Of a stretch of DNA of 64,000 nt, positions 1 to 64,000 are shown in pieces. Position 1 is the first letter of the stretch. Each line of letters begins with the position of its first letter. The notes under the pieces are model-generated. The model was not told where the DNA came from. It did not search any database and worked only from the letters and a program-made list of their open reading frames with translations. The DNA comes from a virus (Duplodnaviria > Caudoviricetes), in the IMG/VR virus record IMGVR_UViG_3300021431_000086, positions 1 to 64,000 of that record; one strand, given 5' to 3'. A program made the position numbers and the translations under genes.

Positions 1-62
1 GGAGGGTGTCGGGGTGTCGGGAGGGTGTCGGGGTGTCCTGATGATGGCGGGAGGGTGTCGGG
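1..62. repeat. G-rich 19-bp tandem repeat GGAGGGTGTCGGGGTGTCG (2 copies plus a partial copy at about 49-62)
   Basis: Seen directly at the window edge. Confidence 0.8.
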
Positions 63-401
63 CATATTAGCGACGGCAGCACACCCAGCGCACCCACCCG
101 ACCAGCCGAGCGAGGCGCGGGGTCTTCTTCGCGAATAGAAAGTGTTTTGAGAAAGGAAGGGTCGGTTGAAAACGTGTTTTATCGGGGTGGCCGACCATAA
201 AAAGCAAAGCCCGAAAACTGCGGGAAAACAGTTTGCGGGCTGAAAAGAATGATATGTTTTCTTTCTACGAAAACACTATGATGCTGGATATTTCACGCTG
301 AAAGAGTATTTTTTATTTCCCGTAGAAATAGCAGAAAGGCTTTTGCGACGCAAAAGAGAATTTCCTTCATTTCTTTTATTTCTGCGGGACAAAAAAAGTC
401 C

Positions 402-1301
402 TTACACTGCGGGGTACATCGGCGTTTCGGCTACCATCTCGTCGCCATCGTCCCAGGCGCGGCGCATCTGCCGCCACTTGGCGGCATCCATGTAGAGGGT
501 GACGTGGCCGGTGGTGGGGTCGGTGTAGGGCTGCAGGGTGGTATCGACACGGGCGAGCAGACGGGCATCGTCTTCGCAGACGGTGAAGCCGTCGTTCACG
601 CTGAAGGCTATCAGCCCGTCGGGGAAGAGGCGGTGAAAGCGGGTATAGCGGCCCCAGAGGTCCAGGCTGGTGTCGTCCCACTCAGCCCCTCCCCTGCCCT
701 CCCCTGTAGGGAGGGTGTCGCCTGTGCGCGTACCTTTCTTATTGGTTTTGATGGGTTTATCGTCTTGTGCATCGGGGTTTGTTGCATCGGTGTCGTCAGG
801 AATCACCTCGTAGGAACTGAGCACACCGGCCACGGAGAGGAGTTCCATGTTGATGCGGTTCACGTCGTCCTGAGTGATATGTCCGTATGCCTTGGATGCT
901 GGCTGGCAAAGGATGGACTCTTTCTTCCCGACCTTCCAGTTCAACACTCGCTCACAAAAGGTGTTGAGTTTAAAGTATTTGGAAATGCCGCGCCTGATAG
1001 GTTCAATGAGTGCAGGGTCATAGTCCACACCGCGAGTGCTGCTATAAGTCTGTTCGCTGCCAAAGGTGAGGACAGCCTGTCGCAAGTCATCGGCTATCTG
1101 CGGAAGAACTGCGTTCAGTTTCTCCAGATTGGCGGCAGAGAATTTGAGCGGTGTGCCCAGGCGGTTCGGTTTGTGGCGGAAACACCCATTGACGATGCCG
1201 ACGCTCACGCCCATCCTTCCTGCAAGCAGGGAGATAGTGAAGTCACGTTCCTTGAGATACTGATAGAGGACATCGGATGATACTTGTACTTTCTGTTCCA
1301 T
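402..1301 (-). CDS. HTH DNA-binding regulator with a C-terminal MutS domain I-like module
   Basis: N-terminal HTH-like segment (FTISLLAGRMGVSVGIVNGCFR). C-terminal YTRFHRLFPDGLIAFSVNDGFTVCEDDARLLARV resembles the MutS N-terminal pattern. Start moved to 1301, downstream of the -7 box at 1330-1337. Confidence 0.6.
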   Translation of the reverse strand: MEQKVQVSSDVLYQYLKERDFTISLLAGRMGVSVGIVNGCFRHKPNRLGTPLKFSAANLEKLNAVLPQIADDLRQAVLTFGSEQTYSSTRGVDYDPALIEPIRRGISKYFKLNTFCERVLNWKVGKKESILCQPASKAYGHITQDDVNRINMELLSVAGVLSSYEVIPDDTDATNPDAQDDKPIKTNKKGTRTGDTLPTGEGRGGAEWDDTSLDLWGRYTRFHRLFPDGLIAFSVNDGFTVCEDDARLLARVDTTLQPYTDPTTGHVTLYMDAAKWRQMRRAWDDGDEMVAETPMYPAV

Positions 1302-1329
1302 GTTGTAGCTTTGGTTTAGAATTTCGGCA

Positions 1330-1337
1330 CAAAGGTA
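1330..1337 (-). promoter_or_regulatory. Bacteroidetes housekeeping-sigma -7 box (TACCTTTG) for the regulator gene
   Basis: Matches TAnnTTTG, about 30 nt upstream of the ATG. Confidence 0.7.
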
Positions 1338-1481
1338 TGGTTTTTTTTCAAACTCTCCAAACAAATCCCGAATTATTTTCATTGGCTGTGGAAAAATCCG
1401 TGAAATCTGTGTAATCTGTGGTCATATTTCAATCCACAATGCACAATTCATAATTCATAATGGTTAGGGGTTGCAAGGAAA

Positions 1482-1513
1482 CAGCCCATCGGCGCGGTGT
1501 GGCCGGTGGGCTG
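1482..1513 (-). terminator. GC-rich hairpin downstream of the HU-like gene
   Basis: CAGCCCATCGG/CCGGTGGGCTG inverted repeat with a weak U tract. Confidence 0.45.
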
Positions 1514-1794
1514 CGGGTGCGTGGCTTTGTCCCCCGGAAATTATTTCTGTGGTTTCCGTGGTTTCTGTGTGAGAGGATGCTCAGGGTGCGAGGGGGTCGG
1601 TGTCGGTGCCGGAGCCTATCTTAGTTAAATGTCGTTAAAGATGTGTGACAAAATGGGATGTTTTGCCCTACGGGTTGTTTTGTCACTGCTTTCAGGGTGT
1701 TTTGTTACTGCATTTGGCAGGATGGAGGCTCTTTTCTCACACAATTACGGCACGCAACTTTCAACTTTCCGCTCGGCTATGCCGCTTGGTTCGT

Positions 1795-2319
1795 CTAAGA
1801 ACTTTCAACTTCCTTGGGCAGGCGGACGAGGTGGATGCCTTTCTGGTTAGGCTGGTAGCGGAGCCCTTTCTTCTTGCGCAGGGGTGGGTCGTGGGGGTCG
1901 TGGACGAAGGAGCGGCGGGTGGGGTCGAAGCGGTGGGCCTCGATTTCGCGGCGCAGGTTGCGGGTGGGGGCGAACTTCAGGCGCTGTGTGGGCGGCAGGG
2001 TGCGCAGCTCGGGGGTGTCGCGCTTGTAGGTGTAGAGGCGCTGACGCTCGGGGATGTCGATGAGGGCGAAGGTGCCGAAGGACTCGACGGGTACGCAGCC
2101 GCTACCCTCGGTGAGCTGGTAGCGGATTTCGTCGAATACGGCAGGCAGGACCTGCTCGACGGTGGCGCGGCAGATGCCGGAGCGCTTCACCACTTGGGCG
2201 ATGAAGTGCTGCTTGTAGTCAGATGGACGGGAGTTGTTCATAAAATTAAAGACCCCTCCCCAGCCCTCCGTGATAGAAGGGAGTGGCTGCGCGGTGAAGG
2301 GATTTGTTTTTGTTGTCAT
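1795..2319 (-). CDS. HU/IHF-family DNA-binding protein (start may be 2241)
   Basis: FIAQVVKRSGICRATVEQVL...VPVESFGTF...RLKFAPTRNLRREI fits the HU-fold pattern. Confidence 0.8.
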   Translation of the reverse strand: MTTKTNPFTAQPLPSITEGWGGVFNFMNNSRPSDYKQHFIAQVVKRSGICRATVEQVLPAVFDEIRYQLTEGSGCVPVESFGTFALIDIPERQRLYTYKRDTPELRTLPPTQRLKFAPTRNLRREIEAHRFDPTRRSFVHDPHDPPLRKKKGLRYQPNQKGIHLVRLPKEVESS

Positions 2320-2378
2320 TGAATTATAGTTTCATTGGGGATAGGAAAGCCTCCCATTACGGGGAGGTTGGGATGGGG

Positions 2379-2678
2379 CTATACTCTTAGGATGAAGTCG
2401 TCGGCGCGGAGGATGCAGCTGTCGCGGAGGCGGCGTGTCTGTCCGCTGGCGGTGAACTGCACGAGACGTGAGGGGTAGGCACCGGGGCCATCGGTATATA
2501 CGGCGAGGGTGACGCACTCTTCGCCCAGGATGCAGTCGCCGTTGGAGGCGGCTACATACCAGACGCGGAAGGGGATGCGCTCGGCGACCTGCTCGTATTT
2601 ACCATTTGGTAATTTACGATTTACCATTTGGCTGCGCTCGGCGACGCGGCGCAGTTCGGATAAAGCTAATGTTTTCAT
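2379..2678 (-). CDS. Conserved Bacteroidales phage protein
   Basis: C-terminal SGQTRRLRDSCILRADD resembles a small protein usually encoded next to the portal in Bacteroides phages (from recollection). Confidence 0.55.
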   Translation of the reverse strand: MKTLALSELRRVAERSQMVNRKLPNGKYEQVAERIPFRVWYVAASNGDCILGEECVTLAVYTDGPGAYPSRLVQFTASGQTRRLRDSCILRADDFILRV

Positions 2679-2731
2679 TTTTATGGCACGCAGGAATAAA
2701 GGAAATCACGGAAATTTAGATTTTTCACTTT

Positions 2732-3271
2732 TCACTTAAAAAGTCTGAGCCACCAGGCGCGTTTCTTCAGCAGCCAGACGGCGGCGGCGAGGGCGAGGGC
2801 GATGAGCATGATGTTGGCGAGATGGAGGCGGGCTTGCTGCCAGCGGGTGAGTTTCTTTTCCACGAACTTCTCCACGGGATAGGGACGTGGGATGGTGTCG
2901 TGGGTGGCGATGTAGATGGAGTCGTGATGCCAGCGGTCGCGGTACTGGGTGTGCCAGCGGTTGACTTCGAGAAACACGGTGTCGCCGCGCTGATGCTCGT
3001 GGACGTAGATGCTGTCATGGAGCATGATGCTGTCGCGCTGGAGACGTGTGATAGTGAGGGTGTCGGTGCGGACGGTCTCGACCAGTACGGTCTTGGTCTT
3101 ACAGCCGGTGAGGCAGGCGCAAAGCAAGATGAACAGGATGGCGGCTACGACATAAGTGAGACAGCCGTAGAGGCATGACCGGGTGCAGACATCCCGACGT
3201 TCCTCGGGGGTGAGGTCGTCCATATCGGGAAGGTAGGGCACGACGTCGTAAAGTGGGTCGTAATGGTTCAT
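2732..3271 (-). CDS. Putative spanin-like lipoprotein (lysis)
   Basis: Hydrophobic segment plus lipobox LTGC, repeated (R/H)D(T/S) motifs and a C-terminal TM helix. Start MNHYD follows a late-promoter motif. Confidence 0.6.
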   Translation of the reverse strand: MNHYDPLYDVVPYLPDMDDLTPEERRDVCTRSCLYGCLTYVVAAILFILLCACLTGCKTKTVLVETVRTDTLTITRLQRDSIMLHDSIYVHEHQRGDTVFLEVNRWHTQYRDRWHHDSIYIATHDTIPRPYPVEKFVEKKLTRWQQARLHLANIMLIALALAAAVWLLKKRAWWLRLFK

Positions 3272-3286
3272 ACGCTGTGGTTTTAC

Positions 3287-3327
3287 TGCGAAAATAAGGC
3301 AGAAGGGGTGTTGGAAGCAAGGGCAAG
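3287..3327 (-). promoter_or_regulatory. Phage late-promoter motif (TTGCCCTTG-N21-TATTTTCGCA)
   Basis: One of 7 copies, upstream of the spanin-like gene. Confidence 0.6.
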
Positions 3328-3397
3328 AGACGATTAGAGGAACGAGAGAGGGCGGAAGCCGAGTGTGGTTGCAGCCCTCTGCTTGCATCGGGTAGTA

Positions 3398-3553
3398 ACA
3401 AAAAGGCCACCGCCCGATGAAAGCTACAACAGGGGGCGGTGGCGAGGCACTATGAAAGCAGCCTATGTAAAGCGGCGCAGACGCAGGGGGGGAGATGGTG
3501 GTGGGGCATCCTGCGTTTTAGGGTGGATGGGAAACTGCACCGCTATGCTTTCG
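3398..3553 (-). ncRNA. Candidate antisense sRNA of about 155 nt
   Basis: TATCTTTG -7 box at 3559-3566, nested stems, intrinsic terminator GCCACCGCCC/GGGCGGTGGC plus U tract, and no convincing ORF. Confidence 0.6.
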
Positions 3554-3649
3554 CACTGCAAAGATACGGAGATTTAACGACACGGACAATGGGTGTGCTC
3601 ACTTTAATTGGCGCGACGATTTCGTGAAGTGGCGCAAAAGTCTGGTAAC

Positions 3650-4100
3650 GTGTTGAATATTAGGAGGTTTCGGTGACGAAAAATTTTTTCTCTTGAATCG
3701 GCGGCCGAAAAAAGTTACCGCATAAGTATTTGATTTTCAGCGGTTTTCGGAGAAAAGTGCGGTAAATTTGAAGTAACTAAGATATTTTTGCAATAATTTT
3801 TTATTGAAAAGTAATCAACAATAAATATATTATATACTATAACTATTTAATTATCAACTTCTTTTCTTATTTTAATTTCCTATTTATATATATATTGGGG
3901 TTTGGGGAATTTGTCGTATGTATGTAACAGTTTAAATGAATTTATTTAAGAGAGAAAAGTTTGGGCGATTTTGGGCCTTTATGGACAAGGAGCGCACAAA
4001 TTAGGCATTTTGGCACTGATTATCAACTGGTTAAAAATCAGCCATAGACTTCAAAGGTATGTAAAACAATGGACTATTTGGGGTTTTATGGACGAGAGAA
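3650..4100. other. AT-rich non-coding region with inverted repeats (TTACCGCA/TGCGGTAA); possible second origin or control region
   Basis: Markedly AT-rich by eye, with no ORF. Confidence 0.4.
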
Positions 4101-4175
4101 AAATTGGCACGGGTTGGCATGGATTTCAAAATAAATTGCGTATATTTGTACCGTGCAACTAAATTGTGTTTGTGT

Positions 4176-4793
4176 ATGTCAGTAAGGAGTTACAAGTTAC
4201 CTGCGGTGGTGTGGCTGCGGATGACGAACTACATGCACGGGTGGATGCAATGGGAACTGGGAGGTGAGTCTTGGATCAGGGAACAGCGCGTGGTGAGCGT
4301 GCAGCATTTGGAGGGCGCAAGAGAGGTGCTTAGGATGGAAACGACGGATGACACGCTGGAGCCTGGTGTGGTGGGGAATGCCATGTCGGACAAGCGGAAG
4401 AACTGCATAGAGGCTGGACTGGCGCTGGACGCTGTGGTCACGGAACGTATGTATGGAGTGAACAAGGAAGGACTGAAGGCATTCGTGCCCATCGAGTGCC
4501 CGAAGATGTGCCTGACACGGAACGGGGTTCTCAGACCGTGGACGCTGAACGTAAGTCTGGGTAGGCGGCAGGCGGTGGCGTTGCTGGTACTGCTTAAGCG
4601 CGAGTTCTGGGCTGCGGTGGAGGAGTTTAACCAGGAGTATGCCCGCATGCACGGGGGCAAGAAATACCCAGCCATAAGCATGATAGAGGCGTTCTGCGAA
4701 AAGACTGGGACCGATGATGTGTACGCGGAAGCCATGCGGAGGGAATGGCAGAGGCGCGTGAAACGCGTTACGTGCGCATACTCTCACCCTTGA
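4176..4793 (+). CDS. Conserved phage protein; candidate late-transcription activator
   Basis: Follows a TATATTTG -7 box at 4141-4148 and has a basic helical C-terminus (AMRREWQRRVKR). The function is an inference. Confidence 0.45.
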   Translation: MSVRSYKLPAVVWLRMTNYMHGWMQWELGGESWIREQRVVSVQHLEGAREVLRMETTDDTLEPGVVGNAMSDKRKNCIEAGLALDAVVTERMYGVNKEGLKAFVPIECPKMCLTRNGVLRPWTLNVSLGRRQAVALLVLLKREFWAAVEEFNQEYARMHGGKKYPAISMIEAFCEKTGTDDVYAEAMRREWQRRVKRVTCAYSHP

Positions 4794-5460
4794 AAACAAC
4801 TACCTTGGTGGTGGCGCGAAGACGGTCGAGGGTACGAAGGCCGTATCGTTCCTCGATGGAGGGGATGCGGTGCGGCGCAGGGTCGCCATGATGACCGTGG
4901 GGACCGTCCTTGGAGAGGCGTTGCATATTGGTGCGGAGGTTGGTGGTGATGATGAGCAGTGTGCCTGTGTGCTCGGCGCGGTCAACGAGTTCGCAGAACG
5001 GGTGGCGTCGGTTATACTTGACAAAGGCCTCTGGGGCCTCGGTGCCCAGATCGTCGATAATGATGATGTGGCCGGGCTGACAGTATTCGAGAAGCGTGTC
5101 TATCTGGGCGTTCATCTCCACAGCAGTGAGCAAACGGCACCCCACGCCGAAGTACTGGGAGAAGAGGATGGGCAAAATACGGGTGCAAATGAGGGTCTTC
5201 CCCACCCCGCATGGTCCGACACAGATGAGACCACGACTCTGATTGTCATGTAGCCACCGGGCCACATCAACATAGCAGGGCAGCCACTTGGCAGTGTCGG
5301 TACCCAAGATGGTGCGCAGTCCGGCCCACAGGATTTTAGTGGGGTCTGACTTGGGGAACTGTATGTGGAAGCGTGTGGGGGCTGTGGCTTCTTGCTCCCC
5401 ACCGGCACGCTGCACGGCGGCAGAGAACCATTGTTCGTATGCGTTCGGTTGCTGTTCCAT
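4768..5460 (-). CDS. DnaC/IstB-like AAA+ ATPase (helicase loader)
   Basis: Walker A GPCGVGKT, Walker B IIIDDLGTE, IITTNL and RYGLRTLDRL. Confidence 0.85.
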   Translation of the reverse strand: MEQQPNAYEQWFSAAVQRAGGEQEATAPTRFHIQFPKSDPTKILWAGLRTILGTDTAKWLPCYVDVARWLHDNQSRGLICVGPCGVGKTLICTRILPILFSQYFGVGCRLLTAVEMNAQIDTLLEYCQPGHIIIIDDLGTEAPEAFVKYNRRHPFCELVDRAEHTGTLLIITTNLRTNMQRLSKDGPHGHHGDPAPHRIPSIEERYGLRTLDRLRATTKVVVFKGESMRT

Positions 5461-5468
5461 AGTTGTAG

Positions 5469-6920
5469 CTAAAAGGTTTCCATATCTGAATAATTATCGG
5501 GGGCAGATACCGGAGTGTCCTTGACTTCCTCGGAAGGGGCGGAGCCGCGCTGCAGGGGCAGTTCCTTCTCGAAGAAATTGTTAAGGCATCGGACGGCCCA
5601 ATGTTGTACGTTGTCCTTGGGGGCGGCAGTGTTGTCATCGACAATCTGCTGGAGTTTCTGCAGCAGTATGTCGTGGTCGCCTGGTTGGAGGCGGCGGATG
5701 AAATCGCCCGACTGTCGGGCGGTGAGGGCAAGACGTTCCTGCATGAGACGTTTGATTTCTATTTCCTTGGCGGCCGTTTCCTTGTCCTTGTAGAGTTCGC
5801 GCCCGAGGTCGAAGATAGTGAGGGTAAATTCCACTTGCATGGGTACTTTACCTTTCTGTCGTCCGTCGGCAAAGATGGCGCGGTAGTCGAAGGTGAAGTC
5901 GGCAATCTCACGGGCAGAGAGGTCGTCGAGCTCTTTCTTTGCCTGTGCGAGATAGCGCTTGGCAAACTCGGAGTAGTATGCGTACTTCTCGCGGGCGCGG
6001 TCGGCGGCGCGGTCGATGTATTGCTTCTGATCGCTCTTGGGGAGTTTGTCCCATGCCTTACCGTCAGCCTTGGCGGCCTTGGCTGCCAGAGTTTCCACTT
6101 CTTCACCGTTGATAACTTTGCCATCTTTGGAATGGAAGAGGCCGCAGACGTCGCGTACTTCCATGTAGTCGGCGCGGAAGGTGATGCGCCCAATGGTGCG
6201 TGTGGTGCCGTCGGGCAACTGCCCGGTGAGTTCCTGCATCTCGTCTTTCTTGATGCCGCGCCACTTGGAGAGCCACTTGTAGAGGCGGTTGGCGGTGGCG
6301 GTCTTGGTATGACGGGTGGCAGGGAAGTAGAACTGGGTGTAGCCCTGGTCGGTGAGGAAGAAGTTGTGCTGCAGGATTTCGCGGCGGATGCGTATCTTCA
6401 CCTCGTTGCGCTTCAGGCTGTTGCCCCGGACGGTGCGCTTCTCCCCTGTCTTGGGGTCAGTGATTTCCTGCTGCTCGTATTCCTCGATGACGTCCATCAG
6501 ACTGGTAGTGAGCACGCCGTCGTCAGTATGCACCTCGGCTACGATCTTGACGAGGTTCTTCAGCATCTCGCGCACTTCGCCGTAGTGCTTGGGCGTGATG
6601 CCGGGGAGGTCGCGGAAGCGGATGGTGGCCACAAAGTCACCCTCCTGCTGCACCTTGTTGGCACGGTCGGCAGTGACGAGGTAGGCATCCTCGGTGTTGA
6701 AGGGAAGCATGAGCTGCGTGGCCTGCTGCTGATGGTTCTCGCGCCGCTTGGCGGCGGCATAAAAGGGTTGGAGCGACCATACGAGTTCGTCCATTGCCCG
6801 TTCTGAGTAGAGCGTTGGTGTCATGCGCAGGTCGGTAATCTGGTTGGGCTGCGTGGAAAGGGTTTTCCCGTCTTTGTCGAAAACGATGTCGGCAGCCTGT
6901 TTCTTTGGCTTTCGTACCAT
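5469..6920 (-). CDS. Plasmid-type replication initiator (Rep_3/RepB-like)
   Basis: QPNQIT N-terminus, GYTQFY, RLYKWLSKWR and YSEFAKRYLAQAKKELD motifs. Lies next to the iteron array. Confidence 0.8.
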   Translation of the reverse strand: MVRKPKKQAADIVFDKDGKTLSTQPNQITDLRMTPTLYSERAMDELVWSLQPFYAAAKRRENHQQQATQLMLPFNTEDAYLVTADRANKVQQEGDFVATIRFRDLPGITPKHYGEVREMLKNLVKIVAEVHTDDGVLTTSLMDVIEEYEQQEITDPKTGEKRTVRGNSLKRNEVKIRIRREILQHNFFLTDQGYTQFYFPATRHTKTATANRLYKWLSKWRGIKKDEMQELTGQLPDGTTRTIGRITFRADYMEVRDVCGLFHSKDGKVINGEEVETLAAKAAKADGKAWDKLPKSDQKQYIDRAADRAREKYAYYSEFAKRYLAQAKKELDDLSAREIADFTFDYRAIFADGRQKGKVPMQVEFTLTIFDLGRELYKDKETAAKEIEIKRLMQERLALTARQSGDFIRRLQPGDHDILLQKLQQIVDDNTAAPKDNVQHWAVRCLNNFFEKELPLQRGSAPSEEVKDTPVSAPDNYSDMETF

Positions 6921-7029
6921 AGTGAAAATATTGTTGTAGCTATCGAGTGCAAAGTAAACGATTTATTCTGAAATGTGCAAACTTTTTTAAAAAAATCTTT
7001 CTTTGAATATCAATAATTTATAAAATCGA

Positions 7030-7345
7030 GTGTCCCGATTTGTCGAAATTAGTGTTCCGATTTGTCGAACAGAGAGGGGCGATTTGCCGAAAAACAGAAG
7101 GCTGCGGAGTGTCCCGATTTGTCGAAACCGACTATCCCGAATTTGTCGAAAGCGCTGTAATATAAGCACATCCCCGATTTGTCGAAAATCGCCACGTGTT
7201 TGACGAAAGCATCCCGAATCTGTCGAAATCGGCTTTGTTGTATTCCCATGTCTGTCGAAACAAACGCCCCGATTTGTCGAAACCTACCCCACGTTTGTCG
7301 AAGAAATCCCCGTATTTGTCGAGGATTCCCCCGTATTTGTCGAAA
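7030..7345 (+). repeat. Iteron array: about 13 direct copies of CCCGATTTGTCGAAA
   Basis: Copies near 7030, 7052, 7076, 7109, 7134, 7171, 7196, 7211, 7243, 7266, 7288, 7308 and 7329, mostly 21-22 bp apart. Confidence 0.9.
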
Positions 7346-7766
7346 AATATTTTTGTATTTTATTGTATTTCAAATGGTTGTGCTTTGCTTTAGGTGCCTA
7401 TATACTCTTTCTTATAGACTCTTCTCTTGTATGCTTCTCTTTCGTATTCATTTCTTTATATACTTAAATAAGAATCAGAAAGATTTTTTTTGAGTTTTTA
7501 ATTTTAAGAAGGAAACCTGTTTTATTGTTACGACCCGACCTATCCCCCTACCCCCTTCCCTACCCTGCTGATGAAAGGTTATGGGTTAGAGGTTATAGTT
7601 CAGGGGGGTATGAGGCGTGATAACTTTTTCGACAAATCGGGGCATTCCTCGCGACGCGTGCGCGGAGGTTACGTGCGCGTATGTATCGCATCTGCGATGG
7701 GGTGGTAACATTTTCGACAAAACGGGACGGTCGTAACTTTTCGGGTAGTTTTCGACAAATGGGGGA
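7346..7766. promoter_or_regulatory. Origin core: AT-rich unwinding region followed by three inverted iterons (about 7628, 7712, 7750)
   Basis: AT-rich from 7346 to 7530. TTCGACAAAnnGGG copies point back toward the main array. Confidence 0.75.
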
Positions 7767-7811
7767 TTTTATTACGACGGGAAGTCTATACCCTACTCTA
7801 CTCTGGTAGGC

Positions 7812-7851
7812 AAAAGAAAACCGCCAGTCGGCGCGGTGGCTGGCTGGCGGT
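7812..7851 (-). terminator. Intrinsic terminator of the par operon
   Basis: ACCGCCAGTCGGC/GCTGGCTGGCGGT stem, followed by TTTTCTTTT on the minus strand. Confidence 0.7.
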
Positions 7852-7877
7852 GGTTTGATTTGTCGGCAATTCGCTGT

Positions 7878-8516
7878 TTAGTCCTTCAGGTACTTGTTGC
7901 AGATTTCCTTAAATTCCAATTGGCTGATGATGCGGATGTCGCGGCCTTCGGCGCGGAGAGATTCCACCTCGGAGAGTTTGGAGGGTCCGACCTTGTTGCC
8001 CATGACGAACACCTGCATGGTGCGCGAGACGCTGCGGTTGAGTTTGGCACCGAGGCGCTGGATGGCTTCGGCCACTTGGTCACGCTCCATGTTAATCTGC
8101 TCATAGGTGCCGGACATAACGGCGATCTTTCCGTAGAGGGGATTGGACGGGTCGGCACCGTCCTTCACCTGTTCGAGATAGCGGCGGTCGATTTGGCCGT
8201 GACGCTCAACCTTCGGAGCTGGGAAGGCGGCGGCTCCGTCTGGCGGACCGACAGGCGCTCTGCGAGGGGTGTTCCCTACCCTGCTGCGCAGAGCTTCGAG
8301 TTCGGCCTGGGCTTCGCTGTGGCGTATCCATCCGTCGAACACATCGTTGTCGGGGAACATGTTGTCCTGGGCGAGGTATTCGCCGAGGGTGGTGCGGGCT
8401 TCGTTAATGCGCTGTAGGGCGGCATCGTAACATTCGTTGGCGATGAGCCGCGTGGCAGAATAGAGGCTTTCCAGAGCCTCGCTAACCTTGGTGTAGTCGT
8501 GTCTGAATTGTTGCAT
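7878..8516 (-). CDS. BRCT-domain protein
   Basis: NPLYGKIAVMSG...RDQVAEAIQRLGAKLNRSVSRTMQVFVMGNKVGPSKL...IISQLEF. Confidence 0.85.
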   Translation of the reverse strand: MQQFRHDYTKVSEALESLYSATRLIANECYDAALQRINEARTTLGEYLAQDNMFPDNDVFDGWIRHSEAQAELEALRSRVGNTPRRAPVGPPDGAAAFPAPKVERHGQIDRRYLEQVKDGADPSNPLYGKIAVMSGTYEQINMERDQVAEAIQRLGAKLNRSVSRTMQVFVMGNKVGPSKLSEVESLRAEGRDIRIISQLEFKEICNKYLKD

Positions 8517-8536
8517 GATTGTCTAATTCTAATTGA

Positions 8537-8980
8537 CTATTTCTTTTCGTAGGTTGTGGTGAGCAGGGCGGCCATGTCGCGGAAGTGCTGGGCGTCGGCG
8601 TCGGAGATTTGCCCGGCACGGTGCAGGCCTTCGACGATGAAGAGGTAGAGGGCGCGGTGCTTGGGGGTGTCGGTGACGGTGCAGTAGCGTTGCAGGGCGA
8701 TGAACACTTCCTTGGGCATGATGGTGGTGGCTTTCTTGGTAGGCAGCAGGCCCTCCCCTGCCCTCCCTTGCGGGGAGGTGGTAGATACCGCTGCTGAAGG
8801 CGATGAAGATTCCTCTGCCCCACCGTCTTGCGAAGGCATGGGCGATGGCGTTTCGGTTGTTGGAGACTGAGGTGGATTTTCGTTATTGATGCCTGCCACG
8901 GGGATGCTTTCGGCACTGGCAAGTTCGGCATCGAGGCGGTCGTTGAGGGAACGGCGGCGGGGTTGTTCTTTCTTCTTCAT
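8537..8980 (-). CDS. Putative centromere-binding protein (RHH, type Ib partition)
   Basis: Small gene after parA, with a disordered N-terminus and C-terminal KKATTIMPKEVFIALQRYC...RALYLFIVEGL. Confidence 0.6.
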   Translation of the reverse strand: MKKKEQPRRRSLNDRLDAELASAESIPVAGINNENPPQSPTTETPSPMPSQDGGAEESSSPSAAVSTTSPQGRAGEGLLPTKKATTIMPKEVFIALQRYCTVTDTPKHRALYLFIVEGLHRAGQISDADAQHFRDMAALLTTTYEKK

Positions 8981-8989
8981 GTTCTTTTA

Positions 8990-9075
8990 TTATTACGTTA
9001 TTTCGGCATTTCGATATTTCGTGTTTTTTTATTCTGCAACCGCACAACTGCATAATTACACAGCCGCACGGTTGT
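8990..9075. repeat. 8-bp-period repeats between parA and its partner (TATTTCG; GCAACCGC type)
   Basis: Seen directly. Same unit as the large upstream array. Confidence 0.6.
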
Positions 9076-9076
9076 T

Positions 9077-9943
9077 TTACTTTCCCCACCTTTTGAGGTA
9101 TTCGGTGGCGAGCAGGATGAAGTCTTCGGCTGCACGGCTGCGTCCGTGGCGGTAGGAGAAGATGTCGTGACAGACGCCGGGTTGGGGGTCGAAGTCGCGG
9201 TCCTGAGAACTGGGCACATCGTTGGTACGGGAGATGGTTGTCTGGAATACGTCGCCCTCTTCGCGAAGCATTTCCTCTAAGCTCTTGGCAGAGTTGAGCC
9301 GGGCATCCTTCTTTGTGAGCAGCACGCCATGGATTTGCAGCGTGGGATTGCTGACTTTCTTTATCTTCAGAATTTTGCCGATTGTCTTGACGTAGCCATC
9401 GACGGCCAGGGGTTCCAGTTCCACGGGGATGATGATGCCGTCGGCGGCGCAGATAACATTGACCGTGACGCGCGACATGGCGGGCTGGGTGTCGATGAAG
9501 ATGAAGTCGAAACTGCTCTCCCACTCCGTGAGACCTTCGCCGGTGTGGTCGTCGATAGGTTCGGCGAAGAGTGACTTCAGCACGCGAACGGGGTCGGTGA
9601 CGTCGGCGGAGTTGAGGTGTACATCGGCATCCTCCATACGTGGCGAGGATGGCGTGTAGTAGAGTCCGATGTCGTTGCGATAGACGGGGATGTTCTGCCC
9701 GAGGCAGATGGCATTGAAGATGGTGGGTTCGCCAGGTTCGGTGCGCGTACCCTCGCGCTGCGTGTCCCACCCCACGGAGAGGGAGAGGTTGCACTGTGGG
9801 TCGGTGTCGATGACCAGTACGCGGTAGCCGCGCCGCATGATGGCCGACGCCAGGTTCAGTACTGTGGTGGTTTTTCCTGCCCCACCCTTGTTGTTGCTCA
9901 CGGCCACGATGTGCCGGAGGCGGGTTTCTTTCTTCTTACTCAT
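9077..9943 (-). CDS. parA: ParA/Soj family partition ATPase
   Basis: NNKGGAGKTT, VLVIDTDPQCNLS and FDFIFIDTQP. Confidence 0.95.
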   Translation of the reverse strand: MSKKKETRLRHIVAVSNNKGGAGKTTTVLNLASAIMRRGYRVLVIDTDPQCNLSLSVGWDTQREGTRTEPGEPTIFNAICLGQNIPVYRNDIGLYYTPSSPRMEDADVHLNSADVTDPVRVLKSLFAEPIDDHTGEGLTEWESSFDFIFIDTQPAMSRVTVNVICAADGIIIPVELEPLAVDGYVKTIGKILKIKKVSNPTLQIHGVLLTKKDARLNSAKSLEEMLREEGDVFQTTISRTNDVPSSQDRDFDPQPGVCHDIFSYRHGRSRAAEDFILLATEYLKRWGK

Positions 9944-9974
9944 GTTGTTGTAGCTTTATATTTTTATAATAATG

Positions 9975-10470
9975 TATGGTTTCTGCGAATGTGCGGTTAT
10001 GTGGTCGCAGAGCTACGCGGTTGTGTGGTTGTGTAATTACTTGGCTGCGTGAACGTGCGACTACACGATTGTGTTTCTCTGCAACTTTGCATCTCTGTGG
10101 TTGTGCGGTTGTATGGTTGCTTATTCGTACATTATGGAAAATGTGCATTCCTGCGGTTGTGCAACCGCGCAACTGTGCATTTTTGCCAGTGTGCTGTATG
10201 TTATTTACATAACTGCACGATTGCCCGACTGCACGACCGTGTGGGTATGTGACCGCGCGACCGCCAAAACGGACGGTTGTGTGAATGTGTAGTTGTGCGG
10301 TTGCATGGTTGCACAAATACACAATCAACGACGCACAATACAGCACATTGTCCCCGACGAGGGAGAAATTAGAATATACCATAATGATGGTTTTCTGTTG
10401 TAGCTGCTGCAAAGGTATGAAGAATTTTGCAACCGCACAACTTTGTAACCGCAAAAATGTGCGGTACATG
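9975..10470. repeat. Centromere (parS/parC)-like array of degenerate 8-bp repeats (GTGCGGTT / GCAACCGC) in both orientations
   Basis: Dozens of copies upstream of parA, overlapping its -7 box at 10410-10417. Confidence 0.7.
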
Positions 10471-10492
10471 TTGTAAAACATATAATGAGGAC

Positions 10493-10586
10493 ACCCTTGG
10501 CTTCGTTGAGCGAAGTTTACACCTCGGTTTTCCACTTTTGTGCTTGATGTCCGCCCTTGGCTTCGCCGAGCGCAGTTAGCACCTCT
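10493..10586 (+). repeat. Two imperfect direct repeats of about 32 bp (CCCTTGGCTTCGyyGAGCGmAGTT...CACCTC)
   Basis: Copies at about 10494 and 10554. Confidence 0.65.
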
Positions 10587-10594
10587 CGTTTTGT

Positions 10595-10632
10595 TTGCCC
10601 TTGACCTTGAAACCCGGTACATGTATATTGCA
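10595..10632 (+). promoter_or_regulatory. Phage late-promoter motif (TTGCCCTTG-N20-TATATTGCA)
   Basis: Upstream of the MazG-Mom-amidase-terminase operon. Confidence 0.7.
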
Positions 10633-10646
10633 CGAAAAAACAAAAT

Positions 10647-11009
10647 ATGGAACTGAACGAGTATCAACAGCGGGCGATGGGAACGTGTTTGCCGTCGTGC
10701 CGGAACTTCTCTTACATGATGCTGAACCTCGTGGGTGAGGTGGGCGAGTTTGCGGGAAAGGTAGCGAAGGCCATCAGGAAACAGGAGGCTGCGATTGACC
10801 GCAACAGTCTGCTGACGGAAAGCCGCCATGTGATGACGGACGAGGAAATCACGGAACTTCGGAAGGAGGCGGGTGATGTGCTGTGGCAACTCAGTGGACT
10901 GTGCCGTGTGATGGGCTGGGCGTTGGAGGATGTGGCGGGGGAGAATCTGGCGAAGTTGGCAGATAGGAAGAGTAGGGGAGTGGTTGACGGGAGCGGGGAC
11001 GAAAGGTAG
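10647..11009 (+). CDS. MazG-like nucleotide pyrophosphohydrolase
   Basis: NEYQ, LVGEVGE, KEAGDVLWQ, NLAKLADR and GSGDER motifs. Confidence 0.9.
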   Translation: MELNEYQQRAMGTCLPSCRNFSYMMLNLVGEVGEFAGKVAKAIRKQEAAIDRNSLLTESRHVMTDEEITELRKEAGDVLWQLSGLCRVMGWALEDVAGENLAKLADRKSRGVVDGSGDER

Positions 11010-11089
11010 TTGAGAGTTCTTGAACAAGCCAAGCGCCCCTACGGGCCGAGTGGAGAGTTGAAAATTTGGAAATGAAAAGTGAAAATATA

Positions 11090-11494
11090 ATGGTGACTGA
11101 GAAGGAAAAGAGGCATGACTTGGCACTGAGGGCCATTGAGGGTCTGCGTGCGGCGGCGGTGGAGATTGTGAATCTGTTTGCGGAGAAACATGGACTGCCG
11201 AGGTATGACGACCGGGACACGTATTTCGTGGATAAGTTCTGCAACACGTGTATGTTCGGGGACTATGCCTTCGGGATGCAGACGATGATTGAGGACCTGA
11301 CGGGCGACCTGCCGGAGGAGGAACTGATGCGGTGGTACGATTACACCTGTGATTACATGGAGACGTTCGGGTCGTTGGACGGTTGTCCGGACTTCCGGGA
11401 GTGGAACCATGGTGCGTCGCGTTTGGAGCTTGGGCCGATAATGGAGAAGAAGAGGGAACTGGAGAGGATGATTGCACAAGTGAAAGCCTTCTGA
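11090..11494 (+). CDS. Hypothetical phage protein
   Basis: ORF within the operon, with matching codon usage. Confidence 0.7.
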   Translation: MVTEKEKRHDLALRAIEGLRAAAVEIVNLFAEKHGLPRYDDRDTYFVDKFCNTCMFGDYAFGMQTMIEDLTGDLPEEELMRWYDYTCDYMETFGSLDGCPDFREWNHGASRLELGPIMEKKRELERMIAQVKAF

Positions 11495-11550
11495 GTGAAG
11501 AATGAAGAGTGAGGAATGAAGAATAAAAATTAAAAATAAAACTTACGATT

Positions 11551-11832
11551 ATGAAACAGATTGACAGGGAGAAATTTCAAAAGAAGCGGGAGCGGGTGAG
11601 ACTGCAGTTCAGCATGACGTTTTTCGGGAAGAACAACAACATGAGCCTGGCGTGCAGAATCAACGACAAACCGCAGACCCTGGAGCGTATGACCGACGAA
11701 GACCATCTGCTGCTGTGGCAGTTGCTCAATAGTGCGCTGGGAGCACAGGCCAAGGAGATGTTGAAGAGAGACCTGCTGCCGGACGAATTGGCGAAGATAT
11801 ACAGGGACGCTGCGCAAGTGAAGAGTGAATAG
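11551..11832 (+). CDS. Hypothetical phage protein
   Basis: ORF with an A-rich leader. Confidence 0.7.
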   Translation: MKQIDREKFQKKRERVRLQFSMTFFGKNNNMSLACRINDKPQTLERMTDEDHLLLWQLLNSALGAQAKEMLKRDLLPDELAKIYRDAAQVKSE

Positions 11833-11969
11833 TGAAAAAATAGAGTTACCGCAGAGAAATGGAGAGCGCAGAAAGGTTTTATAACTAAGATTTCGCAGAT
11901 TGCACAGATTCCAATATCTACATGTTTCTGCGGTTTCTGCGGGACATAAAAACAACGGATTACACGGAC

Positions 11970-12206
11970 ATGAGCCACAGAAAATACCGCATACCTTTTA
12001 AGCCTTCCTGCTGGAATTGCCGGAGGTTAAAAAAGTCGAAACGCGAGATGGATGTCAGCGATGACGGAGGGGCTGTCAGTATAAGCGCACCTTCTGTTAT
12101 GGATGCGTTGGCTGGGTATTACTGCGACAACTACTGGTTTGGCGATAAGCCTGATAAGGATAGGCTTTTGTGCGGAGGTCGAGAGTATCAATCTGTTTAT
12201 AACTAA
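11970..12206 (+). CDS. Small Cys-rich hypothetical protein
   Basis: CWNC...C...C pattern. Confidence 0.55.
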   Translation: MSHRKYRIPFKPSCWNCRRLKKSKREMDVSDDGGAVSISAPSVMDALAGYYCDNYWFGDKPDKDRLLCGGREYQSVYN

Positions 12207-12220
12207 ACACTGAAGGCTTT

Positions 12221-13348
12221 ATGATTAAGAAACTGACAACGGGTGAATACCTGAAACCCTACGGGGATATGACCGACGTGGAGCGCGAGGCGTACCGCAA
12301 GAGGGTGGGAGAGTGGTTGTGCTCTTCCGGTGAGCGGCTGCTGGCGCTGACGGACAGGCCGATGGCGAAGGCGCAGAACCTGATGATGATGAGTGGAAGG
12401 TGGGAGAGGGAGGACTGCGAGGCGGCGCACGAGGGGGCTGTGCTGCTGACGGCGCTGATGGCGGTGACGGAGACGTGGCTGCCGAGCCAGTTGTGGGTGA
12501 AGAGCGCGTGGCGGGCGGTGAGAAAACTCACGGATGAGCTTTCTGCAATGCACAATTCACAATGCACAAATCACAATGGGGCTGGCGAACAGGGAGCGAT
12601 AAACCCGAACAAACAAAACGATAAACCGAGTAAAACACAGAAGGATATTTTTGCGGGACAAAAGAATAACCCTGCGACGGAATCGCAGGGCACACTAACC
12701 GCAAAGGTATCTACTCCCCTCCCTCCACGGGAGGGGTCGGGGGTGGGTCTTTTGCCTGCACGCCCAAAGCACATCGACCAGTACGCTTATCTTTTGCCGA
12801 AGGGTACGCAGGAGCGGGCAGGGGCTGTGTGGGGGATGCTGCGGGAATTGGACGAAGCACGGGAGAAGATGCGCCTCTTGATGGAGGATGTTAATGCGAA
12901 GCCGGATGCGAGGGCAGCATGGGCACGGAAGGCGACGAAGATTGACAGTACGCTGAAGGGGATTTATAAGGAACTGGATGCAGAGTGGGAGAAGCTCGTC
13001 CGCGACGGGCGTGTGGGCGTCGATGCACTGGGGAATGCTTATGTTGTGGATGGTGGGCAGAGTGATCGGAATACTCAGAGCAATCAGAGTAGTCAGAGTA
13101 ATCCAACTGAACTGACCTCGGAGCAAAAGGCGAGACGCAGGGAACTGCGGAAGTGGCTTATCGACCTGCGACGTGGCAAGGAGGGAGAAGCCAGAGAGAA
13201 GCGCATCGAGCAATGGGAGATGAACTGGAAGGAGTACCTGATGCTGGAACCGCTGGATAGTGCGCTGAAGGATGAGAAGGTGGTGGCTGCGGCGGAACAC
13301 TTCGGAGTAGAAATAAACCCGGATAAACAGGACGACAAACAGGGATAA
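12221..13348 (+). CDS. Hypothetical phage protein with repeat-derived linkers
   Basis: 375-aa ORF whose linkers are built from REP-like and 7/9-mer repeats. Confidence 0.75.
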   Translation: MIKKLTTGEYLKPYGDMTDVEREAYRKRVGEWLCSSGERLLALTDRPMAKAQNLMMMSGRWEREDCEAAHEGAVLLTALMAVTETWLPSQLWVKSAWRAVRKLTDELSAMHNSQCTNHNGAGEQGAINPNKQNDKPSKTQKDIFAGQKNNPATESQGTLTAKVSTPLPPREGSGVGLLPARPKHIDQYAYLLPKGTQERAGAVWGMLRELDEAREKMRLLMEDVNAKPDARAAWARKATKIDSTLKGIYKELDAEWEKLVRDGRVGVDALGNAYVVDGGQSDRNTQSNQSSQSNPTELTSEQKARRRELRKWLIDLRRGKEGEAREKRIEQWEMNWKEYLMLEPLDSALKDEKVVAAAEHFGVEINPDKQDDKQG

Positions 13349-13371
13349 ACAGATAAAACACAGACACGACT

Positions 13372-13881
13372 ATGACATTTCACAGTATTGTGCGCCAATG
13401 GTGCAAGACGTATAAACCGATGCTGGATAACCCGACGAACGGGAACAAGCGGTTTTACCTCACTGACTCGCAGGGCGGGTTGGTGGAGATGGCTAAGGGT
13501 ATCATGCCTAAGTTTTCGCCGATGGTGATGATGGAAAGCGTGGTGGAGGGCGGCGGTACAATCACGCGGCCCGAGCGGACATACCCAGTGTATTTCTTTG
13601 TGAGGGCCAGGGCGATGGCTGACGGCGAGGCGGCGGCAGAGGCGAGGGAAGAGGCGTGGTATCACTGCCAGCAGTTCTTGGCGTGGCTGCTCGACAAGCA
13701 CGAGAAGGAGATGGCGGAGAACATCGACGGGGACTTTGCACGGATTGACCTGGACAATGCGATGATTGATTTCGTGAGCACTGATCCGAAAGAGGATGGG
13801 TGGTACGGGGTGATGGTGCAGTTCACGAGGGAGGAACCGCTGAATCTGTGCGTGAACGAGGATTTGTACATTGAGGACTGA
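13372..13881 (+). CDS. Hypothetical protein, possibly tail terminator/completion
   Basis: Size and alpha/beta pattern are consistent. The function is tentative. Confidence 0.45.
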   Translation: MTFHSIVRQWCKTYKPMLDNPTNGNKRFYLTDSQGGLVEMAKGIMPKFSPMVMMESVVEGGGTITRPERTYPVYFFVRARAMADGEAAAEAREEAWYHCQQFLAWLLDKHEKEMAENIDGDFARIDLDNAMIDFVSTDPKEDGWYGVMVQFTREEPLNLCVNEDLYIED

Positions 13882-14018
13882 ACCACGGATACACGGATTG
13901 ATTTCTCTTAACCACGAATTGCACGAATTATACGAATTAAGCATCCGCGTATTCCTGCGATTTCTTTGACGAGCAAAGCGGCAAAGCCGATGACTGTGGG
14001 ACATTAAAAACAACGACT

Positions 14019-14219
14019 ATGGATAAGAATTGCATGACTTGCGGACGAAGGTTTGTAAACATCTATGCCGACGGTAGGGAAGTGAACAGTTGCGGGCTGG
14101 AGCCTGACATGAGGGTGAACGCGCGGATGCACTGCGAGAAGTGGAGCAACCGCATAGTGATTGACATAGGCAGAGAGAAACCGATACCACGGAACGTGCA
14201 GTCGCTGATTAAGATGTAG
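14019..14219 (+). CDS. Small Cys-containing hypothetical protein
   Basis: CMTC...C...C, with an A-rich leader. Confidence 0.55.
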   Translation: MDKNCMTCGRRFVNIYADGREVNSCGLEPDMRVNARMHCEKWSNRIVIDIGREKPIPRNVQSLIKM

Positions 14220-14348
14220 CATAACGGCAACAAGCCGAGTATTAACAATCAAAACACAAAAACGACAATGAAAAGATTTCTTTTCGGTGCGCTGGTGTTC
14301 ACGCTGCTTGGCGCATTCTTCACTCTTCACTTTTAACTCAGTAAGCCT

Positions 14349-14969
14349 ATGGCAAGGAAGCGATATAAGAAAGTGCCCATCTACGACCTCGCTGGCCGTT
14401 GCATCGGCTACGAGGTACCGGAGAAGGGTATCCGCATCATCGAGTGCGAGAAAGCAGAGGCAGACAGAATCATCTGCCAGCATCACTATTCGCACAAGGT
14501 GACGCAGAACTCTTTCGTGTCGCTGCTGGTCATCTATCATGGAAGGGTAGAAGGTGCGCTGCAATGCGGCTACGGCATACGCCCGAAGATAAAGGGCGAG
14601 TACCGACCTGAAGAGGTGCGTGAGTTCGACCGCATGTGGTTGTCCGATACGATGCCGAAGTTCAGCGAGACCATCACTCTTTCGCTCTTCCACCACTACA
14701 TGCGCTTGGCTCACCCGGAGGTGAAGGTACTCATCTCATACGCCGACACCACGGCGGGGAACAACGGAACTATCTATCGGGCCGCCAACTATGAACTGAT
14801 AGACAGACTGCGGGCAGATTTCTACCTGCTGCCTTCGGGCGAGCGAGTGCATCCCGTCTCGATGTGGCACCGCCACAGCACCCGTGCATGGGACTTCCTG
14901 CAACGGCAATATCCAGGCATCGTGCATATCCGCGACGGTTATCAACTGAAATTCATCAAACGGTTATAA
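14349..14969 (+). CDS. mom: Mom-family DNA adenine modification protein
   Basis: HHYSHKV, EFDRMWLSD, SET and LISYADTTAGNNGTIYRAANY match phage Mu Mom-like motifs. Confidence 0.85.
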   Translation: MARKRYKKVPIYDLAGRCIGYEVPEKGIRIIECEKAEADRIICQHHYSHKVTQNSFVSLLVIYHGRVEGALQCGYGIRPKIKGEYRPEEVREFDRMWLSDTMPKFSETITLSLFHHYMRLAHPEVKVLISYADTTAGNNGTIYRAANYELIDRLRADFYLLPSGERVHPVSMWHRHSTRAWDFLQRQYPGIVHIRDGYQLKFIKRL

Positions 14970-14979
14970 CTGAAGAATT

Positions 14980-15612
14980 ATGGCAACACTATACAAGCAA
15001 GGGAGTAGGGGAGAGGTGGTACGGCAGATACAGAAGACTTTGCGGCTGTACCCCGACGGCATCTGGGGACCGCTGACGACGGAGCGCGTCAGGGAGTTTC
15101 AGCGGGAGCACGGACTGAAGGATGACGGCATCGTCGGGCCTGCTACGTTGGCAAAACTGCTGCCGGGTGTGGCGAAGTCGGCACTGGGACTGAAGAAGAG
15201 CCGACGCAACATCAAGGAGATTATCGTGCATTGCACGGCGACGCCGGAGTACCGCGACTACACGGTGGCGGACATACGGCAGTGGCACAAGCTGCAGGGA
15301 TGGTCGGACATCGGGTATCACTATGTGGTGTATCGCGACGGCACGGTACACGAAGGGCGCGACGTGGACATCAGCGGAGCGCACTGCACGGGGCACAACG
15401 CTAACAGCATCGGCGTGGTGTATGTGGGTGGCGTGGCTCCCGATGGCAAGACACCGAAGGACACGCGAACCGACCTACAGAAGGCGGCACTGCTCTCGCT
15501 GCTGCTCGACCTGCGCAAACTCTACCCCCAGGCGGAGATACACGGGCACCGGGACTTCGCTAACAAGGCGTGCCCAAGTTTTGATGCGACGAAGGAATAC
15601 AGGAAGGTGTGA
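14980..15612 (+). CDS. Endolysin: peptidoglycan-binding domain plus N-acetylmuramoyl-L-alanine amidase (Amidase_2)
   Basis: DGIWGPLT/DGIVGPAT, IIVHCTAT, DIGYHY and GHRDFANKACPSF. Confidence 0.95.
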   Translation: MATLYKQGSRGEVVRQIQKTLRLYPDGIWGPLTTERVREFQREHGLKDDGIVGPATLAKLLPGVAKSALGLKKSRRNIKEIIVHCTATPEYRDYTVADIRQWHKLQGWSDIGYHYVVYRDGTVHEGRDVDISGAHCTGHNANSIGVVYVGGVAPDGKTPKDTRTDLQKAALLSLLLDLRKLYPQAEIHGHRDFANKACPSFDATKEYRKV

Positions 15613-15633
15613 GTAATCGGAATAATCGGAACT

Positions 15634-15972
15634 ATGGCAGAACAGGAACAAGAAGAGAAAGCACCGAAGAAGGTGACGGACATCGACGCGGTGGAGGAAA
15701 ACGCGGAGGCAGCGGTGATGGGATTCATAGAGCGGTGGTTACCCATGCCGGGCTTCGCTATCGGCGTGGAGGTGATGGATGCCGGACAACTGCGCGACGC
15801 GATGGGACTGCGGGCAACAATCGACTGGGGCGACCCGTGGCCGATGGCGGAGCGGCTGCTGCTGGGACACGGCTTCCGCTGGCACTACCTCGGCTCTCAG
15901 CGGGTGATGTACTTGCAGGAGAAGGACGGATGGAAGCCCGACACAGGGTGGGCGGAAGCGGAAGAAGTATAA
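15634..15972 (+). CDS. Hypothetical phage protein
   Basis: ORF within the operon. Confidence 0.7.
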   Translation: MAEQEQEEKAPKKVTDIDAVEENAEAAVMGFIERWLPMPGFAIGVEVMDAGQLRDAMGLRATIDWGDPWPMAERLLLGHGFRWHYLGSQRVMYLQEKDGWKPDTGWAEAEEV

Positions 15973-16039
15973 CCACGGATTACGCGGACATTTTTCTACC
16001 ACGAATTTCACGAATTAAACGAATTGTAAGAAAGGTAAT

Positions 16040-16735
16040 ATGGCAGAAGAAACAGTAACCATATCGCAGAAGCTGATGACGGGGGCACTGATGCACTTCG
16101 AGCAGGGGGTGCCGATTGCCGACCTCGACATACGGCGCGAACACAAGGAACGCCTCGCACGGGTGCAGCACGTGTATTGGCAGTGGGTAAAGAACCCTAT
16201 TACACTGGACCCCTTCGCCATGTTCAAGCAACTGGTGAAGGGCAAGGGGGCTGATATTTACTCCGAGTGGCGCATGGCGCAAAAAGATAAGTTTCTGTTC
16301 GACTTCGTGGTGGAGCACATCGCGCCGCCCAGCCGCCGCATAGACGAAGCGAAGGTACGCGCCGCCGCCGACAAGATGATGCGCATCGGTATGGAGACGG
16401 ACAACGTGAACGCCCTCGACAAGGGCAGCAAACGCCTGATGGAGGTGGCACAGCTGGATAAGCCGGAAGAAGAGCGCATAGACATGAGCAAGATGGCGTT
16501 CCTGCCACCTGTGGTGACGACCAGCGTCAAGGACGCGGACGACACGAAAGAGGATGTGGACGACCAGGAGATGAAGCGCATCATGGCGAAGTACGGCGGC
16601 TATGTGGACGAGAAGGAGGTGCGCATCGAGAAAATGGTGGAGGTGATGGTGGCAAGGGGAAAGGCAGACCCACCCCCAACCCCTCCCGTGGAGGGAGGGG
16701 AGCAGGCACCCGAGTATTCAGAACAACCGGAGTAA
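16040..16735 (+). CDS. Putative terminase small subunit
   Basis: Helical protein immediately upstream of the large subunit. Confidence 0.55.
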   Translation: MAEETVTISQKLMTGALMHFEQGVPIADLDIRREHKERLARVQHVYWQWVKNPITLDPFAMFKQLVKGKGADIYSEWRMAQKDKFLFDFVVEHIAPPSRRIDEAKVRAAADKMMRIGMETDNVNALDKGSKRLMEVAQLDKPEEERIDMSKMAFLPPVVTTSVKDADDTKEDVDDQEMKRIMAKYGGYVDEKEVRIEKMVEVMVARGKADPPPTPPVEGGEQAPEYSEQPE

Positions 16736-16744
16736 TCAGAAACT

Positions 16745-18694
16745 ATGTCAAGGATAGGCAGTAACCCCAACAACAGCAGCGACCTGTTTGAGTCGCGGAT
16801 GCTCCCCAACGTGGAGGACTACAAGCCCGGCCCCAGCGACGATGACTGCGACGAGGAGGGTGAATACATCGACTACCAGGGCGACGGGCGCAACACGGTG
16901 TATATGGCTCCGTGGCAGAAGAAAGTGCGCAACTTCGGTTCGCGCTCCACGAAGGTATTGGCAGGGCGCGGTACGGGTAAGTCGGCATTCCTGGCCTTCA
17001 ACATGGCTGACGTGACCACCGGACTGGCCCGCATGATGGGCGGTTTCTGCGGAGCCAGTGCCAAGCAGAACTACACGCGCACGATGCCCAACGTGCTGAA
17101 GGTGATGAACCTGCTGGGTTTCGTAGAGGGTATGCTTTACTTCCTTGGCCGTCCGCCTGCCCGTCTCAGATGGCCTACGCCGCTGGCAAAACCGAGGGTG
17201 TGGGAGAACTGCGTATCGTTTGCCAACGGCTTTGTCTGGCAGATGATTTCGCTGGCGGTGAAGGGTAGTGCCAACGGCCTGAACCTTGCGGCCATTATGG
17301 GAGACGAGACGAAGTATATGCCGTGGCAGCGCGTGAAGGAGGAAGTGCTACCCACCCTGCGCGGCGACTTTCTGCCGAAGTCTTTCCGCAAGACAGAGCA
17401 GAAGCGATGGGGTTACGGCACCGACCCGAAGATGAACAACAAGTGGCTCTCGCAACTCTGGGTGAGCGATGCCGGACTGAACGCACGCGAATGTCTGTGG
17501 GAAAAAGAAGCAGAATATGAGACCACAGATGTCAACCGAAAGATAGAGGAAATGATGGCAGAGGTGAGGTATGCGGAACTCTACGACAAGGAGCACCATA
17601 CCAACCTCGCGGCAAAACTCGCACAAAGCGATGCCTACCTGCGCAAACTCTACGCCCTGCGCACACAGTCGGAGACCTTCTGGCGGTTCTCCAGCATCGA
17701 GAATGCTGCCTTGTTGGGAGGAGAAGCGTGGATTCGGCAGATGCAGCGCGAGTTGCCCGACCTGCTCTTCCGCCTGCAAATCCTCAATCAGCCTCGCGGT
17801 TCGGCAAAGGACGGCTTCTACTGCAACTTCTCAGAACTCAACACCTACGTCAGCGAAGAAATCACCGACCTCGTGTTCGACAAGTACAGCACCCGCATCA
17901 AAGGACGTGCGCTCGACGGACAGCGGTGGCCTACAGACTTCGAGACGGAATCGCTGGAGTGGGACCAGTTGCAGCACGACGGCGAAGATTGCAGTCTGGA
18001 CCTCGACCTCGACTACAAAGAACCCCTGCGTATAGCACTGGATGCCAATTCAGACATCAACTGCTTCGTAGTAGGACAGACGCGCATATTCCAAGGCAAA
18101 CCGTCGCTACTGGTGATGAAGGAGTTCTTCGTGCAGGACGGCGTGCGTCTGCGCGGACTGTCGAAACTCTTTGCACAGTATTACCGTCCCTTCTTGCGCC
18201 GTGGCTGCAAGGAAGTCATTTTCTACGTCGCCAGCAGCATCAAGCAGGGAGCCAGCAAAGCCTACGCTCTGGAAGAGTCGGAACAGTCGCGCTTCGATGT
18301 CGTAGTGACCGACGAACTGACCAGTTACGGCTTCAATGTGACCCGCGCCGAGTTCACGTCGTGGCGACACGAACGCAAGTACCAGTACATCAACGACTGC
18401 TTCGCGGGACAGGCATCGCCCTCCGTATTCATCAACCGCGAGTCGGGCCGCTGCGTCTATCTTCGGGCAGCACTCGAAAACACAGCCGTCGTGCCTGGCA
18501 CCTTCCGCAAGTACAAAGGTGCAGAGAAACTGACCTCGGAAGAAGGCATAGGGGGAGATAAGCGCCAGCGCACCACCATCACCGATGCCTTCGACGACCT
18601 AATCATCGGCATCAAGGAATGTGCCGAGAGCAAGCACAAGGTGGGTGGACGACTCCGAGGAAGGTTCGGGAACTTGGCATTCACACCCACATAA
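16745..18694 (+). CDS. terL: Terminase large subunit
   Basis: AGRGTGKS Walker A, SANGLN, IMGDETK Walker B, ALDANSDIN nuclease acidic motif and TDAFDDL. Confidence 0.9.
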   Translation: MSRIGSNPNNSSDLFESRMLPNVEDYKPGPSDDDCDEEGEYIDYQGDGRNTVYMAPWQKKVRNFGSRSTKVLAGRGTGKSAFLAFNMADVTTGLARMMGGFCGASAKQNYTRTMPNVLKVMNLLGFVEGMLYFLGRPPARLRWPTPLAKPRVWENCVSFANGFVWQMISLAVKGSANGLNLAAIMGDETKYMPWQRVKEEVLPTLRGDFLPKSFRKTEQKRWGYGTDPKMNNKWLSQLWVSDAGLNARECLWEKEAEYETTDVNRKIEEMMAEVRYAELYDKEHHTNLAAKLAQSDAYLRKLYALRTQSETFWRFSSIENAALLGGEAWIRQMQRELPDLLFRLQILNQPRGSAKDGFYCNFSELNTYVSEEITDLVFDKYSTRIKGRALDGQRWPTDFETESLEWDQLQHDGEDCSLDLDLDYKEPLRIALDANSDINCFVVGQTRIFQGKPSLLVMKEFFVQDGVRLRGLSKLFAQYYRPFLRRGCKEVIFYVASSIKQGASKAYALEESEQSRFDVVVTDELTSYGFNVTRAEFTSWRHERKYQYINDCFAGQASPSVFINRESGRCVYLRAALENTAVVPGTFRKYKGAEKLTSEEGIGGDKRQRTTITDAFDDLIIGIKECAESKHKVGGRLRGRFGNLAFTPT

Positions 18695-18742
18695 GCAATA
18701 GATTTAACCCAATATGTTCATACAAATTAAACATCTGCAATT

Positions 18743-19189
18743 ATGGTAAACTTAGACGAAATGGCTGAGAAGTATCTCGTCGCCGTAGAAAAATCGAAAA
18801 GAGAGAACGACCCCGAATGGGACGGCACGACATTCACACGCGGCGATATGGAAACCTGCTTTGTTTGTGGAGCAACAGATTCGGAACTCCTGCAAGAAGG
18901 AGAAACAGGCACGTTCGGACAGGCAGTCGCTGCACTGAAGCGGGGCTTCAAGGTGGCGCGTCAGGGATGGAATGGTAAAGGCATGTGGCTTTGGCTGAAA
19001 CCAGAAGCGATGGTCAAGAGCGAGTGGTGTCACGACCCAGCACTGAAGGAGATTGCCGACAACAACGGCGGCGAGATTTATGCTGGCGGCTGCATCTGTC
19101 TGAAGACTGCACAAAACACCATCCAAAGCGGATGGAACCCGTCGCAGCAAGACGTGCTGGCCAACGACTGGGTGCTGGTTGTGAAGTGA
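18743..19189 (+). CDS. DUF2829 protein (Tad2-like anti-Thoeris sponge) with an N-terminal extension
   Basis: TFGQAVAALKRGFKVARQGWNGKGMWL...GWNPSQQDVLANDW. Confidence 0.85.
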   Translation: MVNLDEMAEKYLVAVEKSKRENDPEWDGTTFTRGDMETCFVCGATDSELLQEGETGTFGQAVAALKRGFKVARQGWNGKGMWLWLKPEAMVKSEWCHDPALKEIADNNGGEIYAGGCICLKTAQNTIQSGWNPSQQDVLANDWVLVVK

Positions 19190-19206
19190 AGTTCACAACC
19201 TGACGG

Positions 19207-19245
19207 CAAAACAAAGCGAGGGGCGGGCCTGACGGCTCGCCCCTC
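19207..19245. terminator. Terminator hairpin between convergent units (U tract on the minus strand)
   Basis: GAGGGGCGGGCC-TGAC-GGCTCGCCCCTC. Confidence 0.8.
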
Positions 19246-19403
19246 TATCTGCGCTGCGAAATGGCTATTTACCTATTTGCCCCGATCCTGCCGGTGTTTA
19301 TTTTATGTCGGATGCGCAGGCGCTGTCTTCAGAGTCCGACGCGAAGACCCAACCTTTAAGGACGTTCGGGAACACCATTTCCTCGGTGTGGTTCCGTAAC
19401 TGA
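19207..19403 (-). ncRNA. Candidate structured ncRNA of about 195 nt with an H-type pseudoknot
   Basis: TACCTTTG -7 box at 19409-19416, TTTG upstream, hairpins and a terminator. Confidence 0.5.
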
Positions 19404-19455
19404 TGGCACAAAGGTACAACTTTATTTTGAGTTACCAAAGCATTTGCCGGTTTTT

Positions 19456-20451
19456 TTACATCAAATTCTTCACATACCACTCGCACTTAAAACCTTTGCG
19501 AGGCTCGAAGTCCTTAAACTCCGAAATCTGGAATATCTGATGTTTGTTGCACCAATGCGCCATGTCCTTCTGCCATTCGGGAATGGGCCTGTGTGGATTG
19601 TCGGGGTCACGGTAGGGCTGGGCGTAGGGGTAGATGTTGGGTAGGTGCTTCTCGCGCTGTTCGTGGTTGCGTAGCCACCAGTAGTGTGTCCGCTCGTATG
19701 ACTCACGAAAGTCACTCTTGCCGCCTATCATCGTGTAGAGGAAGTATTCGCCACGGTAGCCGTAGCCGTTGATTAGGCTGATGGCCCGTTCGCACTCGGC
19801 AATCTGCCCGTGCGTGTCGCAACCGAAACGGATGCGCCGGTCTATCCACTTGACCTGTGCCAGCAGGCGGGCAAAGCGGTCATCGACCAGTCGGGCATCG
19901 AGGGCTTGGTTGAAGTCCACACGGTAGCCACGATGGATGATTTTCTCCAGCTGCTCAATGGCATAGTCTCCAGCCGCAAGGATGTTGTTATCCATCAGCA
20001 CCAGCTTCGTGCGTCCCTCGATGGCAATCTCGTCGCAGTCCATATAGGGACGGATGCGCCCCTCCTTCCTCGGCACGACGCACCACGGACATTTGTTCGG
20101 GCAGCCACGGGTGAGGAACCCGTAGGCGGTATCCTTCGGGAGGTTGGGGTAGATGGAGTAGTCGGGTTGCAGCCGGTCGATTTCTTCGGGTAGTTGGCTG
20201 TGGATGTCGTAGCCCGTGCCACCCCGCACGATGCGGTCGGCATCGTAGTAGGTCAGGTCGTCGGGCGAGAAGTTGAACACCTTCGCCATATACACCACGT
20301 CGTAGTGAAGGAACGGCACAGCCCACTCCACCTCGTCGTCCTGCTGCCTGTGCCACCGTGCGATCTTGCACAGCGCAAGGTTCGGATAAACCGTCGCACC
20401 CCATTTCTTCTTCTTCGCGTGCCCGTCGATGTCAACAAGTCCGATGCGCAT
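19456..20451 (-). CDS. Radical SAM protein with an N-terminal B12-binding-like segment
   Basis: PNLALCKI, TRGCPNKCPWC (CxxxCxxC), DNNIL and DFNQALDAR. Confidence 0.85.
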   Translation of the reverse strand: MRIGLVDIDGHAKKKKWGATVYPNLALCKIARWHRQQDDEVEWAVPFLHYDVVYMAKVFNFSPDDLTYYDADRIVRGGTGYDIHSQLPEEIDRLQPDYSIYPNLPKDTAYGFLTRGCPNKCPWCVVPRKEGRIRPYMDCDEIAIEGRTKLVLMDNNILAAGDYAIEQLEKIIHRGYRVDFNQALDARLVDDRFARLLAQVKWIDRRIRFGCDTHGQIAECERAISLINGYGYRGEYFLYTMIGGKSDFRESYERTHYWWLRNHEQREKHLPNIYPYAQPYRDPDNPHRPIPEWQKDMAHWCNKHQIFQISEFKDFEPRKGFKCEWYVKNLM

Positions 20452-20461
20452 GATGGGTACT

Positions 20462-20995
20462 TCATTTCTTCAACGTCTCAATATACTTCCCATATTTCTT
20501 CTCAATCCGTTTCAGGCAGAGGTAGGCGGTGTGGTATTCCGCTTCGTTGATGATGATTGTCTCCAAGCCGTGCGCCTTGTCGTTGAACATCACCTGCACC
20601 GTGAGGTCAAGCGCATCGTTCTTGTCGAACATCGGGCGCACAGTGAATCGTGCAATTACGCGGCATATTTTTTCGCGACTAAGCACGCGGTTCATCAACT
20701 TTTTCTTCCTACGTCGTGGCAACCGCCCTTGCCCCTGCATCAGGCGGCGGAAGAGTTTATTTTGTTCGGGTGTAGGTTCGATGGTTGCCGTGAAAGTCGT
20801 CGGGAATCCTCCCTTATTGCTCCGACCATCCTCGCCCTCCTGTGGTTCGTACCATTCCGCAAAGGCGATGTCGCCGACGTGCGGTGTCAGTTCCACCTCC
20901 TGCATCGGCGTATTCGGATTCTTTTCAAGGTCCTCGGCACGGCAAAAGTATAGTTTGCTGCCAAGTCCTGCGGGGTTCATGTTTTTTTCTCCCAT
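20462..20995 (-). CDS. Hypothetical protein
   Basis: ORF in the accessory array. Confidence 0.65.
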   Translation of the reverse strand: MGEKNMNPAGLGSKLYFCRAEDLEKNPNTPMQEVELTPHVGDIAFAEWYEPQEGEDGRSNKGGFPTTFTATIEPTPEQNKLFRRLMQGQGRLPRRRKKKLMNRVLSREKICRVIARFTVRPMFDKNDALDLTVQVMFNDKAHGLETIIINEAEYHTAYLCLKRIEKKYGKYIETLKK

Positions 20996-21011
20996 AGTTG
21001 TCTCTTATAGT

Positions 21012-21503
21012 TTATTCGTTTAATACCACATACTTTCCTTCTATTCCACAATTTCGCAACCGTTGGTCACATTCGTGGCCCCATGCTACGAGGCATGATC
21101 CGAAAAACGGTGATCCGCTGGTGCCGTCTGGACGCAGGAACTTCACCCTGTGACGCATGAACAACATGGAGGCTGCCGTCGGGAAGATGATATCCTGAAA
21201 CAAGAGATTGTCTTGCCGGTTCACCAACAATGCCATGCCGTTTCCGTGCCTTGACAACTTCTCCACAAAGGCCCGAAGCGGTGCCCTGCTGTAAGGCGGG
21301 TTCATCCATACGACTGCCGTGGAAGGCCATTCATGTGCCAGCCCGTCTTGCTCCTTGTTATAGCTCAGTGGGGCAATAGGGTAGGGCGGCTCCATCGGCG
21401 CACACGGGTCCAGGTCGAAAGGCCCCAATTCGTCGATAATCCATTTCGGAGTGTACCACTCATCGCTCGACACCATTTCATTCTTCTGCTGTCTCGTATC
21501 CAT
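21012..21503 (-). CDS. Phage DNA N6-adenine methyltransferase (Dam-like)
   Basis: DEWYTP, FDLDPCA, DGL and WMNPPY. Confidence 0.9.
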   Translation of the reverse strand: MDTRQQKNEMVSSDEWYTPKWIIDELGPFDLDPCAPMEPPYPIAPLSYNKEQDGLAHEWPSTAVVWMNPPYSRAPLRAFVEKLSRHGNGMALLVNRQDNLLFQDIIFPTAASMLFMRHRVKFLRPDGTSGSPFFGSCLVAWGHECDQRLRNCGIEGKYVVLNE

Positions 21504-21507
21504 TGGG

Positions 21508-22125
21508 TCAGTCCTCCGTAAATTTATCCTTGTTCCTATGATACACTACCAGCCAGCCGATGTTGTCGATGGCGCAGCACAGACCCCAGATGAACATGGC
21601 CACCTTTAGCGAGGGCATGAACAGCAGGGCGCAGACGTAGCCGGCGATGCAGTAGATGCCGCACACCACGTCGTTGTTGTTGTCATAGACCTCGCGTTCG
21701 TGCTCGTTCCACAGCTTCGGTCGGAACGTCATCAGGCACTTGCCAATGAACTCCGACACCAGCGTGCCGTAGAGTAGGCAGGCGATGGCCAGCACCCACA
21801 CGTTGTACTCCACGAAGCAGAGCCACATGCCGACGCAAAAGCCTGCTACCGACTCGATGATGCAGAGCACCGTGAACCACTGGATAGCCTTGCGGCGCAC
21901 CCAGCCTTTCCATATCATGCCGATAAACAGTCCGACCACGGAATAGACAAGCGACTGGAACGCGAGCCATTCTGCAGGCAGTTCCGTCACCCATGCCTTC
22001 GAGATAGCAGGTCCGACGTAGGCATCCAGCAGTCCGACGATAAACAGAGTAGATAGCGTCCACCGCTGGTTCTCGTCGGGGTGGATATTCAGCAGGTCAA
22101 GTAATCGCTTGAATAGTTTCTGCAT
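21508..22125 (-). CDS. Polytopic membrane protein (about 6 TM)
   Basis: Multiple hydrophobic segments. Confidence 0.7.
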   Translation of the reverse strand: MQKLFKRLLDLLNIHPDENQRWTLSTLFIVGLLDAYVGPAISKAWVTELPAEWLAFQSLVYSVVGLFIGMIWKGWVRRKAIQWFTVLCIIESVAGFCVGMWLCFVEYNVWVLAIACLLYGTLVSEFIGKCLMTFRPKLWNEHEREVYDNNNDVVCGIYCIAGYVCALLFMPSLKVAMFIWGLCCAIDNIGWLVVYHRNKDKFTED

Positions 22126-22129
22126 CGTG

Positions 22130-22534
22130 TCAGTCCTCCTTAATCTTTGGTTGCAGATACTCCAGGTTGCGGTTAATCATGCGGATGAGTGCCGTTTCGT
22201 GCTGCTTGAACTTGCGGGTGGCTTCGGCCTCGCTGTCAAGAGCTGTCACATCACACATGCTCCGCTTACAGCACGACAGCGTGTAGTGCAGGTCGCTCAT
22301 TTCGTGCTGGTCAACCTCATACTCGTAGTCGTAGGCCATATAGCCGCCGTCTTTGATGTCGGGGTACATCTCTCGCGGAATGGCTACCTTGAAGTCCTCG
22401 GGCGAAGCGGAGTAGTTGCGCCACTCGCCCCGTTCGTTCAACGTCGGTTTCTGCCCGATAAAGATGCGCAATCGCCCAGGCAGACAGCCCTGCGTGTTCT
22501 TGTCGCGGCAGATGAATAGTCTCGGTGCTCTCAT
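22130..22534 (-). CDS. Hypothetical protein
   Basis: ORF with the junction motif. Confidence 0.7.
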   Translation of the reverse strand: MRAPRLFICRDKNTQGCLPGRLRIFIGQKPTLNERGEWRNYSASPEDFKVAIPREMYPDIKDGGYMAYDYEYEVDQHEMSDLHYTLSCCKRSMCDVTALDSEAEATRKFKQHETALIRMINRNLEYLQPKIKED

Positions 22535-22537
22535 ACA

Positions 22538-23323
22538 TCAGTCCTCCTGCTTGTTTTTGTTACGTTCCTTGTCGAACGACTGCTTTCTGCGCTCCAAATA
22601 CTCATCAATCCAAGGCTGCATCACGTCGAGGTCACGCAGATAGACCTCCACCTCTCTCATGTGCGGCCTCTCGTCACCGAAGCTGTGCATGTCTATCTTG
22701 CCATAGGACATGCTGGCATCGGGACCAAAATTGTCGCGTATCATCTTCCGCAGCAACTTGAAGTTTTCGTCAGTGGCAAACATCGCTTCGCCGTCGCGGT
22801 CGTCGGTCAGTTCAAATCCCATCTTCCGTAAATCTTCCGCCCTACAACCTGAAATGTGCGTCGATAGGTTCATGTTGCCCTGCAGACACCCGAAATTGTC
22901 AAAGTGGATGTCACTGATGTAGCCGAAGCCGTGATAGTCGCCCCATTCGCGGAAAGCGCGGGCGATTGTCTTCATCTTCTCCCGTAAGTCCTCCAGCGAC
23001 ACTTTTTGACCGAGCTGCTGGCGCAGTTCCTCATTATCCATGTTGGCATTGCGTAGTTTGCGCACCAGGTCGTCGTGGTCTTTTGTTGCCTGGTCTTGGA
23101 AGCCCAGCGGTCGCAGCCCGTCGCGACTATAGGTCGCTATCAGGCTTGTCAACGTCTCACGCATTTCCTCCGTCAGTGTGTCCTTCGACACCCTGTCGAG
23201 AAGAAAACCAGCGGACTGGATTAGATCTTTCAGTGCTTTGGTTACTACCTTCTTGTCATCATCGTTCAGTTCGACAAGGTTCTTGTTCGGTTCTTTGCTC
23301 TCAAAAATCGGTCTTTCTTTCAT
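22538..23323 (-). CDS. Hypothetical protein (coiled-coil N-terminal half)
   Basis: ORF with the junction motif. Confidence 0.75.
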   Translation of the reverse strand: MKERPIFESKEPNKNLVELNDDDKKVVTKALKDLIQSAGFLLDRVSKDTLTEEMRETLTSLIATYSRDGLRPLGFQDQATKDHDDLVRKLRNANMDNEELRQQLGQKVSLEDLREKMKTIARAFREWGDYHGFGYISDIHFDNFGCLQGNMNLSTHISGCRAEDLRKMGFELTDDRDGEAMFATDENFKLLRKMIRDNFGPDASMSYGKIDMHSFGDERPHMREVEVYLRDLDVMQPWIDEYLERRKQSFDKERNKNKQED

Positions 23324-23622
23324 CACCAATCCTCCTTGTTTTTCTCGTTAAAAGCATCATTTAACTTACCACTCGCCGATGCCTCTGACATTTGGGCTGA
23401 GACATGAGTTGCGTTTCTTGCCGCAATAATATCCGTCATACGCTCCAGCATCATTTGCACGCCGTCCCTTATTCCTCTCTCGTAAAAGTTCAGCACAATA
23501 TCAGTAATTTTCCTGTCATCGACAAAGCCAGGAATCATCTTTTCTAATTCCTCCCTCTTGCTTTTGGCAAAGTTTTCAACGGCTTCGTCCTTCTTTGCTG
23601 AAGAAATAAAAAAATTGTTCAT
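23323..23622 (-). CDS. Hypothetical protein
   Basis: Start MNNFF follows GGAGGACTGA. Confidence 0.65.
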   Translation of the reverse strand: MNNFFISSAKKDEAVENFAKSKREELEKMIPGFVDDRKITDIVLNFYERGIRDGVQMMLERMTDIIAARNATHVSAQMSEASASGKLNDAFNEKNKEDW

Positions 23623-23626
23623 TTGG

Positions 23627-24088
23627 TCAGTCCTCCACAATGATTAAGTTTGCGTTGCCGTCGCTGAATGACTGCTTCTCGTTGTAGAAATGCTGCACGG
23701 CCACATCGTCAATGCTTGGCACAGTGCGGTACGAGGTAAAACCGTAGTTGGCCTTGTCGAGCCGCTTCTTCATTTCGTCAGCCGCTTCATCAAACGAGTG
23801 TGCCACGATGTAGAACTCTGCGAGTCGGTTCTTAATACGGTAGAGGTGCTTGTCGCGTCCGTCTGCAGGCATTTCCATCTTGTTGGCCAATCCAACAAGT
23901 CTTATCTCCTTGTCGTACTTCTGCATCAGCGTGTCGATGGTGTCCGTTGGTTCTACCCTGATTGTCGCACCGTTCCAGCGTAGAAATACGTCATCATCGG
24001 TCTCAACAGCCTTGCTGATTAGCGTCGGAAATACATTCTCCAGCGTCACGTCGCTCAGCTCACCTTCAAATAATAGTCTTTGTCTCAT
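23627..24088 (-). CDS. Hypothetical protein
   Basis: ORF in the array. Confidence 0.7.
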   Translation of the reverse strand: MRQRLLFEGELSDVTLENVFPTLISKAVETDDDVFLRWNGATIRVEPTDTIDTLMQKYDKEIRLVGLANKMEMPADGRDKHLYRIKNRLAEFYIVAHSFDEAADEMKKRLDKANYGFTSYRTVPSIDDVAVQHFYNEKQSFSDGNANLIIVED

Positions 24089-24311
24089 AATCGTATTCCT
24101 TTTAATTTATTTATTCTTGCGCCTTGTTTTTAATTACGATGGTGGTAATTGTTCGCTTCAAGTTCGGATTCTTGATGAAGCAATCCTCGAACTCGTCGCC
24201 GCACATACAAGAAAGACAGTGTTTGCATTTCGTGCAAATCTCTCGTTTCATTTTCATATCGCCAAATTTGTTTTTAATTCGTTAATACCATGCCTTGCGG
24301 CGTGAATTAGT

Positions 24312-24470
24312 CTAAAAATATATTCGATGTTTACATAATGGGCAAGTAATGTATCTAAGTGCGCTATTCCAATCTTCAGGCCTTGCACAATCTACCTCAA
24401 TATCATTGGAATTGTATTCGAGATTTGCGCCACAATGCTTGCAAGAAACTCTTCCTGATAACACTTTCAT
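24312..24470 (-). CDS. Small Zn-ribbon protein (CKHC...CPLC), not in the ORF track
   Basis: Manual translation: MKVLSGRVSCKHCGANLEY...ITCPLCKHRIYF*. Confidence 0.6.
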   Translation of the reverse strand: MKVLSGRVSCKHCGANLEYNSNDIEVDCARPEDWNSALRYITCPLCKHRIYF

Positions 24471-24483
24471 AGGTCAGTTCTCC

Positions 24484-25248
24484 TTATCTGATTGTGTCAA
24501 AGACCTTTCCTGCGATGTACTCCACTCTGCTGCCGGGCTTCACCTCGGGGAACAGCAGCGGGTTCAGCTCCACTTGGTTCGGGCTGCGGAAGTCGTGATT
24601 GTCGCCCCAATGCGGATAGGCAAAGTGCAGGAGCAGCTTGCCGTCACCGTCGCGGCTGACGTACAGTTTCGTCTTGTGGCCGGGGTCGTAGCGGAACTCG
24701 TTGCAGTCATCGGCCAGTTCGTTGCCGTCGGGACAGAAGCGGCGCAGCATCACCATCGTCAGCCCCGCCGACATGCCGCTGTGACCGGCATCGTTGAAAA
24801 TCTTGTAAGCCTTGCGCAGTCGCTCTATGCGGCTCAGCGTCTCGTCGCGCATCACCCTGGCGCAGTCGAGCACCTGGTCAAGCTCCATGCCACGGTAGAG
24901 GTCGCCGAGACGGATGGGCACTATCTTGTCCCAATACTCCAGTTCGCTCTCTATGATCACGCCGCGAGCCACCTTGCGGTAGTGCTCCGTCAGCTCGGGG
25001 ATGCGTGCCTTGTGCGCCTTCCACTTGGCTTCGTAGTCCTCCTTCCACTTCCTCAAGTACTCGTCGTTTTCGGCCTTTGTCTTGCCCGTGATGCGCAGAT
25101 AGGCATCGTCGTCGCTATCGGTCGAAAGCAGGTACTTGTCGTTGAACACGGCCTTCAACACCTCGCCGCTCTCGTCGGCAGCGGCCATTTCCCTTAAATC
25201 CTTCAGGCAGCTGTCAATCGTGCCGCCATACAATGTTACTTCTTTCAT
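24484..25248 (-). CDS. Hypothetical phage protein
   Basis: WDKIVPIRLGDLYRGMEL and GHSGMSA motifs, recalled from other phage proteins. Confidence 0.75.
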   Translation of the reverse strand: MKEVTLYGGTIDSCLKDLREMAAADESGEVLKAVFNDKYLLSTDSDDDAYLRITGKTKAENDEYLRKWKEDYEAKWKAHKARIPELTEHYRKVARGVIIESELEYWDKIVPIRLGDLYRGMELDQVLDCARVMRDETLSRIERLRKAYKIFNDAGHSGMSAGLTMVMLRRFCPDGNELADDCNEFRYDPGHKTKLYVSRDGDGKLLLHFAYPHWGDNHDFRSPNQVELNPLLFPEVKPGSRVEYIAGKVFDTIR

Positions 25249-25254
25249 ATCGCC

Positions 25255-25485
25255 TTATCCTTTGAATTGATAGAATGGAATCTCTTCCTTGTTTTCATAC
25301 ACGTCAGTTTCCTGTATCTTGCCATAGCGGACGCGCAGTCCACCGAGGTCGCGCTTGGCGTTGTCAGCCTTGATGTCGGCCAGTGTCTGCTCGGCCAGTT
25401 CGCGTGTGGCAAAGATCGCCACGCTGGTTTCCATCGTCACCGTGCCGTTCATCACGCTTTGAGTGAATGAATATACTTTTTCCAT
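25255..25485 (-). CDS. Hypothetical protein
   Basis: ORF in the array. Confidence 0.65.
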   Translation of the reverse strand: MEKVYSFTQSVMNGTVTMETSVAIFATRELAEQTLADIKADNAKRDLGGLRVRYGKIQETDVYENKEEIPFYQFKG

Positions 25486-25508
25486 AATCGTATTCCTTTT
25501 AAGTTATC

Positions 25509-25841
25509 TTACTTCTTTCGGCGATTTCTCGCTATCTCAAAGGCTCGCTGTATGCGCTGCAAGCCCTCTATGAGTTTCGGTTTGTCGGCCTCCATGCGCT
25601 GCCTTATCTCACGGGCGGAGCGGTTGCCGTCGGCACGCTCCTGCTCGGTGGTGTGGCTGTTGAGCCACTTGTTCCAGCAGTCCTTTGAACAGAAGAAGTG
25701 GCAGCCCTCGATGCCAAAGAGTATCGGCATCTTGAACACAAAGCCCTTCTGCTGTGCCTCTACGCCAGCCGCGCCGCCATCCTTCTCGCTGTCAAAGAGG
25801 TGCTTGCCGCACTCCTCGCAATGATACTGATGCTTTGCCAT
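25509..25841 (-). CDS. Zn-finger (CxxC...FCSxxC, TRASH/MYM-like) protein
   Basis: HCEECGK...HFFCSKDC. Confidence 0.65.
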   Translation of the reverse strand: MAKHQYHCEECGKHLFDSEKDGGAAGVEAQQKGFVFKMPILFGIEGCHFFCSKDCWNKWLNSHTTEQERADGNRSAREIRQRMEADKPKLIEGLQRIQRAFEIARNRRKK

Positions 25842-25845
25842 ACGC

Positions 25846-26238
25846 TTAATGTCGTTTAAGGAGTTTCGGATTGTCATGGATATTGCCGACCACCTCTGCC
25901 CATTCCTGCGTAGGAGCGTTGCAGGGAAATTCGTCATCGAGGTCGCCGTTCCACAGGAATGCAAACACACCACGCACAAAGCGCACTTCGAGCAAGGTCT
26001 TTTCCTCGCCCGCTCTGATGATGTCGCCGGCGTAGATTTCCTTTCCATTCTTGTCTCGGAAGGTGGAGAACTGACCTACGGTATCTTCCTTTACCGCCCT
26101 TTCTGCATATCCCACCTTGCCCTCGTCCGTAGGGTATGTGGTGAGAATGGCAGGATAATAGCCCAGACGTTGAATAAGGTCGCCGTATATCCATTCGCCA
26201 GTCTCAATATCCTTGCCACGGAATTTGATTGTTATCAT
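25846..26238 (-). CDS. YopX-family protein
   Basis: IKFRGK, WIYGDL, TVGQF, DKNGKEIYAGDI and EVVGNIHDNP. Confidence 0.9.
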   Translation of the reverse strand: MITIKFRGKDIETGEWIYGDLIQRLGYYPAILTTYPTDEGKVGYAERAVKEDTVGQFSTFRDKNGKEIYAGDIIRAGEEKTLLEVRFVRGVFAFLWNGDLDDEFPCNAPTQEWAEVVGNIHDNPKLLKRH

Positions 26239-26417
26239 AGTTTATTCTCCTTTCTTGCTTCTAATTCTTTTAACTTCGGATAATCTACAACCCATGAACA
26301 ACGGCCGTCACATGGGACAAAAGTGCCATGATACCTTGTACAGACATAACCATACCCTCGTGGACGTTCTCTCCAAGGGCACACCTCCATTCTGTCTTCA
26401 ATTTCTTCCTGTGTCAT
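26235..26417 (-). CDS. Small Cys-rich hypothetical protein
   Basis: ORF in the array. Confidence 0.6.
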   Translation of the reverse strand: MTQEEIEDRMEVCPWRERPRGYGYVCTRYHGTFVPCDGRCSWVVDYPKLKELEARKENKL

Positions 26418-26641
26418 ACTTCCATCATTTTATATTCACCAATACTGAATGCGTTTTCCGTCACATCGAGGTCGTCCCAAGTTTCTTCCCAACCATACCC
26501 ACGGGGACTGTAACACGCCACATGGAGGCGGTTGCCCTCACGGTCTATTGCCAGCACCTTGAACCACATCGGTTCCTTTCAGCCCGTCCATGCCTACTGG
26601 AAACGGTCGCCTACTTTCAATGCTACTTTTCTCTGTGCCAT
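26414..26641 (-). pseudogene. 75-codon gene interrupted by two in-frame stops (TAG at codon 16, TGA at codon 21)
   Basis: MAQRKVALKVGDRFQ*AWTG*KEPMWFKVLAIDREG...YKMMEV*; it fills the gap exactly between its neighbours. Confidence 0.65.
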
Positions 26642-26643
26642 AA

Positions 26644-26856
26644 TTATTTCTCCTTGAAATATACACACCCGTTGGCAAGTGTATGTTTGTTTACGTGATG
26701 TTTCACTTGCTTGCAATATGTGCCACCCATGTAGAAGTAGCAGTCCTTGCAAGTGCGTTTGGGAGGCGGCGGTACATCTGGCATGTGCCGATGCTCTGCG
26801 GCATCTGCCATCCCAACCATAGCCGAAGCCATCAGGTAGAGTAGGTTTTTTTTCAT
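26644..26856 (-). CDS. Small Cys-rich hypothetical protein
   Basis: TCKDC...C...C. Confidence 0.6.
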   Translation of the reverse strand: MKKNLLYLMASAMVGMADAAEHRHMPDVPPPPKRTCKDCYFYMGGTYCKQVKHHVNKHTLANGCVYFKEK

Positions 26857-27098
26857 AATCCGTGAAATTCGTGGTTTCCTTCTTTCTCTACAGCCAAGGG
26901 TCGCATGGCCTTGCACATATCATCCACGCTTGCCTTGCCGGAATTTGCAAATTCAGAAATCCGCAGGGCAATCCGGTATTCCGCAAAGTCGCGCAGGGCA
27001 TCCCAGATTTCATCTTCGCTCACACGGAAACCTTCTGCCCATTCTGTCACCTGTTCACACACACGGCTTCGCAGACGTATCTCTTCAATTTTATTCAT
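26853..27098 (-). CDS. Hypothetical protein
   Basis: ORF in the array. Confidence 0.6.
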   Translation of the reverse strand: MNKIEEIRLRSRVCEQVTEWAEGFRVSEDEIWDALRDFAEYRIALRISEFANSGKASVDDMCKAMRPLAVEKEGNHEFHGL

Positions 27099-27435
27099 GA
27101 CTTGTTTCTCCTTCCTTCTCCTTGTTCAGTTCCCTCAGCAATGCGTCGGTGAATGTCACTGCCATTTGTGCGGCTGCCTCTGCGGTGGTCTTGGCTTCCA
27201 CCTTGCCACCGGCGAGCAGCACCTGGTTGACGGTCTCGATGCACTTGGGCAATGCCATCCCTGCAAGCATCGTGCGCATCGTCTGTTTATCGGCGCACTC
27301 ATGTGGCGGTGTCTTGCAACCGCCGTAGAGGTACACGCCATTGAAGTTGCAGAAGGTCGGCTCGTCCACCTTCATAATTTCGTGGTAAGCCTGGGCGATG
27401 CCCATGCCACACTTCACTGATTTTGATTCTTTCAT
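27091..27435 (-). CDS. Hypothetical protein
   Basis: AAQMAVTFTDALLREL C-terminal motif, common in phage proteins. Confidence 0.65.
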   Translation of the reverse strand: MKESKSVKCGMGIAQAYHEIMKVDEPTFCNFNGVYLYGGCKTPPHECADKQTMRTMLAGMALPKCIETVNQVLLAGGKVEAKTTAEAAAQMAVTFTDALLRELNKEKEGETSHE

Positions 27436-27456
27436 AGGTTCTATTCGTTACATTAT

Positions 27457-28248
27457 TCACACTCCCATCACCCTCCTTGCGGCGGCGATGTCGGGGCGCT
27501 CGCTTTCCATGAATTTCTTGTACTGCTTGCAGTGGCCGCACGGACGGAAAGCTCGCATCCGCTGCCAGATGTCGGCGAAGTTGTCGGTGTTCACGTTGCC
27601 CACCGATGGGCATAGACGGCTCTCGGACATGTGGACGTTGCCCTCGCAATCGACCGACGGCTTGCAGAACTTGCGGTGCAGCATCATCGTAATGCCGAAC
27701 ATCTGCGGCTCGGCTATCTGGATGGCCGTCAGCGTGGAGACCAGGCACGACATGAAGTGCGGGTTGCGCTCCACCTCGCGCTGTGCTTCGGGGTTGGTTC
27801 GCGCCCGTCCGAGGTCCTGCATGAAGATAGTGTCGTCGATGTCCACGATAACCTTGCGGTACTGCTCGTATTCGTGGCGGTGGCTCACCACGTAGTCGTA
27901 GTCCCGGTACCACTGTCGGTGCGTATAGACCTGCATACCGAGGTAGTGGTGCAGCCGAGTAATCCAGTCCATGCGCTGCCGTTTCGTCTCGTCCTTCAGC
28001 CACATGCCGTTTGACACGATGGTGAAGTTGCAGCTTGTAGCTATGTCGAGCCATTCGCACATTTCCACGATGTGCTCGTTCTCCGTCGGTTCGCCGCCCG
28101 ACAAGACGAAGTGTCCGTTGCCGATGTATGTGCCGAACCTCACGGCCTGCTTGAACGTGTCGAGCGTCATCATCAGACCTTCGGGCTGTGCGTCCTCCAT
28201 GCAGTGCGGACACATCATTGTGCATTTGCTTGTGAGTTTTATGAGCAT
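27457..28248 (-). CDS. Radical SAM / SPASM-domain protein
   Basis: LTSKCTMMCPHC, LSGGEPT, SNG, and a C-terminal C...GNV...C...VGNV...IW...CGHC. Confidence 0.9.
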   Translation of the reverse strand: MLIKLTSKCTMMCPHCMEDAQPEGLMMTLDTFKQAVRFGTYIGNGHFVLSGGEPTENEHIVEMCEWLDIATSCNFTIVSNGMWLKDETKRQRMDWITRLHHYLGMQVYTHRQWYRDYDYVVSHRHEYEQYRKVIVDIDDTIFMQDLGRARTNPEAQREVERNPHFMSCLVSTLTAIQIAEPQMFGITMMLHRKFCKPSVDCEGNVHMSESRLCPSVGNVNTDNFADIWQRMRAFRPCGHCKQYKKFMESERPDIAAARRVMGV

Positions 28249-28275
28249 AGTTCTTTTTCGTTTTAATTCGTTGTT

Positions 28276-28986
28276 TTATTTCACCAGTTCAAACTCATAG
28301 ACGAACACCCACGGGTTCCGCTCCCATGTGCCCTTTCCGCTTATCTTGTTGATGAGTACGGCGAAGGCCACTTGTGCCGTCTCTGCCATATATTCGCCTG
28401 GCTCACTGCCTTCCCAGGGGTTTTCGATACCATCTCTGAATTTCTCCAGTGTCCAAACGCGGTGATCTGTGTATTTCTGTGGCGAGAAGTCGGTCAACGC
28501 CTGTTTGTGCCATTGCCGGAAAACGGCAGGAACAATCCCCTCCCTTGCACAGTCCTCGTCGCTGATGTTCTGCAACCGTTCCACGCGGATGCCGGTGATG
28601 CGGATGCGATGGGGCATGAGGTCGGCGCGGACAAACATCTTGTTCGTCCAGCCGGGAGCGTAACGGAACTGCTTGACGTAGTAGTTGCCGTAATCGTTTT
28701 CTGGGTCTTGCTCCACAATAGATCCGTACGACTGCGCCACTGCCACCTCTTCGCCAATCGCATAGTGAGAGATAAGTTGAGCGATCCAATTTCCCTTGTT
28801 ATCAAAGCCCTCCCACACTTGTCTCCCCTTTGTGTCTGTCACCCTGCGCTTGCAGAACTTCTCTATTTGTTCTTCCGTACTGCCTGGATAGAAGTCTATA
28901 CGCTCCACCCTCCGCGTCATCGTCTTCCTCTTTTCCAGCACCGCATTCGTCAGTCCGTAGCGGTCTTTGAACATTATCTTCTTCAT
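28276..28986 (-). CDS. ASCH/PUA-like phage protein
   Basis: KTMTRR, IRITGIRVERLQNISDEDCAREG and WERNPWVFVYEF. Confidence 0.75.
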   Translation of the reverse strand: MKKIMFKDRYGLTNAVLEKRKTMTRRVERIDFYPGSTEEQIEKFCKRRVTDTKGRQVWEGFDNKGNWIAQLISHYAIGEEVAVAQSYGSIVEQDPENDYGNYYVKQFRYAPGWTNKMFVRADLMPHRIRITGIRVERLQNISDEDCAREGIVPAVFRQWHKQALTDFSPQKYTDHRVWTLEKFRDGIENPWEGSEPGEYMAETAQVAFAVLINKISGKGTWERNPWVFVYEFELVK

Positions 28987-29000
28987 AATGCTTGTAGGTT

Positions 29001-29444
29001 TTATCTGTTCCACAACCTGCTCCACCATCCGCGCTGTTTCAGACGGTCCACTGCTTGCGCCAGTTCTATTTTCATGAACTGACATTGTTCGAGTGCCTTA
29101 TTGAGACTCTTGTTCTCACTTTCCAATGCCTCGCACTTCTCCTTGCACTCCTTTTCGAGAGCACGGAGTTTCTCGTCCAGTTCATCGGTGATGTCCTCCA
29201 TGTTCACCATTTTGTCCTCGATGATTTCCTGCATACCGCAGGCACGGGGATTGAAGGTCAGTTCTGTCGTCCTGATGATCTGCCGACGCACCCGCACCTT
29301 GTTCTCGTCGCAAACATGGTCGAGCATCTCCGTCAGCCGTTTGTTTTCCTCCTCCAGTTCCCGGATGCGGTCTCGCATCTTGTCGTACTCATTCAGCGGA
29401 AGCCTTGCCTCGCCGAGGTTGGGGATGTTAATGATTTCTGCCAT
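29001..29444 (-). CDS. Coiled-coil hypothetical protein
   Basis: Heptad pattern, ending RGWWSRLWNR. Confidence 0.7.
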   Translation of the reverse strand: MAEIINIPNLGEARLPLNEYDKMRDRIRELEEENKRLTEMLDHVCDENKVRVRRQIIRTTELTFNPRACGMQEIIEDKMVNMEDITDELDEKLRALEKECKEKCEALESENKSLNKALEQCQFMKIELAQAVDRLKQRGWWSRLWNR

Positions 29445-29447
29445 AGT

Positions 29448-30332
29448 TTATTCGTTCAATTCGTGAGTAATTCGTGTTTGCAATTCAATCCGCTTCCCAT
29501 CCATATCCACGGTGTGCGAGAGGAAGGCTTCGTAGGCACCAGGCTGGAAGTATTGTTGCAGCAGTCGGCGGGTGCTCTCCTTCAGGTAGATGGTCTTGCC
29601 GAAGCATTCCACCAGCCGCACAATGCGCTCGATGGCAGCACCGCTCTCAGCGATGTCGTAGTAGTCCTTCTTCGCACCGCTGCGCAGTCCGAGCTTGTAG
29701 TGGTCGCACCACGGGAGCGTCTGGCGTACCAACCTCCAGGCTGCCTCCCATGTGATGACAGGCTCGATGCTGGCGAAGGTGGAGAAACCCATAAGGTTCA
29801 TCCGTCGCATCGCCATGATTCGGTTGTCGTTGGTGCTCGCACGCGGTTCCATCTCGTCGTGACCTGTGAGCGTGAAACCGAAGTGGATGCTTGGCCGTTT
29901 GTCCCGATAGATATTATTAAGAGCTGTCATTATGGGCACGTCGTGGATAAAAGTGGCATCCTTCGTTAGCACCCATACGGGAATAATTCGGGGTATGGCA
30001 TCATAAATTGCCGAGACAGTCAGGCGACGTGTTTCTTCTATCATCGGATCTGTGGTAAATGATAAAAAGATTCCATGCTTGCGGCAAGCCTCCAGATGCT
30101 TGTCCATTTCGTTCAGCAGAATTTCGGCGGCATGTTGTTCGTTCTTGAAGCACGCCTTTAGCCGCACCTTATTCCCGCCCAGCTGCTTCGATGGCGCACC
30201 TCGCTTCAAGTAACAATAGGTGCATTCATGGGGACAACCCGTGTAGAAGTTGCAGCCTATGCGTCCGTACTCCCGTGCCGCCCCCTTCGTGGTGTAGAGG
30301 GCCTTGCCTTTGATGATGATGTCTGGTGTCAT
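29448..30332 (-). CDS. Radical SAM protein (SplB-related phage clade)
   Basis: AREYG, NFYTGCPHECTYCY, FLSFTTDP, VLTK and ASIEP. Confidence 0.85.
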   Translation of the reverse strand: MTPDIIIKGKALYTTKGAAREYGRIGCNFYTGCPHECTYCYLKRGAPSKQLGGNKVRLKACFKNEQHAAEILLNEMDKHLEACRKHGIFLSFTTDPMIEETRRLTVSAIYDAIPRIIPVWVLTKDATFIHDVPIMTALNNIYRDKRPSIHFGFTLTGHDEMEPRASTNDNRIMAMRRMNLMGFSTFASIEPVITWEAAWRLVRQTLPWCDHYKLGLRSGAKKDYYDIAESGAAIERIVRLVECFGKTIYLKESTRRLLQQYFQPGAYEAFLSHTVDMDGKRIELQTRITHELNE

Positions 30333-30355
30333 AGGTCTTATTCGTGAGTTTTGTT

Positions 30356-30829
30356 TTATAATTGATGCAATTCGGAAAAGCTCTTCCAGCCTGCTTCTGT
30401 AAACTCTCGCGTATAGACTTCGCCACGGGGTTTCAGTGGTTTCCACGCAGGGTCGCAGAACAGGCGGTAGTGGAACACGCCACACTGTCGGCCAACATCC
30501 GAATATGGTCCCTCGCACCATAGCCACCGTCGGTCGTCGCCAAAGAGTTGCTTGATGACAAACTCCAGACGTGAGCGTTTCATGCCACCGGGGAAGGATA
30601 TGGAGAGGTGATAGCACCGTTCGTAGTCTGGGTTCTTCCACCATCCTGACGTGTGGTAGCCAACGTCGCGAGTGAAGATGACGATGCACTCAAATCGTTC
30701 GAGCCACCAACGGCACTGCTCCAGGTAAGGGTCGTCGGGGTTGAGCCCGTCGAACGTGCCATGCTGTGCCGTCTTCCAGATGCGCGGAAACGTCTCGCCG
30801 TTTGTGGCATTCATGGGAATTGTCTTCAT
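30356..30829 (-). CDS. Hypothetical phage protein
   Basis: GYHTSGWWKNPDYERCYHLSISF motif. Confidence 0.75.
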   Translation of the reverse strand: MKTIPMNATNGETFPRIWKTAQHGTFDGLNPDDPYLEQCRWWLERFECIVIFTRDVGYHTSGWWKNPDYERCYHLSISFPGGMKRSRLEFVIKQLFGDDRRWLWCEGPYSDVGRQCGVFHYRLFCDPAWKPLKPRGEVYTREFTEAGWKSFSELHQL

Positions 30830-30834
30830 AAGGC

Positions 30835-31641
30835 TTAGTCTTTTCGTTCCACAAAGTGTCGGTCGAGCAGGATAAAGAGGTCGGGGTTCGGTGTGCCGTC
30901 GGGCAGGAGGGCCTCACTCTTCGGGATAAGCACGGCACCGAAGTCGCCCATGACTATCTTTCCGCTTGCCACGTCGTAGTACGGGTACTTCTTGGTGTAG
31001 GGGTACTGTCGGTCGGGCAGGTATATTTCCTGATTGAGGTAGCAGAACTTGCCTTGCTCCCTGCCGCGTGTGACGGTGCCGAACACCTCATTAGCCTTTG
31101 CAGTTGCCTCCCTGCGATTTGTAGCCATGAACCATGCGACAAGCCAGTCGCCGTAACGCCGTATGTACCCAATCAAGTGCTCATCGCCCCATAGCGGAGA
31201 CAGTTCCAGTTCCATCGTTGCAGGACATAGAGAAGCCTTCCACACCTTTTCGCGCTCCTCGAAATGCGGATTGAGGTCGAAGGGCTCTATCAGCAATTCC
31301 ACATCGCCTTCCGCATCCTTGTACCGCTCGGCAGCGGCTTCGGCGGTGAAGATAGCCTTCGGTTCCTTGTCATACTCGTCGCCCTGCATCACGACATACA
31401 CCTGCGGCGGTGCATATTCGTCGCGGTCATCGTTGGTGATGGTGAGGTAGAGTTGCCACAGTTCTTCTTCGCTGACATCATTCCAGTGGTCACTCTCCTT
31501 ATCCGTCCATTCCCAATGGTCGTTCATGCCGCCGACATACATGCCCAGGCCATGTTGCTGCAGCATACCGACGTGTTCCATGCCCGGCTCGCATCCGCGA
31601 ATCAGGCGCACCAAGTCCGTGCGTGTCAAGTCTTGTATCAT
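30835..31641 (-). CDS. Hypothetical protein (probably multi-module)
   Basis: ORF with the junction motif. Confidence 0.7.
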   Translation of the reverse strand: MIQDLTRTDLVRLIRGCEPGMEHVGMLQQHGLGMYVGGMNDHWEWTDKESDHWNDVSEEELWQLYLTITNDDRDEYAPPQVYVVMQGDEYDKEPKAIFTAEAAAERYKDAEGDVELLIEPFDLNPHFEEREKVWKASLCPATMELELSPLWGDEHLIGYIRRYGDWLVAWFMATNRREATAKANEVFGTVTRGREQGKFCYLNQEIYLPDRQYPYTKKYPYYDVASGKIVMGDFGAVLIPKSEALLPDGTPNPDLFILLDRHFVERKD

Positions 31642-31645
31642 AGGG

Positions 31646-32086
31646 TTATTCCTCCTTTCCGTTCTGTATCAGTGCGAGGTCTCGGGCCAGCAAGGTGATG
31701 GCATCAATGGTATCGAATTGATGCGACGGATGACTACGGAACAGTTTGATGGCTTTCTCCAGTCCCTCTGCTGCCACGAGGCGATTTTTAATGCGAAAGA
31801 CGTAGCCGAGGAAGTAGCTCTCCTTGGCACACTCCGGCTGTACTTCTTCTGGTGGCATAGTCGGTCTTTCTTCCAGTTCCAATGAGTCTTCATCACAGAT
31901 TAAGCAGATGTCGTCAGCGCCTGTGTTGACTACATAGCAACAACAATAGCCATTCCAGTAGCAGAACACGACGGTCAGATGTTCCCTATATTCCTTTCTG
32001 CCATTCTCGATTAGTGCCGTAAGTGTTCCGTCACTTTCTTTCAGGCGCACCAGATCGCCTGCCATAAACTTAAATACTCTTGCCAT
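31646..32086 (-). CDS. Hypothetical protein
   Basis: FKFMAGDLVRL SH3-like start. Confidence 0.65.
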   Translation of the reverse strand: MARVFKFMAGDLVRLKESDGTLTALIENGRKEYREHLTVVFCYWNGYCCCYVVNTGADDICLICDEDSLELEERPTMPPEEVQPECAKESYFLGYVFRIKNRLVAAEGLEKAIKLFRSHPSHQFDTIDAITLLARDLALIQNGKEE

Positions 32087-32093
32087 AATTATT

Positions 32094-32543
32094 TTATTTT
32101 TCGATTAATTGTTCCGGATTTTCGTGGATGTTTCCAATAACACGAACCAGCCCTGTGCTTGACCACTCGTTCAGGCAAGTCATGTGTGTATAGTCATTAA
32201 AGTAGGGGTGAACGCCTTTTAGTAGATAACTGTAATCTTGACAAGTGGCTACATTGAAAGATTCCTCATAGAACACCACGAGTCTTATACCCAACTCAGG
32301 TGAGCCATCGATACCAATAATATCTCCCTCGTACACCTCATCTCCCCATCCCGTTGTCAACCCAGTGTACTGCCCCAGCGTTTCGGGATCAATCTCATAG
32401 TCTTCCCACGACCTTCCCGTGGCGAGCTCGTCGGGACAAACGAAATGGGCGCCACGGTTCTGCAGGTAGAAGCCGTAGATCCACTGGTTGTTTTTGCGGT
32501 TGAATCCGCGAAATTTGATTGTTCTCTTGATGATGTCTGGCAT
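32094..32543 (-). CDS. YopX-family protein (second copy)
   Basis: IKFRG, WIYG, TLGQYTGL, VYEGDI and VIGNIHENP. Confidence 0.9.
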   Translation of the reverse strand: MPDIIKRTIKFRGFNRKNNQWIYGFYLQNRGAHFVCPDELATGRSWEDYEIDPETLGQYTGLTTGWGDEVYEGDIIGIDGSPELGIRLVVFYEESFNVATCQDYSYLLKGVHPYFNDYTHMTCLNEWSSTGLVRVIGNIHENPEQLIEK

Positions 32544-32547
32544 AATG

Positions 32548-32805
32548 TTATTTCTCCTTTTGTTTTAGTAATTCCATTTCTAATTCGTTGGCACTTTCCG
32601 CCACGCATAGATAACTTTTGCCACCTGTCATTTTCAGAACTCTATAAGGATAATCCTCATGTCCTTCACAGAATCCCCAATCGGTTATTGGACCAAGTGA
32701 AGTTATCTGTTCAGTATTGATGAGAATTTCCGGCTTCTTGCTTTTCCTTATATCGTCGAAGCAGCATTCTTCCCGCCCGCTATAAATTTGCACTTTTGTA
32801 AACAT
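32548..32805 (-). CDS. Hypothetical protein
   Basis: ORF in the array. Confidence 0.65.
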   Translation of the reverse strand: MFTKVQIYSGREECCFDDIRKSKKPEILINTEQITSLGPITDWGFCEGHEDYPYRVLKMTGGKSYLCVAESANELEMELLKQKEK

Positions 32806-32816
32806 AGGGTTGTATT

Positions 32817-33257
32817 TTATGGTTTAACATACTTTATCGGCATCACGTTCCCGCCTGTGTACTCATAGAAGAAATGCTGTAATTCGCTGATGGCATCGTG
32901 TGGGAAGAACGCAGTTTCTCCATAGCCGCGAGTAACGACTCTGTAACTCCTTTCGTCTTCTTCTCCATTCCATGACAGGGCGAATGGGCTTCCCTCTTCA
33001 TAGGTAAGCGTATCGGTGCTGAACTCCCACGCATTTTCGTAGTCCCAATCATCCCATTCTTCCTTCTTCTCAAACCCGAAAGCCCGCAGCGTCTCAGGCG
33101 TAATCTTGATATACTCCAGTTGGTCGAGACGTACCCACGTCAGTCTGTCGTGACGCTCGTGATAGCCCACCTTCTTCTGATGCACAGCTGCCACCTGTAT
33201 CACCTTCCCGTCAGCCAGCAGGTAGTCGCCAATCATTATGTCTTGTGGTTTCAGCAT
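32817..33257 (-). CDS. Hypothetical phage protein (IMIGD...ITPETL..FGF...ELQH family)
   Basis: Paralogous to 33595-34050. Confidence 0.7.
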   Translation of the reverse strand: MLKPQDIMIGDYLLADGKVIQVAAVHQKKVGYHERHDRLTWVRLDQLEYIKITPETLRAFGFEKKEEWDDWDYENAWEFSTDTLTYEEGSPFALSWNGEEDERSYRVVTRGYGETAFFPHDAISELQHFFYEYTGGNVMPIKYVKP

Positions 33258-33271
33258 AGTCAGTTCTCCCG

Positions 33272-33580
33272 TTATAATTCGTAGATGATAAATTGATGAT
33301 ATTCCTCCATCGCCTTTCGTAGATGCGAAGCGTCGGTAGTCAGGAGCTGTGCTGCCGTGTACATCGCATCTGCCAACCTCTTCAGTTTTTGCAGTTTTGG
33401 TTCTGTTTCCTTCATCTGGAACGCAGCACCCACTTCCATGTATTCCTTCACAGCCTCCTTGGGGATGGGGTGGTCGCGGTCGTCATTGTGATGGGTGTAA
33501 TAGCCAAAGCCGCAAATACGTGTAGCCAAATCGTCAAGCGACTTTGCTTTCTGTAATGAGTACTTATTTGCATTGTTCAT
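33272..33580 (-). CDS. Hypothetical protein
   Basis: ORF in the array. Confidence 0.65.
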   Translation of the reverse strand: MNNANKYSLQKAKSLDDLATRICGFGYYTHHNDDRDHPIPKEAVKEYMEVGAAFQMKETEPKLQKLKRLADAMYTAAQLLTTDASHLRKAMEEYHQFIIYEL

Positions 33581-33594
33581 GGGGCGGTTCTCCT

Positions 33595-34050
33595 TTAATT
33601 TAACAGTTCTAACTCTTTATCAACTTTTAGCACTCTTAGTATATGCTGCAACTCGTGAACATACTCAATATGCGTTTCTATACTGGTAAACTGAAGTCTA
33701 TTGCGAGGGTCGAAATTGAACGCCCTCAATTTTTTCCAATATGTATTGTATTGGATTTCCACCTCACACTTCCTGGCATCAGTGAATTTCATCGTGGCAG
33801 TATATTCGTCATCCGTATAGGTGTCGTCGTATTTCGGCACTTCCTCAACCGTGAAGCAGCCCAATCTTGCAAGAATCTCCGGCGTGAGGGGGATAGGCTC
33901 TGCATTCGTAATATTACACCAATGCGAACCCTTCTCCGAATCGCCATACACGATTCCGTCCTTGAAGCCAGTCACGCGCACAACAATCTTGCTTCCGTCG
34001 AAGCAGTTGAAATACGCAAGGAATCCAGTCATCAATTCGTTTGCTTTCAT
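33595..34050 (-). CDS. Hypothetical phage protein (MKANEL...PIPLTPEIL...YVHELQH family)
   Basis: Motif family common in Bacteroidetes phages. Confidence 0.75.
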   Translation of the reverse strand: MKANELMTGFLAYFNCFDGSKIVVRVTGFKDGIVYGDSEKGSHWCNITNAEPIPLTPEILARLGCFTVEEVPKYDDTYTDDEYTATMKFTDARKCEVEIQYNTYWKKLRAFNFDPRNRLQFTSIETHIEYVHELQHILRVLKVDKELELLN

Positions 34051-34053
34051 TGC

Positions 34054-34341
34054 TCAGTCCTCCTCCTCGTTCAATTCCCACATTCCGCCGGGCAGCTGAT
34101 GCCACTCCGCCTTGCTCTCAGGGAACAGTTCCCAGCAGATGTCGAAGGCAGCTGGTGTGCGGTGCTCCTCGGTGCCGTCGAATGCGCCGTCGCGGAACAC
34201 TCCCTTGATGGTCCGCGCCCCTTTGTCCTCGTCGGCGGCGGCATAGGCAAAGCCGACGTCGGGGAACAGGCGCGACAGGGCTTCCACCATAGTTGAGAAC
34301 CGGCACAGCAGTCCGTTAGGCTGTCTTGCAATATAACTCAT
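34054..34341 (-). CDS. Apparent chimeric hypothetical protein
   Basis: IARQPNGLLCRFST N-terminus joined to a YubB-like ALSRLFPDV...ADED segment. Confidence 0.6.
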   Translation of the reverse strand: MSYIARQPNGLLCRFSTMVEALSRLFPDVGFAYAAADEDKGARTIKGVFRDGAFDGTEEHRTPAAFDICWELFPESKAEWHQLPGGMWELNEEED

Positions 34342-34344
34342 AGG

Positions 34345-34500
34345 TCATTCCTCCTTTCGCAGTTCATTTCTTAATTCTTCAATAATCTTCTCTACAGCAT
34401 TATACTGGTCGAACATGTGGACTGGAGGTCTCTTTAGATTATCCGCTGCTTCTTGAAGGCAGCAGATAGCCTCCTGAATCATAAATGTGCGTAATGCCAT
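34345..34500 (-). CDS. Small hypothetical protein, not in the ORF track
   Basis: MALRTFMIQEAICC...LRKEE*. Confidence 0.55.
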   Translation of the reverse strand: MALRTFMIQEAICCLQEAADNLKRPPVHMFDQYNAVEKIIEELRNELRKEE

Positions 34501-34503
34501 AGT

Positions 34504-34701
34504 TCACAATCCTTTTGTTATTGTCACACTTAACGCCTCACCATTTCCGAGGCGGTCCAGTTCATTCACCAGCATGGCGATGAACGTACCGAGAGCCTGT
34601 CCCTTGTTATCAGCCAATCTGTTAGCCGTCGTGCGGTCGTGGCGATGCAGTTCCACGCAGTTGTCGAAGTTGTCGAAATAGAATGTCTCAGTTCTTGCCA
34701 T
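34504..34701 (-). CDS. Hypothetical protein
   Basis: Start MARTE follows AGGAGGAATAA. Confidence 0.6.
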   Translation of the reverse strand: MARTETFYFDNFDNCVELHRHDRTTANRLADNKGQALGTFIAMLVNELDRLGNGEALSVTITKGL

Positions 34702-34703
34702 AG

Positions 34704-34829
34704 TTATTCCTCCTTGCTCTTTTTCGATTTCCCTATCCATATCAATGGAACATTGAATATTACGGCGAGGTAAAACAAGCCACCAATCCAGTGCCAAAAA
34801 TTTCCGAAAAAAAATTCACAATACTCCAT
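34704..34829 (-). CDS. 41-aa membrane peptide, not in the ORF track
   Basis: MEYCEFFFGNFWHWIGGLFYLAVIFNVPLIWIGKSKKSKEE*. Confidence 0.6.
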   Translation of the reverse strand: MEYCEFFFGNFWHWIGGLFYLAVIFNVPLIWIGKSKKSKEE

Positions 34830-34832
34830 ACA

Positions 34833-35039
34833 CTATTCCTCCAACTTTTTGATTTTATCAATAACTCTTGCCACCTCCAGCCAACTATGGTTGTACGCCA
34901 GTTGCTTATATCGGACGGCTTCGCGCTCAATCTCAAACTTATGTTCGTTCATAAATGCTATCTGCCTAATGCAGTCATTTTCATATTCCTGCAACGTCTT
35001 GACAAGGTTGTACAGGATGGTTTCTTCATTCTTGGTCAT
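34833..35039 (-). CDS. Hypothetical protein
   Basis: Start MTKNEE follows AGGAGG. Confidence 0.6.
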   Translation of the reverse strand: MTKNEETILYNLVKTLQEYENDCIRQIAFMNEHKFEIEREAVRYKQLAYNHSWLEVARVIDKIKKLEE

Positions 35040-35373
35040 GCGTTTCCTCCTTCTGTTTTCCGACATATCTCACAATCGGGTTAATCCAATCGCCCTCATA
35101 CAACCAATCGCGGTTCCATGAATCGTTATCGAACCCGATAACCTCATACAAGTATCTTCGCCCTTTGTCGTTGTATATAACAGTGCCACCAATGCCGGGG
35201 CAGTTGATATAACGACCATCCGCATCAAAGATTTCAATGAAGGATTTTTCGGCAAGGGTGTCTTTTGGCAGCATGGCCCGGTAATTGTACCACATGCGCT
35301 TCTGATACGGAACGCCCTCGCATTTTGCCTCGCGCTTCCTTTTCAGCGACTTAAAGAAATTGATGATGTTCAT
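35026..35373 (-). CDS. Hypothetical protein
   Basis: Start MNIINF follows AGGAGGAATAA. Confidence 0.65.
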   Translation of the reverse strand: MNIINFFKSLKRKREAKCEGVPYQKRMWYNYRAMLPKDTLAEKSFIEIFDADGRYINCPGIGGTVIYNDKGRRYLYEVIGFDNDSWNRDWLYEGDWINPIVRYVGKQKEETHDQE

Positions 35374-35375
35374 AG

Positions 35376-35624
35376 TTATTCCTCCTTTTCTTTTATTCGT
35401 TTTGCCATCCTCCTCGCGTGTTCCCATTCGTCGTTTTCCTTCATGGCTTCCACAAGTTGATAGGTGTTGATACTTTGTGCGGGTGAGTACCGCTTGGACT
35501 TCTCCTGCCACACGTTGCACTTCGACTTGTCGTTCCAGTCCACCACTTCCAGCGTGTAGAGCCAGTCGCCCGTGCGTACCGTCTTCGTCTTGCCCAACGG
35601 CAACATTCTTTCATTCAAAGGCAT
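35376..35624 (-). CDS. Hypothetical protein
   Basis: ORF with the junction motif. Confidence 0.65.
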   Translation of the reverse strand: MPLNERMLPLGKTKTVRTGDWLYTLEVVDWNDKSKCNVWQEKSKRYSPAQSINTYQLVEAMKENDEWEHARRMAKRIKEKEE

Positions 35625-35627
35625 TGG

Positions 35628-35951
35628 TCAGTCCTCCATGTGCTTCTTGAAGTCCTCAATTAGGTATTCCGCTCCAAGTGCATTTGTCGCATAATACCTG
35701 ATGTTGTTTAACAGCCAACTGCAAGCCTTCTCAATCCATTGCTGCTTTTCGGTCGGCTCATTGAAATCCACCAACTCCATTTTGTCTTGTGCGCAAGAGC
35801 CGATGGATGATACAACAGGCTCATCGGGGAAGTTGTTCTTCAGACATTTGACATCGTAGATGAGATTTTGTTTATTCATCTTGAGTCCTACAATCTGGTA
35901 GATGTTCCCATTGTACTTGACAATATCATCAATTTTGAATTTCTGTTTCAT
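35628..35951 (-). CDS. Hypothetical protein
   Basis: KFKIDDIV start; IEKACSWL...IEDFKKHMED end. Confidence 0.7.
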   Translation of the reverse strand: MKQKFKIDDIVKYNGNIYQIVGLKMNKQNLIYDVKCLKNNFPDEPVVSSIGSCAQDKMELVDFNEPTEKQQWIEKACSWLLNNIRYYATNALGAEYLIEDFKKHMED

Positions 35952-36135
35952 ATCTTTTTTGGTTATAGTCTTTCCCCCATGATTCTTTTCTCATTTTTAC
36001 GTTCCTCTTGAAATGTTTGAATCTCCTACAAGCCTTTTCCCACACACGGACGGCTTCTTGAAGCCTTCCTATGTTGTTGATGGGATAGCCGTGCCCCATG
36101 TACTTGCATATCTTTCTTGCAGTTCTTAGTCTCAT
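35929..36135 (-). CDS. Small basic hypothetical protein
   Basis: MRLRTARKI. Confidence 0.6.
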   Translation of the reverse strand: MRLRTARKICKYMGHGYPINNIGRLQEAVRVWEKACRRFKHFKRNVKMRKESWGKDYNQKRYETEIQN

Positions 36136-36138
36136 AAC

Positions 36139-36411
36139 TCAATATCTGCTTTCGTCACGTTCGCCATTTCCGAAGGGGTCGATGACAAACCTCTTCCGTG
36201 AGGCAACCGTCTTGCCGAACCCGTTGTTATCAACAAGGTTGCTCTGGTGAATGTAGAAGTTCGTGTTGTCGAATCCCATAAACCCGGAACCTCGGTTTAT
36301 CAGGCTGCCGTCAATATGCAAGTCCTGAAAGCGCACCACCTGCATGTCACCATGCTCGTGCAGGATTTGACCGATGCGACCATATAGTTCACTTAGCCAT
36401 AACATAAACAT
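36139..36411 (-). CDS. Hypothetical protein, first gene of the accessory operon
   Basis: Lies downstream of the structured leader. Confidence 0.6.
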   Translation of the reverse strand: MFMLWLSELYGRIGQILHEHGDMQVVRFQDLHIDGSLINRGSGFMGFDNTNFYIHQSNLVDNNGFGKTVASRKRFVIDPFGNGERDESRY

Positions 36412-36420
36412 ATATAAAAC

Positions 36421-36559
36421 AATTCGACCGCACGAAGCGTTGTCAAGTCCTCTGTGTGACTTTCGGGGTCCTTATCGTAGCCCGACGCTTTTGCGGTCGA
36501 ATTAGTTATGATTGTGTGGGGTGATTCTGTCCTCACAGAGGTTTGACGATGCAAAGATA
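36421..36559 (-). promoter_or_regulatory. Promoter (TATCTTTG, 36552-36559) plus a structured leader with alternative pairings
   Basis: Inverted repeats 36421-36440/36485-36503 and 36442-36456/36534-36547. Confidence 0.7.
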
Positions 36560-36753
36560 AGTATAATTTGTGATAATCCGTGTAAATCGGTGCATATTTT
36601 TTATGTAAGAAGTGCAAATTTGTTGTTAATGTCTCACAGAAAGCACAGAAACAATAAAATGCGGAACGCTTCACAGCGGCCCGCATCCAAAAACATTATA
36701 CATATAAGTGCATTACATTATGTTTCCTTTCATCTCTTAACTCTTAACTATCA

Positions 36754-38571
36754 TCACGCTCCTTCTCCGGCCACGGTTTCCTTCGTCCCTGTCTTCGAGG
36801 CATCCAGCGTCGTGAACGTCTGTTGCATCACCACGGGGCGGCAATGGCGGTCGTAGCGGTTGAAGGTGCAGACATCGCGGAGGAAACGGAGGTAGGCACG
36901 TTGGCGCACGTTGAGCAGTTGCTGCTTCATCAGGCGTATCTCTCGGAGTGCCGTGCCGCCGTTGGAGGCACTGACCATCGGCACTCCGATGTCGCGTGGG
37001 TCAACGCCGAAGGCAAGGAAGATGGGTGAGGTGGAGAGTTCCAGCTCCTCCTTGCCGGCCTTGGTCACGTCGCTCTTTGTCTGTGCCACATCCACAATCT
37101 CGATGTTGTGGTGTTCCTTCTCATCCTGTCCCAGCCACATGAACTGGCGCATCATCTTACCGTTGTTCTCGCGCTGCTGCAGGAACTGCTCTACATTCTG
37201 GTCCAGTTCGTCGATGAACTTCTCCTGCTCTTCCTTGTCGCCCTCAATGCCTTTATCGGCAAAAATCATATTGAGGTAGTCAAGCGAGATATAGATGATT
37301 TTTCCCCACGAGGTTGAGTTCTCACGCTGCTTGGCCTTGTCAAAGAGGATGGTTGAAGAGAAGTCATAAGCCTTGGAGAGGATGATGCTCCACCAGTCGG
37401 GCTGCTGGTAGTAGTTTTGTGTGCCGTAGTAGATAGGGCATGTCACCCATACGGGGCGGTTTTTAATGTGTGTGCGCTGGTTCGACTCCACCTGGTAGCG
37501 CCACTCCTCCAGTCTGCGCGTCGCTTCCGCCACGGGGTACATCACCACGTCCTCATCCCTTCCGCTCACGGTGTGTCCCTCCGTCAGGGTGTTGCCTCGG
37601 AACTTCTCCCCGAAGTAGATGTTCTGAATGTGCCGGTACTCGTTCATCACTTCATACCGTATGCCGCCATGCACGATGCTGAGGAAACCGATGCGCACGA
37701 TTCGTGGGTCCCACTGTCCGCGCCGTCCGCGCTCGAAGCCCACCGTGGGGAAGTAGAGGTCAAACATCTGGTCCTCCTTCATGCACTGCAGGAAGTTCAG
37801 GTCGAGGTCGTTGTTCTCCAGAAACTCGCGCAGTCCGGGTATGTGTCGCGGCGTGCTGTCGGCGTAGGTGGTGTCCTCGCCCTCCCATGTGCGCTGCCAT
37901 TCGCGGTAAGCATCGCGCCAGTAGTCGATGCCTATTCCACGTAGCAGCGGGTCGGGACGTTTCTCCTTGTCCAGTTCGCCGATGGGCACAATGCGCTGCG
38001 TGTCGGGTTCCTTGGCGAAGTCGCCGCCGTAGGTGTCCTGCGGCTCGTCCTTCTTCAGTGCTTCTATGCGTTGCAGGATGCGGTAGCCGGCATGTTCGTA
38101 GAGACACATCGTTTCATCCTCAAACTGATACATCATCCTCACGCCCAGTCCCGTGGCGAGGTCGGAGAGATAGCGGAGCGGAGCCGCAGTGTATGGCAGT
38201 GCCTTCGAGAGCGCGTAAATCTGTGAGGGCAGGTTGTCGCCCGCGCCCCATTTGATGTAGCCGCGTCCCAGCGGTTTGCCGTCCTTGCTGATGGTGGTGG
38301 GCGTCTTCTCGCTGCTATCGAAACTCCATGCTACCTTTGCCAGAGGGCCGTTGCTGATGGTGCCCCTGCCGCCCATACAGGTTGCCATGTCCTGTGCCTG
38401 TGTCTCCGACGTGTCGCGGTCGCCCAGCGTAATGCTGTGTAGCAGTCCCGGTCGCAGTGCGTCGATGGCGATGTATCGCCTTTGGTTGAGTTCCTGATTG
38501 AGATTCCTGAACTCATTCATGTCCTTCGGACGATGTACGGGTATGCCACCGCCATTCTTATTCTTCGCCAT
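36754..38571 (-). CDS. Portal protein
   Basis: YIKWGAGDNLP, YYQQPDWWSI, FAFGVDP-like and GTALRE motifs; 605 aa. Confidence 0.8.
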   Translation of the reverse strand: MAKNKNGGGIPVHRPKDMNEFRNLNQELNQRRYIAIDALRPGLLHSITLGDRDTSETQAQDMATCMGGRGTISNGPLAKVAWSFDSSEKTPTTISKDGKPLGRGYIKWGAGDNLPSQIYALSKALPYTAAPLRYLSDLATGLGVRMMYQFEDETMCLYEHAGYRILQRIEALKKDEPQDTYGGDFAKEPDTQRIVPIGELDKEKRPDPLLRGIGIDYWRDAYREWQRTWEGEDTTYADSTPRHIPGLREFLENNDLDLNFLQCMKEDQMFDLYFPTVGFERGRRGQWDPRIVRIGFLSIVHGGIRYEVMNEYRHIQNIYFGEKFRGNTLTEGHTVSGRDEDVVMYPVAEATRRLEEWRYQVESNQRTHIKNRPVWVTCPIYYGTQNYYQQPDWWSIILSKAYDFSSTILFDKAKQRENSTSWGKIIYISLDYLNMIFADKGIEGDKEEQEKFIDELDQNVEQFLQQRENNGKMMRQFMWLGQDEKEHHNIEIVDVAQTKSDVTKAGKEELELSTSPIFLAFGVDPRDIGVPMVSASNGGTALREIRLMKQQLLNVRQRAYLRFLRDVCTFNRYDRHCRPVVMQQTFTTLDASKTGTKETVAGEGA

Positions 38572-38596
38572 AGTCTTTCGTGTCTATGTTTTTGGT

Positions 38597-38709
38597 CACA
38601 AGATAGCCCATGAGAGCCGCGAGGTCAAGGGCAAGCGCGGGAGCAAAGACTGAGTGCCTTTGGTTTTGCGCTTGCCCTTGATTTCGCGTGTCGGTCGGAG
38701 TATCTTGCA
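38597..38709. promoter_or_regulatory. Divergent pair of late-promoter motifs (portal leftward; neck/tape-measure operon rightward)
   Basis: GCGCTTGCCCTTGA-N19-TATCTTG on both strands. Confidence 0.75.
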
Positions 38710-38729
38710 GACAAAAAGCACACACCGAT

Positions 38730-39293
38730 ATGTTCTCATTCTTCCGTCGCAAAACGTACGGCAACGAGCCGAAGGCCGATGCCGCACCGCAGCCCCTCCG
38801 CATCGAGGGCATTCCCGAAGCACCGTTCACACCAGAGCCGGACGATGCCGAACTGGCAGCACAGGCCGTGCTCGAGCTGATGACCCGGGGCGGTCAGAGT
38901 AATCGGAATACTCCGAGTAATCAGAGTACTCCGAATACTCAGAATAATCCGACTGCTCAGACCACCGCCTACTACCGCGCCCTCGCCTCCCGCATCCGCG
39001 AGGCACACGCGAAGGCAGCGCGGCAGGCAACACGGTTCATCTACAACTGCGAACTGGAACTCCAAAAGCCACGTCTGCCGCTCTACGGCAGCGGCTCGGT
39101 GCAGATGCTGGAGACGGAACTCTACAAACGCATCGACATCATCGAGCGCGAGGGCGGCGAGCTGAAACTGCGCTGGCAGCACTGCCTCGCAGAAGTGACG
39201 GTCAGGCTGATGAACTCGGAACCACCAACATCAGAGAATGAGGTCACACAGGAAGCACAGAAAACACGGAAGGGTTTTGCCAAACACGGATGA
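38730..39293 (+). CDS. Hypothetical phage protein
   Basis: ORF after the late promoter, containing an in-frame 9-mer repeat. Confidence 0.65.
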   Translation: MFSFFRRKTYGNEPKADAAPQPLRIEGIPEAPFTPEPDDAELAAQAVLELMTRGGQSNRNTPSNQSTPNTQNNPTAQTTAYYRALASRIREAHAKAARQATRFIYNCELELQKPRLPLYGSGSVQMLETELYKRIDIIEREGGELKLRWQHCLAEVTVRLMNSEPPTSENEVTQEAQKTRKGFAKHG

Positions 39294-39324
39294 CTTATAA
39301 TCTTTCTGTTTAACAAGAGCACAC

Positions 39325-39894
39325 ATGGCTGTATCACTACTCAGAGATTGGCAGGGACCCGACCGCTACGGCGACGACTTGCTGCTTTTCCACTTCGACT
39401 GGCGCGATGAGCGCGTTATGCGGTGGATAGAGAAATTGCCCGAAATCGGACTGAAGAACTCGCGCGAGAACGTGAAGCGACAGGGCATCGAGAGCAAGGG
39501 GGCGCACAAGGGTACGCTGCTCCGCTCGCTGGCATGGAAGACGTGGGCAGTGAGCGGCGGCGATGCGCAGGTGTTCGAGGCTCGCTATCAGTATTACGCC
39601 AAATTCGTGGAACTGGCTGTGGGAAGGGGCGAACCGTTCAAGCAACTGCCTCCGAACATTCCTGGTCCGAAGTGGCAACCCATCACCATGCCCGACGGAC
39701 GACGGCGAAAGGCGCGTCCGCACGTCGTCACGGAGATGCGCACCCAAGCCCGCAAGTTCTCCACCATGCTGCGCCGTCACTTCTCCTTCGTGGGTCTGAC
39801 GTACATGGCCTATGCGATGGGCGACAACAAGGCTGCCGCCGACACTGTGAACCGTATGCTCCTGGAGCCGGAGACCGACCAGCGGCGATTCTAA
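39325..39894 (+). CDS. Putative neck/tail-completion protein (HK97 gp10-like)
   Basis: GTLLRSL...YAKFVELAVGRG...RRRKARP. Confidence 0.55.
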   Translation: MAVSLLRDWQGPDRYGDDLLLFHFDWRDERVMRWIEKLPEIGLKNSRENVKRQGIESKGAHKGTLLRSLAWKTWAVSGGDAQVFEARYQYYAKFVELAVGRGEPFKQLPPNIPGPKWQPITMPDGRRRKARPHVVTEMRTQARKFSTMLRRHFSFVGLTYMAYAMGDNKAAADTVNRMLLEPETDQRRF

Positions 39895-39921
39895 GACACA
39901 TAACATACACATATTCGATAT

Positions 39922-42900
39922 ATGGCGACACGACACGAAATCACCAGTATTCAGTTTAAGGCCGATGCGGGCAAAGCCAATGCAGCCATCGACAGCATAC
40001 GTCAGAAAGCCAAGGAAGCCAACGACCAGATGACGCAACTGCGGCAGAAGTTGGAGGAGGGCAGAAAAGCCAACCTCCCCACCGAGGACTTGGCAAAGAT
40101 GGAAGCCCAACTGAAATCCGCCACTAAGGAGGCGAAGCAGTGGGGCGATGCCCAGCGCAACCTCATGCGAGGCGTGAAGGCGCTGGACGAAGCCATCATC
40201 CAGTTCAACCGTGGGCAGGGCTCGGTCGAGAAGATGTCGGCTGCACTCAGCAAGGCGGCACGCAATGCGGCGCAGTTACAGCAGAGCCGCATGGAGCGCG
40301 GGTCGCAGGGCTGGCAGGAGATGGAAGCACTCATCACGGCCTTGGATAAGAACCTGGTGAAGGCGCGGCAGGACTTCGACGGGCTGGTGCAGACCATCGA
40401 GCAGGGCGGACGTGTCAGTGTGTCGGAACTCTCGTCGGCCAAGCAGTCGCTGAAGGAACTCAGCGACCTCACGGCGTATGGCTCCGACGAGTGGAAGCAG
40501 TATCAGGCACAACTCAATACCGTCACAAAACGCTTCGACTCTCTCTCCCAGACCGAGAAGCGGCTGGCAGGGGAGATTGTCACCGTGGAGGATGCACGGA
40601 AGAGGGCGGCGGCGGCTGATGCAGACGAAGCACGATGGCGTGAGATATTGGCTGAGCGTTCCAAGCAACAGGCTACTGCCGACCGTGAACGCGCTGAGGG
40701 CGCACTGCAAATTGCTAAGACAAACACGGCATGGATCGAGCAGGATATTGCCAAGACGAAGGAGCAGTTGGCGGCACAGCAGCAGTTGGTCGGCTCTATC
40801 GAGGCGTTGGAGGATGCCGAGTCGCAAGCCATGAGCAAGACTATGGCGGCTGAGACGGCCCTGCAAAAGCAACGCGAGGAAACCAACAAGTTCTCCGATG
40901 CCACATGGGAGGCAGCTAAAAAGGTGGGAGAACTGGAGGCGAAGCTGAAAGAGTTGGAGGCGCAGCAACAATCCGTCTCTACCGACCAGCAGAAAGCCGA
41001 GGTTCAGCAGCAGCTCGCCGAGGCGCAGACAAAGCTCAACGAGGCAAAGATCGCCGCCGAAGGTCCTACCAAGGCACTGAAAGAGGCAGAAGAAGCATAC
41101 ACCGAAGCGCAGAAGAAGGAACAGGAAGCCACCGATGCATTGAACAAGGCGCGTGGGAACATGAATCTGGGCGAAGAGGAACAGAAACTCGAAGCCCTGG
41201 AGCGACAGCACGACGACCTGACGGAATCGCTACAAAAGCAGAAGCAGGCCGAGCAAGAACTGGCTGAGAACGCCGCCGACACACGACTGAAGGAACAGGA
41301 GGCTGTCATCGAACTGGCTCAGGCGCAGAACCAGAGCGAGGAGAGCCTGAAGAAGTCCGTAGAGGTGCTGGAGCAGCAGAACAAGACCTTGAAGGCCGGC
41401 TCAGCCGAATGGATGGAGAACGAACAAGCCATCGGCAAACTGAACAAGCGTATCGAGGAACTGAAACAGCAGTCGCAGGAGTTACGCGGTGAAGTGATGT
41501 CCCTCGCCGAAGCCGAGGAGTTGGCAGACAAGGCGATGGAGGAACAGGCGCTGACCACCAAGACGGGGTGGGCGGCGAGCACCGAGGAACTGAAACGTGC
41601 GGAGCAGACGCTGGCCGACAAGGTGGCGAAGGCAAAGCGCGGCACAGCAGAGGAGGAAGCGGCGTATCAGAAGTTGGTGCGCCAACTGCAAGCCGTGCGC
41701 ACGGAACTGGGTGCCGGCAGCATGAGTGGCAAGCAGATGATGGACGTGCTCAGCAACCCCAAGAACGTGACGAGCGTCGATACACTGAAGGCCGCCATCG
41801 GTCGTGCCCGTCAGGAACTCGATGCCCTCGGACGACGTATCGACCAGGCACGGATGGATGGACACACCAAGAAGGCGGAAGAACTCGCAGAGGCTTATGA
41901 TGACATTGCAGAGGGCGCGAAAAACGCCGACCAGCGCATGAAGGAACTGCAAGCCCAAAGTAAGGGCACTGCCTCTGCCTTCGACAAGGCGTGGAGCCGA
42001 CTGAAGACCTACGTGGGTCTGTACGTCGGTGCTGCCGTGGCGATGCAGAAACTTTCTCAGGCGATGGGCGACCTGATGACACTCTCGGACAAGATGGGTG
42101 AGGTGCGTAAGACCACGGGCTTCACCGCTGACGAGGTGGGACGGCTGAGTGGAAACCTGGCGAAGTTGGACACCAGAACTACGCTCACGCAACTCATGGA
42201 GCTGTCATCGCTGGCCGGTTCTGTCGGTCTGAAGACGCAGGAGCAGGTGCAGGGCTTCACCGAGGCTGCGGACCAACTGATTGTTGCTTTGCCCGAACTG
42301 GGTAACGAGAGCGCCCGCACGATTATCAAGATAGCAAATGCCACGGGCGACTTGGAGAAAAACGGTGGCGATGTGCGTGAGACGCTGGAGAAGGTGGGTT
42401 CTACCATCATCGCCCTGCGTGCCAACTCGGCTTCTGCTGCCGGACCTATCACCGACTTCGTGAGTCGCGTCGGTGCCGTGGGTGCCCAGGCGGGTATCAG
42501 CATTGACCAGATTGCTGCCCTCGGCAGTACGATTGATGCGCTGGGCGGTCGCGTGGAGATGTCGGCAACAGCACTCTCGCGTATGATTCCTGCCATCAAG
42601 AACAACTCCTTCGCCATCGCCAACAGCATCGGCGTGACGGAGAAGTACCTGAAGAGCCTGGCACCGATGGAGCAGATGGTGCTCATCTTCCAAAAGATGC
42701 GCGACAACATCCAGCACATCGACACCTCGACAGAGGAGGGCATGAACGCTATGGCCGACAACGTGGAAGCCATGCTGGGCAAGAACGCCACCATGCGCGA
42801 GGTGATGAAAGACCTCGAACAGCAGGGAGCCCGCGCCGGCATCGTCTTCGGTCTGCTCTCGCAGAACGTGGACGAACTGGAGAAGCAACTCGGCATCGCC

Positions 42901-45900
42901 TCGGAAGCCTACCGTGAGAACACGGCACTGGCGAATGAGTTCAACAACATGAACGAAACGACGGCTGCGAAGTGGGAGAGGTTGAAGAACCAGGTGGAGG
43001 AAATGTTTGTAGGGGACCAAGCACAGAGGTTTTTAGGGACTATCATAGATGGATTGCGTACCATCATCGACCTGCTGACGGGACCCATGAAGTCCACCAT
43101 CATTTGGTTTACTCTTACTTTCGGTACGCTAAAGATAGGTTTGGGTCAGGCACTGGCTTCAATCCCCGTTGCGCTGAACAAGGCACGCGCATCGGCAACG
43201 GGTTTCTTCACGCCCGTGCTGACAGGACTGAAAGCGCTGCTCTTCCATCTCGGTCTGACCAACAGAGCCCTCGCCGCAGGTGCCTTGGAGTGGCGCAAGA
43301 TGGATGCCGCCATGAAGCAGAATGTGATGGGGTTGGCAGCCACAGCTATCGCCGTCATCGTATATAAGCTGGTGGAATGGAAGAAAGCCATCATAGACGT
43401 GCAAAAGGAACTGGGCAAATGGGCTGCGGAAATCGTGCGGTCGGAGAAAGCGGTGAACGACCAGTTCAAAGCCGTGGATCAGGCATCGGCCTCCATCGAC
43501 GAAGCCAAGAAGAAAGTGGAGGCAGCACGCGCCGCACTGGAGAAGGCCCGCAAGGAAATGAACGGCTCGAAGGAGAGCGCCGAACGGCTGAAGAAGGCCG
43601 AGGACGACTTGAAGATGGCCGAAGACGAGCTGCGCAGCGCCAACGACAAGCACACCAACAGCATACGCGCCATCAACAAGATGTATGGCGAGTATCTGGG
43701 ATTCATGCTCAGCGAGATTTCATCGGCCCAGGAACTGGCCAATGCGCGAGAACTCATCAATGCCAAGATACGTGAGACTATCACACTGAAACGCAGGGAA
43801 GCCGCCATCAGTCGTGTGGAGGAGGAAGGGGGTGCCGGTCGCGACGAAGCCTACGGCGCACTCAGTCAAGCCCTACGCGGTGCCAAGCGCACGAAGAGCA
43901 CCATCAACGGCAGAGAGGTGTGGACGAACGACGAAACGGCGGGCGCCGAACTACTGAAACAAATCACTGAGCTGGCACAGGCCGAGAAGATGACTGCCGA
44001 CCAGGTGGAGAAAGCACTGGCTAATGCCGGTCTGAATATCTTGGAAAAAGGTTACAACGGCAAGCAGCGCATCAACGCCTACGGAGCCAACCTGCTCAAA
44101 CTTGTGATGAACTACCGCAAGGAGTACATGAACGTGGAGCAACAGGTGAAGGACGTGGAATCGCAGTTCAATGCACAGCTGTCCGTTGACCGCAAGGAAT
44201 CGCAGAAGGAGTTGGGAGAGCAGTACGACGAAAGCGTCAAAACCTACCGCAAGCTGGAGAGTGGCTACGTCAAGGCAACAGGCGAAGCGCGAAAGAAGGC
44301 CGCTGCCGACCTGCTGAAACAAGCCGACACGCTGGAAGGCATGATTGCCGCCGCACCCACCTACTACGACCTGCGGAACGAGGACGAAAAGAAGGCTTAC
44401 GAGCAGTTTGTCAAAGACTCACGACGGCGCATCAACGGCATCAACAAACAGCGTGACGCCTTGCTCAAAGAGGCTGGCAATCTCTACACACCACAGGCAG
44501 GAGGCAACGGCTCCGGCGGAAACGGCGGTGGCGGTGGCACCAACCCCTACGGCTCCTACAACCGCGTGACCTCTCCCTATCAGGACTGGGATGCCGATGC
44601 CCTCGTCTCGCGCCGCAAGGAGATGCTGGAGCGTGTGCGGGCGTTGGCGAATGGTGCCGACGTGCAGGCGGTACTCTCCGAGGATGCCAAATTCATCACC
44701 GAAGCCACACGCAACAACATCAAGACGACGCGGGATGCGATTGAGTGGTACAACACCGAGCGTCTGAAAATACAGGATGCGCTGCATGAGAAACACCTCA
44801 CGAACACCGGCGACTGGATGGACCCGACGGGTCGCAAGAAGCGCGAGAAGACCATCAAGGACGAGTGGAGTGCGTACCTGAACGAACTGGATGCCTACTA
44901 CACGGAGCGCAAGACGCGCATTCAGGAGGCAGCCACGGAGGAGGGTATCACGGAGGCCGAGATGAAGAACCGCACGCTGGCCAACGAAATGGAATGGCAC
45001 CAGCGCAGGGCGGAGTTGCAGAAACTCTATGCACGGAAGAGCGGCGAGGTGACGGAAGAGGAACAGCAAGCCATCTTCGACATTCTCAGCGAACGCACGG
45101 GCGACACCGCCGACTTCATACAGAAGACCATCGGCAAGACGGTGAAGTTCATCTACGACATCGGCAAGCACAGCGAGGCAGAGATGCGCAGCATCTTCGG
45201 CAAACTGGACAAAGGCATCGAGCGCGACTACCTGAAGCAGCAGCAGGCCGTGACCACGCAGATGAAGGCTATCCGCGACATCATCGAGAAGGAACGGCCC
45301 TACGACGGTATCACGCGCAACCTGCGCGAGAACCTGGTGACGATGGGCATACTGACGGCCGACATGACCGCCGAACGCAACCGCCTGATGCGCGAGAACG
45401 CCGACATGAGCGACTTCAACAGCCGACAGGCTGCCGAGGAACTGAAGCGCACGGCCTTCATGCTGGGCGAGGCAGAGCACGCCTACTCAACGACCATCGA
45501 GGAGGTGATGCGCCACATGGGCGAGCAAGGCATGCAGGCCTGGGCCGACGCCATCCGTGGGGACACCCAGATGCAGCAGGCACTCATGGCGCAACTGCGC
45601 ACGGCCTACGACGAGATACAGAACGCCATCAAGAAGGAGGCGTCGCTCATCAAGAAGCAGACCGACATCTGGTGGGCCGACATCGCAGAGGGACAGACGC
45701 AGAGCCGACGCGACGGCTTCGAGAAGGCACTGAGCCGACTGGGACTGGCCGAGGACCAGGTTAAGCGGGCCAACAGTCTGATAGGTGCTGGACAGGCCAG
45801 CGAGCGCGTGGCCGATCGGCTTGCCATCAAGCAGATGCAGGTGCGGCTGGCCATGCAGATGACCTACTACAACCGTATGCGCCAGATTGGCGAGGAGCGC

Positions 45901-47649
45901 ATAGCGCAACTGAAAGCCGAAGGCCGGTTGGAGGATGCCGAGCACCTGCGCCGCTCGCTGAACCTGGCCAAGACGGAGGAACTGAAGAAGCTGGAAGAGC
46001 AGCGCGTGGCCATCGCCAACCAGATGGAGGAGTCGCAGAACCGCCTCTACACAGCGCTGCGCGAATGGGCTGGTCTGCTTACCTCTTCCCTGCAAAGCGT
46101 CTTCGAGGCGAGCCATGCGGGGGATGCGGAGTACTATAATGAACTGGCAAAACTGAACTTAACGGGCAAAGGCGGACCAGGTGCCGGCACGTATGTAATC
46201 ATAGACAATGCCGGAACCAGCAAGGCTACGGCTCATTATGAGTATCTTGATGAATTTGAGGCCCTGGAACGACAGCGTGAGATAGAACGCCATAATGCAC
46301 AGGCAGAAGCCTGGAAAAAGGTGATGGACGACATCAACATGAGGATGAGCGAAACCATCACGGATCAGTTGAATGCCATGCTGCAGAACGCGAGCGTGGA
46401 TGCGAATACGGATGCCACGCTGGCAAACACGCGGGCGATACTGGGCCTCACAGAAAAGATTGGAGGTCAAGCCAAAGGCGGCGAAGGTATAGACACCTCG
46501 TCAGGAACCGGCATGGGGCTGGAATCTGGAGGCGTAACAGGCAGTGGAGGTGAGCGCACGGGCGACATTGGACTTCCTCCCTCTGTATCTGATGCCGACC
46601 CCGCATCCTTCGAGCGTTACGTGCAGTGGGTGCAAACCTATAACGGAGGGCAGGAAAAGATGCGCCAGAAGACCGAGGATACGAATCAGAAAATCACCGC
46701 CAGCACACAGTCTGCATTCGCCAAGATGACACAGGCCGCCAACCTCTACGGCATTGCTTACCAAGCCATGAGTAACGACAATCTGAGTGCTGCACAGAAG
46801 TTCGGTATGATTGCCGTGCAGACCGCAGGACAGGCCGCAATTACATCGCTGACGGTTAGTTTGTCGCAGCAACAAGGTCAAGCGGCGGCAGACCTGCCTG
46901 GCGTATTGGGCAAAATTTATAAGGAGTTGGGACCCATTGGCGGCTCGATAGTATTCGCAGCCTTTACCGGTTTGCTTGGAGGGCTGATGGGCCTGGCTGC
47001 ATCCAAGATAGCCAAGTCGAAAAGTCAGATTGCGCAGGCCACCGGTGCAAGTGGGGCTAACGCTGGCAGACTCACTACCGGCATGCTTACCTACGCCGAG
47101 GGCAACGTCAACGAATTTACGGACCCGGCTTCCTTACAGGTTGGCCGGCAGTACAACGTGGATGCTGCCGACGGAAAGACCTACCGCGCCCGCTACATGG
47201 GGCGCAACCCACGGACCCACCTCACCAACGGTCCTGAGTTTCACCTTGCAGGGGAGGCAGGCCGTGAGATGATTATCGACGCCGGCACCACCCGCCAAAT
47301 CACGATGAACGAGGCCGAGATATGGCACGTCATACAGACCCTGAGCGGCGGCGGACGCATCGCCGCCACACGTCGCAGGGGTAGGGGAGTGAGAGCCTTT
47401 GCAGATGGCAACCTCGATGAAATCATGGAGGACTATGGGGCTAATGGGGCTAATGAGACCTATGGGTCGGGCATGAGTGCCGAGCAGATGGCAGCCTTGC
47501 AGACAAGTATCGACCGACAGAGCGACCTCCTGCAACGCGCCCTCGACGAGGGCATCCGTGGCGTCTTCAACGTCTATGGCAAGGACGGACTGGTGGACAG
47601 CTATGACAGAGGAAAGAAAACCCTGAACAGGTATGGGGAAAGATACTAA
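39922..47649 (+). CDS. Tail tape measure protein (2575 aa)
   Basis: Long coiled coil; TMP core (EVRKTTGFTADEV...LDTRT...NETTAAKWERLKN); C-terminal YAEG/AGEAGREMII/FADG. Confidence 0.92.
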   Translation: MATRHEITSIQFKADAGKANAAIDSIRQKAKEANDQMTQLRQKLEEGRKANLPTEDLAKMEAQLKSATKEAKQWGDAQRNLMRGVKALDEAIIQFNRGQGSVEKMSAALSKAARNAAQLQQSRMERGSQGWQEMEALITALDKNLVKARQDFDGLVQTIEQGGRVSVSELSSAKQSLKELSDLTAYGSDEWKQYQAQLNTVTKRFDSLSQTEKRLAGEIVTVEDARKRAAAADADEARWREILAERSKQQATADRERAEGALQIAKTNTAWIEQDIAKTKEQLAAQQQLVGSIEALEDAESQAMSKTMAAETALQKQREETNKFSDATWEAAKKVGELEAKLKELEAQQQSVSTDQQKAEVQQQLAEAQTKLNEAKIAAEGPTKALKEAEEAYTEAQKKEQEATDALNKARGNMNLGEEEQKLEALERQHDDLTESLQKQKQAEQELAENAADTRLKEQEAVIELAQAQNQSEESLKKSVEVLEQQNKTLKAGSAEWMENEQAIGKLNKRIEELKQQSQELRGEVMSLAEAEELADKAMEEQALTTKTGWAASTEELKRAEQTLADKVAKAKRGTAEEEAAYQKLVRQLQAVRTELGAGSMSGKQMMDVLSNPKNVTSVDTLKAAIGRARQELDALGRRIDQARMDGHTKKAEELAEAYDDIAEGAKNADQRMKELQAQSKGTASAFDKAWSRLKTYVGLYVGAAVAMQKLSQAMGDLMTLSDKMGEVRKTTGFTADEVGRLSGNLAKLDTRTTLTQLMELSSLAGSVGLKTQEQVQGFTEAADQLIVALPELGNESARTIIKIANATGDLEKNGGDVRETLEKVGSTIIALRANSASAAGPITDFVSRVGAVGAQAGISIDQIAALGSTIDALGGRVEMSATALSRMIPAIKNNSFAIANSIGVTEKYLKSLAPMEQMVLIFQKMRDNIQHIDTSTEEGMNAMADNVEAMLGKNATMREVMKDLEQQGARAGIVFGLLSQNVDELEKQLGIASEAYRENTALANEFNNMNETTAAKWERLKNQVEEMFVGDQAQRFLGTIIDGLRTIIDLLTGPMKSTIIWFTLTFGTLKIGLGQALASIPVALNKARASATGFFTPVLTGLKALLFHLGLTNRALAAGALEWRKMDAAMKQNVMGLAATAIAVIVYKLVEWKKAIIDVQKELGKWAAEIVRSEKAVNDQFKAVDQASASIDEAKKKVEAARAALEKARKEMNGSKESAERLKKAEDDLKMAEDELRSANDKHTNSIRAINKMYGEYLGFMLSEISSAQELANARELINAKIRETITLKRREAAISRVEEEGGAGRDEAYGALSQALRGAKRTKSTINGREVWTNDETAGAELLKQITELAQAEKMTADQVEKALANAGLNILEKGYNGKQRINAYGANLLKLVMNYRKEYMNVEQQVKDVESQFNAQLSVDRKESQKELGEQYDESVKTYRKLESGYVKATGEARKKAAADLLKQADTLEGMIAAAPTYYDLRNEDEKKAYEQFVKDSRRRINGINKQRDALLKEAGNLYTPQAGGNGSGGNGGGGGTNPYGSYNRVTSPYQDWDADALVSRRKEMLERVRALANGADVQAVLSEDAKFITEATRNNIKTTRDAIEWYNTERLKIQDALHEKHLTNTGDWMDPTGRKKREKTIKDEWSAYLNELDAYYTERKTRIQEAATEEGITEAEMKNRTLANEMEWHQRRAELQKLYARKSGEVTEEEQQAIFDILSERTGDTADFIQKTIGKTVKFIYDIGKHSEAEMRSIFGKLDKGIERDYLKQQQAVTTQMKAIRDIIEKERPYDGITRNLRENLVTMGILTADMTAERNRLMRENADMSDFNSRQAAEELKRTAFMLGEAEHAYSTTIEEVMRHMGEQGMQAWADAIRGDTQMQQALMAQLRTAYDEIQNAIKKEASLIKKQTDIWWADIAEGQTQSRRDGFEKALSRLGLAEDQVKRANSLIGAGQASERVADRLAIKQMQVRLAMQMTYYNRMRQIGEERIAQLKAEGRLEDAEHLRRSLNLAKTEELKKLEEQRVAIANQMEESQNRLYTALREWAGLLTSSLQSVFEASHAGDAEYYNELAKLNLTGKGGPGAGTYVIIDNAGTSKATAHYEYLDEFEALERQREIERHNAQAEAWKKVMDDINMRMSETITDQLNAMLQNASVDANTDATLANTRAILGLTEKIGGQAKGGEGIDTSSGTGMGLESGGVTGSGGERTGDIGLPPSVSDADPASFERYVQWVQTYNGGQEKMRQKTEDTNQKITASTQSAFAKMTQAANLYGIAYQAMSNDNLSAAQKFGMIAVQTAGQAAITSLTVSLSQQQGQAAADLPGVLGKIYKELGPIGGSIVFAAFTGLLGGLMGLAASKIAKSKSQIAQATGASGANAGRLTTGMLTYAEGNVNEFTDPASLQVGRQYNVDAADGKTYRARYMGRNPRTHLTNGPEFHLAGEAGREMIIDAGTTRQITMNEAEIWHVIQTLSGGGRIAATRRRGRGVRAFADGNLDEIMEDYGANGANETYGSGMSAEQMAALQTSIDRQSDLLQRALDEGIRGVFNVYGKDGLVDSYDRGKKTLNRYGERY

Positions 47650-47689
47650 CCCATTTACGATTTGACGATTTACAATTTACATTTTTTGA

Positions 47690-47720
47690 GAAGGGCTGCG
47701 CATTGCGTGGCCTTTTTCTT
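47690..47720 (+). terminator. Terminator after the tape measure gene
   Basis: AAGGGCTGCGC/GCGTGGCCTTT followed by a T tract. Confidence 0.55.
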
Positions 47721-47757
47721 TGCCCTTGACCGCGAGGCCCGGAATACCGATATTGCA
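47720..47757 (+). promoter_or_regulatory. Late-promoter motif (TTGCCCTTG-N20-GATATTGCA)
   Basis: Upstream of the adaptor gene. Confidence 0.65.
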
Positions 47758-47774
47758 GACAAAACATAACGACT

Positions 47775-49040
47775 ATGCTGATTACCACACAAAACGAGAT
47801 TATCAGTCTGATGCCAACGGCACGGTGGGACAGGCCGCAACAACTCTTCGGGTATATCGAGGAGGAAGAGGCGGTGGCGTTGGTGCCGCTGTTAGGCGAC
47901 GGGTTGTACCAGCACTTGCTCACGGAGTACGACAGGCTTCGCAGTAAATATACGGACATTACGGCCACGACCGTGCGGCCCACGGGCAAAGCGAGACAAG
48001 ACCCTCAGTTGGCTCATGCCGATGTGACGGAACGCTTAGAGCAAATTCAGCAGGGCCGCTACCGAGAGACGTATGAGGGTGCTGCCGAGGGCGAACAGAA
48101 GGTGTCCGACGAGGATATGCTGACAATACGGCTTATCCGCATCTGCCAGCAGATTGAGTTTTACAAGATGCTCTCGCACAAGGCAGGAATGCTGACAGTG
48201 AACTTCAACGAGGGCGGCGGCATGAACATGGTTTCCGCCGACGGCTACGAGTCTGCCGACGAGAAGAGGATGGAGAGAGTGGTAAAGGATGCCTACATGA
48301 GTGCCGGACGGGCGGTCGATTCGCTGCTGCTGTTTCTGGAAGCGGACGCGAAGGGGACAAAGCAGTTCACGGAACTGTGGAGCGAGGCGGATGCTTTCTA
48401 CCTGCACAAGGGCTTGCTCTTCCAGACGGCACGGGTGCTGAACGAATACTTAGACATTAAAGGGGAGCGGATGGCGTATGTGCAGTTGGTGAGGGATATT
48501 CGCTTCTGTCAGGACACGTACTTGAAGCCGAGGGTGGGAGCAAAACTGCTGAAGGCGGTGGTGGAGTGGGCGAATCTCGGCGGCGAAACCGCCGAGCAAA
48601 GTGGCAGCGGCGATGGTTCGGTGCTCAGCGATTCCGTCGCTGAGGAGTTGCTGAGTCTCTTGCGCACAGCCCTGGCTTTCTATGTGGAGAGCCGACGGAC
48701 GACTATTACGCAGACAGCCCTGCTTACAGGTTCCGGGACATACGCTACCGCCAGTTCGCAGAAGGATATGAAACTGGCCCGGCGCGACAGCATGACGGAC
48801 GCGCAGCAGGCGATGGCGATGGCGTGTCAGTTCATCGAGGAGAACCTGGACGCGCTGGGCGAGGCAGCCGTGGGTACACCTATATATAATAACGTGCGTG
48901 CGCGTGAAGAACAGGAGGCGAAGGACAAGGCTTGTGCCTGTGCAGCAGAAGCACGGAGACGGAAAGAGGCGTGCAGGCAACGGAATAGGAAACTGTTCAC
49001 GGCTTTTCCGATGACGCACCGAACCACGGAGCACAATTAG
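47775..49040 (+). CDS. Putative head-tail adaptor (DUF6712-like)
   Basis: Two repeats of LVPLLGDGLY / YLKPRVGAKLL, plus AVDSLLLFLE. Confidence 0.6.
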   Translation: MLITTQNEIISLMPTARWDRPQQLFGYIEEEEAVALVPLLGDGLYQHLLTEYDRLRSKYTDITATTVRPTGKARQDPQLAHADVTERLEQIQQGRYRETYEGAAEGEQKVSDEDMLTIRLIRICQQIEFYKMLSHKAGMLTVNFNEGGGMNMVSADGYESADEKRMERVVKDAYMSAGRAVDSLLLFLEADAKGTKQFTELWSEADAFYLHKGLLFQTARVLNEYLDIKGERMAYVQLVRDIRFCQDTYLKPRVGAKLLKAVVEWANLGGETAEQSGSGDGSVLSDSVAEELLSLLRTALAFYVESRRTTITQTALLTGSGTYATASSQKDMKLARRDSMTDAQQAMAMACQFIEENLDALGEAAVGTPIYNNVRAREEQEAKDKACACAAEARRRKEACRQRNRKLFTAFPMTHRTTEHN

Positions 49041-49105
49041 TTTTAACCACGAATTGCACGAATATAAGAAACTCAGATTTTTCACTCTTCACTTGCGAAG
49101 CACGT

Positions 49106-49143
49106 TTGCCCTTGACCCACGGCGCAACGGATTATAAATTGCG
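49106..49143 (+). promoter_or_regulatory. Late-promoter motif (TTGCCCTTG-N20-TAAATTGCG)
   Basis: Upstream of the head protease. Confidence 0.7.
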
Positions 49144-49171
49144 GAAAAACAACACAAACACTGACAAGAAT

Positions 49172-50956
49172 ATGATTTCAAGAACGTATTTCACCGAAAC
49201 CTTCTACGACCTGGAGGTAGGCATCGCGCAGCGATTTGCCGAAGCCATCCGTGCCGCGTGGCTGACGGGCAAGGACTTCGAGGGAGAGAAGAAGCAAGGT
49301 TTCTTCCTCTCGCTGAAGGGGAGCAAGTCGGCTAAGGGAGGGTTTCAGGATAAACTCTATGTGGGCAATATCCACAGGATTGAGAATCATCTGTACTGGC
49401 GCGACGAGGAACTGGCTGACGACGACGAAATTGTGAACGTGGTGGCCATCGACGGACCGGTGACGCGCGACGGCGACGGATGCTCGTATGGCTCGAAAGA
49501 CCATCGCGACCAGATTATGTATGCCAACACCATTCCGCAGGTGAAGGGACACATCTTCATCATCAACACGCCGGGCGGTGCTGCTTCGGCCCGCATCGAC
49601 TACGAACAGGCAATTGCCGACTGCCGCGAGAAGGGGAAACCGACTGTGGCGTGGGTGGATGGCATATGTTGTTCGGCGGGTCAGTTGGTGGCTGCGCTGT
49701 GCGACCGAACTATCGTGATGAACGGGCGCAACACGATGGGATGTATTGGCACAATGTGCGCCTTCTGGGGCGTGCCGCACAACACAGTGGATCAGGACGG
49801 CTACCGCTACATCGAACTGGTGAGCGTGACCTCGCCCGACAAGAATGCAGAATACCGCGAGGCGGTAGATGGCAAGACGGAGAAACTGCAAGCCGAACTG
49901 GACAGGCTGGGCGAGGAGTTCCGCGAAACGGTGCGCCAGAACCGGCCGCTTGTGAAGGAGGAACACCTGACGGGCAAGACCTTCGATGCCGACGAGGTGA
50001 TGGGTGCGCTGGTGGATGAAGTGGGCGACTACAACCGCGCCATCCAAGCCGTGTTCGACCTGGCGGGCGGAAGCCTGAAGACAGCCAGAGAAGCAACCGT
50101 CATTGACGAACCTACAGAAGGCGGAGAGCCCGAAGAGCAGCAAGACATGGCGACGCTGAGTGAACAGCAGAAAGGAGCCGTCGCTGCCAATGCCGGAGCC
50201 ACGGTCATTGTCGATAAAGGACACGTGAAGAAAAGCGTGGACTCCATATTTGGTCCGGAAACAGTTGAAATCGGAAACACCACCCCAAACAATACCGCTA
50301 TGACAGAACAAGAGAAGAAGGCCGCTGAGGTTGCCGAGCAGCCAGCAGCCCAGCAGGAGGAACAGGCTCCTGCAACGGAACAGCCTGCCGAGGAAGCACC
50401 CGTGACTGAAGCACCCGCTGTCGAAGAGAAACCCGCTGAGGAGGAAACTCCGGTGCAGGGGGAAGCCCCCGCACAGGAGGAATCCGCAGGACAGGCGGAA
50501 GCACTGGCCGCTGCCGAAGCACTCATTGCCGAGCGCGACAAGGAGATTGCCACGCTGAAGGAAAACCTCGCCACACTGGAAGGCATCAAGGACGAGCGCG
50601 ACCAGGCCAACGCCACCATCGCTGAGCGTGAGGCCACCATCGAGACCGTCAACGCTGCCATCGAGGAAGGCAAGGCCACCATCGCGGAGCGCGACAAGAC
50701 GATTGCCGAGCACGTCGCCACCATCGCCGCCAAGGACGCAGCCCTCGCCGAGAAGGATTCGCTCATCGAGAAACTGACAAAGCAGGCAGCCGAACTGAAG
50801 GCCGAGGTGAAGGAACTCAGTGAGAAACCCGCTCCGATGGTCAATGCACAGGCCGGCGTTCCTGCAGACAACGGCACGGGCGAAGCTCCGAAGCAGAAGC
50901 AGCGCATCAAGAGCGGCATGACCTACAAGGAAATCCGCGCTATGCAGAAGAAATAG
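49172..50956 (+). CDS. S49-family prohead protease with a C-terminal scaffold-like coiled coil
   Basis: IDGPVTR, INTPGG, DGICCSAG, GCIG and SPDKN; ATIAER heptads. Confidence 0.88.
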   Translation: MISRTYFTETFYDLEVGIAQRFAEAIRAAWLTGKDFEGEKKQGFFLSLKGSKSAKGGFQDKLYVGNIHRIENHLYWRDEELADDDEIVNVVAIDGPVTRDGDGCSYGSKDHRDQIMYANTIPQVKGHIFIINTPGGAASARIDYEQAIADCREKGKPTVAWVDGICCSAGQLVAALCDRTIVMNGRNTMGCIGTMCAFWGVPHNTVDQDGYRYIELVSVTSPDKNAEYREAVDGKTEKLQAELDRLGEEFRETVRQNRPLVKEEHLTGKTFDADEVMGALVDEVGDYNRAIQAVFDLAGGSLKTAREATVIDEPTEGGEPEEQQDMATLSEQQKGAVAANAGATVIVDKGHVKKSVDSIFGPETVEIGNTTPNNTAMTEQEKKAAEVAEQPAAQQEEQAPATEQPAEEAPVTEAPAVEEKPAEEETPVQGEAPAQEESAGQAEALAAAEALIAERDKEIATLKENLATLEGIKDERDQANATIAEREATIETVNAAIEEGKATIAERDKTIAEHVATIAAKDAALAEKDSLIEKLTKQAAELKAEVKELSEKPAPMVNAQAGVPADNGTGEAPKQKQRIKSGMTYKEIRAMQKK

Positions 50957-51011
50957 CAGGCTCTCCCCCGGCCCCTCCCGTAAAGGGCGGGGGAGTAGTT
51001 GCCTCTGCTAC

Positions 51012-51050
51012 TTGCCCTTGACCCAAGAAGGCACTATCAGTATCTTCGCA
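51012..51050 (+). promoter_or_regulatory. Late-promoter motif (TTGCCCTTG-N20-TATCTTCGCA)
   Basis: Upstream of the capsid gene. Confidence 0.7.
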
Positions 51051-51157
51051 GTATCAGAGTTTTCGGAGTATTCCGAGTAATCAGAGGACTCCGAATAATC
51101 AGAAAGAAACACACGACACAAACACAAGTATTCACCCCTTAACACACAAACACAATT

Positions 51158-52585
51158 ATGGCTTACGCACTTTCTGTAGCACAGATCACTTCCGTCAAGG
51201 AACAGATCCACCCCGAGCTGGTAGCCAAGGCCTACCTGCTCACCGACTCCATGTTTGAGGACCTGGGCGTGAAGGTGACAACCGATGTGGAGAACATCGA
51301 CACCTGTTACCTCTTCAACCGCAAGGGTCTTCAGGCCCGCCCCTACGTCGTCGGCAACGTGAAGGACAGCGAACTGGGCAAGTTCGTTGACAACCCCGCC
51401 AAGGTGGAGAAGATTTATCTCCACACTGCCGACTCCATCGAGCGTTATACTGAGAAGGGACCCTTCGATGTGACTAACGTAGCCGAGAGCGCAGAGCACA
51501 CCACCTTCCTGCTGAACGAACTTTCGGGTCGCCTCGCCGAGGACACCCGTGCCAACTTCTTCTTCGGCAGCCTCGCCAACCGCAAGTTGGAGGAGAGTCA
51601 GGAGAACGCTGTAAGGAACGGCCTCGCCCTTTTCGATGGTGTCTATACCATCATCGCCAAGCGCCGTACCGACGGCACCATCAGCAAGCAGAACGGCAAC
51701 CTCATTGAGACTGGCGACATCGCCGGACTGGAGGCTGACCAGGTTTACGAACTGCTCACAACCTTCTACGGCGGCCTTTCCGCTGCGCTGAAGAAACCTG
51801 AGCGGACAATCTTCATCTACGCCTCTGACGAGTTCTGCCGCAAGGCCGTGAAGGGCTACATGCTCACCTATCCACAGATTGCTCCCACCGTGCTGCAGGC
51901 CGGCTGGAAGTTCGCCGAAATGCCTAACGTGGTGCTGAAGACCAACTCCGCTATGGGTAAGGGCGGACAGCTCATCGCAACCCTGGAGGGGAACATCGAG
52001 TTCCTGTGTGACAACCGCGAGAATGCCGCACTCATCAGCATCGGCCAGGTGAACAAGGACCTCCGCGTCTTCGACTACCAGGCCAACGGTCGTGCCACTG
52101 TCCGCATCCGCGACTTCAGTCCGGAGGTGTTCGCAACCAACGATGCCGTGAACACCTACACCGATCTGCCTGTAGGCGACTACATCGCCAACATCTTCAC
52201 CGCAACAAGCGCGAACGAGAAGATGGGCACGGTGGCTATCACCAGCGGACAGAAGGACCTCTACGACGAGGGCGATGTCATCACCGTGAAGGCCACTCCG
52301 AAGACGGGCTACGTCTTCATCGGCTGGAGCGACGGTGGCAAGACAGAAACCTACAACTACACCTTCACGGGTGGCGTTGTTGACCTGCAGGCCCGCTTCA
52401 CCGAGGAAGTGCCTGAGAACGGCAACGAAGGTGGCGGCAGCGCCGAGACTCCCACCTACACAGCCGTAGAGAACCCCTCTGGCAACCCCGCTGAGCAGGG
52501 CTGGTATGAGAAGAGCGGCGACGTGTATTCTCTGACTGAGGACACCGAGGTAGAGTCTGGCAAGACCTACTACGAGAAGGACTAA
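51158..52585 (+). CDS. Major capsid protein with a C-terminal InlB-B-like repeat and a small terminal domain
   Basis: Follows the protease; ALFDG and GNLI motifs; strong codon bias; C-terminal TVKATPKTGYVFIGWSDG. Confidence 0.75.
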   Translation: MAYALSVAQITSVKEQIHPELVAKAYLLTDSMFEDLGVKVTTDVENIDTCYLFNRKGLQARPYVVGNVKDSELGKFVDNPAKVEKIYLHTADSIERYTEKGPFDVTNVAESAEHTTFLLNELSGRLAEDTRANFFFGSLANRKLEESQENAVRNGLALFDGVYTIIAKRRTDGTISKQNGNLIETGDIAGLEADQVYELLTTFYGGLSAALKKPERTIFIYASDEFCRKAVKGYMLTYPQIAPTVLQAGWKFAEMPNVVLKTNSAMGKGGQLIATLEGNIEFLCDNRENAALISIGQVNKDLRVFDYQANGRATVRIRDFSPEVFATNDAVNTYTDLPVGDYIANIFTATSANEKMGTVAITSGQKDLYDEGDVITVKATPKTGYVFIGWSDGGKTETYNYTFTGGVVDLQARFTEEVPENGNEGGGSAETPTYTAVENPSGNPAEQGWYEKSGDVYSLTEDTEVESGKTYYEKD

Positions 52586-52717
52586 GCGCTATCGGAGGTG
52601 CGCGGCGGCTGGGTCCATATCGCCGCCTGGCCGCCGCCCTCTGATTTGAGGTTGCGACCGAATCGCAACAAACGAAAAAACAGTCACAACACTAACACAA
52701 ATAACACACAAACAGAT

Positions 52718-53335
52718 ATGGCTTGCATTCTTAAAAACGTAATCTCCTCGGCAGCAGGCTGCAAGGAGAACCCAGCAGGTCTTTCCAACTACTGCATGGT
52801 AGTGCCACTGGATAGCGACCACATCACCACCATCGGTGTGAACGATGCCAAGAACCAGTACGTCATCACACCTGCTGGCGGAACTACAGGAACACCTGCA
52901 ACCGCTCTGAAAGGATTCCGCATCGAGTTCAAGGGCCAGACTGGTCAAGTAACTTCTGAGGACAACGGCGGCGGCAAGGGCTGGACAGTCACCGGCACTG
53001 GCCGCGTGGAGAAGAACACCGACGACATGGCCTACGTCGGCCGCATTCTGAGCAACATGGACGGTAAGTACCTCGTATTCTTCCCGACCGGCAACATCGC
53101 CGAGGATGGTGCTGAATGGCTCGTCGTCGGTAACCCCTTCGGCGACTCCGAGTTCACCGTCACGAGTGACACAGGTGCGGCACGCGGTGACGACCACGGA
53201 CAGACCTTCCAAGTAGTGAACAGTTACCAGCTCTATCCAGAGGTGAAATGGTACGGAACCATCACCAAGGAGGCCGATCCAGAATCTGCTGCGCTTGTTG
53301 ACGACACCAGCGACAACATTACCATCACGGACTAA
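52718..53335 (+). CDS. Major tail tube protein (putative)
   Basis: CKENPAGL, VVGNP and SDTGAARGDDHG; high-expression codon usage. Confidence 0.7.
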   Translation: MACILKNVISSAAGCKENPAGLSNYCMVVPLDSDHITTIGVNDAKNQYVITPAGGTTGTPATALKGFRIEFKGQTGQVTSEDNGGGKGWTVTGTGRVEKNTDDMAYVGRILSNMDGKYLVFFPTGNIAEDGAEWLVVGNPFGDSEFTVTSDTGAARGDDHGQTFQVVNSYQLYPEVKWYGTITKEADPESAALVDDTSDNITITD

Positions 53336-53357
53336 GCGATTGGTCTGTACACATAGC

Positions 53358-53392
53358 GAAGCCCAGGCACACACAGCGGCCTGGGCTTTGTT
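53358..53392 (+). terminator. Terminator after the tail tube gene
   Basis: AAGCCCAGGC/GCCTGGGCTT followed by TGTT. Confidence 0.7.
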
Positions 53393-53436
53393 GATTTATA
53401 ATTTTTAATTCACAATTCATAATTCACGATTGAACA

Positions 53437-53952
53437 ATGCACTTGATTGAACCTTGCTGCACACCGAAACACCTGCTGGCTTTGCGCCATATCCTCGGTG
53501 AGAGCGGCACGACGCTATGGCACGGCTATGGCGACCTCTCTCTTGCCGAACTGCTGCCGCCGCTGCTGACGCGCTACAGCGAAGTGGAGATGCTGATGGT
53601 GACACCCTCGCTTCCCGATGCCGCCGCTGCGGTGGTGCGCAGGATGATGGAACAACAATACCCTACGCGTGACGGGAAGGGCATACTGAACACCATCCGT
53701 CACCTCATGCTCGTCTGCGACTGCTCGGAGAAGCGATCGCCTCTGGCATCAACATGGTTGAAGAAGAACCCTTTTCCCGACCGCCTGACACTGAAAAACG
53801 TCCAGCAAAACGACACGGCCATTATTCTGCCCGACATTGCGCTATGTGGGCCCATCAACCTGACCTATGGCGGTCATTTCACGGCAATGGCCACAAAAAA
53901 TACGAGGACAATAACTTCCTTGCGCTCGACATTCAGCAGACTTCCAAAATGA
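53437..53952 (+). CDS. Hypothetical protein (possibly a degenerate PLD-like fold)
   Basis: ORF with GPINLT near the C-terminus but no HxK motif. Confidence 0.55.
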   Translation: MHLIEPCCTPKHLLALRHILGESGTTLWHGYGDLSLAELLPPLLTRYSEVEMLMVTPSLPDAAAAVVRRMMEQQYPTRDGKGILNTIRHLMLVCDCSEKRSPLASTWLKKNPFPDRLTLKNVQQNDTAIILPDIALCGPINLTYGGHFTAMATKNTRTITSLRSTFSRLPK

Positions 53953-53995
53953 ATCCAGTGCCATCACACGGTAGTTATTGCCCTCTTTGCGTTCA

Positions 53996-54089
53996 TTACA
54001 TACTTGCCTTGCATGAGCAGCACAGCAGGGCAATGATAATTACGCACAACACTGTAAACAGCAGTCCTTTCTTGTCTCCTTTTTTCATC
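53996..54089 (-). pseudogene. Truncated lipoprotein (spanin-like) N-terminus
   Basis: MKKGDKKGLLFTVLCVIIIALLCCSCKASM*; the stop falls four residues after the lipobox Cys. Confidence 0.4.
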
Positions 54090-54092
54090 TTC

Positions 54093-54527
54093 CTACTTGT
54101 ATAAGTATAGAACCTGATTCTTCTTCGTGGCCATCGGAAGACTGACATGAATCCATGAAGGCTCATCCACATTACCGTATTCCCAAATAAGTTGGCCCAC
54201 GACAATTTTCTTCTCACGAATAAGGCGGAGAATAAGGCGGAATAGATATGCCTTGCTTGTATGCGTACACTTGATGTCTGCGGCGCAGCCTGTAAGGTGC
54301 TGGCTTGTCTTTGACCCGTTAACGGCCTTATTCAATGCAGCGCAACGATAGCCCGATGTTACCTTGATGGGATGCCCATAGGCATTGCGTATGGGTTGCA
54401 ACACCTTCTTCGCGAGCATCTGTAGGTTCTGCTGTACAATAGGCGAGGGATAGTTGTCAATGCCCTTCCTCGCTGCCGTGCTGGAGGCGTACAATTCCTC
54501 CAATGTAAAATTTTCAGAAAGTTTCAT
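54093..54527 (-). CDS. Peptidase M15 (Zn D-Ala-D-Ala type) endolysin
   Basis: LSENFTLEE, VTSGYRC, SQHLTGCAADI and WIHVS. Confidence 0.92.
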   Translation of the reverse strand: MKLSENFTLEELYASSTAARKGIDNYPSPIVQQNLQMLAKKVLQPIRNAYGHPIKVTSGYRCAALNKAVNGSKTSQHLTGCAADIKCTHTSKAYLFRLILRLIREKKIVVGQLIWEYGNVDEPSWIHVSLPMATKKNQVLYLYK

Positions 54528-54530
54528 TGC

Positions 54531-54626
54531 CTATTTCTTTTTTTTATTGAATTTCCACTCCGAACATACAAACCGCCCGAATATGACGGCGGCGTATATT
54601 ATTAACAATAGTAAAACAGCTTTCAT
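54531..54626 (-). CDS. 31-aa membrane peptide
   Basis: MKAVLLLLIIYAAVIFGRFVCSEWKFNKKKK*. Confidence 0.4.
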   Translation of the reverse strand: MKAVLLLLIIYAAVIFGRFVCSEWKFNKKKK

Positions 54627-54660
54627 AATTCTTTCTATGCTTGACTTACCGTTTCACTAT

Positions 54661-54885
54661 TCACTTCATAATAAGATACAGAACCAGCGCATTGACCACT
54701 GCCCCGGCACCAGAGCATAGGGAGTACCTGTAGAGGTCGTCAGCCTCTATCTGAAACCCACCTTTCTTGCTCTGCCACTGCTCCCTCAGGGCCATGACCA
54801 TCATACCAAGGCCACTGAACAACACTCCCAACACAAAGGCAAGCACCATACCCACCTTGTTCCTTAAATCACGATTGTACTTCAT
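54661..54885 (-). CDS. Small membrane protein, holin candidate
   Basis: Two TM segments, upstream of the endolysin. Confidence 0.5.
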   Translation of the reverse strand: MKYNRDLRNKVGMVLAFVLGVLFSGLGMMVMALREQWQSKKGGFQIEADDLYRYSLCSGAGAVVNALVLYLIMK

Positions 54886-55147
54886 TGTCTTCAATATTTT
54901 CAAATTCGACATATTCTTCATTATCTTCACTTTCTTCCTCTGGGCAGTACCCCTCTGGAATGTCAATCTCTTCAAAGTCCTCTGGAACGTCCTTGTGAGG
55001 CTCATCGAGTTTAACACCATCAATGTAGTAGGAGTAGCCAAGTGCTATCTCCTCCCCAAAGATTTCTTCCGTTCCCTTTCTCCTGAACACCTTGCCTTCA
55101 TCTGCCTTGATTAAGGTGTAGTCATAAGTTATTGTGTCTATTGTCAT
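54869..55147 (-). CDS. Small tail-fibre-associated protein
   Basis: LIKADEGKVF...IALG...PEDFEEID, typical downstream of LRR tail genes. Confidence 0.65.
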   Translation of the reverse strand: MTIDTITYDYTLIKADEGKVFRRKGTEEIFGEEIALGYSYYIDGVKLDEPHKDVPEDFEEIDIPEGYCPEEESEDNEEYVEFENIEDNEVQS

Positions 55148-55158
55148 AGTTATATGAA

Positions 55159-58100
55159 TTAAGCCGTTAAGTATTCTCCGTCACCTATATTAACTTTATT
55201 CCCGTTTACTTTCACATAAATAGTACCATTCTCTTCTTCAAATGTTGCTCCCACCATTTGGTTCTTCTTTGCCGCCCAGTTTGAAGCACCTTGGTAAGCT
55301 GATAAACTTGCCTCTGGGACATATATAGTACAATCCGAACGTACATATGATATGCTGGTTGAGCCACAAGAGGGAGGCGTTACTGCCTTAATAATAAAAT
55401 AGTTAAGAGAGGGGCAATCACGACCTATGGAATATTGATTGTTAATAGAGGTAATGCCTGTTCCGAGTACAATTTTCTCGCAAGCAGTTAAGTATCTAAG
55501 ACTATATGACCCAGTTGTCTGTAAACTATCAGGGAATTTAACTGATGTAAGGGATTCATAGTGTTGAAGAAGATAACTATAGCAAGATGTCATTCCTTCA
55601 GGAATCACCAAATCAAAAATTTCCTCTCCGTTCAAGTATAAGTGTTTAGATGTCGCTGTATTGCCAAATACACTTGAATTGCCACCATAGGATATTCTGC
55701 TCCACGCTCCTATATCACTAATATAAATATGTCTTATTGAAGTGCAGGATACAAAAGCCCTATCTCGTATGTGAGTAAGGCCCGTTCCCAGTGAAATGGA
55801 ATGAATATTTGAGCATCCACTAAAAGCTCCAACATTAATTTCTGTAACATTGTCGTGAAGCACGACATTTGTCAGCCCCAGACAGTTAACAAAACTTGCC
55901 TGATTAATACCGTTTTTTGTAGAAGGACATATAAACTCTGTTAGTTCTTCTCCTCCGACATATAAATGCTTTGCATATTGTAGAGGATTAGACCCGTTGG
56001 CTTCTCCACCCCAACTTATTTTTACCCAATCCTCAATGCTGGGAACATCAACTCTTTCCAACGACGTACACTGATAGAAAGCATACATAGTGACAAAGGT
56101 TAGTCCTGTGCCAAATTTAACACTTTTAAGTGAAGTACAAGATTGAAATGCGCCTTGCCCAATAGAACCAAGGCTATCGGGAATCTCTATCGCCTCTAAA
56201 GAAGAGCAACCCATGAAGGAATACCCCATCACTGTCAGACTTGGGGGTAGTTTTACAGATTTAAGATTTGTACATCCTCTAAATGTTGCTTCAGATGCAG
56301 TGGAACCCAGACTGGTAATATTTGTAAAATACTGTAACTCGTCAAAAGAGGTTACAAGGGTCTGGTAAGTTGTATCTTGTAGGGTTGCGAATCTGCCTGT
56401 TGGAGTCAATGCAGATTCTGCCAAAAATGCTCCAAGGAAGGTAGTAGATACCCAACTGTCATTCTCATCGTACTCATCGTAGCGAGAATACAGCTTCCCC
56501 TGTGCAATAAGTGTTTCTTCCTGAGCATCGGAATCCGCCAGTGAAGACGTGACAGTAATGTTCGTATCATCCGACTGGTACCTCTCCATGCAAATCTTGT
56601 GCATCACGGGGTCCTTAAATTTGATGTAATACAGTGAGACATTAAGGTTGAACCGGGCAAACATGTCTTGATTTTGGATATATCCCCAGTCAAGCCTTCC
56701 GCTCAGAGAGGGCAACCCTGAGAACAGGTTATACACATCTCCCTCTTCCGTATAGCCCACATATCCGTACAGGGCCGGAGTTTCTTCCAGAGAGGCGAAG
56801 AATGATGCCAGGACATCCATCTGCTGTACCGTAGCAGTAATGTCAAGTCCCAAGGCTGTGATGTAATAGACCAGTGTGCTGCCATTCTCCCTTGCTGCCA
56901 TGATATTGCCAAGCAGGTCCCAGAAGAGGTCAGTCACATTGACATTGGGACAGTCTGCAAGGTAGAATCTCTGAATATTGGTTGTACCCTCTGTGGTCAG
57001 GGTGGAAAGTCTGGGAAGTGTGTTCAGGTACAGGGACTGCAATGTGGCAGGCAGGGTCAGAGTCTCAATCCTTGAACCCTTGGCAAGATTGAGGGATGGA
57101 ATGGATGTGCCCGAAAGATATACCTCACGGATTCTGGGGCAAGTGCGTAAGTCAATATTCCGGTTAAGGCTGACTACATTCCTTGCGTCCACAGTAAGGA
57201 GGGAATAGCAGTTGGACAAGGTTATCTCCACAGCGTTGAAGGTAACTGTGCCTGATTCCTTGCCCACAGTAAGTGTCTGTAACCTATCTGACGACACGCT
57301 GAAAGTAATGCCCACAGAGGCATCCCCACCACGGTTGCCAAGAAGCATACCAGACAAGTCTCCGAGGTCCCTGAGATAATTCATCCCATGCAGATAGTTC
57401 GTGGTATCTCCACCCGTGGGGACAGTGACACTGACTGTCTCACCTGCCATGATTTTGGTGGCAGTGGCGGGGTAGTTAGCACTGGCCAGAGACACTACGG
57501 GGTAGTAATTGATGGCAGGAGTAAGGTTGAAGGTAAAGCTCTGTGCAAGTGTGAACTCTGCATTGCCAAACCCTCTGGTATCACCCGACATGCCAGTGAG
57601 GCGATACTTGGCATAGATATAGGCCAGTCGCTTTGTCACCCATTCCCTCTCACATTCGTACTGGTCTCCAAGAGCCTGTGTCAGGGGAGCCACATTATTA
57701 TAGGTAGCAGCAGCATCCTCAACCCAAGGTACTATATACTTAAACTCTCGGTCAAAGTTATATCCGTTTATTCCAAAGTATTGGGCAGACTGCTTCCAGA
57801 AATAGTAGTCTATAAGGTTGAACTCATGCTGCCAGGTGTTGCCTATGGCAATACCCAATGAAGCAGCCATGGCACTTATGGCCGCAGTCATCCTTGACAT
57901 CATGCTCTGAATCTCGGTCTGAAGGAACTCACGCACCAAAACCCACAGGGCACTGTTGCCTCCCTGGAATATCTCCACACCTGCTACCGTGTCCCCATGT
58001 TCTATGTCATAGGGCTTAGTCTGGTTGCCATTGTTATCCGTCTTAAAAAGGGTGTCCATGTCATCTTCTCTCCATGCCCAGAGACCCCCATTATCTGTTA

Positions 58101-61100
58101 GTTTATACTTGACAGGATAACTGTTCTTTGCAAAGTTATCTGAGACACCATACCTCACACAATAGCACCAGTGATACACCAGCCAGTCTTTGCTAAAGTG
58201 CCCATCACTCTCCACATTAGCGGCAAAGTTTGCTCCTCTCGCGGCAATGATTTCTGCCTGCGTGGGAGAACCTGTAAGACTAAGGTAGGTCTTTATGTTA
58301 TGGCTACAGCTGACATAGATGCCATTGGCGAAGCCGTATAGATTATAGGAGGAGTCATATACCTGTACAAGCTGGTTACTGATGGTGACAGTCCTTCCAT
58401 TTAGGACTATGGTGGAAGTTCCCTTACGGAAGTTCTCAATATCACTGTTCAAGGCCCCTATACTTGCATAGCCCGTACTGCCCAGAGGAACTACATAGGG
58501 AGAGTTGTAGAACACAAAGTCATAAGAGGGCTTCCACTCACTTGTTGCCAAGGCAAGGATAGCACTCTCATCTGAAGTCTCATCTGTGCCATAGTCACCT
58601 GCCACAGATACTTCCCAGCCCTGTTCTCCATTGAAGAGAATCTTCTCCTTGACAGCCTTCTCCCCGCTTGCACTGTATGTAACATTGCTACTCAGCCAAG
58701 GAGTGAGGAACCGCGTGCCCAAGGGAGCATGGTTAGGACCTTCAAGGCTAAGAAGGGAAGAATAGGCATCAGTGTCAAAGTCGAAGGTTCCCTTATCCCC
58801 CTTATCAGGGCCCACCGTGAACAGTCCGATGAAAGTGTAACTGCCGTCATTGCTGTTGTACTGGAAACCAAAGAAGGGATGCTGATAAATGGCAGCTCTT
58901 GCACTTGATGGGATAGTATTCTCGCTGAACAGTCCCAACTGTGCTGCCAAGTCATTGTAGAGGCCGCAGGCACCCATCTTATGTCCCTGCATGGAAGAAG
59001 CATAGTTGGTCTTGGCCACAATTTTCTGAACCTTCGGATGGTTGTTCTCTCCATCAAACCAACCAGTCCTTGTGGTGTCTGCCAGACCGCTTGCCTCTGA
59101 ATAGTGCCAGATACTCGCAGGAGTACCCTTTGAAGCATCTGCCTTGGCAAGTTTCCATCTGAGGTTCCAACGGTAGTACATCATAGAAGTTGTGCCCTGA
59201 CCGTCAATAGGAGCATCTGTAATATAGACATTCCACTCAGGATGCTTGGCATACTCAAAGCGAAGGTTTGACATGCCCGCACCTTGGTTAAGCACACTGG
59301 GCAGATTGCCGCTTGTCATTTCCACAACCATGGTATTGAATCCTGCCCTCTTAACAAGGTCATAGGAAACAGCCGTACCATCTACAATATCATTCTTGGC
59401 AGCAACCTCACTCCTTATAAACTCTGCCCCGTCTATCATGGCATTGAGATAGTTGTTCTTAACCTGGTCTCCTTCAAGTGCCTTGTTATAGGCTCTTGCC
59501 ATATAGAGATAGGTATCTGTAAAGTTCTGCCCAATTTCCAGTTCGCCATGTCCCCATGTTGCCCCACCGTCATAGGCGAATGTAATATTGTTTACACCAT
59601 TGATATATACAGTACACAGGTGGTGGGCGCCATCATTCTTACCTGCATAGTTGCGCTGCCACACAACAGTAAGATGGGTGATGGTATTCTCTTTATACTG
59701 AACCGTCTTTGACTGGTTGGCAGAGTTGGTTATCTCTATGGATGTCGGGTACACCTTCAGGCCCTCAGTCCCATTGGAAATGGAAAGTATGGGAGAGTCA
59801 TAGTCCGATGGGTAGCCACTCTGAAGCATCATCTCAAGTGTGTAGCCAGTCCATACTGAGTCTTCAAGGTTAGGTATGAGATATATGGGCACACTGACAT
59901 GGGTGCCAGCTGGAACTACAAGGGAATAGAACCCGCGAAGGTCTCTGTACCAGGCATCGCGCGTAAAGGTAAACCCTGTCCATGTCGCCTCATACTCATC
60001 TCCATTCACAATGTTGACGAAGTTTTCCCTGTTCTCTTCACTGTTGTCCCGAAGTCCCGGCCGCATATAGAACCATGCGTCTGGAGTAGCTATGTAGGCA
60101 TGAGAGTTGTCAACGGGAATTGTGGTCTCTTCTGTGTTGTCTGTTGCTTCTGCTGAGACATTTAGGCTCAGGCCACTTGAGGCTTCGCTATCATAGTCAA
60201 GTGAAAGGGTATAGGTATATTGTGTCTCTGCATTGGCCACGGTAAGCAACTGGTCAGTAATGATGCTTGTAGTCTTGCCTGCGTTTGCATCTGTAAGGGT
60301 AATATTAACAAGCACCGAGGTTGTGTTGTAGGTGGCATAGGAGAAGACAGGAGAAGTGGTGAAGTTCACAGCTGCCTCTGCCACATTGTTGATACATACA
60401 AGGGCCACACTGCCGACATCACTGGTCTCTATACACATGATATTGTAAGTATATCCAGAGAGAACCACATCATCACTACTCAACCATATATGGATAGCAT
60501 GAATCCCCGTGGTAAGGGGGAAGTCACTGCTGTCTATGGTCAGGGTAGTAGCAGTAGTGGTATAGGAAGTGTTGGAAGAATAGCTCTCAGTCACCACCTC
60601 CGTGCCATCGACGGCAATATGAACTGTTTTGGGAACATTGCCTGCAAAACGGATGTTGTTGATAACATAATCGCTACCCTGAATCCACGGAGTATTCCAT
60701 GTATGGGTAACTGTGAGGGAAAGGGAGGTGACAATGGCAGTATAGACATTAGTTTTCGTGGTGTTTGAAGTCTGACCAGTAACAGTTACCCTCACACGGT
60801 TGCTGCCTGTTGAAATAAAGGGACGGATGTCAAAAGTTGCCGTACCTCCATGTGCAAGTTCTCCCTCATATCTCTGGACATATCCATTGCCCGAATCTAT
60901 GGCAACAATATAATTGTAGTCTTCATTGACATCGGTATAGGTTTCCGAGCCTATCCTGCCTTCCTGTGTGGTGGCTGAAATGGTCATCAACCTTTCAGTT
61001 TCACTGGTAAGGACATAAAAACTGTTGCCGAGGTCATTGGTTATAGTGATTACATAAAGAGTGGAACTCAGGCTGATATTGAACAAGGGTGTAGTATCTC

Positions 61101-61308
61101 CCTCCTGCGCATAGAAGTTAAGCATCGTACCAGTAAACTCACCATAGCTGGGTTTAGTGGCAAGTCCTGACTGTAGGCTTGCAAGCCTTTCCTTAATATA
61201 TCTCTGTACACTCTCTCCACTGCAAGGCAGGTTATTGGTACTGGCGTCCCCTACAGCCCAATCCGTTTCCGCACTGGTTATTTCTCCATGAAAATAGTTC
61301 TTAGCCAT
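55159..61308 (-). CDS. Large tail/receptor-binding protein: Ig/LamG-like region, CotH-kinase-like region and BspA-type leucine-rich repeats
   Basis: SDNFAKNS and DDMDTLFKTDNNG motifs; many F.GC.SL..I.IP repeats; C-terminal IYVPEASLSAYQGASNW. Confidence 0.75.
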   Translation of the reverse strand: MAKNYFHGEITSAETDWAVGDASTNNLPCSGESVQRYIKERLASLQSGLATKPSYGEFTGTMLNFYAQEGDTTPLFNISLSSTLYVITITNDLGNSFYVLTSETERLMTISATTQEGRIGSETYTDVNEDYNYIVAIDSGNGYVQRYEGELAHGGTATFDIRPFISTGSNRVRVTVTGQTSNTTKTNVYTAIVTSLSLTVTHTWNTPWIQGSDYVINNIRFAGNVPKTVHIAVDGTEVVTESYSSNTSYTTTATTLTIDSSDFPLTTGIHAIHIWLSSDDVVLSGYTYNIMCIETSDVGSVALVCINNVAEAAVNFTTSPVFSYATYNTTSVLVNITLTDANAGKTTSIITDQLLTVANAETQYTYTLSLDYDSEASSGLSLNVSAEATDNTEETTIPVDNSHAYIATPDAWFYMRPGLRDNSEENRENFVNIVNGDEYEATWTGFTFTRDAWYRDLRGFYSLVVPAGTHVSVPIYLIPNLEDSVWTGYTLEMMLQSGYPSDYDSPILSISNGTEGLKVYPTSIEITNSANQSKTVQYKENTITHLTVVWQRNYAGKNDGAHHLCTVYINGVNNITFAYDGGATWGHGELEIGQNFTDTYLYMARAYNKALEGDQVKNNYLNAMIDGAEFIRSEVAAKNDIVDGTAVSYDLVKRAGFNTMVVEMTSGNLPSVLNQGAGMSNLRFEYAKHPEWNVYITDAPIDGQGTTSMMYYRWNLRWKLAKADASKGTPASIWHYSEASGLADTTRTGWFDGENNHPKVQKIVAKTNYASSMQGHKMGACGLYNDLAAQLGLFSENTIPSSARAAIYQHPFFGFQYNSNDGSYTFIGLFTVGPDKGDKGTFDFDTDAYSSLLSLEGPNHAPLGTRFLTPWLSSNVTYSASGEKAVKEKILFNGEQGWEVSVAGDYGTDETSDESAILALATSEWKPSYDFVFYNSPYVVPLGSTGYASIGALNSDIENFRKGTSTIVLNGRTVTISNQLVQVYDSSYNLYGFANGIYVSCSHNIKTYLSLTGSPTQAEIIAARGANFAANVESDGHFSKDWLVYHWCYCVRYGVSDNFAKNSYPVKYKLTDNGGLWAWREDDMDTLFKTDNNGNQTKPYDIEHGDTVAGVEIFQGGNSALWVLVREFLQTEIQSMMSRMTAAISAMAASLGIAIGNTWQHEFNLIDYYFWKQSAQYFGINGYNFDREFKYIVPWVEDAAATYNNVAPLTQALGDQYECEREWVTKRLAYIYAKYRLTGMSGDTRGFGNAEFTLAQSFTFNLTPAINYYPVVSLASANYPATATKIMAGETVSVTVPTGGDTTNYLHGMNYLRDLGDLSGMLLGNRGGDASVGITFSVSSDRLQTLTVGKESGTVTFNAVEITLSNCYSLLTVDARNVVSLNRNIDLRTCPRIREVYLSGTSIPSLNLAKGSRIETLTLPATLQSLYLNTLPRLSTLTTEGTTNIQRFYLADCPNVNVTDLFWDLLGNIMAARENGSTLVYYITALGLDITATVQQMDVLASFFASLEETPALYGYVGYTEEGDVYNLFSGLPSLSGRLDWGYIQNQDMFARFNLNVSLYYIKFKDPVMHKICMERYQSDDTNITVTSSLADSDAQEETLIAQGKLYSRYDEYDENDSWVSTTFLGAFLAESALTPTGRFATLQDTTYQTLVTSFDELQYFTNITSLGSTASEATFRGCTNLKSVKLPPSLTVMGYSFMGCSSLEAIEIPDSLGSIGQGAFQSCTSLKSVKFGTGLTFVTMYAFYQCTSLERVDVPSIEDWVKISWGGEANGSNPLQYAKHLYVGGEELTEFICPSTKNGINQASFVNCLGLTNVVLHDNVTEINVGAFSGCSNIHSISLGTGLTHIRDRAFVSCTSIRHIYISDIGAWSRISYGGNSSVFGNTATSKHLYLNGEEIFDLVIPEGMTSCYSYLLQHYESLTSVKFPDSLQTTGSYSLRYLTACEKIVLGTGITSINNQYSIGRDCPSLNYFIIKAVTPPSCGSTSISYVRSDCTIYVPEASLSAYQGASNWAAKKNQMVGATFEEENGTIYVKVNGNKVNIGDGEYLTA

Positions 61309-61319
61309 AGCCTTTAGTT

Positions 61320-61493
61320 TTATCCGTTGTTCCAACAATCATCGTTTGTCCAGGGAAAGTCATTACGCCACACCCCAGAAGCGTAGCAGCTGCGAATTTT
61401 CGACCATACAAGTTTGCCCAGGTGATAGACAAATGCCATCCCTTGTTTAAGGTGCTCAATCGCGCCTATTGCCTTATCTCCAATGTATATCAT
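61320..61493 (-). CDS. 57-aa conserved tail-region protein, not in the ORF track
   Basis: MIYIGDK...VYHLGKLVWSKIRSCYASGVWRNDFPWTNDDCWNNG*. Confidence 0.65.
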   Translation of the reverse strand: MIYIGDKAIGAIEHLKQGMAFVYHLGKLVWSKIRSCYASGVWRNDFPWTNDDCWNNG

Positions 61494-64000
61494 TACTCTT
61501 CCTCAATAAAATACCATGTTCCATTATTCTTCTCCGTGTCAGACAGGGCATCATACTGCGCCTCGGTAAGTTGCACAAATATGCTTCCCTCAAACTCTGC
61601 CAGCTTCACAAACTGGGTCCCGTCCCAAGCATAGTCAGCATAAGAGTTAGTGCCAGGAACCCTGTAAATCTTATTGGCAACACCCGTGGATGGGAGAGCA
61701 CCTATAATCACATCATTATGGATGGTGCTCACAAGGTTGTTGACCTCAGTCTTCGTGTATGTGCTGGTCTTGTCTGCCTTCTGTTCAAGGGCCTCATACA
61801 CACCTCCAGAAGTGACAGGGCGGGTGCTGTTGATTGTGGGGGCAGGGTCAAAAGTCAAGGCATCCTGCTTCCCACTGAACGTAGCGAAGTCCTCCTTAGT
61901 CAGCACACCTGTCTTGTTTGCCGAAGCATTAGGGATAGGCACTTCTGCCGTCTGCTCCGAAGCATCGACTGTCACTTTGTAGATGTTCGGTTCTACATCA
62001 ACGCTGACACTCTTTATGCCTCCCACCTCACTTGTGGATGCTGTCTTCAGGCTTATCGTAGAACCACTAATGCTTATACCATCACCTGCTGTAGGTGCAG
62101 GGGAATTAGTTTGTACATACTCCTTGACTCCTTGCCATGTGGGTATCTCCTTGGCAGCGGCACTTGATGTTGCGGAAGGAGCACCTTTGACACTCCCCAA
62201 TTGAACCACATCTACATCTGAGGTTCCTCCATTTGTTGCAATAGTGACCTTCTTGCCTTCTACAATGTTGTAAGTCTCGTTGTTGGAAACAGATGTGACA
62301 GACTGGGCACTCTTATCTGCCTTGCCACTTATGTCCTGAGCCGTCAGGTAAGTGTTATTGTCAACACTTCCATCTGCCTTTAGGAACTGGGAAGATGTGC
62401 CACCTGTTTTCTTGAATGAAGTGGCTTGAACTTGTGCAGGAAATGTGGCATTTTGAGAGGCATCAAAAGCATATATATGACCAGTCTTTGCCATAGTGGA
62501 AGGAGTTGCCCAACCTACTCCTCCGTATCCAAATATTTTATAGATATATAGTCCTGATGAACTACCAGAATAGCCTGTGCATCCGAATATAAATTGCCAC
62601 TCACCATATTGTGAGCCTTTAGTATTACCATAGGTAGCAGTCCCGACAATATTAATGACATTATATCCAGTCCAACCTGTGATAGGAACTTGGTCTGCTC
62701 GTGTAACCCATGTATCTACATTATTCTCATAGTTCTGCTGGGTTCTGCAACGAATAGTACAATAACAGCCAGTAGAACCATTTGTTCCGACAAAGATGAT
62801 AAACTTATTTAAGACGGTATATATTCCAGCGGCACTTGTGTGAAGTGTCACACGGAGCATATAATCGGTAGAGCTACCTCCTGCTGTTGAACTCTTCCCG
62901 ATGTAAAAGTTTCTACCAGAGGAGAACAATCCGACCTTCGCATCATCTGTGGCCTCATAGTCAAGCCAAGTTTCCCCACCATCAGTAGAATATGCGACAA
63001 CAATGCCTGCAGCTTTGGCGAACATAGTTCGGGGTGCCCCAAGCTCAGCAACTAAAGCAGCATCAATTGGGCCATAGTTCCCAGCAAAGTTTTTGCCTCC
63101 CCACGCAAGATACGCTTCATATTGTGTAAGCTCTGAAGCATTAGCTAAGTTACCATTACCAAGTACTACTTGGTTAGCATTCCCTCCACTCGTTATAAAC
63201 TTGGCAGCACTTACATGGTTACTATCATTAATAGTCACACCACTATTCTGTAAATTTCCAGATGTGCCATCATATCTCGCGATAGCATTGTCAGTAGATG
63301 TTGTTGGCTTGGTTGGAGCCTTTCCCTCTATGTATGCAGCAATAGCGGCACTATCTGCTATCTCTCCATTGCCACCTGGGTCTAACTCATCCCTAATGTC
63401 CGTTGGCTGTATGGCAGTAGAACCCTTGCTTGCACCACTGCGGATTTCATTCAAGTCGGATATGGTGTCTTGTTTGCCCGAAAGTTTAGTATTCAGGGCA
63501 TACCATGAGGGAGCCACATAGGGCCGTTGCGCTGTACCTGGTGCATAGGAGGTGACGACTGTGCCAATGGAAACATTGTCAACCTTGACATCAGTCTGTC
63601 CATTAGCAGGAGTGCCTTCGCTTGACTCTGTTGCATCTGAGTTGTACTTTTCAAGTTCTACCTTCCCTACCGCCTGTGCCTGGTTGACCCACACCCTTAT
63701 GGCACCTCCCTTGTAGTAAAACACAGGATGCTCCATGCGAAGCTCCACGGCAGTAGCACTATAGGCTATACCAAAATAGATGTATATCTTACCATCCTCA
63801 GTTGAGGGCAATGTCTGCACATAGGGAGTATCAGCATCTATGATTGCACTACCATCACTCTGTGGGGTACACTTGATATAGACAGGCGCCTTTGTTGTGA
63901 GGGCAAGGGCAGCACCAGTTCTGTTGAAAGAGTAGCCAAGAGTGATGGCATACTGTTGCCATATAGCAGTGGCAGTCACATCGGCATTGGCGGCAAATGC
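61493..64000 (-). CDS. Tail fibre protein (5' end lies outside the window)
   Basis: KQDTISDLNEIRSGA, SQFLKADGSVD, QDISGKADK, PVTSGGVY and LTEAQYDALS fibre motifs. Confidence 0.8.
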   Translation of the reverse strand, partial: AFAANADVTATAIWQQYAITLGYSFNRTGAALALTTKAPVYIKCTPQSDGSAIIDADTPYVQTLPSTEDGKIYIYFGIAYSATAVELRMEHPVFYYKGGAIRVWVNQAQAVGKVELEKYNSDATESSEGTPANGQTDVKVDNVSIGTVVTSYAPGTAQRPYVAPSWYALNTKLSGKQDTISDLNEIRSGASKGSTAIQPTDIRDELDPGGNGEIADSAAIAAYIEGKAPTKPTTSTDNAIARYDGTSGNLQNSGVTINDSNHVSAAKFITSGGNANQVVLGNGNLANASELTQYEAYLAWGGKNFAGNYGPIDAALVAELGAPRTMFAKAAGIVVAYSTDGGETWLDYEATDDAKVGLFSSGRNFYIGKSSTAGGSSTDYMLRVTLHTSAAGIYTVLNKFIIFVGTNGSTGCYCTIRCRTQQNYENNVDTWVTRADQVPITGWTGYNVINIVGTATYGNTKGSQYGEWQFIFGCTGYSGSSSGLYIYKIFGYGGVGWATPSTMAKTGHIYAFDASQNATFPAQVQATSFKKTGGTSSQFLKADGSVDNNTYLTAQDISGKADKSAQSVTSVSNNETYNIVEGKKVTIATNGGTSDVDVVQLGSVKGAPSATSSAAAKEIPTWQGVKEYVQTNSPAPTAGDGISISGSTISLKTASTSEVGGIKSVSVDVEPNIYKVTVDASEQTAEVPIPNASANKTGVLTKEDFATFSGKQDALTFDPAPTINSTRPVTSGGVYEALEQKADKTSTYTKTEVNNLVSTIHNDVIIGALPSTGVANKIYRVPGTNSYADYAWDGTQFVKLAEFEGSIFVQLTEAQYDALSDTEKNNGTWYFIEEE

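Follow-up and report, generated by a model that had tools for sequence, protein, structure and literature searches.

A candidate trans-encoded antisense RNA in a rumen Bacteroidales phage-plasmid, predicted to pair with the leaders of rep, parA and a regulator gene

The 64,000-nt window analysed here carries, next to a probable replication origin, a short minus-strand unit that we read as the gene of a trans-encoded antisense small RNA (sRNA) repressing rep, parA and a regulator gene; we put the probability of this reading at roughly two in three. Pairing between the RNA and its target leaders in general, whether it results in repression or in some other outcome at the RNA level, is likely on the comparative evidence, and the system of RNA and boxes itself is, as judged from the related elements, real, conserved and co-evolving. 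A trans-acting sRNA had been proposed in a first-pass annotation of the window, and that reading is now supported by the enrichment of the target motif, by the co-variation of loop and leaders, and by a co-varying stem that surrounds a fixed loop. The other version offered there, an RNA-binding protein plus a decoy, is rejected, since what the sRNA contains is the complementary sequence and not the box itself.

The window is one end of a 125.8-kb contig (C50) in a 3.14-Mb metagenome-assembled genome (MAG) of 99 contigs, and represents an element of ~126 kb from a rumen Bacteroidales. By its sequence relationships the element is a phage-plasmid, since its relatives, on contigs of 110–140 kb, encode a tape-measure protein, an S49 prohead protease and an endolysin. 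A megablast search of positions 1–12,000 of the window against phage and plasmid collections returned no match. A total of 63 Rep homologues were collected, with identities of 49–99% (most of them 64–82%). The related loci used for comparison, denoted here by L numbers, were those with usable flanks from Rep homologues 64–82% identical, on rumen phage-plasmids of ~110–140 kb; the contigs came from rumen and gut metagenomes and from Bacteroidales MAGs.

The two conserved targets of the maintenance module are rep (5469–6920, minus strand), which encodes a Rep3/RepB-type initiator (PF01051), and parA (9077–9943, minus strand; PF13614/CbiA/ParA). The module also has an AAA+/IstB-like loader gene of 230 codons with its ATG at 5460. 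The regulator gene (402–1301, minus strand, ATG at 1301) encodes a protein of 299 aa, from a family that gave no Pfam or PHROG match. Directly upstream of the sRNA promoter there is an AT-rich, repeat-bearing intergenic region (3570–4080), read from the sequence, and GATAATCAGCGAGTTA-like repeats are common to the related loci at the equivalent position; this region is probably the replication origin. A convergent ORF stands between the sRNA unit and the rep–loader operon. In every relative, an ORF of ~200–230 aa (window 4119–4793, plus strand), convergent with the loader gene, was called between loader and origin, and the alternative ORF on the minus strand of the window (4197–4799) is probably spurious. 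In L023, L026, L027, L028 and L038 the AAA+ part of the loader is joined to a DnaA_N domain (PF11638), which is missing from the shorter, 230-aa loader of the window.

The sRNA unit spans 3397–3566 on the minus strand and consists of a promoter box, ~115 nt of intervening sequence, a GC stem with an 18-nt loop, and a U tract. All of these features had been listed in the first-pass annotation, and all are present in the sequence at the coordinates it gave. The −7 promoter box, TATCTTTG (3559–3566), is of the TAnnTTTG type, which is the promoter consensus of Bacteroidota (PMC7366714). The predicted RNA is ~155 nt long (3397–3553), its 5′ end being placed by the promoter box and its 3′ end by the U tract. 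The 5′ body (3450–3545) forms a long rod hairpin (GCGGUGCAG...CGCAGG / CCUGCGUCUGCGCCGC) and is an interchangeable module, as described below. It is followed by the terminator hairpin (3406–3443; covariance model R1), which has a 10-bp, GC-rich stem in which GCCACCGCCC (3434–3443) pairs with GGGCGGTGGC (3406–3415), closing the 18-nt loop CCUGUUGUAGCUUUCAUC (3416–3433). The loop contains the putative seed GUUGUAGCU (3422–3430), the complement of AGCUACAAC, with a core that is kept in the relatives. The U tract of the intrinsic terminator occupies 3397–3405. Folded as a 162-nt RNA, the unit had a predicted energy of −59.4 kcal/mol (z = −4.8 relative to shuffled sequences), and the loop core was mostly unpaired in the predicted fold. 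No Rfam model matched anywhere in the 64-kb window at gathering score, and a search of positions 3300–4200 at E ≤ 5 gave only a chance miRNA match. A small hairpin is found directly 5′ of the terminator hairpin (3445–3470, minus strand), with equivalents in most relatives; it often reads GGAUG...CAUCC or AGAUGC...GCAUCU, so that its opposite strand resembles a conserved “GATG”.

We considered the possibility that the unit is the leader of the next gene, called at 2732–3388 on the minus strand, which would then start 12 nt past the terminator. This was rejected: homologues align from Met40, which places the start of the gene not at 3388 but at 3271, behind a near-consensus promoter box of its own, and the sRNA unit thus stands alone. 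With its most likely ATG at 3271, the gene encodes 179 aa. Members of its family combine an LxGC that resembles a lipobox with a hydrophobic helix at the C terminus, as in a lipoprotein-like membrane protein, and gave no Pfam or PHROG match.

The exact motif AGCTACAAC occurs six times in the 64-kb window, compared to an expectation of 0.28, and six or more copies were seen in none of 100 shuffled sequences. Five of the copies are on the minus strand before start codons, while the remaining one forms the strand opposite the 18-nt loop. The motif count and the enrichment at start codons, which the first-pass annotation had proposed as a check, are thus far from random. Variants of AGCTACAAC with one mismatch occurred in the window at chance level only. 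The regulator box (1302–1310) abuts the ATG at 1301 and is shared by homologous regulators. The loader box (5462–5470) is intercistronic, overlapping the rep stop codon and ending 1 nt before the ATG at 5460. The rep leader box (6933–6941), found in nearly all relatives, is 12 nt from the ATG at 6920, just after a near-consensus promoter. Two boxes belong to the parA operon: one at the 5′ end of the transcript (10397–10405), 4 nt after the promoter box TACCTTTG (10410–10417) and 14 nt before the first gene, and a second (9947–9955), intercistronic and 3 nt before the parA ATG at 9943. The latter has no promoter box nearby and therefore lies inside the operon transcript. The open frames behind the boxes have 299 (regulator), 230 (loader), 483 (rep), 288 (parA) and 148 codons (first gene of the parA operon).

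Uninterrupted pairing with the loop is possible over 12 nt for the regulator, 9 nt for the loader, 10 nt for rep, 12 nt for parA and 11 nt for the 5′ box of the parA operon; these values, recomputed here, are the same as those of the earlier annotation. The predicted duplexes between loop and boxes range from −14 to −19 kcal/mol, compared to −8.6 ± 2.9 kcal/mol for random 37-mers from the window. Counts of exact boxes were preferred to a ranking of the start regions on C50 by duplex energy, which was noisy because of GC-rich flanks and crude start calls. In the whole assembly there are 39 copies of AGCTACAAC, seven of which are on C50. Of the 32 copies outside C50, 31 are in long open frames, 24 read Ser-Tyr-Asn, and none precedes a clear gene start; two copies, on C23 and C56, were ambiguous by the frame test, with a context that looks coding. 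The 9-mer AGCTACAAC also occurs within the catalytic core of the 10-23 DNAzyme, which was obtained by in-vitro selection. Literature matches for the string mostly concern this DNAzyme, which we judged to be a coincidence.

All 19 related loci that reach far enough contain exactly one such hairpin, 2–3 kb downstream of rep, and covariance model R1 finds one copy per element with scores of 44–63 bits. In the related loci the hairpin is followed on the rep-sense strand by a T-rich run, which is weak in L009, L017 and L036. The stem arms vary among elements (GCCACCGCCC, GCGUCGUCG, AGCACCACCACC, GCGUCGCUGGCCA), yet the pairing is kept: two-sided changes were found in 8 of the 11 base pairs, and the observed covariation score was matched in none of 500 shuffles. 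The fraction of stem cells that are paired is 88.6%, compared to ~37% when the partners are slid by one or two columns and 59–65% at three. The loop, in contrast to its stem, has a core, GUUGUA(G/A)C, that is invariant in the 16 aligned hairpins and is also present in L017, L036 and L038. Loop lengths of 13–26 nt across the family are atypical of plain terminators.

Of 17 related loci, 15 have a strict TAnnTTTG box 73–230 nt before the loop core, and no conserved ORF covers the unit on either strand in these loci. The remainder of the unit is variable. The rod body is present in the window element and in L009, L017, L020, L023 and L025; L018 and L019 have a tRNA-Met in its place, and in L004, L010 and L011 there is little or no body. 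Since only the hairpin is conserved across the units, the seed hairpin is presumably the functional part. A DNA search with the sRNA region against the genomes of 40 relatives gave no match. Among 151 genomes of the host family, covariance model R1 matched in only two, both of which contain the element (one, to judge from matching coordinates, is apparently the genome with L018); four weak matches (28–33 bits) corresponded to plain terminators without the loop core. In L018 (13445–13520) and L019 (13097–13170) the seed hairpin follows the tRNA-Met gene and shares its promoter, so that the predicted regulator would be a tRNA 3′-trailer RNA in these two elements; the window has no tRNA.

The box recurs in three homologous classes of target, namely rep, parA and a regulator family of ~170–300 aa. 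The regulon proposed in the first-pass annotation thus holds across the family for rep, parA and the regulator, but not for the loader, whose box was seen only here and in the 99% identical twin L002. In the regulator genes of L010, L017, L020 and L024 (~170 aa) the box is 1–20 nt before the ATG, and the arrangement of promoter plus box before parA is also found in L005, L018, L022, L024 and L027. The 32 leader boxes that entered the permutation test all have the same sense as the downstream gene, and none of the 32 lies closer than 5 nt to the −7 box, from which it follows that all boxes are transcribed. About 19 boxes begin near +1, at a spacing of 5–7 nt (a count that includes a few loci in which the hairpin is off the contig), and the remaining boxes abut the ATG or sit at intercistronic junctions. 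At the mRNA 5′ ends of L004 rep and of L018, L020 and L024 parA, the box is ~60 nt from the ATG. Some of these long leaders have a hairpin and a T-rich run after the box.

In five rep leaders the box is presented in a 10-nt hairpin loop on a stem of 4–5 bp (L012, 1205–1260; L016, 7050–7110; L023, 9945–10000; L025, 9945–10000; L037, 9940–10000). These stems co-vary (GGACG/CGTCC, GAACG/CGTTC, GGCG/CGCC, GGUA/UGCC), and near the ATG the same leaders have another, degenerate copy of the box (AAAGCUACAC; AAAGCTACAC), which suggests a two-step binding in which a kissing interaction would be followed by linear pairing. Kissing-loop layouts are typical of antisense control in plasmids. A co-varying kissing-loop target of this kind, as predicted from the leader sequences, makes sense only at the RNA level. 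Across all boxes taken together, flanking stems of at least 4 bp were not enriched (26%, compared to a background of 20%). A second antisense copy, GTTGTAAC, was observed in L027 (13790–13810) and L028 (13778–13800), where it abuts the TATCTTTG box of the next gene, ~50 nt past the terminator; a read-through RNA might use this copy as another seed, or the copy might be a site that acts at the DNA level.

Loop and leaders change together. Twelve elements have GCU in the loop, and their leader boxes are almost always AGCUACAAC (AGC). The loops of L005, L020, L023 and L025 have GCA, matched by UGC in leaders of L005, L020 and L025; the corresponding UGCUACAAC is found in the rep leaders of L005, L020 and L025 and in the regulator leader of L020. 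The loops of L026, L027 and L028 have AAC, for which the leaders have GUU, with GUUACAAC in five of six boxes, and L014, a sister of L028, also has GUUACAAC in its rep leader. When loops were permuted among loci, the identity of each box to its own loop exceeded that to foreign loops with p = 0.002 for the core and p = 5e-5 for the two adjacent positions. The co-variation that the first-pass annotation proposed to look for is present as three matched alleles. Own-locus complementarity was only marginal in the distal flanks (p = 0.08), and the selected duplex is, by this analysis, ~10–11 nt. On the Rep tree, sister elements differ in their alleles (L020, GCA, and L026, AAC; L005, GCA, and L006 and L036, GCU), which shows that the concerted changes have been recent and repeated. 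Such a series of alleles suggests that related elements living in one host have been selected to avoid regulating each other.

According to the mechanism that we favour, an RNA of ~155 nt would be made beside the origin as a stand-alone transcript, from the TAnnTTTG promoter to the intrinsic terminator. Its terminator loop would expose GUUGUAGCU and pair over ~9–12 nt with the leader boxes AGCUACAAC, of which the parA operon has two and rep, the loader and the regulator have one each. The RNA would be constitutive, with a level that tracks gene dosage. Pairing would lower the expression of the targets in one of three ways: 30S binding to the short leaders without a Shine-Dalgarno sequence would be blocked, the mRNA would become less stable, or there would be attenuation. 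Since the box lies ~60 nt from the ATG in several relatives, occlusion of the ribosome has no precedence over the other two, and for those leaders (L004 rep; L018, L020 and L024 parA) decay or attenuation is the likelier outcome. Because the dose of the sRNA would follow copy number, replication would come under negative feedback and the levels of partition proteins and regulator would be coupled to copy number. The matched alleles of seed and box probably decide the cross-regulation among related elements, as incompatibility or immunity.

Co-variation does not separate pairing of RNA from recognition of DNA, because the strand opposite the loop carries the box itself, and mismatched pairs of loop and box were too few for counting the G-U intermediates that bear on this distinction. 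We therefore considered whether the box, over 9–11 bp, might be an asymmetric operator in double-stranded DNA, bound by an element-encoded repressor that shuts off the promoters of rep, parA and its own gene, with the loop copy as an inverted operator. Parallels to such an arrangement would be P1 with its monovalent C1 operators or RK2 with its KorA/KorB regulon, and rep, par and regulator genes make up a regulon typical of global plasmid repressors. The position of ~19 boxes over +1, at a fixed 5–7 nt after the −7 box, would suit an operator, as would the joint shift of alleles at all sites, which is expected from a changed protein specificity, and for the additional inverted copy next to a promoter in L027 and L028 a DNA site is the better fit. 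However, an operator leaves unexplained why the inverted copy is found in the loop of a co-varying, GC-rich hairpin followed by a T run in 19 of 19 elements. For an antisense RNA this is as expected, the lone inverted copy being always the loop of a co-varying hairpin that ends a small unit, the remainder of which is free to change. Operators would also overlap the core promoter and/or occur in either orientation, whereas a box on or ahead of a −7 box was never seen and the 32 scored ones all run in the sense direction, the inverted copy of L027 and L028 being the only partial exception. Moreover, there are intercistronic boxes without a promoter (parA at 9947 and loader at 5462), and some of the rep-leader boxes are inside the small co-varying RNA hairpin loops. 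On balance, we consider the operator unlikely.

Somewhat less probable still is that the pairing is real but that the sRNA activates or protects its targets, or attenuates their transcription as the P4 CI RNA does, and thereby serves a decision between lysogeny and lytic growth instead of copy number. Direct occlusion of the ribosome is indeed unlikely for the many boxes that form the first 9 nt of an mRNA, up to ~60 nt from the ATG, and the hairpin and T-rich run 3′ of the box in some long leaders would be in keeping with attenuation. On the other hand, the regulator, loader and parA boxes of the window and the regulator boxes of L017 and L020 are at most 3 nt from the ATG, the classic position for occlusion, and an sRNA gene adjacent to the origin, with rep as a universal target, would fit a negative feedback that depends on dose. 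A mere coincidence, in which the hairpin does no more than terminate transcription and the leader boxes form a cis element of their own (for instance an initial-transcribed sequence or a translation enhancer), or in which the plus-strand copy heads a small ORF (3453–3627), is very improbable: the plus strand of the window does read box, 21 nt and ATG, but it has no promoter box, no ORF follows the hairpin on that strand in 14 of 17 relatives, the conserved-looking GATG is one arm of the small pre-terminator hairpin, and loops of 13–26 nt, with an invariant core that changes together with the boxes, are unusual for terminators. The plus-strand ORF was rejected on the same grounds.

No description of such a system was found in the literature on the motif or on the sRNAs of phage-plasmids. 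Among known RNAs of phage-plasmids, the closest is the c4 antisense RNA of P1 and P7 (immI), which is related to the CI RNA of P4 and to a small processed RNA of N15. Like the predicted RNA, c4 is small and structured, with short exposed segments that pair in trans with leader or ribosome-binding boxes, and matched alleles of RNA and target tell related elements apart, as in the heteroimmunity of P1 and P7. However, c4 is processed from the operon transcript of its own targets, acts through two segments and controls icd/ant, whereas the unit described here would be transcribed alone and would use a single seed in its terminator loop on rep, parA and the regulator in other operons. Whereas c4 comes from the leader of an icd/antirepressor operon and shares a transcript with its boxes, the unit has a promoter and terminator of its own beside the origin. 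The C4 and isrK models of Rfam did not match it, and its host phylum, unlike the hosts of c4, has no Shine-Dalgarno sequences.

The second comparison is with the counter-transcribed RNAs that control plasmid copy number (R1 CopA, ColE1 RNA I, ColE2 RNA I, pT181 RNA I and the repABC ctRNA). These are constitutive, their dose follows copy number, and they recognise their targets through hairpin loops, in which point changes create new specificity groups; in some relatives of our element a similar loop–loop recognition of the rep leader is predicted. The present allele series likewise parallels both the c4 heteroimmunity of P1 and P7 and the loop mutants of ColE1 and R1. Genes for counter-transcribed RNAs, however, face the rep leader on the other strand, with full complementarity between RNA and leader. 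The unit is neither on the opposite strand nor overlapping the rep leader; its gene is on the same strand as rep, 2.0–3.5 kb downstream, and the RNA would have several targets, including partition genes, sharing ~9–12 nt with each. This bears out the difference from cis-encoded antisense RNAs that was noted in the first-pass annotation. By these comparisons the unit would function like the c4, P4 CI and N15 RNAs and like the plasmid counter-transcripts, yet it appears to be a member of neither group.

What the unit has in common with the counter-transcribed RNAs is a predicted recognition loop complementary to the targets, with an invariant, mostly unpaired core on co-varying stems. With trans-acting sRNAs it shares an independent non-coding unit with promoter and terminator, as read from its sequence signals. 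The conserved seed, the complementary sites and the compensatory evolution are also those of a trans-acting sRNA, and the same would be predicted for an inverted DNA operator. GibS, a trans-encoded sRNA of Bacteroides, has a TAnnTTTG promoter and an intrinsic terminator of its own and pairs at initiation regions (PMC7366714), as is predicted here, and it shows that sRNAs are used at such regions in a phylum without Shine-Dalgarno sequences and Hfq. GibS itself is chromosomal and metabolic and uses a long, unstructured 5′ seed of 30–50 nt (PMC7366714), whereas the present seed would be 9–11 nt in the terminator loop of an RNA from a mobile element. A RepX/FinP-like sRNA is reported to affect, in trans, how a plasmid that shares its host replicates (PMC8136791), and resembles our candidate as a small plasmid-borne RNA that controls copy number via a non-overlapping target; that RNA is reportedly enterobacterial, depends on FinO and has a single target on another plasmid.

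A trans-encoded seed RNA with multiple targets, tying together rep, partition and a regulator, would differ from the classical cis-antisense solution. Phage-plasmids are abundant in gut and rumen Bacteroidales, and we know of no RNA-based control of replication described in Bacteroidota, where mRNAs have no Shine-Dalgarno sequence and Hfq is missing. If the proposal is true, the alleles would amount to a predictor of incompatibility among these phage-plasmids that can be read from the sequence. The idea is directly testable, as the natural alleles (GCU/AGC, GCA/UGC and AAC/GUU) are ready-made compensatory mutants. More tentatively, and with a good deal of doubt, the RNA may be the master copy-number and maintenance RNA of a whole family of Bacteroidota phage-plasmids, acting on boxes of the rep, parA and regulator mRNAs that are either 5′-terminal or in kissing loops, with at least three alleles serving as an incompatibility or immunity code for coexistence, and with a seed hairpin so portable that whatever RNA lies upstream can drive it, a phage tRNA-Met with its 3′ trailer among them.

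Assembled contigs from one gut metatranscriptome sample matched the window exactly at 920–1138 and 4671–5127, with no match over 3397–3566; contigs of this kind cannot show small RNAs, transcript ends or strand. The first of the matched stretches is in the regulator gene and the second in the region of the loader and the convergent ORF. The element, or its DNA, was thus present in that RNA library.

Follow-up and report, generated by a model that had tools for sequence, protein, structure and literature searches.

Shine-Dalgarno-type sequences at coupled gene junctions in the accessory gene array of a gut Bacteroidales phage, with a possible role in termination-reinitiation

In the accessory array of a 126-kb gut Bacteroidales phage, over half of the small genes are linked by a Shine-Dalgarno (SD) signal that is nearly unused by the host, whose ribosomes are thought to be SD-blind. 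The sequence of these junctions suggests, with fair though far from full confidence, that they are extended SDs with a role in termination-reinitiation (translational coupling) throughout a long polycistronic array.

The window is the whole stretch of 64,000 nt that was analysed (positions 1–64,000 of IMG/VR record IMGVR_UViG_3300021431_000086). It contains the array and a promoter-like motif next to it:

19456..38571, minus strand: array of 44 closely packed genes in the same orientation, most of them small and functionally unassigned (ORF chain curated)
38627..38637, minus strand: promoter-like motif CTTGCCCTTGA, 5′ of the gene that opens the array (605 aa, 36754–38571)

A 39-bp block surrounding CTTGCCCTTGA is 92% conserved in the relative G001. 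Within the array, terminator-like and promoter-like sites occur at shuffle background only, and the ~19-kb array is probably a single long polycistronic unit. Pfam and PHROG searches show most array genes to be ORFans; a Dam methylase and three radical-SAM-like proteins are also encoded. The genes downstream of the junctions are ORFans, the Dam methylase and YopX-like PHROG 98 proteins. A-rich leaders lacking an SD are found at the structural genes (38730–53952) and at the replication genes (ParA, Rep), as the preliminary description had stated.

The consensus of the junction SDs is AAGGAGGA, which is complementary to the CCUCCUU tail of 16S rRNA. The final two sense codons of the upstream gene, GAG GAC or GAG GAA, carry the SD; the stop codon, 2–4 nt and the ATG come next. 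The frame is always xxG GAG GAN stop, and thus unrelated upstream proteins have EE, ED or EK tails, a property that had been noticed earlier. The pattern GGAG(G/A)A(A/C)T(A/G)A-N1-6-ATG has 14 matches in the window, while 0.09 ± 0.29 are expected from 100 dinucleotide shuffles, and all 14 strict matches (GGAGRAMTRAN{1,6}ATG) are on the minus strand at 21501–35637. With looser variants counted, and using a gene model curated by hand, a strong SD (a GGAG core with a duplex energy of ≤ −7 kcal/mol to ACCUCCUUU) is found at 20 of 37 starts (54%) between 21012 and 35624, in agreement with an earlier estimate of about half, and at 5 of 143 starts elsewhere on the 125.8-kb phage contig (Fisher p = 3e-12).

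The 16 starts listed in the preliminary description are all minus-strand ATGs that follow GGAG(G/A)A, a stop codon and 2–4 nt. SD-led starts absent from that list are 35039, 33580, 27098 and 23323. The junctions are:

35622..35637, minus strand: GGAGGACTGACCAATG, upstream protein tail HMED, strict pattern match
35371..35385, minus strand: GGAGGAATAACTATG, upstream tail KEKEE, strict pattern match
35037..35050, minus strand: GGAGGAAACGCATGA, stop/start overlap (ATGA)
34827..34842, minus strand: GGAGGAATAGTGTATG, upstream tail KKLEE
34699..34713, minus strand: GGAGGAATAACTATG, upstream tail SKEE, strict pattern match
34339..34354, minus strand: GGAGGAATGACCTATG, upstream tail RKEE, strict pattern match
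34048..34063, minus strand: GGAGGACTGAGCAATG, upstream tail EEED, strict pattern match
33578..33593, minus strand: TAA-AGGAGAACCGCCCC-ATG, stop 5′ of the SD, SD-to-ATG distance as elsewhere
33255..33269, minus strand: GGAGAACTGACTATG, past the true stop (TAA CGG GAG AAC TGA), strict pattern match
32541..32557, minus strand: GGAGAAATAACATTATG, upstream tail KQKEK, left arm of a 20-bp indel homology, strict pattern match
31639..31655, minus strand: GGAGGAATAACCCTATG, upstream tail NGKEE, right arm of the indel homology, strict pattern match
27096..27111, minus strand: GGAGAAACAAGTCATG, start overlaps the end of the upstream gene by 8 nt
26639..26653, minus strand: GGAGAAATAATTATG, leads a 15-codon ORF only (26594–26641), strict pattern match
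26236..26250, minus strand: GGAGAATAAACTATG
24468..24483, minus strand: GGAGAACTGACCTATG, strict pattern match
23620..23636, minus strand: GGAGGACTGACCAAATG, strict pattern match
23321..23335, minus strand: GGAGGATTGGTGATG, start abuts or overlaps the upstream stop
22532..22547, minus strand: GGAGGACTGATGTATG, strict pattern match
22123..22139, minus strand: GGAGGACTGACACGATG, strict pattern match
21501..21517, minus strand: GGAGGACTGACCCAATG, precedes the Dam methylase gene (21012–21503), strict pattern match

At start 26641 the junction is as described, but a full gene does not follow; the gene is probably frameshifted and continues at 26569. The G001 ortholog of the gene led by junction 33255..33269 has a leader without an SD, and the same is true of the Dam methylase orthologs in G001, G002 and G005.

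The conserved stretch of the aligned junctions is ~14 nt long with unrelated flanks, and this core displays neither a stem-loop nor a promoter. The two bases 5′ of GGAGG are A in 40/54 and 39/54 aligned junctions, which gives a longer complementarity to the rRNA tail. The duplex energy with the canonical tail ACCUCCUUU is −8 to −12 kcal/mol for a GGAGG or GGAGA core with the preceding AA (the host MAG contains no 16S gene), and about −11 to −12 kcal/mol for the extended phage SDs (AAGGAGG). The host rpsR SD, AAGGAGGAGG, suggests that the host anti-SD is canonical.

The SD-stop-ATG junction is a trait of the phage family. Five complete relatives of 126–141 kb were scanned with a gene caller blind to SDs, and starts with a gap of ≤ 20 nt were taken as coupled. 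A strong SD is present at 96 of 373 coupled starts (25.7%) vs 13 of 539 uncoupled starts (odds ratio 14, p = 2e-27); the background upstream of internal ATGs in these genomes is 3.1%. The prevailing layout has the stop inside the spacer, i.e. GGAGGA-CTGA-N2-4-ATG. In the 109 family SD junctions, a gap of 3 nt between stop and ATG is the commonest (38 junctions), with 4 nt in 13, −4 nt in 8 and 2 nt in 6; just 12 are distant from any stop. GGAG and ATG are 12–13 nt apart regardless of where the stop is, be it overlapping the start, inside the spacer or 5′ of the SD. Thus the SD-to-start distance is the constrained quantity, as in a real SD.

A given gene may have an SD in one phage and an A-rich leader in another. 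Ortholog pairs with a differing upstream neighbour are discordant in SD status in 41 cases and concordant in 13, and therefore the SD goes with the packing context and not with the gene. No SD is present at about 45% of the array junctions or, across the family, at 74% of the coupled junctions, which shows that the SD is not required for coupling.

The phage contig is placed in a Bacteroidota MAG, an assignment based on binning plus indirect evidence. The bin displays 12 SusD_RagB matches and SD-depleted A-rich leaders, consistent with the Bacteroidetes host that had been assumed. SD avoidance by the host is also confirmed, as GGAG/GAGG-type motifs are found upstream of 6.9% of host starts vs 15% of internal ATGs. 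GGAGG at a spacing of 5–10 is present at 5.3% of coupled host starts; the value is 1.0% for internal ATGs (p = 3e-11) and 0.2% for the first genes of operons, and the positions peak at 6–10. With the family criterion, the host shows an SD at 7.3% of coupled vs 2.1% of uncoupled starts. One example is the host rpsF-rpsR junction, AAGGAGGAGGCA-TAA-ACT-ATG, which has the same SD-stop-3 nt-ATG architecture as the phage junctions. A strong SD precedes rpsR in 66% of the class Bacteroidia (PMC7797042).

Independent Bacteroidales phages display the same distribution. SDs are present at 10/36 coupled vs 0/33 uncoupled starts in Bacteroides phage B124-14, at 6/31 vs 0/33 in Bacteroides phage B40-8, and at 5/29 vs 1/27 in Porphyromonas phage022a. 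crAss001 and Flavobacterium phage FCL-2 were also examined and do not show the coupled-start rule.

Three readings had been put forward in the preliminary description, and SD-assisted termination-reinitiation fits best, given the excess at coupled starts, the constant 12–13 nt distance and the coupled-only enrichment in the host, including rpsF-rpsR. In this process the SD sites would act in translational coupling only. Immediately after terminating on the upstream cistron, a ribosome (or its 30S subunit) would be kept in place by the SD and set on the ATG, the first base of which is 7–9 nt past GGAGG; translation would then be handed from gene to gene through the array. The junction SDs would pair with the host anti-SD, and the post-termination state would render this normally sequestered sequence usable. 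As a side effect, the 15–20 co-oriented copies of 10–20 nt may provide micro-homology for the occasional gain or loss of whole genes.

It should be noted that several published results are contrary to this. In Flavobacterium johnsoniae, the anti-SD is masked by bS21, bS18 and bS6 in 70S ribosomes too, and the ribosomes fail to recognise SDs in vitro (PMC7797042); the SD at the prfB frameshift site is little used by elongating F. johnsoniae ribosomes (PMC10798248). In the rumen species Prevotella bryantii, an SD added to or removed from a 5′ UTR leaves the reporter yield unchanged (PMC3155529), although the assay concerned de novo initiation rather than coupling. Huber et al. describe the Bacteroidetes as without SD use even in reinitiation (~10% of overlapping pairs; PMC6728339). 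A tentative generalization, which is doubtful at present, is that in the Bacteroidales the anti-SD is freed specifically on just-terminated ribosomes, though perhaps not in the Flavobacteriales or crAss-like phages. That would make the SD a signal for reinitiation and not for initiation, used sparingly in host operons and amplified by several siphophage lineages for long accessory arrays. If so, the view of Bacteroidia ribosomes as simply SD-blind would need revision, and the conserved Bacteroidia anti-SD would have a second role beside rpsU/rpsR autoregulation and rRNA processing.

A less likely explanation is that specialised ribosomes, a minority with a free anti-SD (30S subunits lacking bS21 or bS18, cf. 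rpsU/rpsR autoregulation), account for most translation of the SD-led cistrons. In that case the array would be weakly expressed, or its expression would depend on a ribosome state possibly induced by infection. Ribosomes deficient in bS21 are the only demonstrated route to a working SD in the Bacteroidia (PMC9976891, PMC13000453), the phage SDs are extended like the autoregulatory ones, and they share the rpsF-rpsR architecture. However, ribosomes with a free anti-SD would be expected to initiate de novo at the SDs of ordinary leaders too, but an SD precedes only 13 of 539 uncoupled starts, and the model alone does not predict the limit to coupled starts. The phage contig has no bS21 or bS18 homolog, and no factor that might act on bS21 came to light. 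The free switching of orthologs between SD and A-rich leaders argues against a dedicated regulatory gene class. Still more improbable, and by a wide step, is that the SDs are functionless relics in the present host, brought in with genes acquired from phages that infect SD-using bacteria. The upper block (32–36 kb) has a G+C content of 46%, below that of the remainder of the array, and the genes are mostly ORFans, as such an origin would suggest; but the lower, higher-G+C block also has SDs and uncoupled starts lack them. Further, the SD is encoded in the tail of the upstream gene and varies with context rather than with the downstream gene, and its fixed spacing persists in relatives whose anchor protein is only 50–65% identical.

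The junction may also have been repeated mainly as a short homology for one-by-one insertion, deletion or swapping of cassettes, the SD likeness being secondary. As a main role this is improbable, if less so than a relic, although the earlier proposal of a micro-homology linker has one clean case in its favour. When breakpoints are mapped against the closest relative (anchor protein 96% identical), the array is a mosaic with breakpoints at almost every gene boundary, several of them within the motif, e.g. in the stop codon of junction 34827..34842 in the comparison with G001. One clean 882-bp indel of two genes is bordered by 20 bp of junction homology, and G001 has the hybrid junction GGAGAAATAACCCTATG:

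31646..32543, minus strand: two-gene cassette (149 aa + 146 aa), present here and absent from the relative G001

SD-led genes are rarely core (3% are in all four relatives vs 14% of SD-less coupled genes, p = 0.002), junction variants cluster by region (AATAA type vs ACTGA type), and TGA closes 77% of the ORFs upstream of SD junctions vs 30% of other genes. On the other hand, breakpoints are as common and as precise, 2–20 nt before the ATG, at SD-less boundaries, e.g. 30339, 29446 and 28268, and the motif is in the overlap of only 1 of 5 clean indels among the five genomes. Only ~14 nt are conserved, between unrelated flanks. A recombination role also does not predict the fixed ATG distance, the limit to coupled starts, or the occurrence in host operons and unrelated phages.

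The phage junctions resemble known SD-assisted termination-reinitiation pairs (Huber et al. 2019, PMC6728339; review PMC12548453) in having the SD in the 3′ end of the upstream ORF and a stop and start that overlap or are a few nt apart; they differ from ATGA or TGATG overlaps in the stereotyped stop within the spacer and a mode gap of 3 nt. In Haloarchaea the SD has no use in de novo initiation but does serve reinitiation, the same pattern as is proposed for the phage. The same study finds the Bacteroidetes to be the sole group using SDs for neither purpose (PMC6728339), unlike the phage family with SDs at 26% of coupled starts and 54% in the array. The autoregulatory SDs of Bacteroidia rpsU (bS21) and rpsR (bS18) are likewise extended SDs in an otherwise SD-less lineage (PMC7797042, PMC9976891, PMC13000453), but these control proteins that hide the anti-SD, whereas the phage SDs precede unrelated accessory genes, dozens per genome. 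PeSL cassettes of T4-type phages (Arbiol et al. 2010, PMC2839356) are also short repeated regulatory elements between non-essential small genes of a hyperplastic region, and recombination between copies deletes or inserts whole genes, of which the phage array shows one event. The PeSL is a promoter plus terminator stem-loop in intergenic DNA, while the phage repeat has neither of these and appears to be a translational signal within coding sequence, at which recombination seems to be occasional and not, as at PeSL, dominant.

The minus strand of the window carries one co-oriented array of 44 tightly packed genes, which extends from position 38571 down to 19456. The first array gene (36754–38571) encodes a 605-aa protein, here termed the anchor. 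Many junctions between neighbouring genes display GGAG(G/A)A, a stop codon, 2–4 nt and ATG. The strict pattern GGAGRAMTRAN{1,6}ATG has 14 matches where 0.09 are expected, and every one lies on the minus strand at positions 21501–35637. By a criterion that is independent of the stop codon (a GGAG core 5–12 nt from the ATG, duplex ≤ −7 kcal/mol), 20/37 starts at 21012–35624 are led by a Shine-Dalgarno (SD) sequence, versus 5/143 on the remainder of the contig (p = 3e-12). Every junction start listed in the preliminary description is SD-led, and there are four more (35039, 33580, 27098 and 23323).

At junctions where the SD is embedded in the upstream gene, its frame is always xxG GAG GAN stop. 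Because of this frame the upstream proteins end in ..EE, ..ED or ..EK, as had been noticed from the sequence. The A-rich leaders ascribed to virion and replication genes are also present.

Features of the array are as follows.

Features in and next to the array (window positions)
19456–20451, 27457–28248 and 29448–30332, minus strand: three radical-SAM-like proteins; one just reaches the Pfam cut-off and has a weak SPASM match, two fall below it
21012–21503, minus strand: Dam methylase, start at 21503
24484–25248, minus strand: weak match to Tad3 (Thoeris inhibitor)
25846–26238 and 32094–32543, minus strand: paralogous PHROG 98 / PHROG 8684 proteins, function unassigned, a GGAGAA-type junction before each
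38627–38637, preceding the array: phage-specific motif CTTGCCCTTGA, conserved in the closest relative (G001)

The Dam methylase, the radical-SAM-like proteins and the weak Tad3 match may represent an anti-defence or DNA-modification cluster. Scans for sigma-70 promoters and terminators within the array give shuffle background only, and the Bacteroidetes-type −33/−7 pattern is matched 3 times where 0.7 would be expected by chance, none of which bears on the array. Since no terminator-like sites above background are found inside the array, a single long transcript is plausible from the sequence. Of the sequencing runs listed, the probable source sample alone contains this DNA, and no RNA run does.

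Reverse-complemented, the window corresponds to the final 64 kb of contig C50, which is 125.8 kb long and belongs to a metagenome-assembled genome (MAG) of 3.1 Mb and 99 contigs. C50 is phage-like over its full length and has about 180 densely packed genes, including those for a 2575-aa tape-measure protein, an S49 head-maturation protease, ParA and a Rep3-like initiator. The nearest cultured relatives of the protease are in Flavobacterium and Porphyromonas phages. A megablast search of the array against the INPHARED phages gives no match, and scans for Rfam families and tRNAs find nothing in the window. A phage-encoded bS21 or bS18 was ruled out by a search of C50. The Rep3-like initiator and the ParA ATPase are located at 5469–6920 and 9077–9943; their presence on a 126-kb tailed-phage contig suggests a phage-plasmid lifestyle. 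It should be noted that the window begins 37 bases outside C50, and that direct repeats rich in G (GGAGGGTGTCGGGGTGTC..) are present at this end (positions 1–60), which may represent a terminal repeat or the end of the assembly.

A search with the anchor gene yields 23 related IMG/VR contigs, of which five are complete genomes of 126–141 kb. Strict motif copies number 12–17 in four of these and 3 in one; the reversed control gives 0–1. Four of these genomes were analysed in full, and the family set consists of C50, G001, G002, G003 and G005. Genes were called by codon usage and the longest compatible ATG, a procedure blind to upstream sequence; on C50 it recovers the curated array save a few small genes. 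The density of GGAGG-N3-10-ATG, counted independently of any gene model, does not separate phage and host, since GGAGG is common at 53% G+C; these calls were used in its place.

A start is termed coupled when it lies ≤20 nt from an upstream stop on the same strand. In the five family genomes a strong SD is found at 96/373 coupled starts versus 13/539 others (odds ratio 14, p = 2e-27); the background at internal ATGs is 3.1%. SD at coupled starts is thus a trait of the phage family.

Alignment of the family junctions yields the consensus AA-GGAGGA-CTGA-(C/G)C-N-ATG; the sequences on either side are unrelated. The 10-mer GGAGGACTGA is present in 39/109 SD junctions, and the stop-to-ATG gap has a mode of 3 nt. 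The distance from GGAG to ATG is 12–13 nt whether the stop overlaps the ATG (n = 11), is in the spacer (n = 61) or precedes the SD (n = 24); therefore it is the position of the SD relative to the start, not to the stop, that is conserved. The AA before GGAGG lengthens complementarity to the canonical CCUCCUU tail. Extended rRNA pairing of the ACUGA after GGAGG was rejected as improbable: a sequence fully complementary to the 3′ end of 16S rRNA in Bacteroides would read UGUUC.

Of 61 upstream open reading frames that contain an embedded SD in the five genomes, 47 (77%) terminate with TGA, versus 30% of other genes (p = 7e-13). The last codon is linked to the stop, GAC occurring with TGA and GAA mostly with TAA. 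Junction variants are regional: the AATAA type is found in a block of 46% G+C at 31.6–35.4 kb and in its G001 counterpart, the ACTGA type elsewhere. Local base composition, a preference for the GAC codon and local copying could each contribute to this stereotypy.

The MAG minus the phage contig is of Bacteroidota type, with 12 SusD_RagB matches; among 14 control genomes this family is found in Bacteroides thetaiotaomicron only. This supports the earlier assignment of the host to Bacteroidetes. The claim that host genes are largely SD-poor also stands: leaders are A-rich, and SD-type motifs precede 6.9% of called starts versus 15% of internal ATGs. The MAG has no 16S rRNA gene. An anchor scan of genome contigs yields only two matches, both short contigs of ruminant MAGs, with the labels Prevotella sp. 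and Eggerthellaceae, too few for naming a host genus. A short-match search for CRISPR spacers tying host to phage gives none and finds only a shared G-rich hairpin repeat (about 40 nt, CCCCTCCCTCCACGGGAGGGG...). It is present in opposite orientations at window positions 12707–12753 and 16665–16702, and on at least five other MAG contigs (C1, C14, C31, C47 and C79) with 89–97% identity. This repeat is a weak sequence link between phage and MAG.

The host faintly shows the same placement of SDs. Among its coupled starts 5.3% have GGAGG at a spacing of 5–10; the share is 1.0% for internal ATGs (p = 3e-11) and 0.2% for operon-first genes, and there is a clear positional peak at 6–10 nt. By the family criterion host coupled starts give 7.3% versus 2.1%. 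Host genes with a strong, correctly spaced SD are almost all coupled, with gaps of −14 to +12 (e.g. C17:22891, C38:14864, C79:60167 and C96:29239 of the MAG, G000). The exact motif has about 248 matches in 40 genomes of the same order versus about 163 in the reversed control (hand sum), or about 6 per genome; therefore the stereotyped form is only rare in cellular genomes.

Host rpsU has an A-rich leader without an SD, the usual state in class Bacteroidia. Host rpsF (bS6) ends in AAG GAG GAG GCA TAA, followed by ACT and the ATG of rpsR (bS18). A strong SD before rpsR is reported for 66% of class Bacteroidia (PMC7797042, Table 1). That table also has SDs in front of several ribosomal genes internal to operons, and gives an SD share of all genes of 1.7% in class Bacteroidia versus 0.2% in Flavobacteriia.

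Five other phages were analysed by the same procedure.

SD at starts of other Bacteroidota phages (coupled; uncoupled)
B124-14: 10/36; 0/33
B40-8, a relative of B124-14: 6/31; 0/33
Porphyromonas phage022a: 5/29; 1/27
crAss001 (50–100 kb): 2/37; 0/17
Flavobacterium FCL-2: 1/45; 0/31

B124-14, B40-8 and phage022a show the rule, and coupled-only SD is therefore not unique to the C50 family; in this small sample, some phages of the phylum lack it. In the phage family, the host and three cultured Bacteroides/Porphyromonas phages, strong SDs at the correct spacing are placed almost exclusively at coupled starts.

Bacteroidia are the textbook bacteria that retain the anti-SD while ignoring SDs. Published roles of their anti-SD are bS21/bS18 autoregulation and rRNA processing only. 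In a survey of 720 genomes, Bacteroidetes stand out because they use SDs neither to initiate nor to reinitiate translation (PMC6728339), in P. bryantii an SD in a 5′ UTR is without effect (PMC3155529), SD use at the prfB frameshift site is slight (PMC10798248), and a phage survey reports Cellulophaga phages to be without SDs (bioRxiv 10.1101/2021.04.21.440840). No paper was found that describes an excess of SDs at the coupled starts of Bacteroidales phages.

SD-assisted translational coupling is the likeliest function of the junction, and we hold it to be probable. Of the termination-reinitiation proposed in the preliminary description, the placement is borne out by the enrichment at coupled starts and the fixed SD-to-ATG distance; the function itself is favoured with less certainty. 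The mechanism is known, and what would be new is its operation in a lineage where it was thought absent. The coupled-only pattern leads to a concrete proposal that experiments can address, namely that in gut and rumen Bacteroidales ribosomes can use the anti-SD once they have terminated. Translation by ribosomes with a free anti-SD has a precedent in F. johnsoniae, where ribosomes are blind to SDs, the anti-SD being hidden by bS21, bS18 and bS6, and the rpsU SD is read by bS21-deficient ribosomes only (PMC7797042, PMC9976891, PMC13000453). For the junctions described here this model appears unlikely.

A recombination linker had also been proposed. Comparison with G001, whose anchor shares 96% identity, resolves the array into a fine mosaic in which homology blocks end at nearly all gene boundaries. 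Several ends are inside a junction, e.g. at 34834, within the stop codon after GGAGGAATA, and at 35386, directly before GGAGG. Genes 32543–32094 and 32086–31646 are missing from G001, whose junction at this indel (GGAGAAATAACCCTATG) is a hybrid of both flanking window junctions, with alignments overlapping by 20 bp. However, the SD-less boundaries 30339, 29446 and 28268 are breakpoints as well, and the motif is found in only 1/5 clean indels among the five family genomes. Breakpoints map to the motif in part, and a primary role in recombination appears improbable.

Among orthologs with a differing upstream neighbour, SD status is discordant in 41 and concordant in 13; the Dam methylase (21503) is an example. 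C-terminal tails are sometimes remodelled into an SD-encoding form (..PELLEQ versus ..PELLKED), and core genes make up 3% of SD-led genes versus 14% of SD-less coupled genes (p = 0.002). A relic inherited from SD-using hosts is rejected because the SD belongs to the tail of the upstream gene and varies with context. In our reading the SD is a translational signal; it marks that part of the genome which is flexible and tightly packed, and on occasion provides homology for recombination. The junction is an example of a translational repeat, embedded in coding sequence, with this double use in a hypervariable phage region. The coupled-only SD pattern is relevant in practice to gene-start prediction in Bacteroidales phage genomes and to the design of polycistronic constructs for Bacteroides and Prevotella.

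Three array loci display additional features. The perfect junction at 26641 (AAGGAGAAATAATTATG) heads a mere 15-codon open reading frame (26594–26641), and 25 nt past its stop another (26414–26569) begins in a different frame; the sequence suggests either a frameshift within the gene or a fault in the assembly. An identical 20-nt leader, TTAAAAGGAATACGATT-ATG, is found on the minus strand at 25485–25505 and 24088–24108 before two different genes, a second, weaker (AAGGAA) junction type within the array. At 33255–33274, gene 33580–33272 ends in TAA, followed in frame by CGG GAG AAC TGA, as though a junction cassette that brought its own stop had been placed behind a pre-existing one. In G001 the leader of the downstream gene's ortholog lacks an SD.
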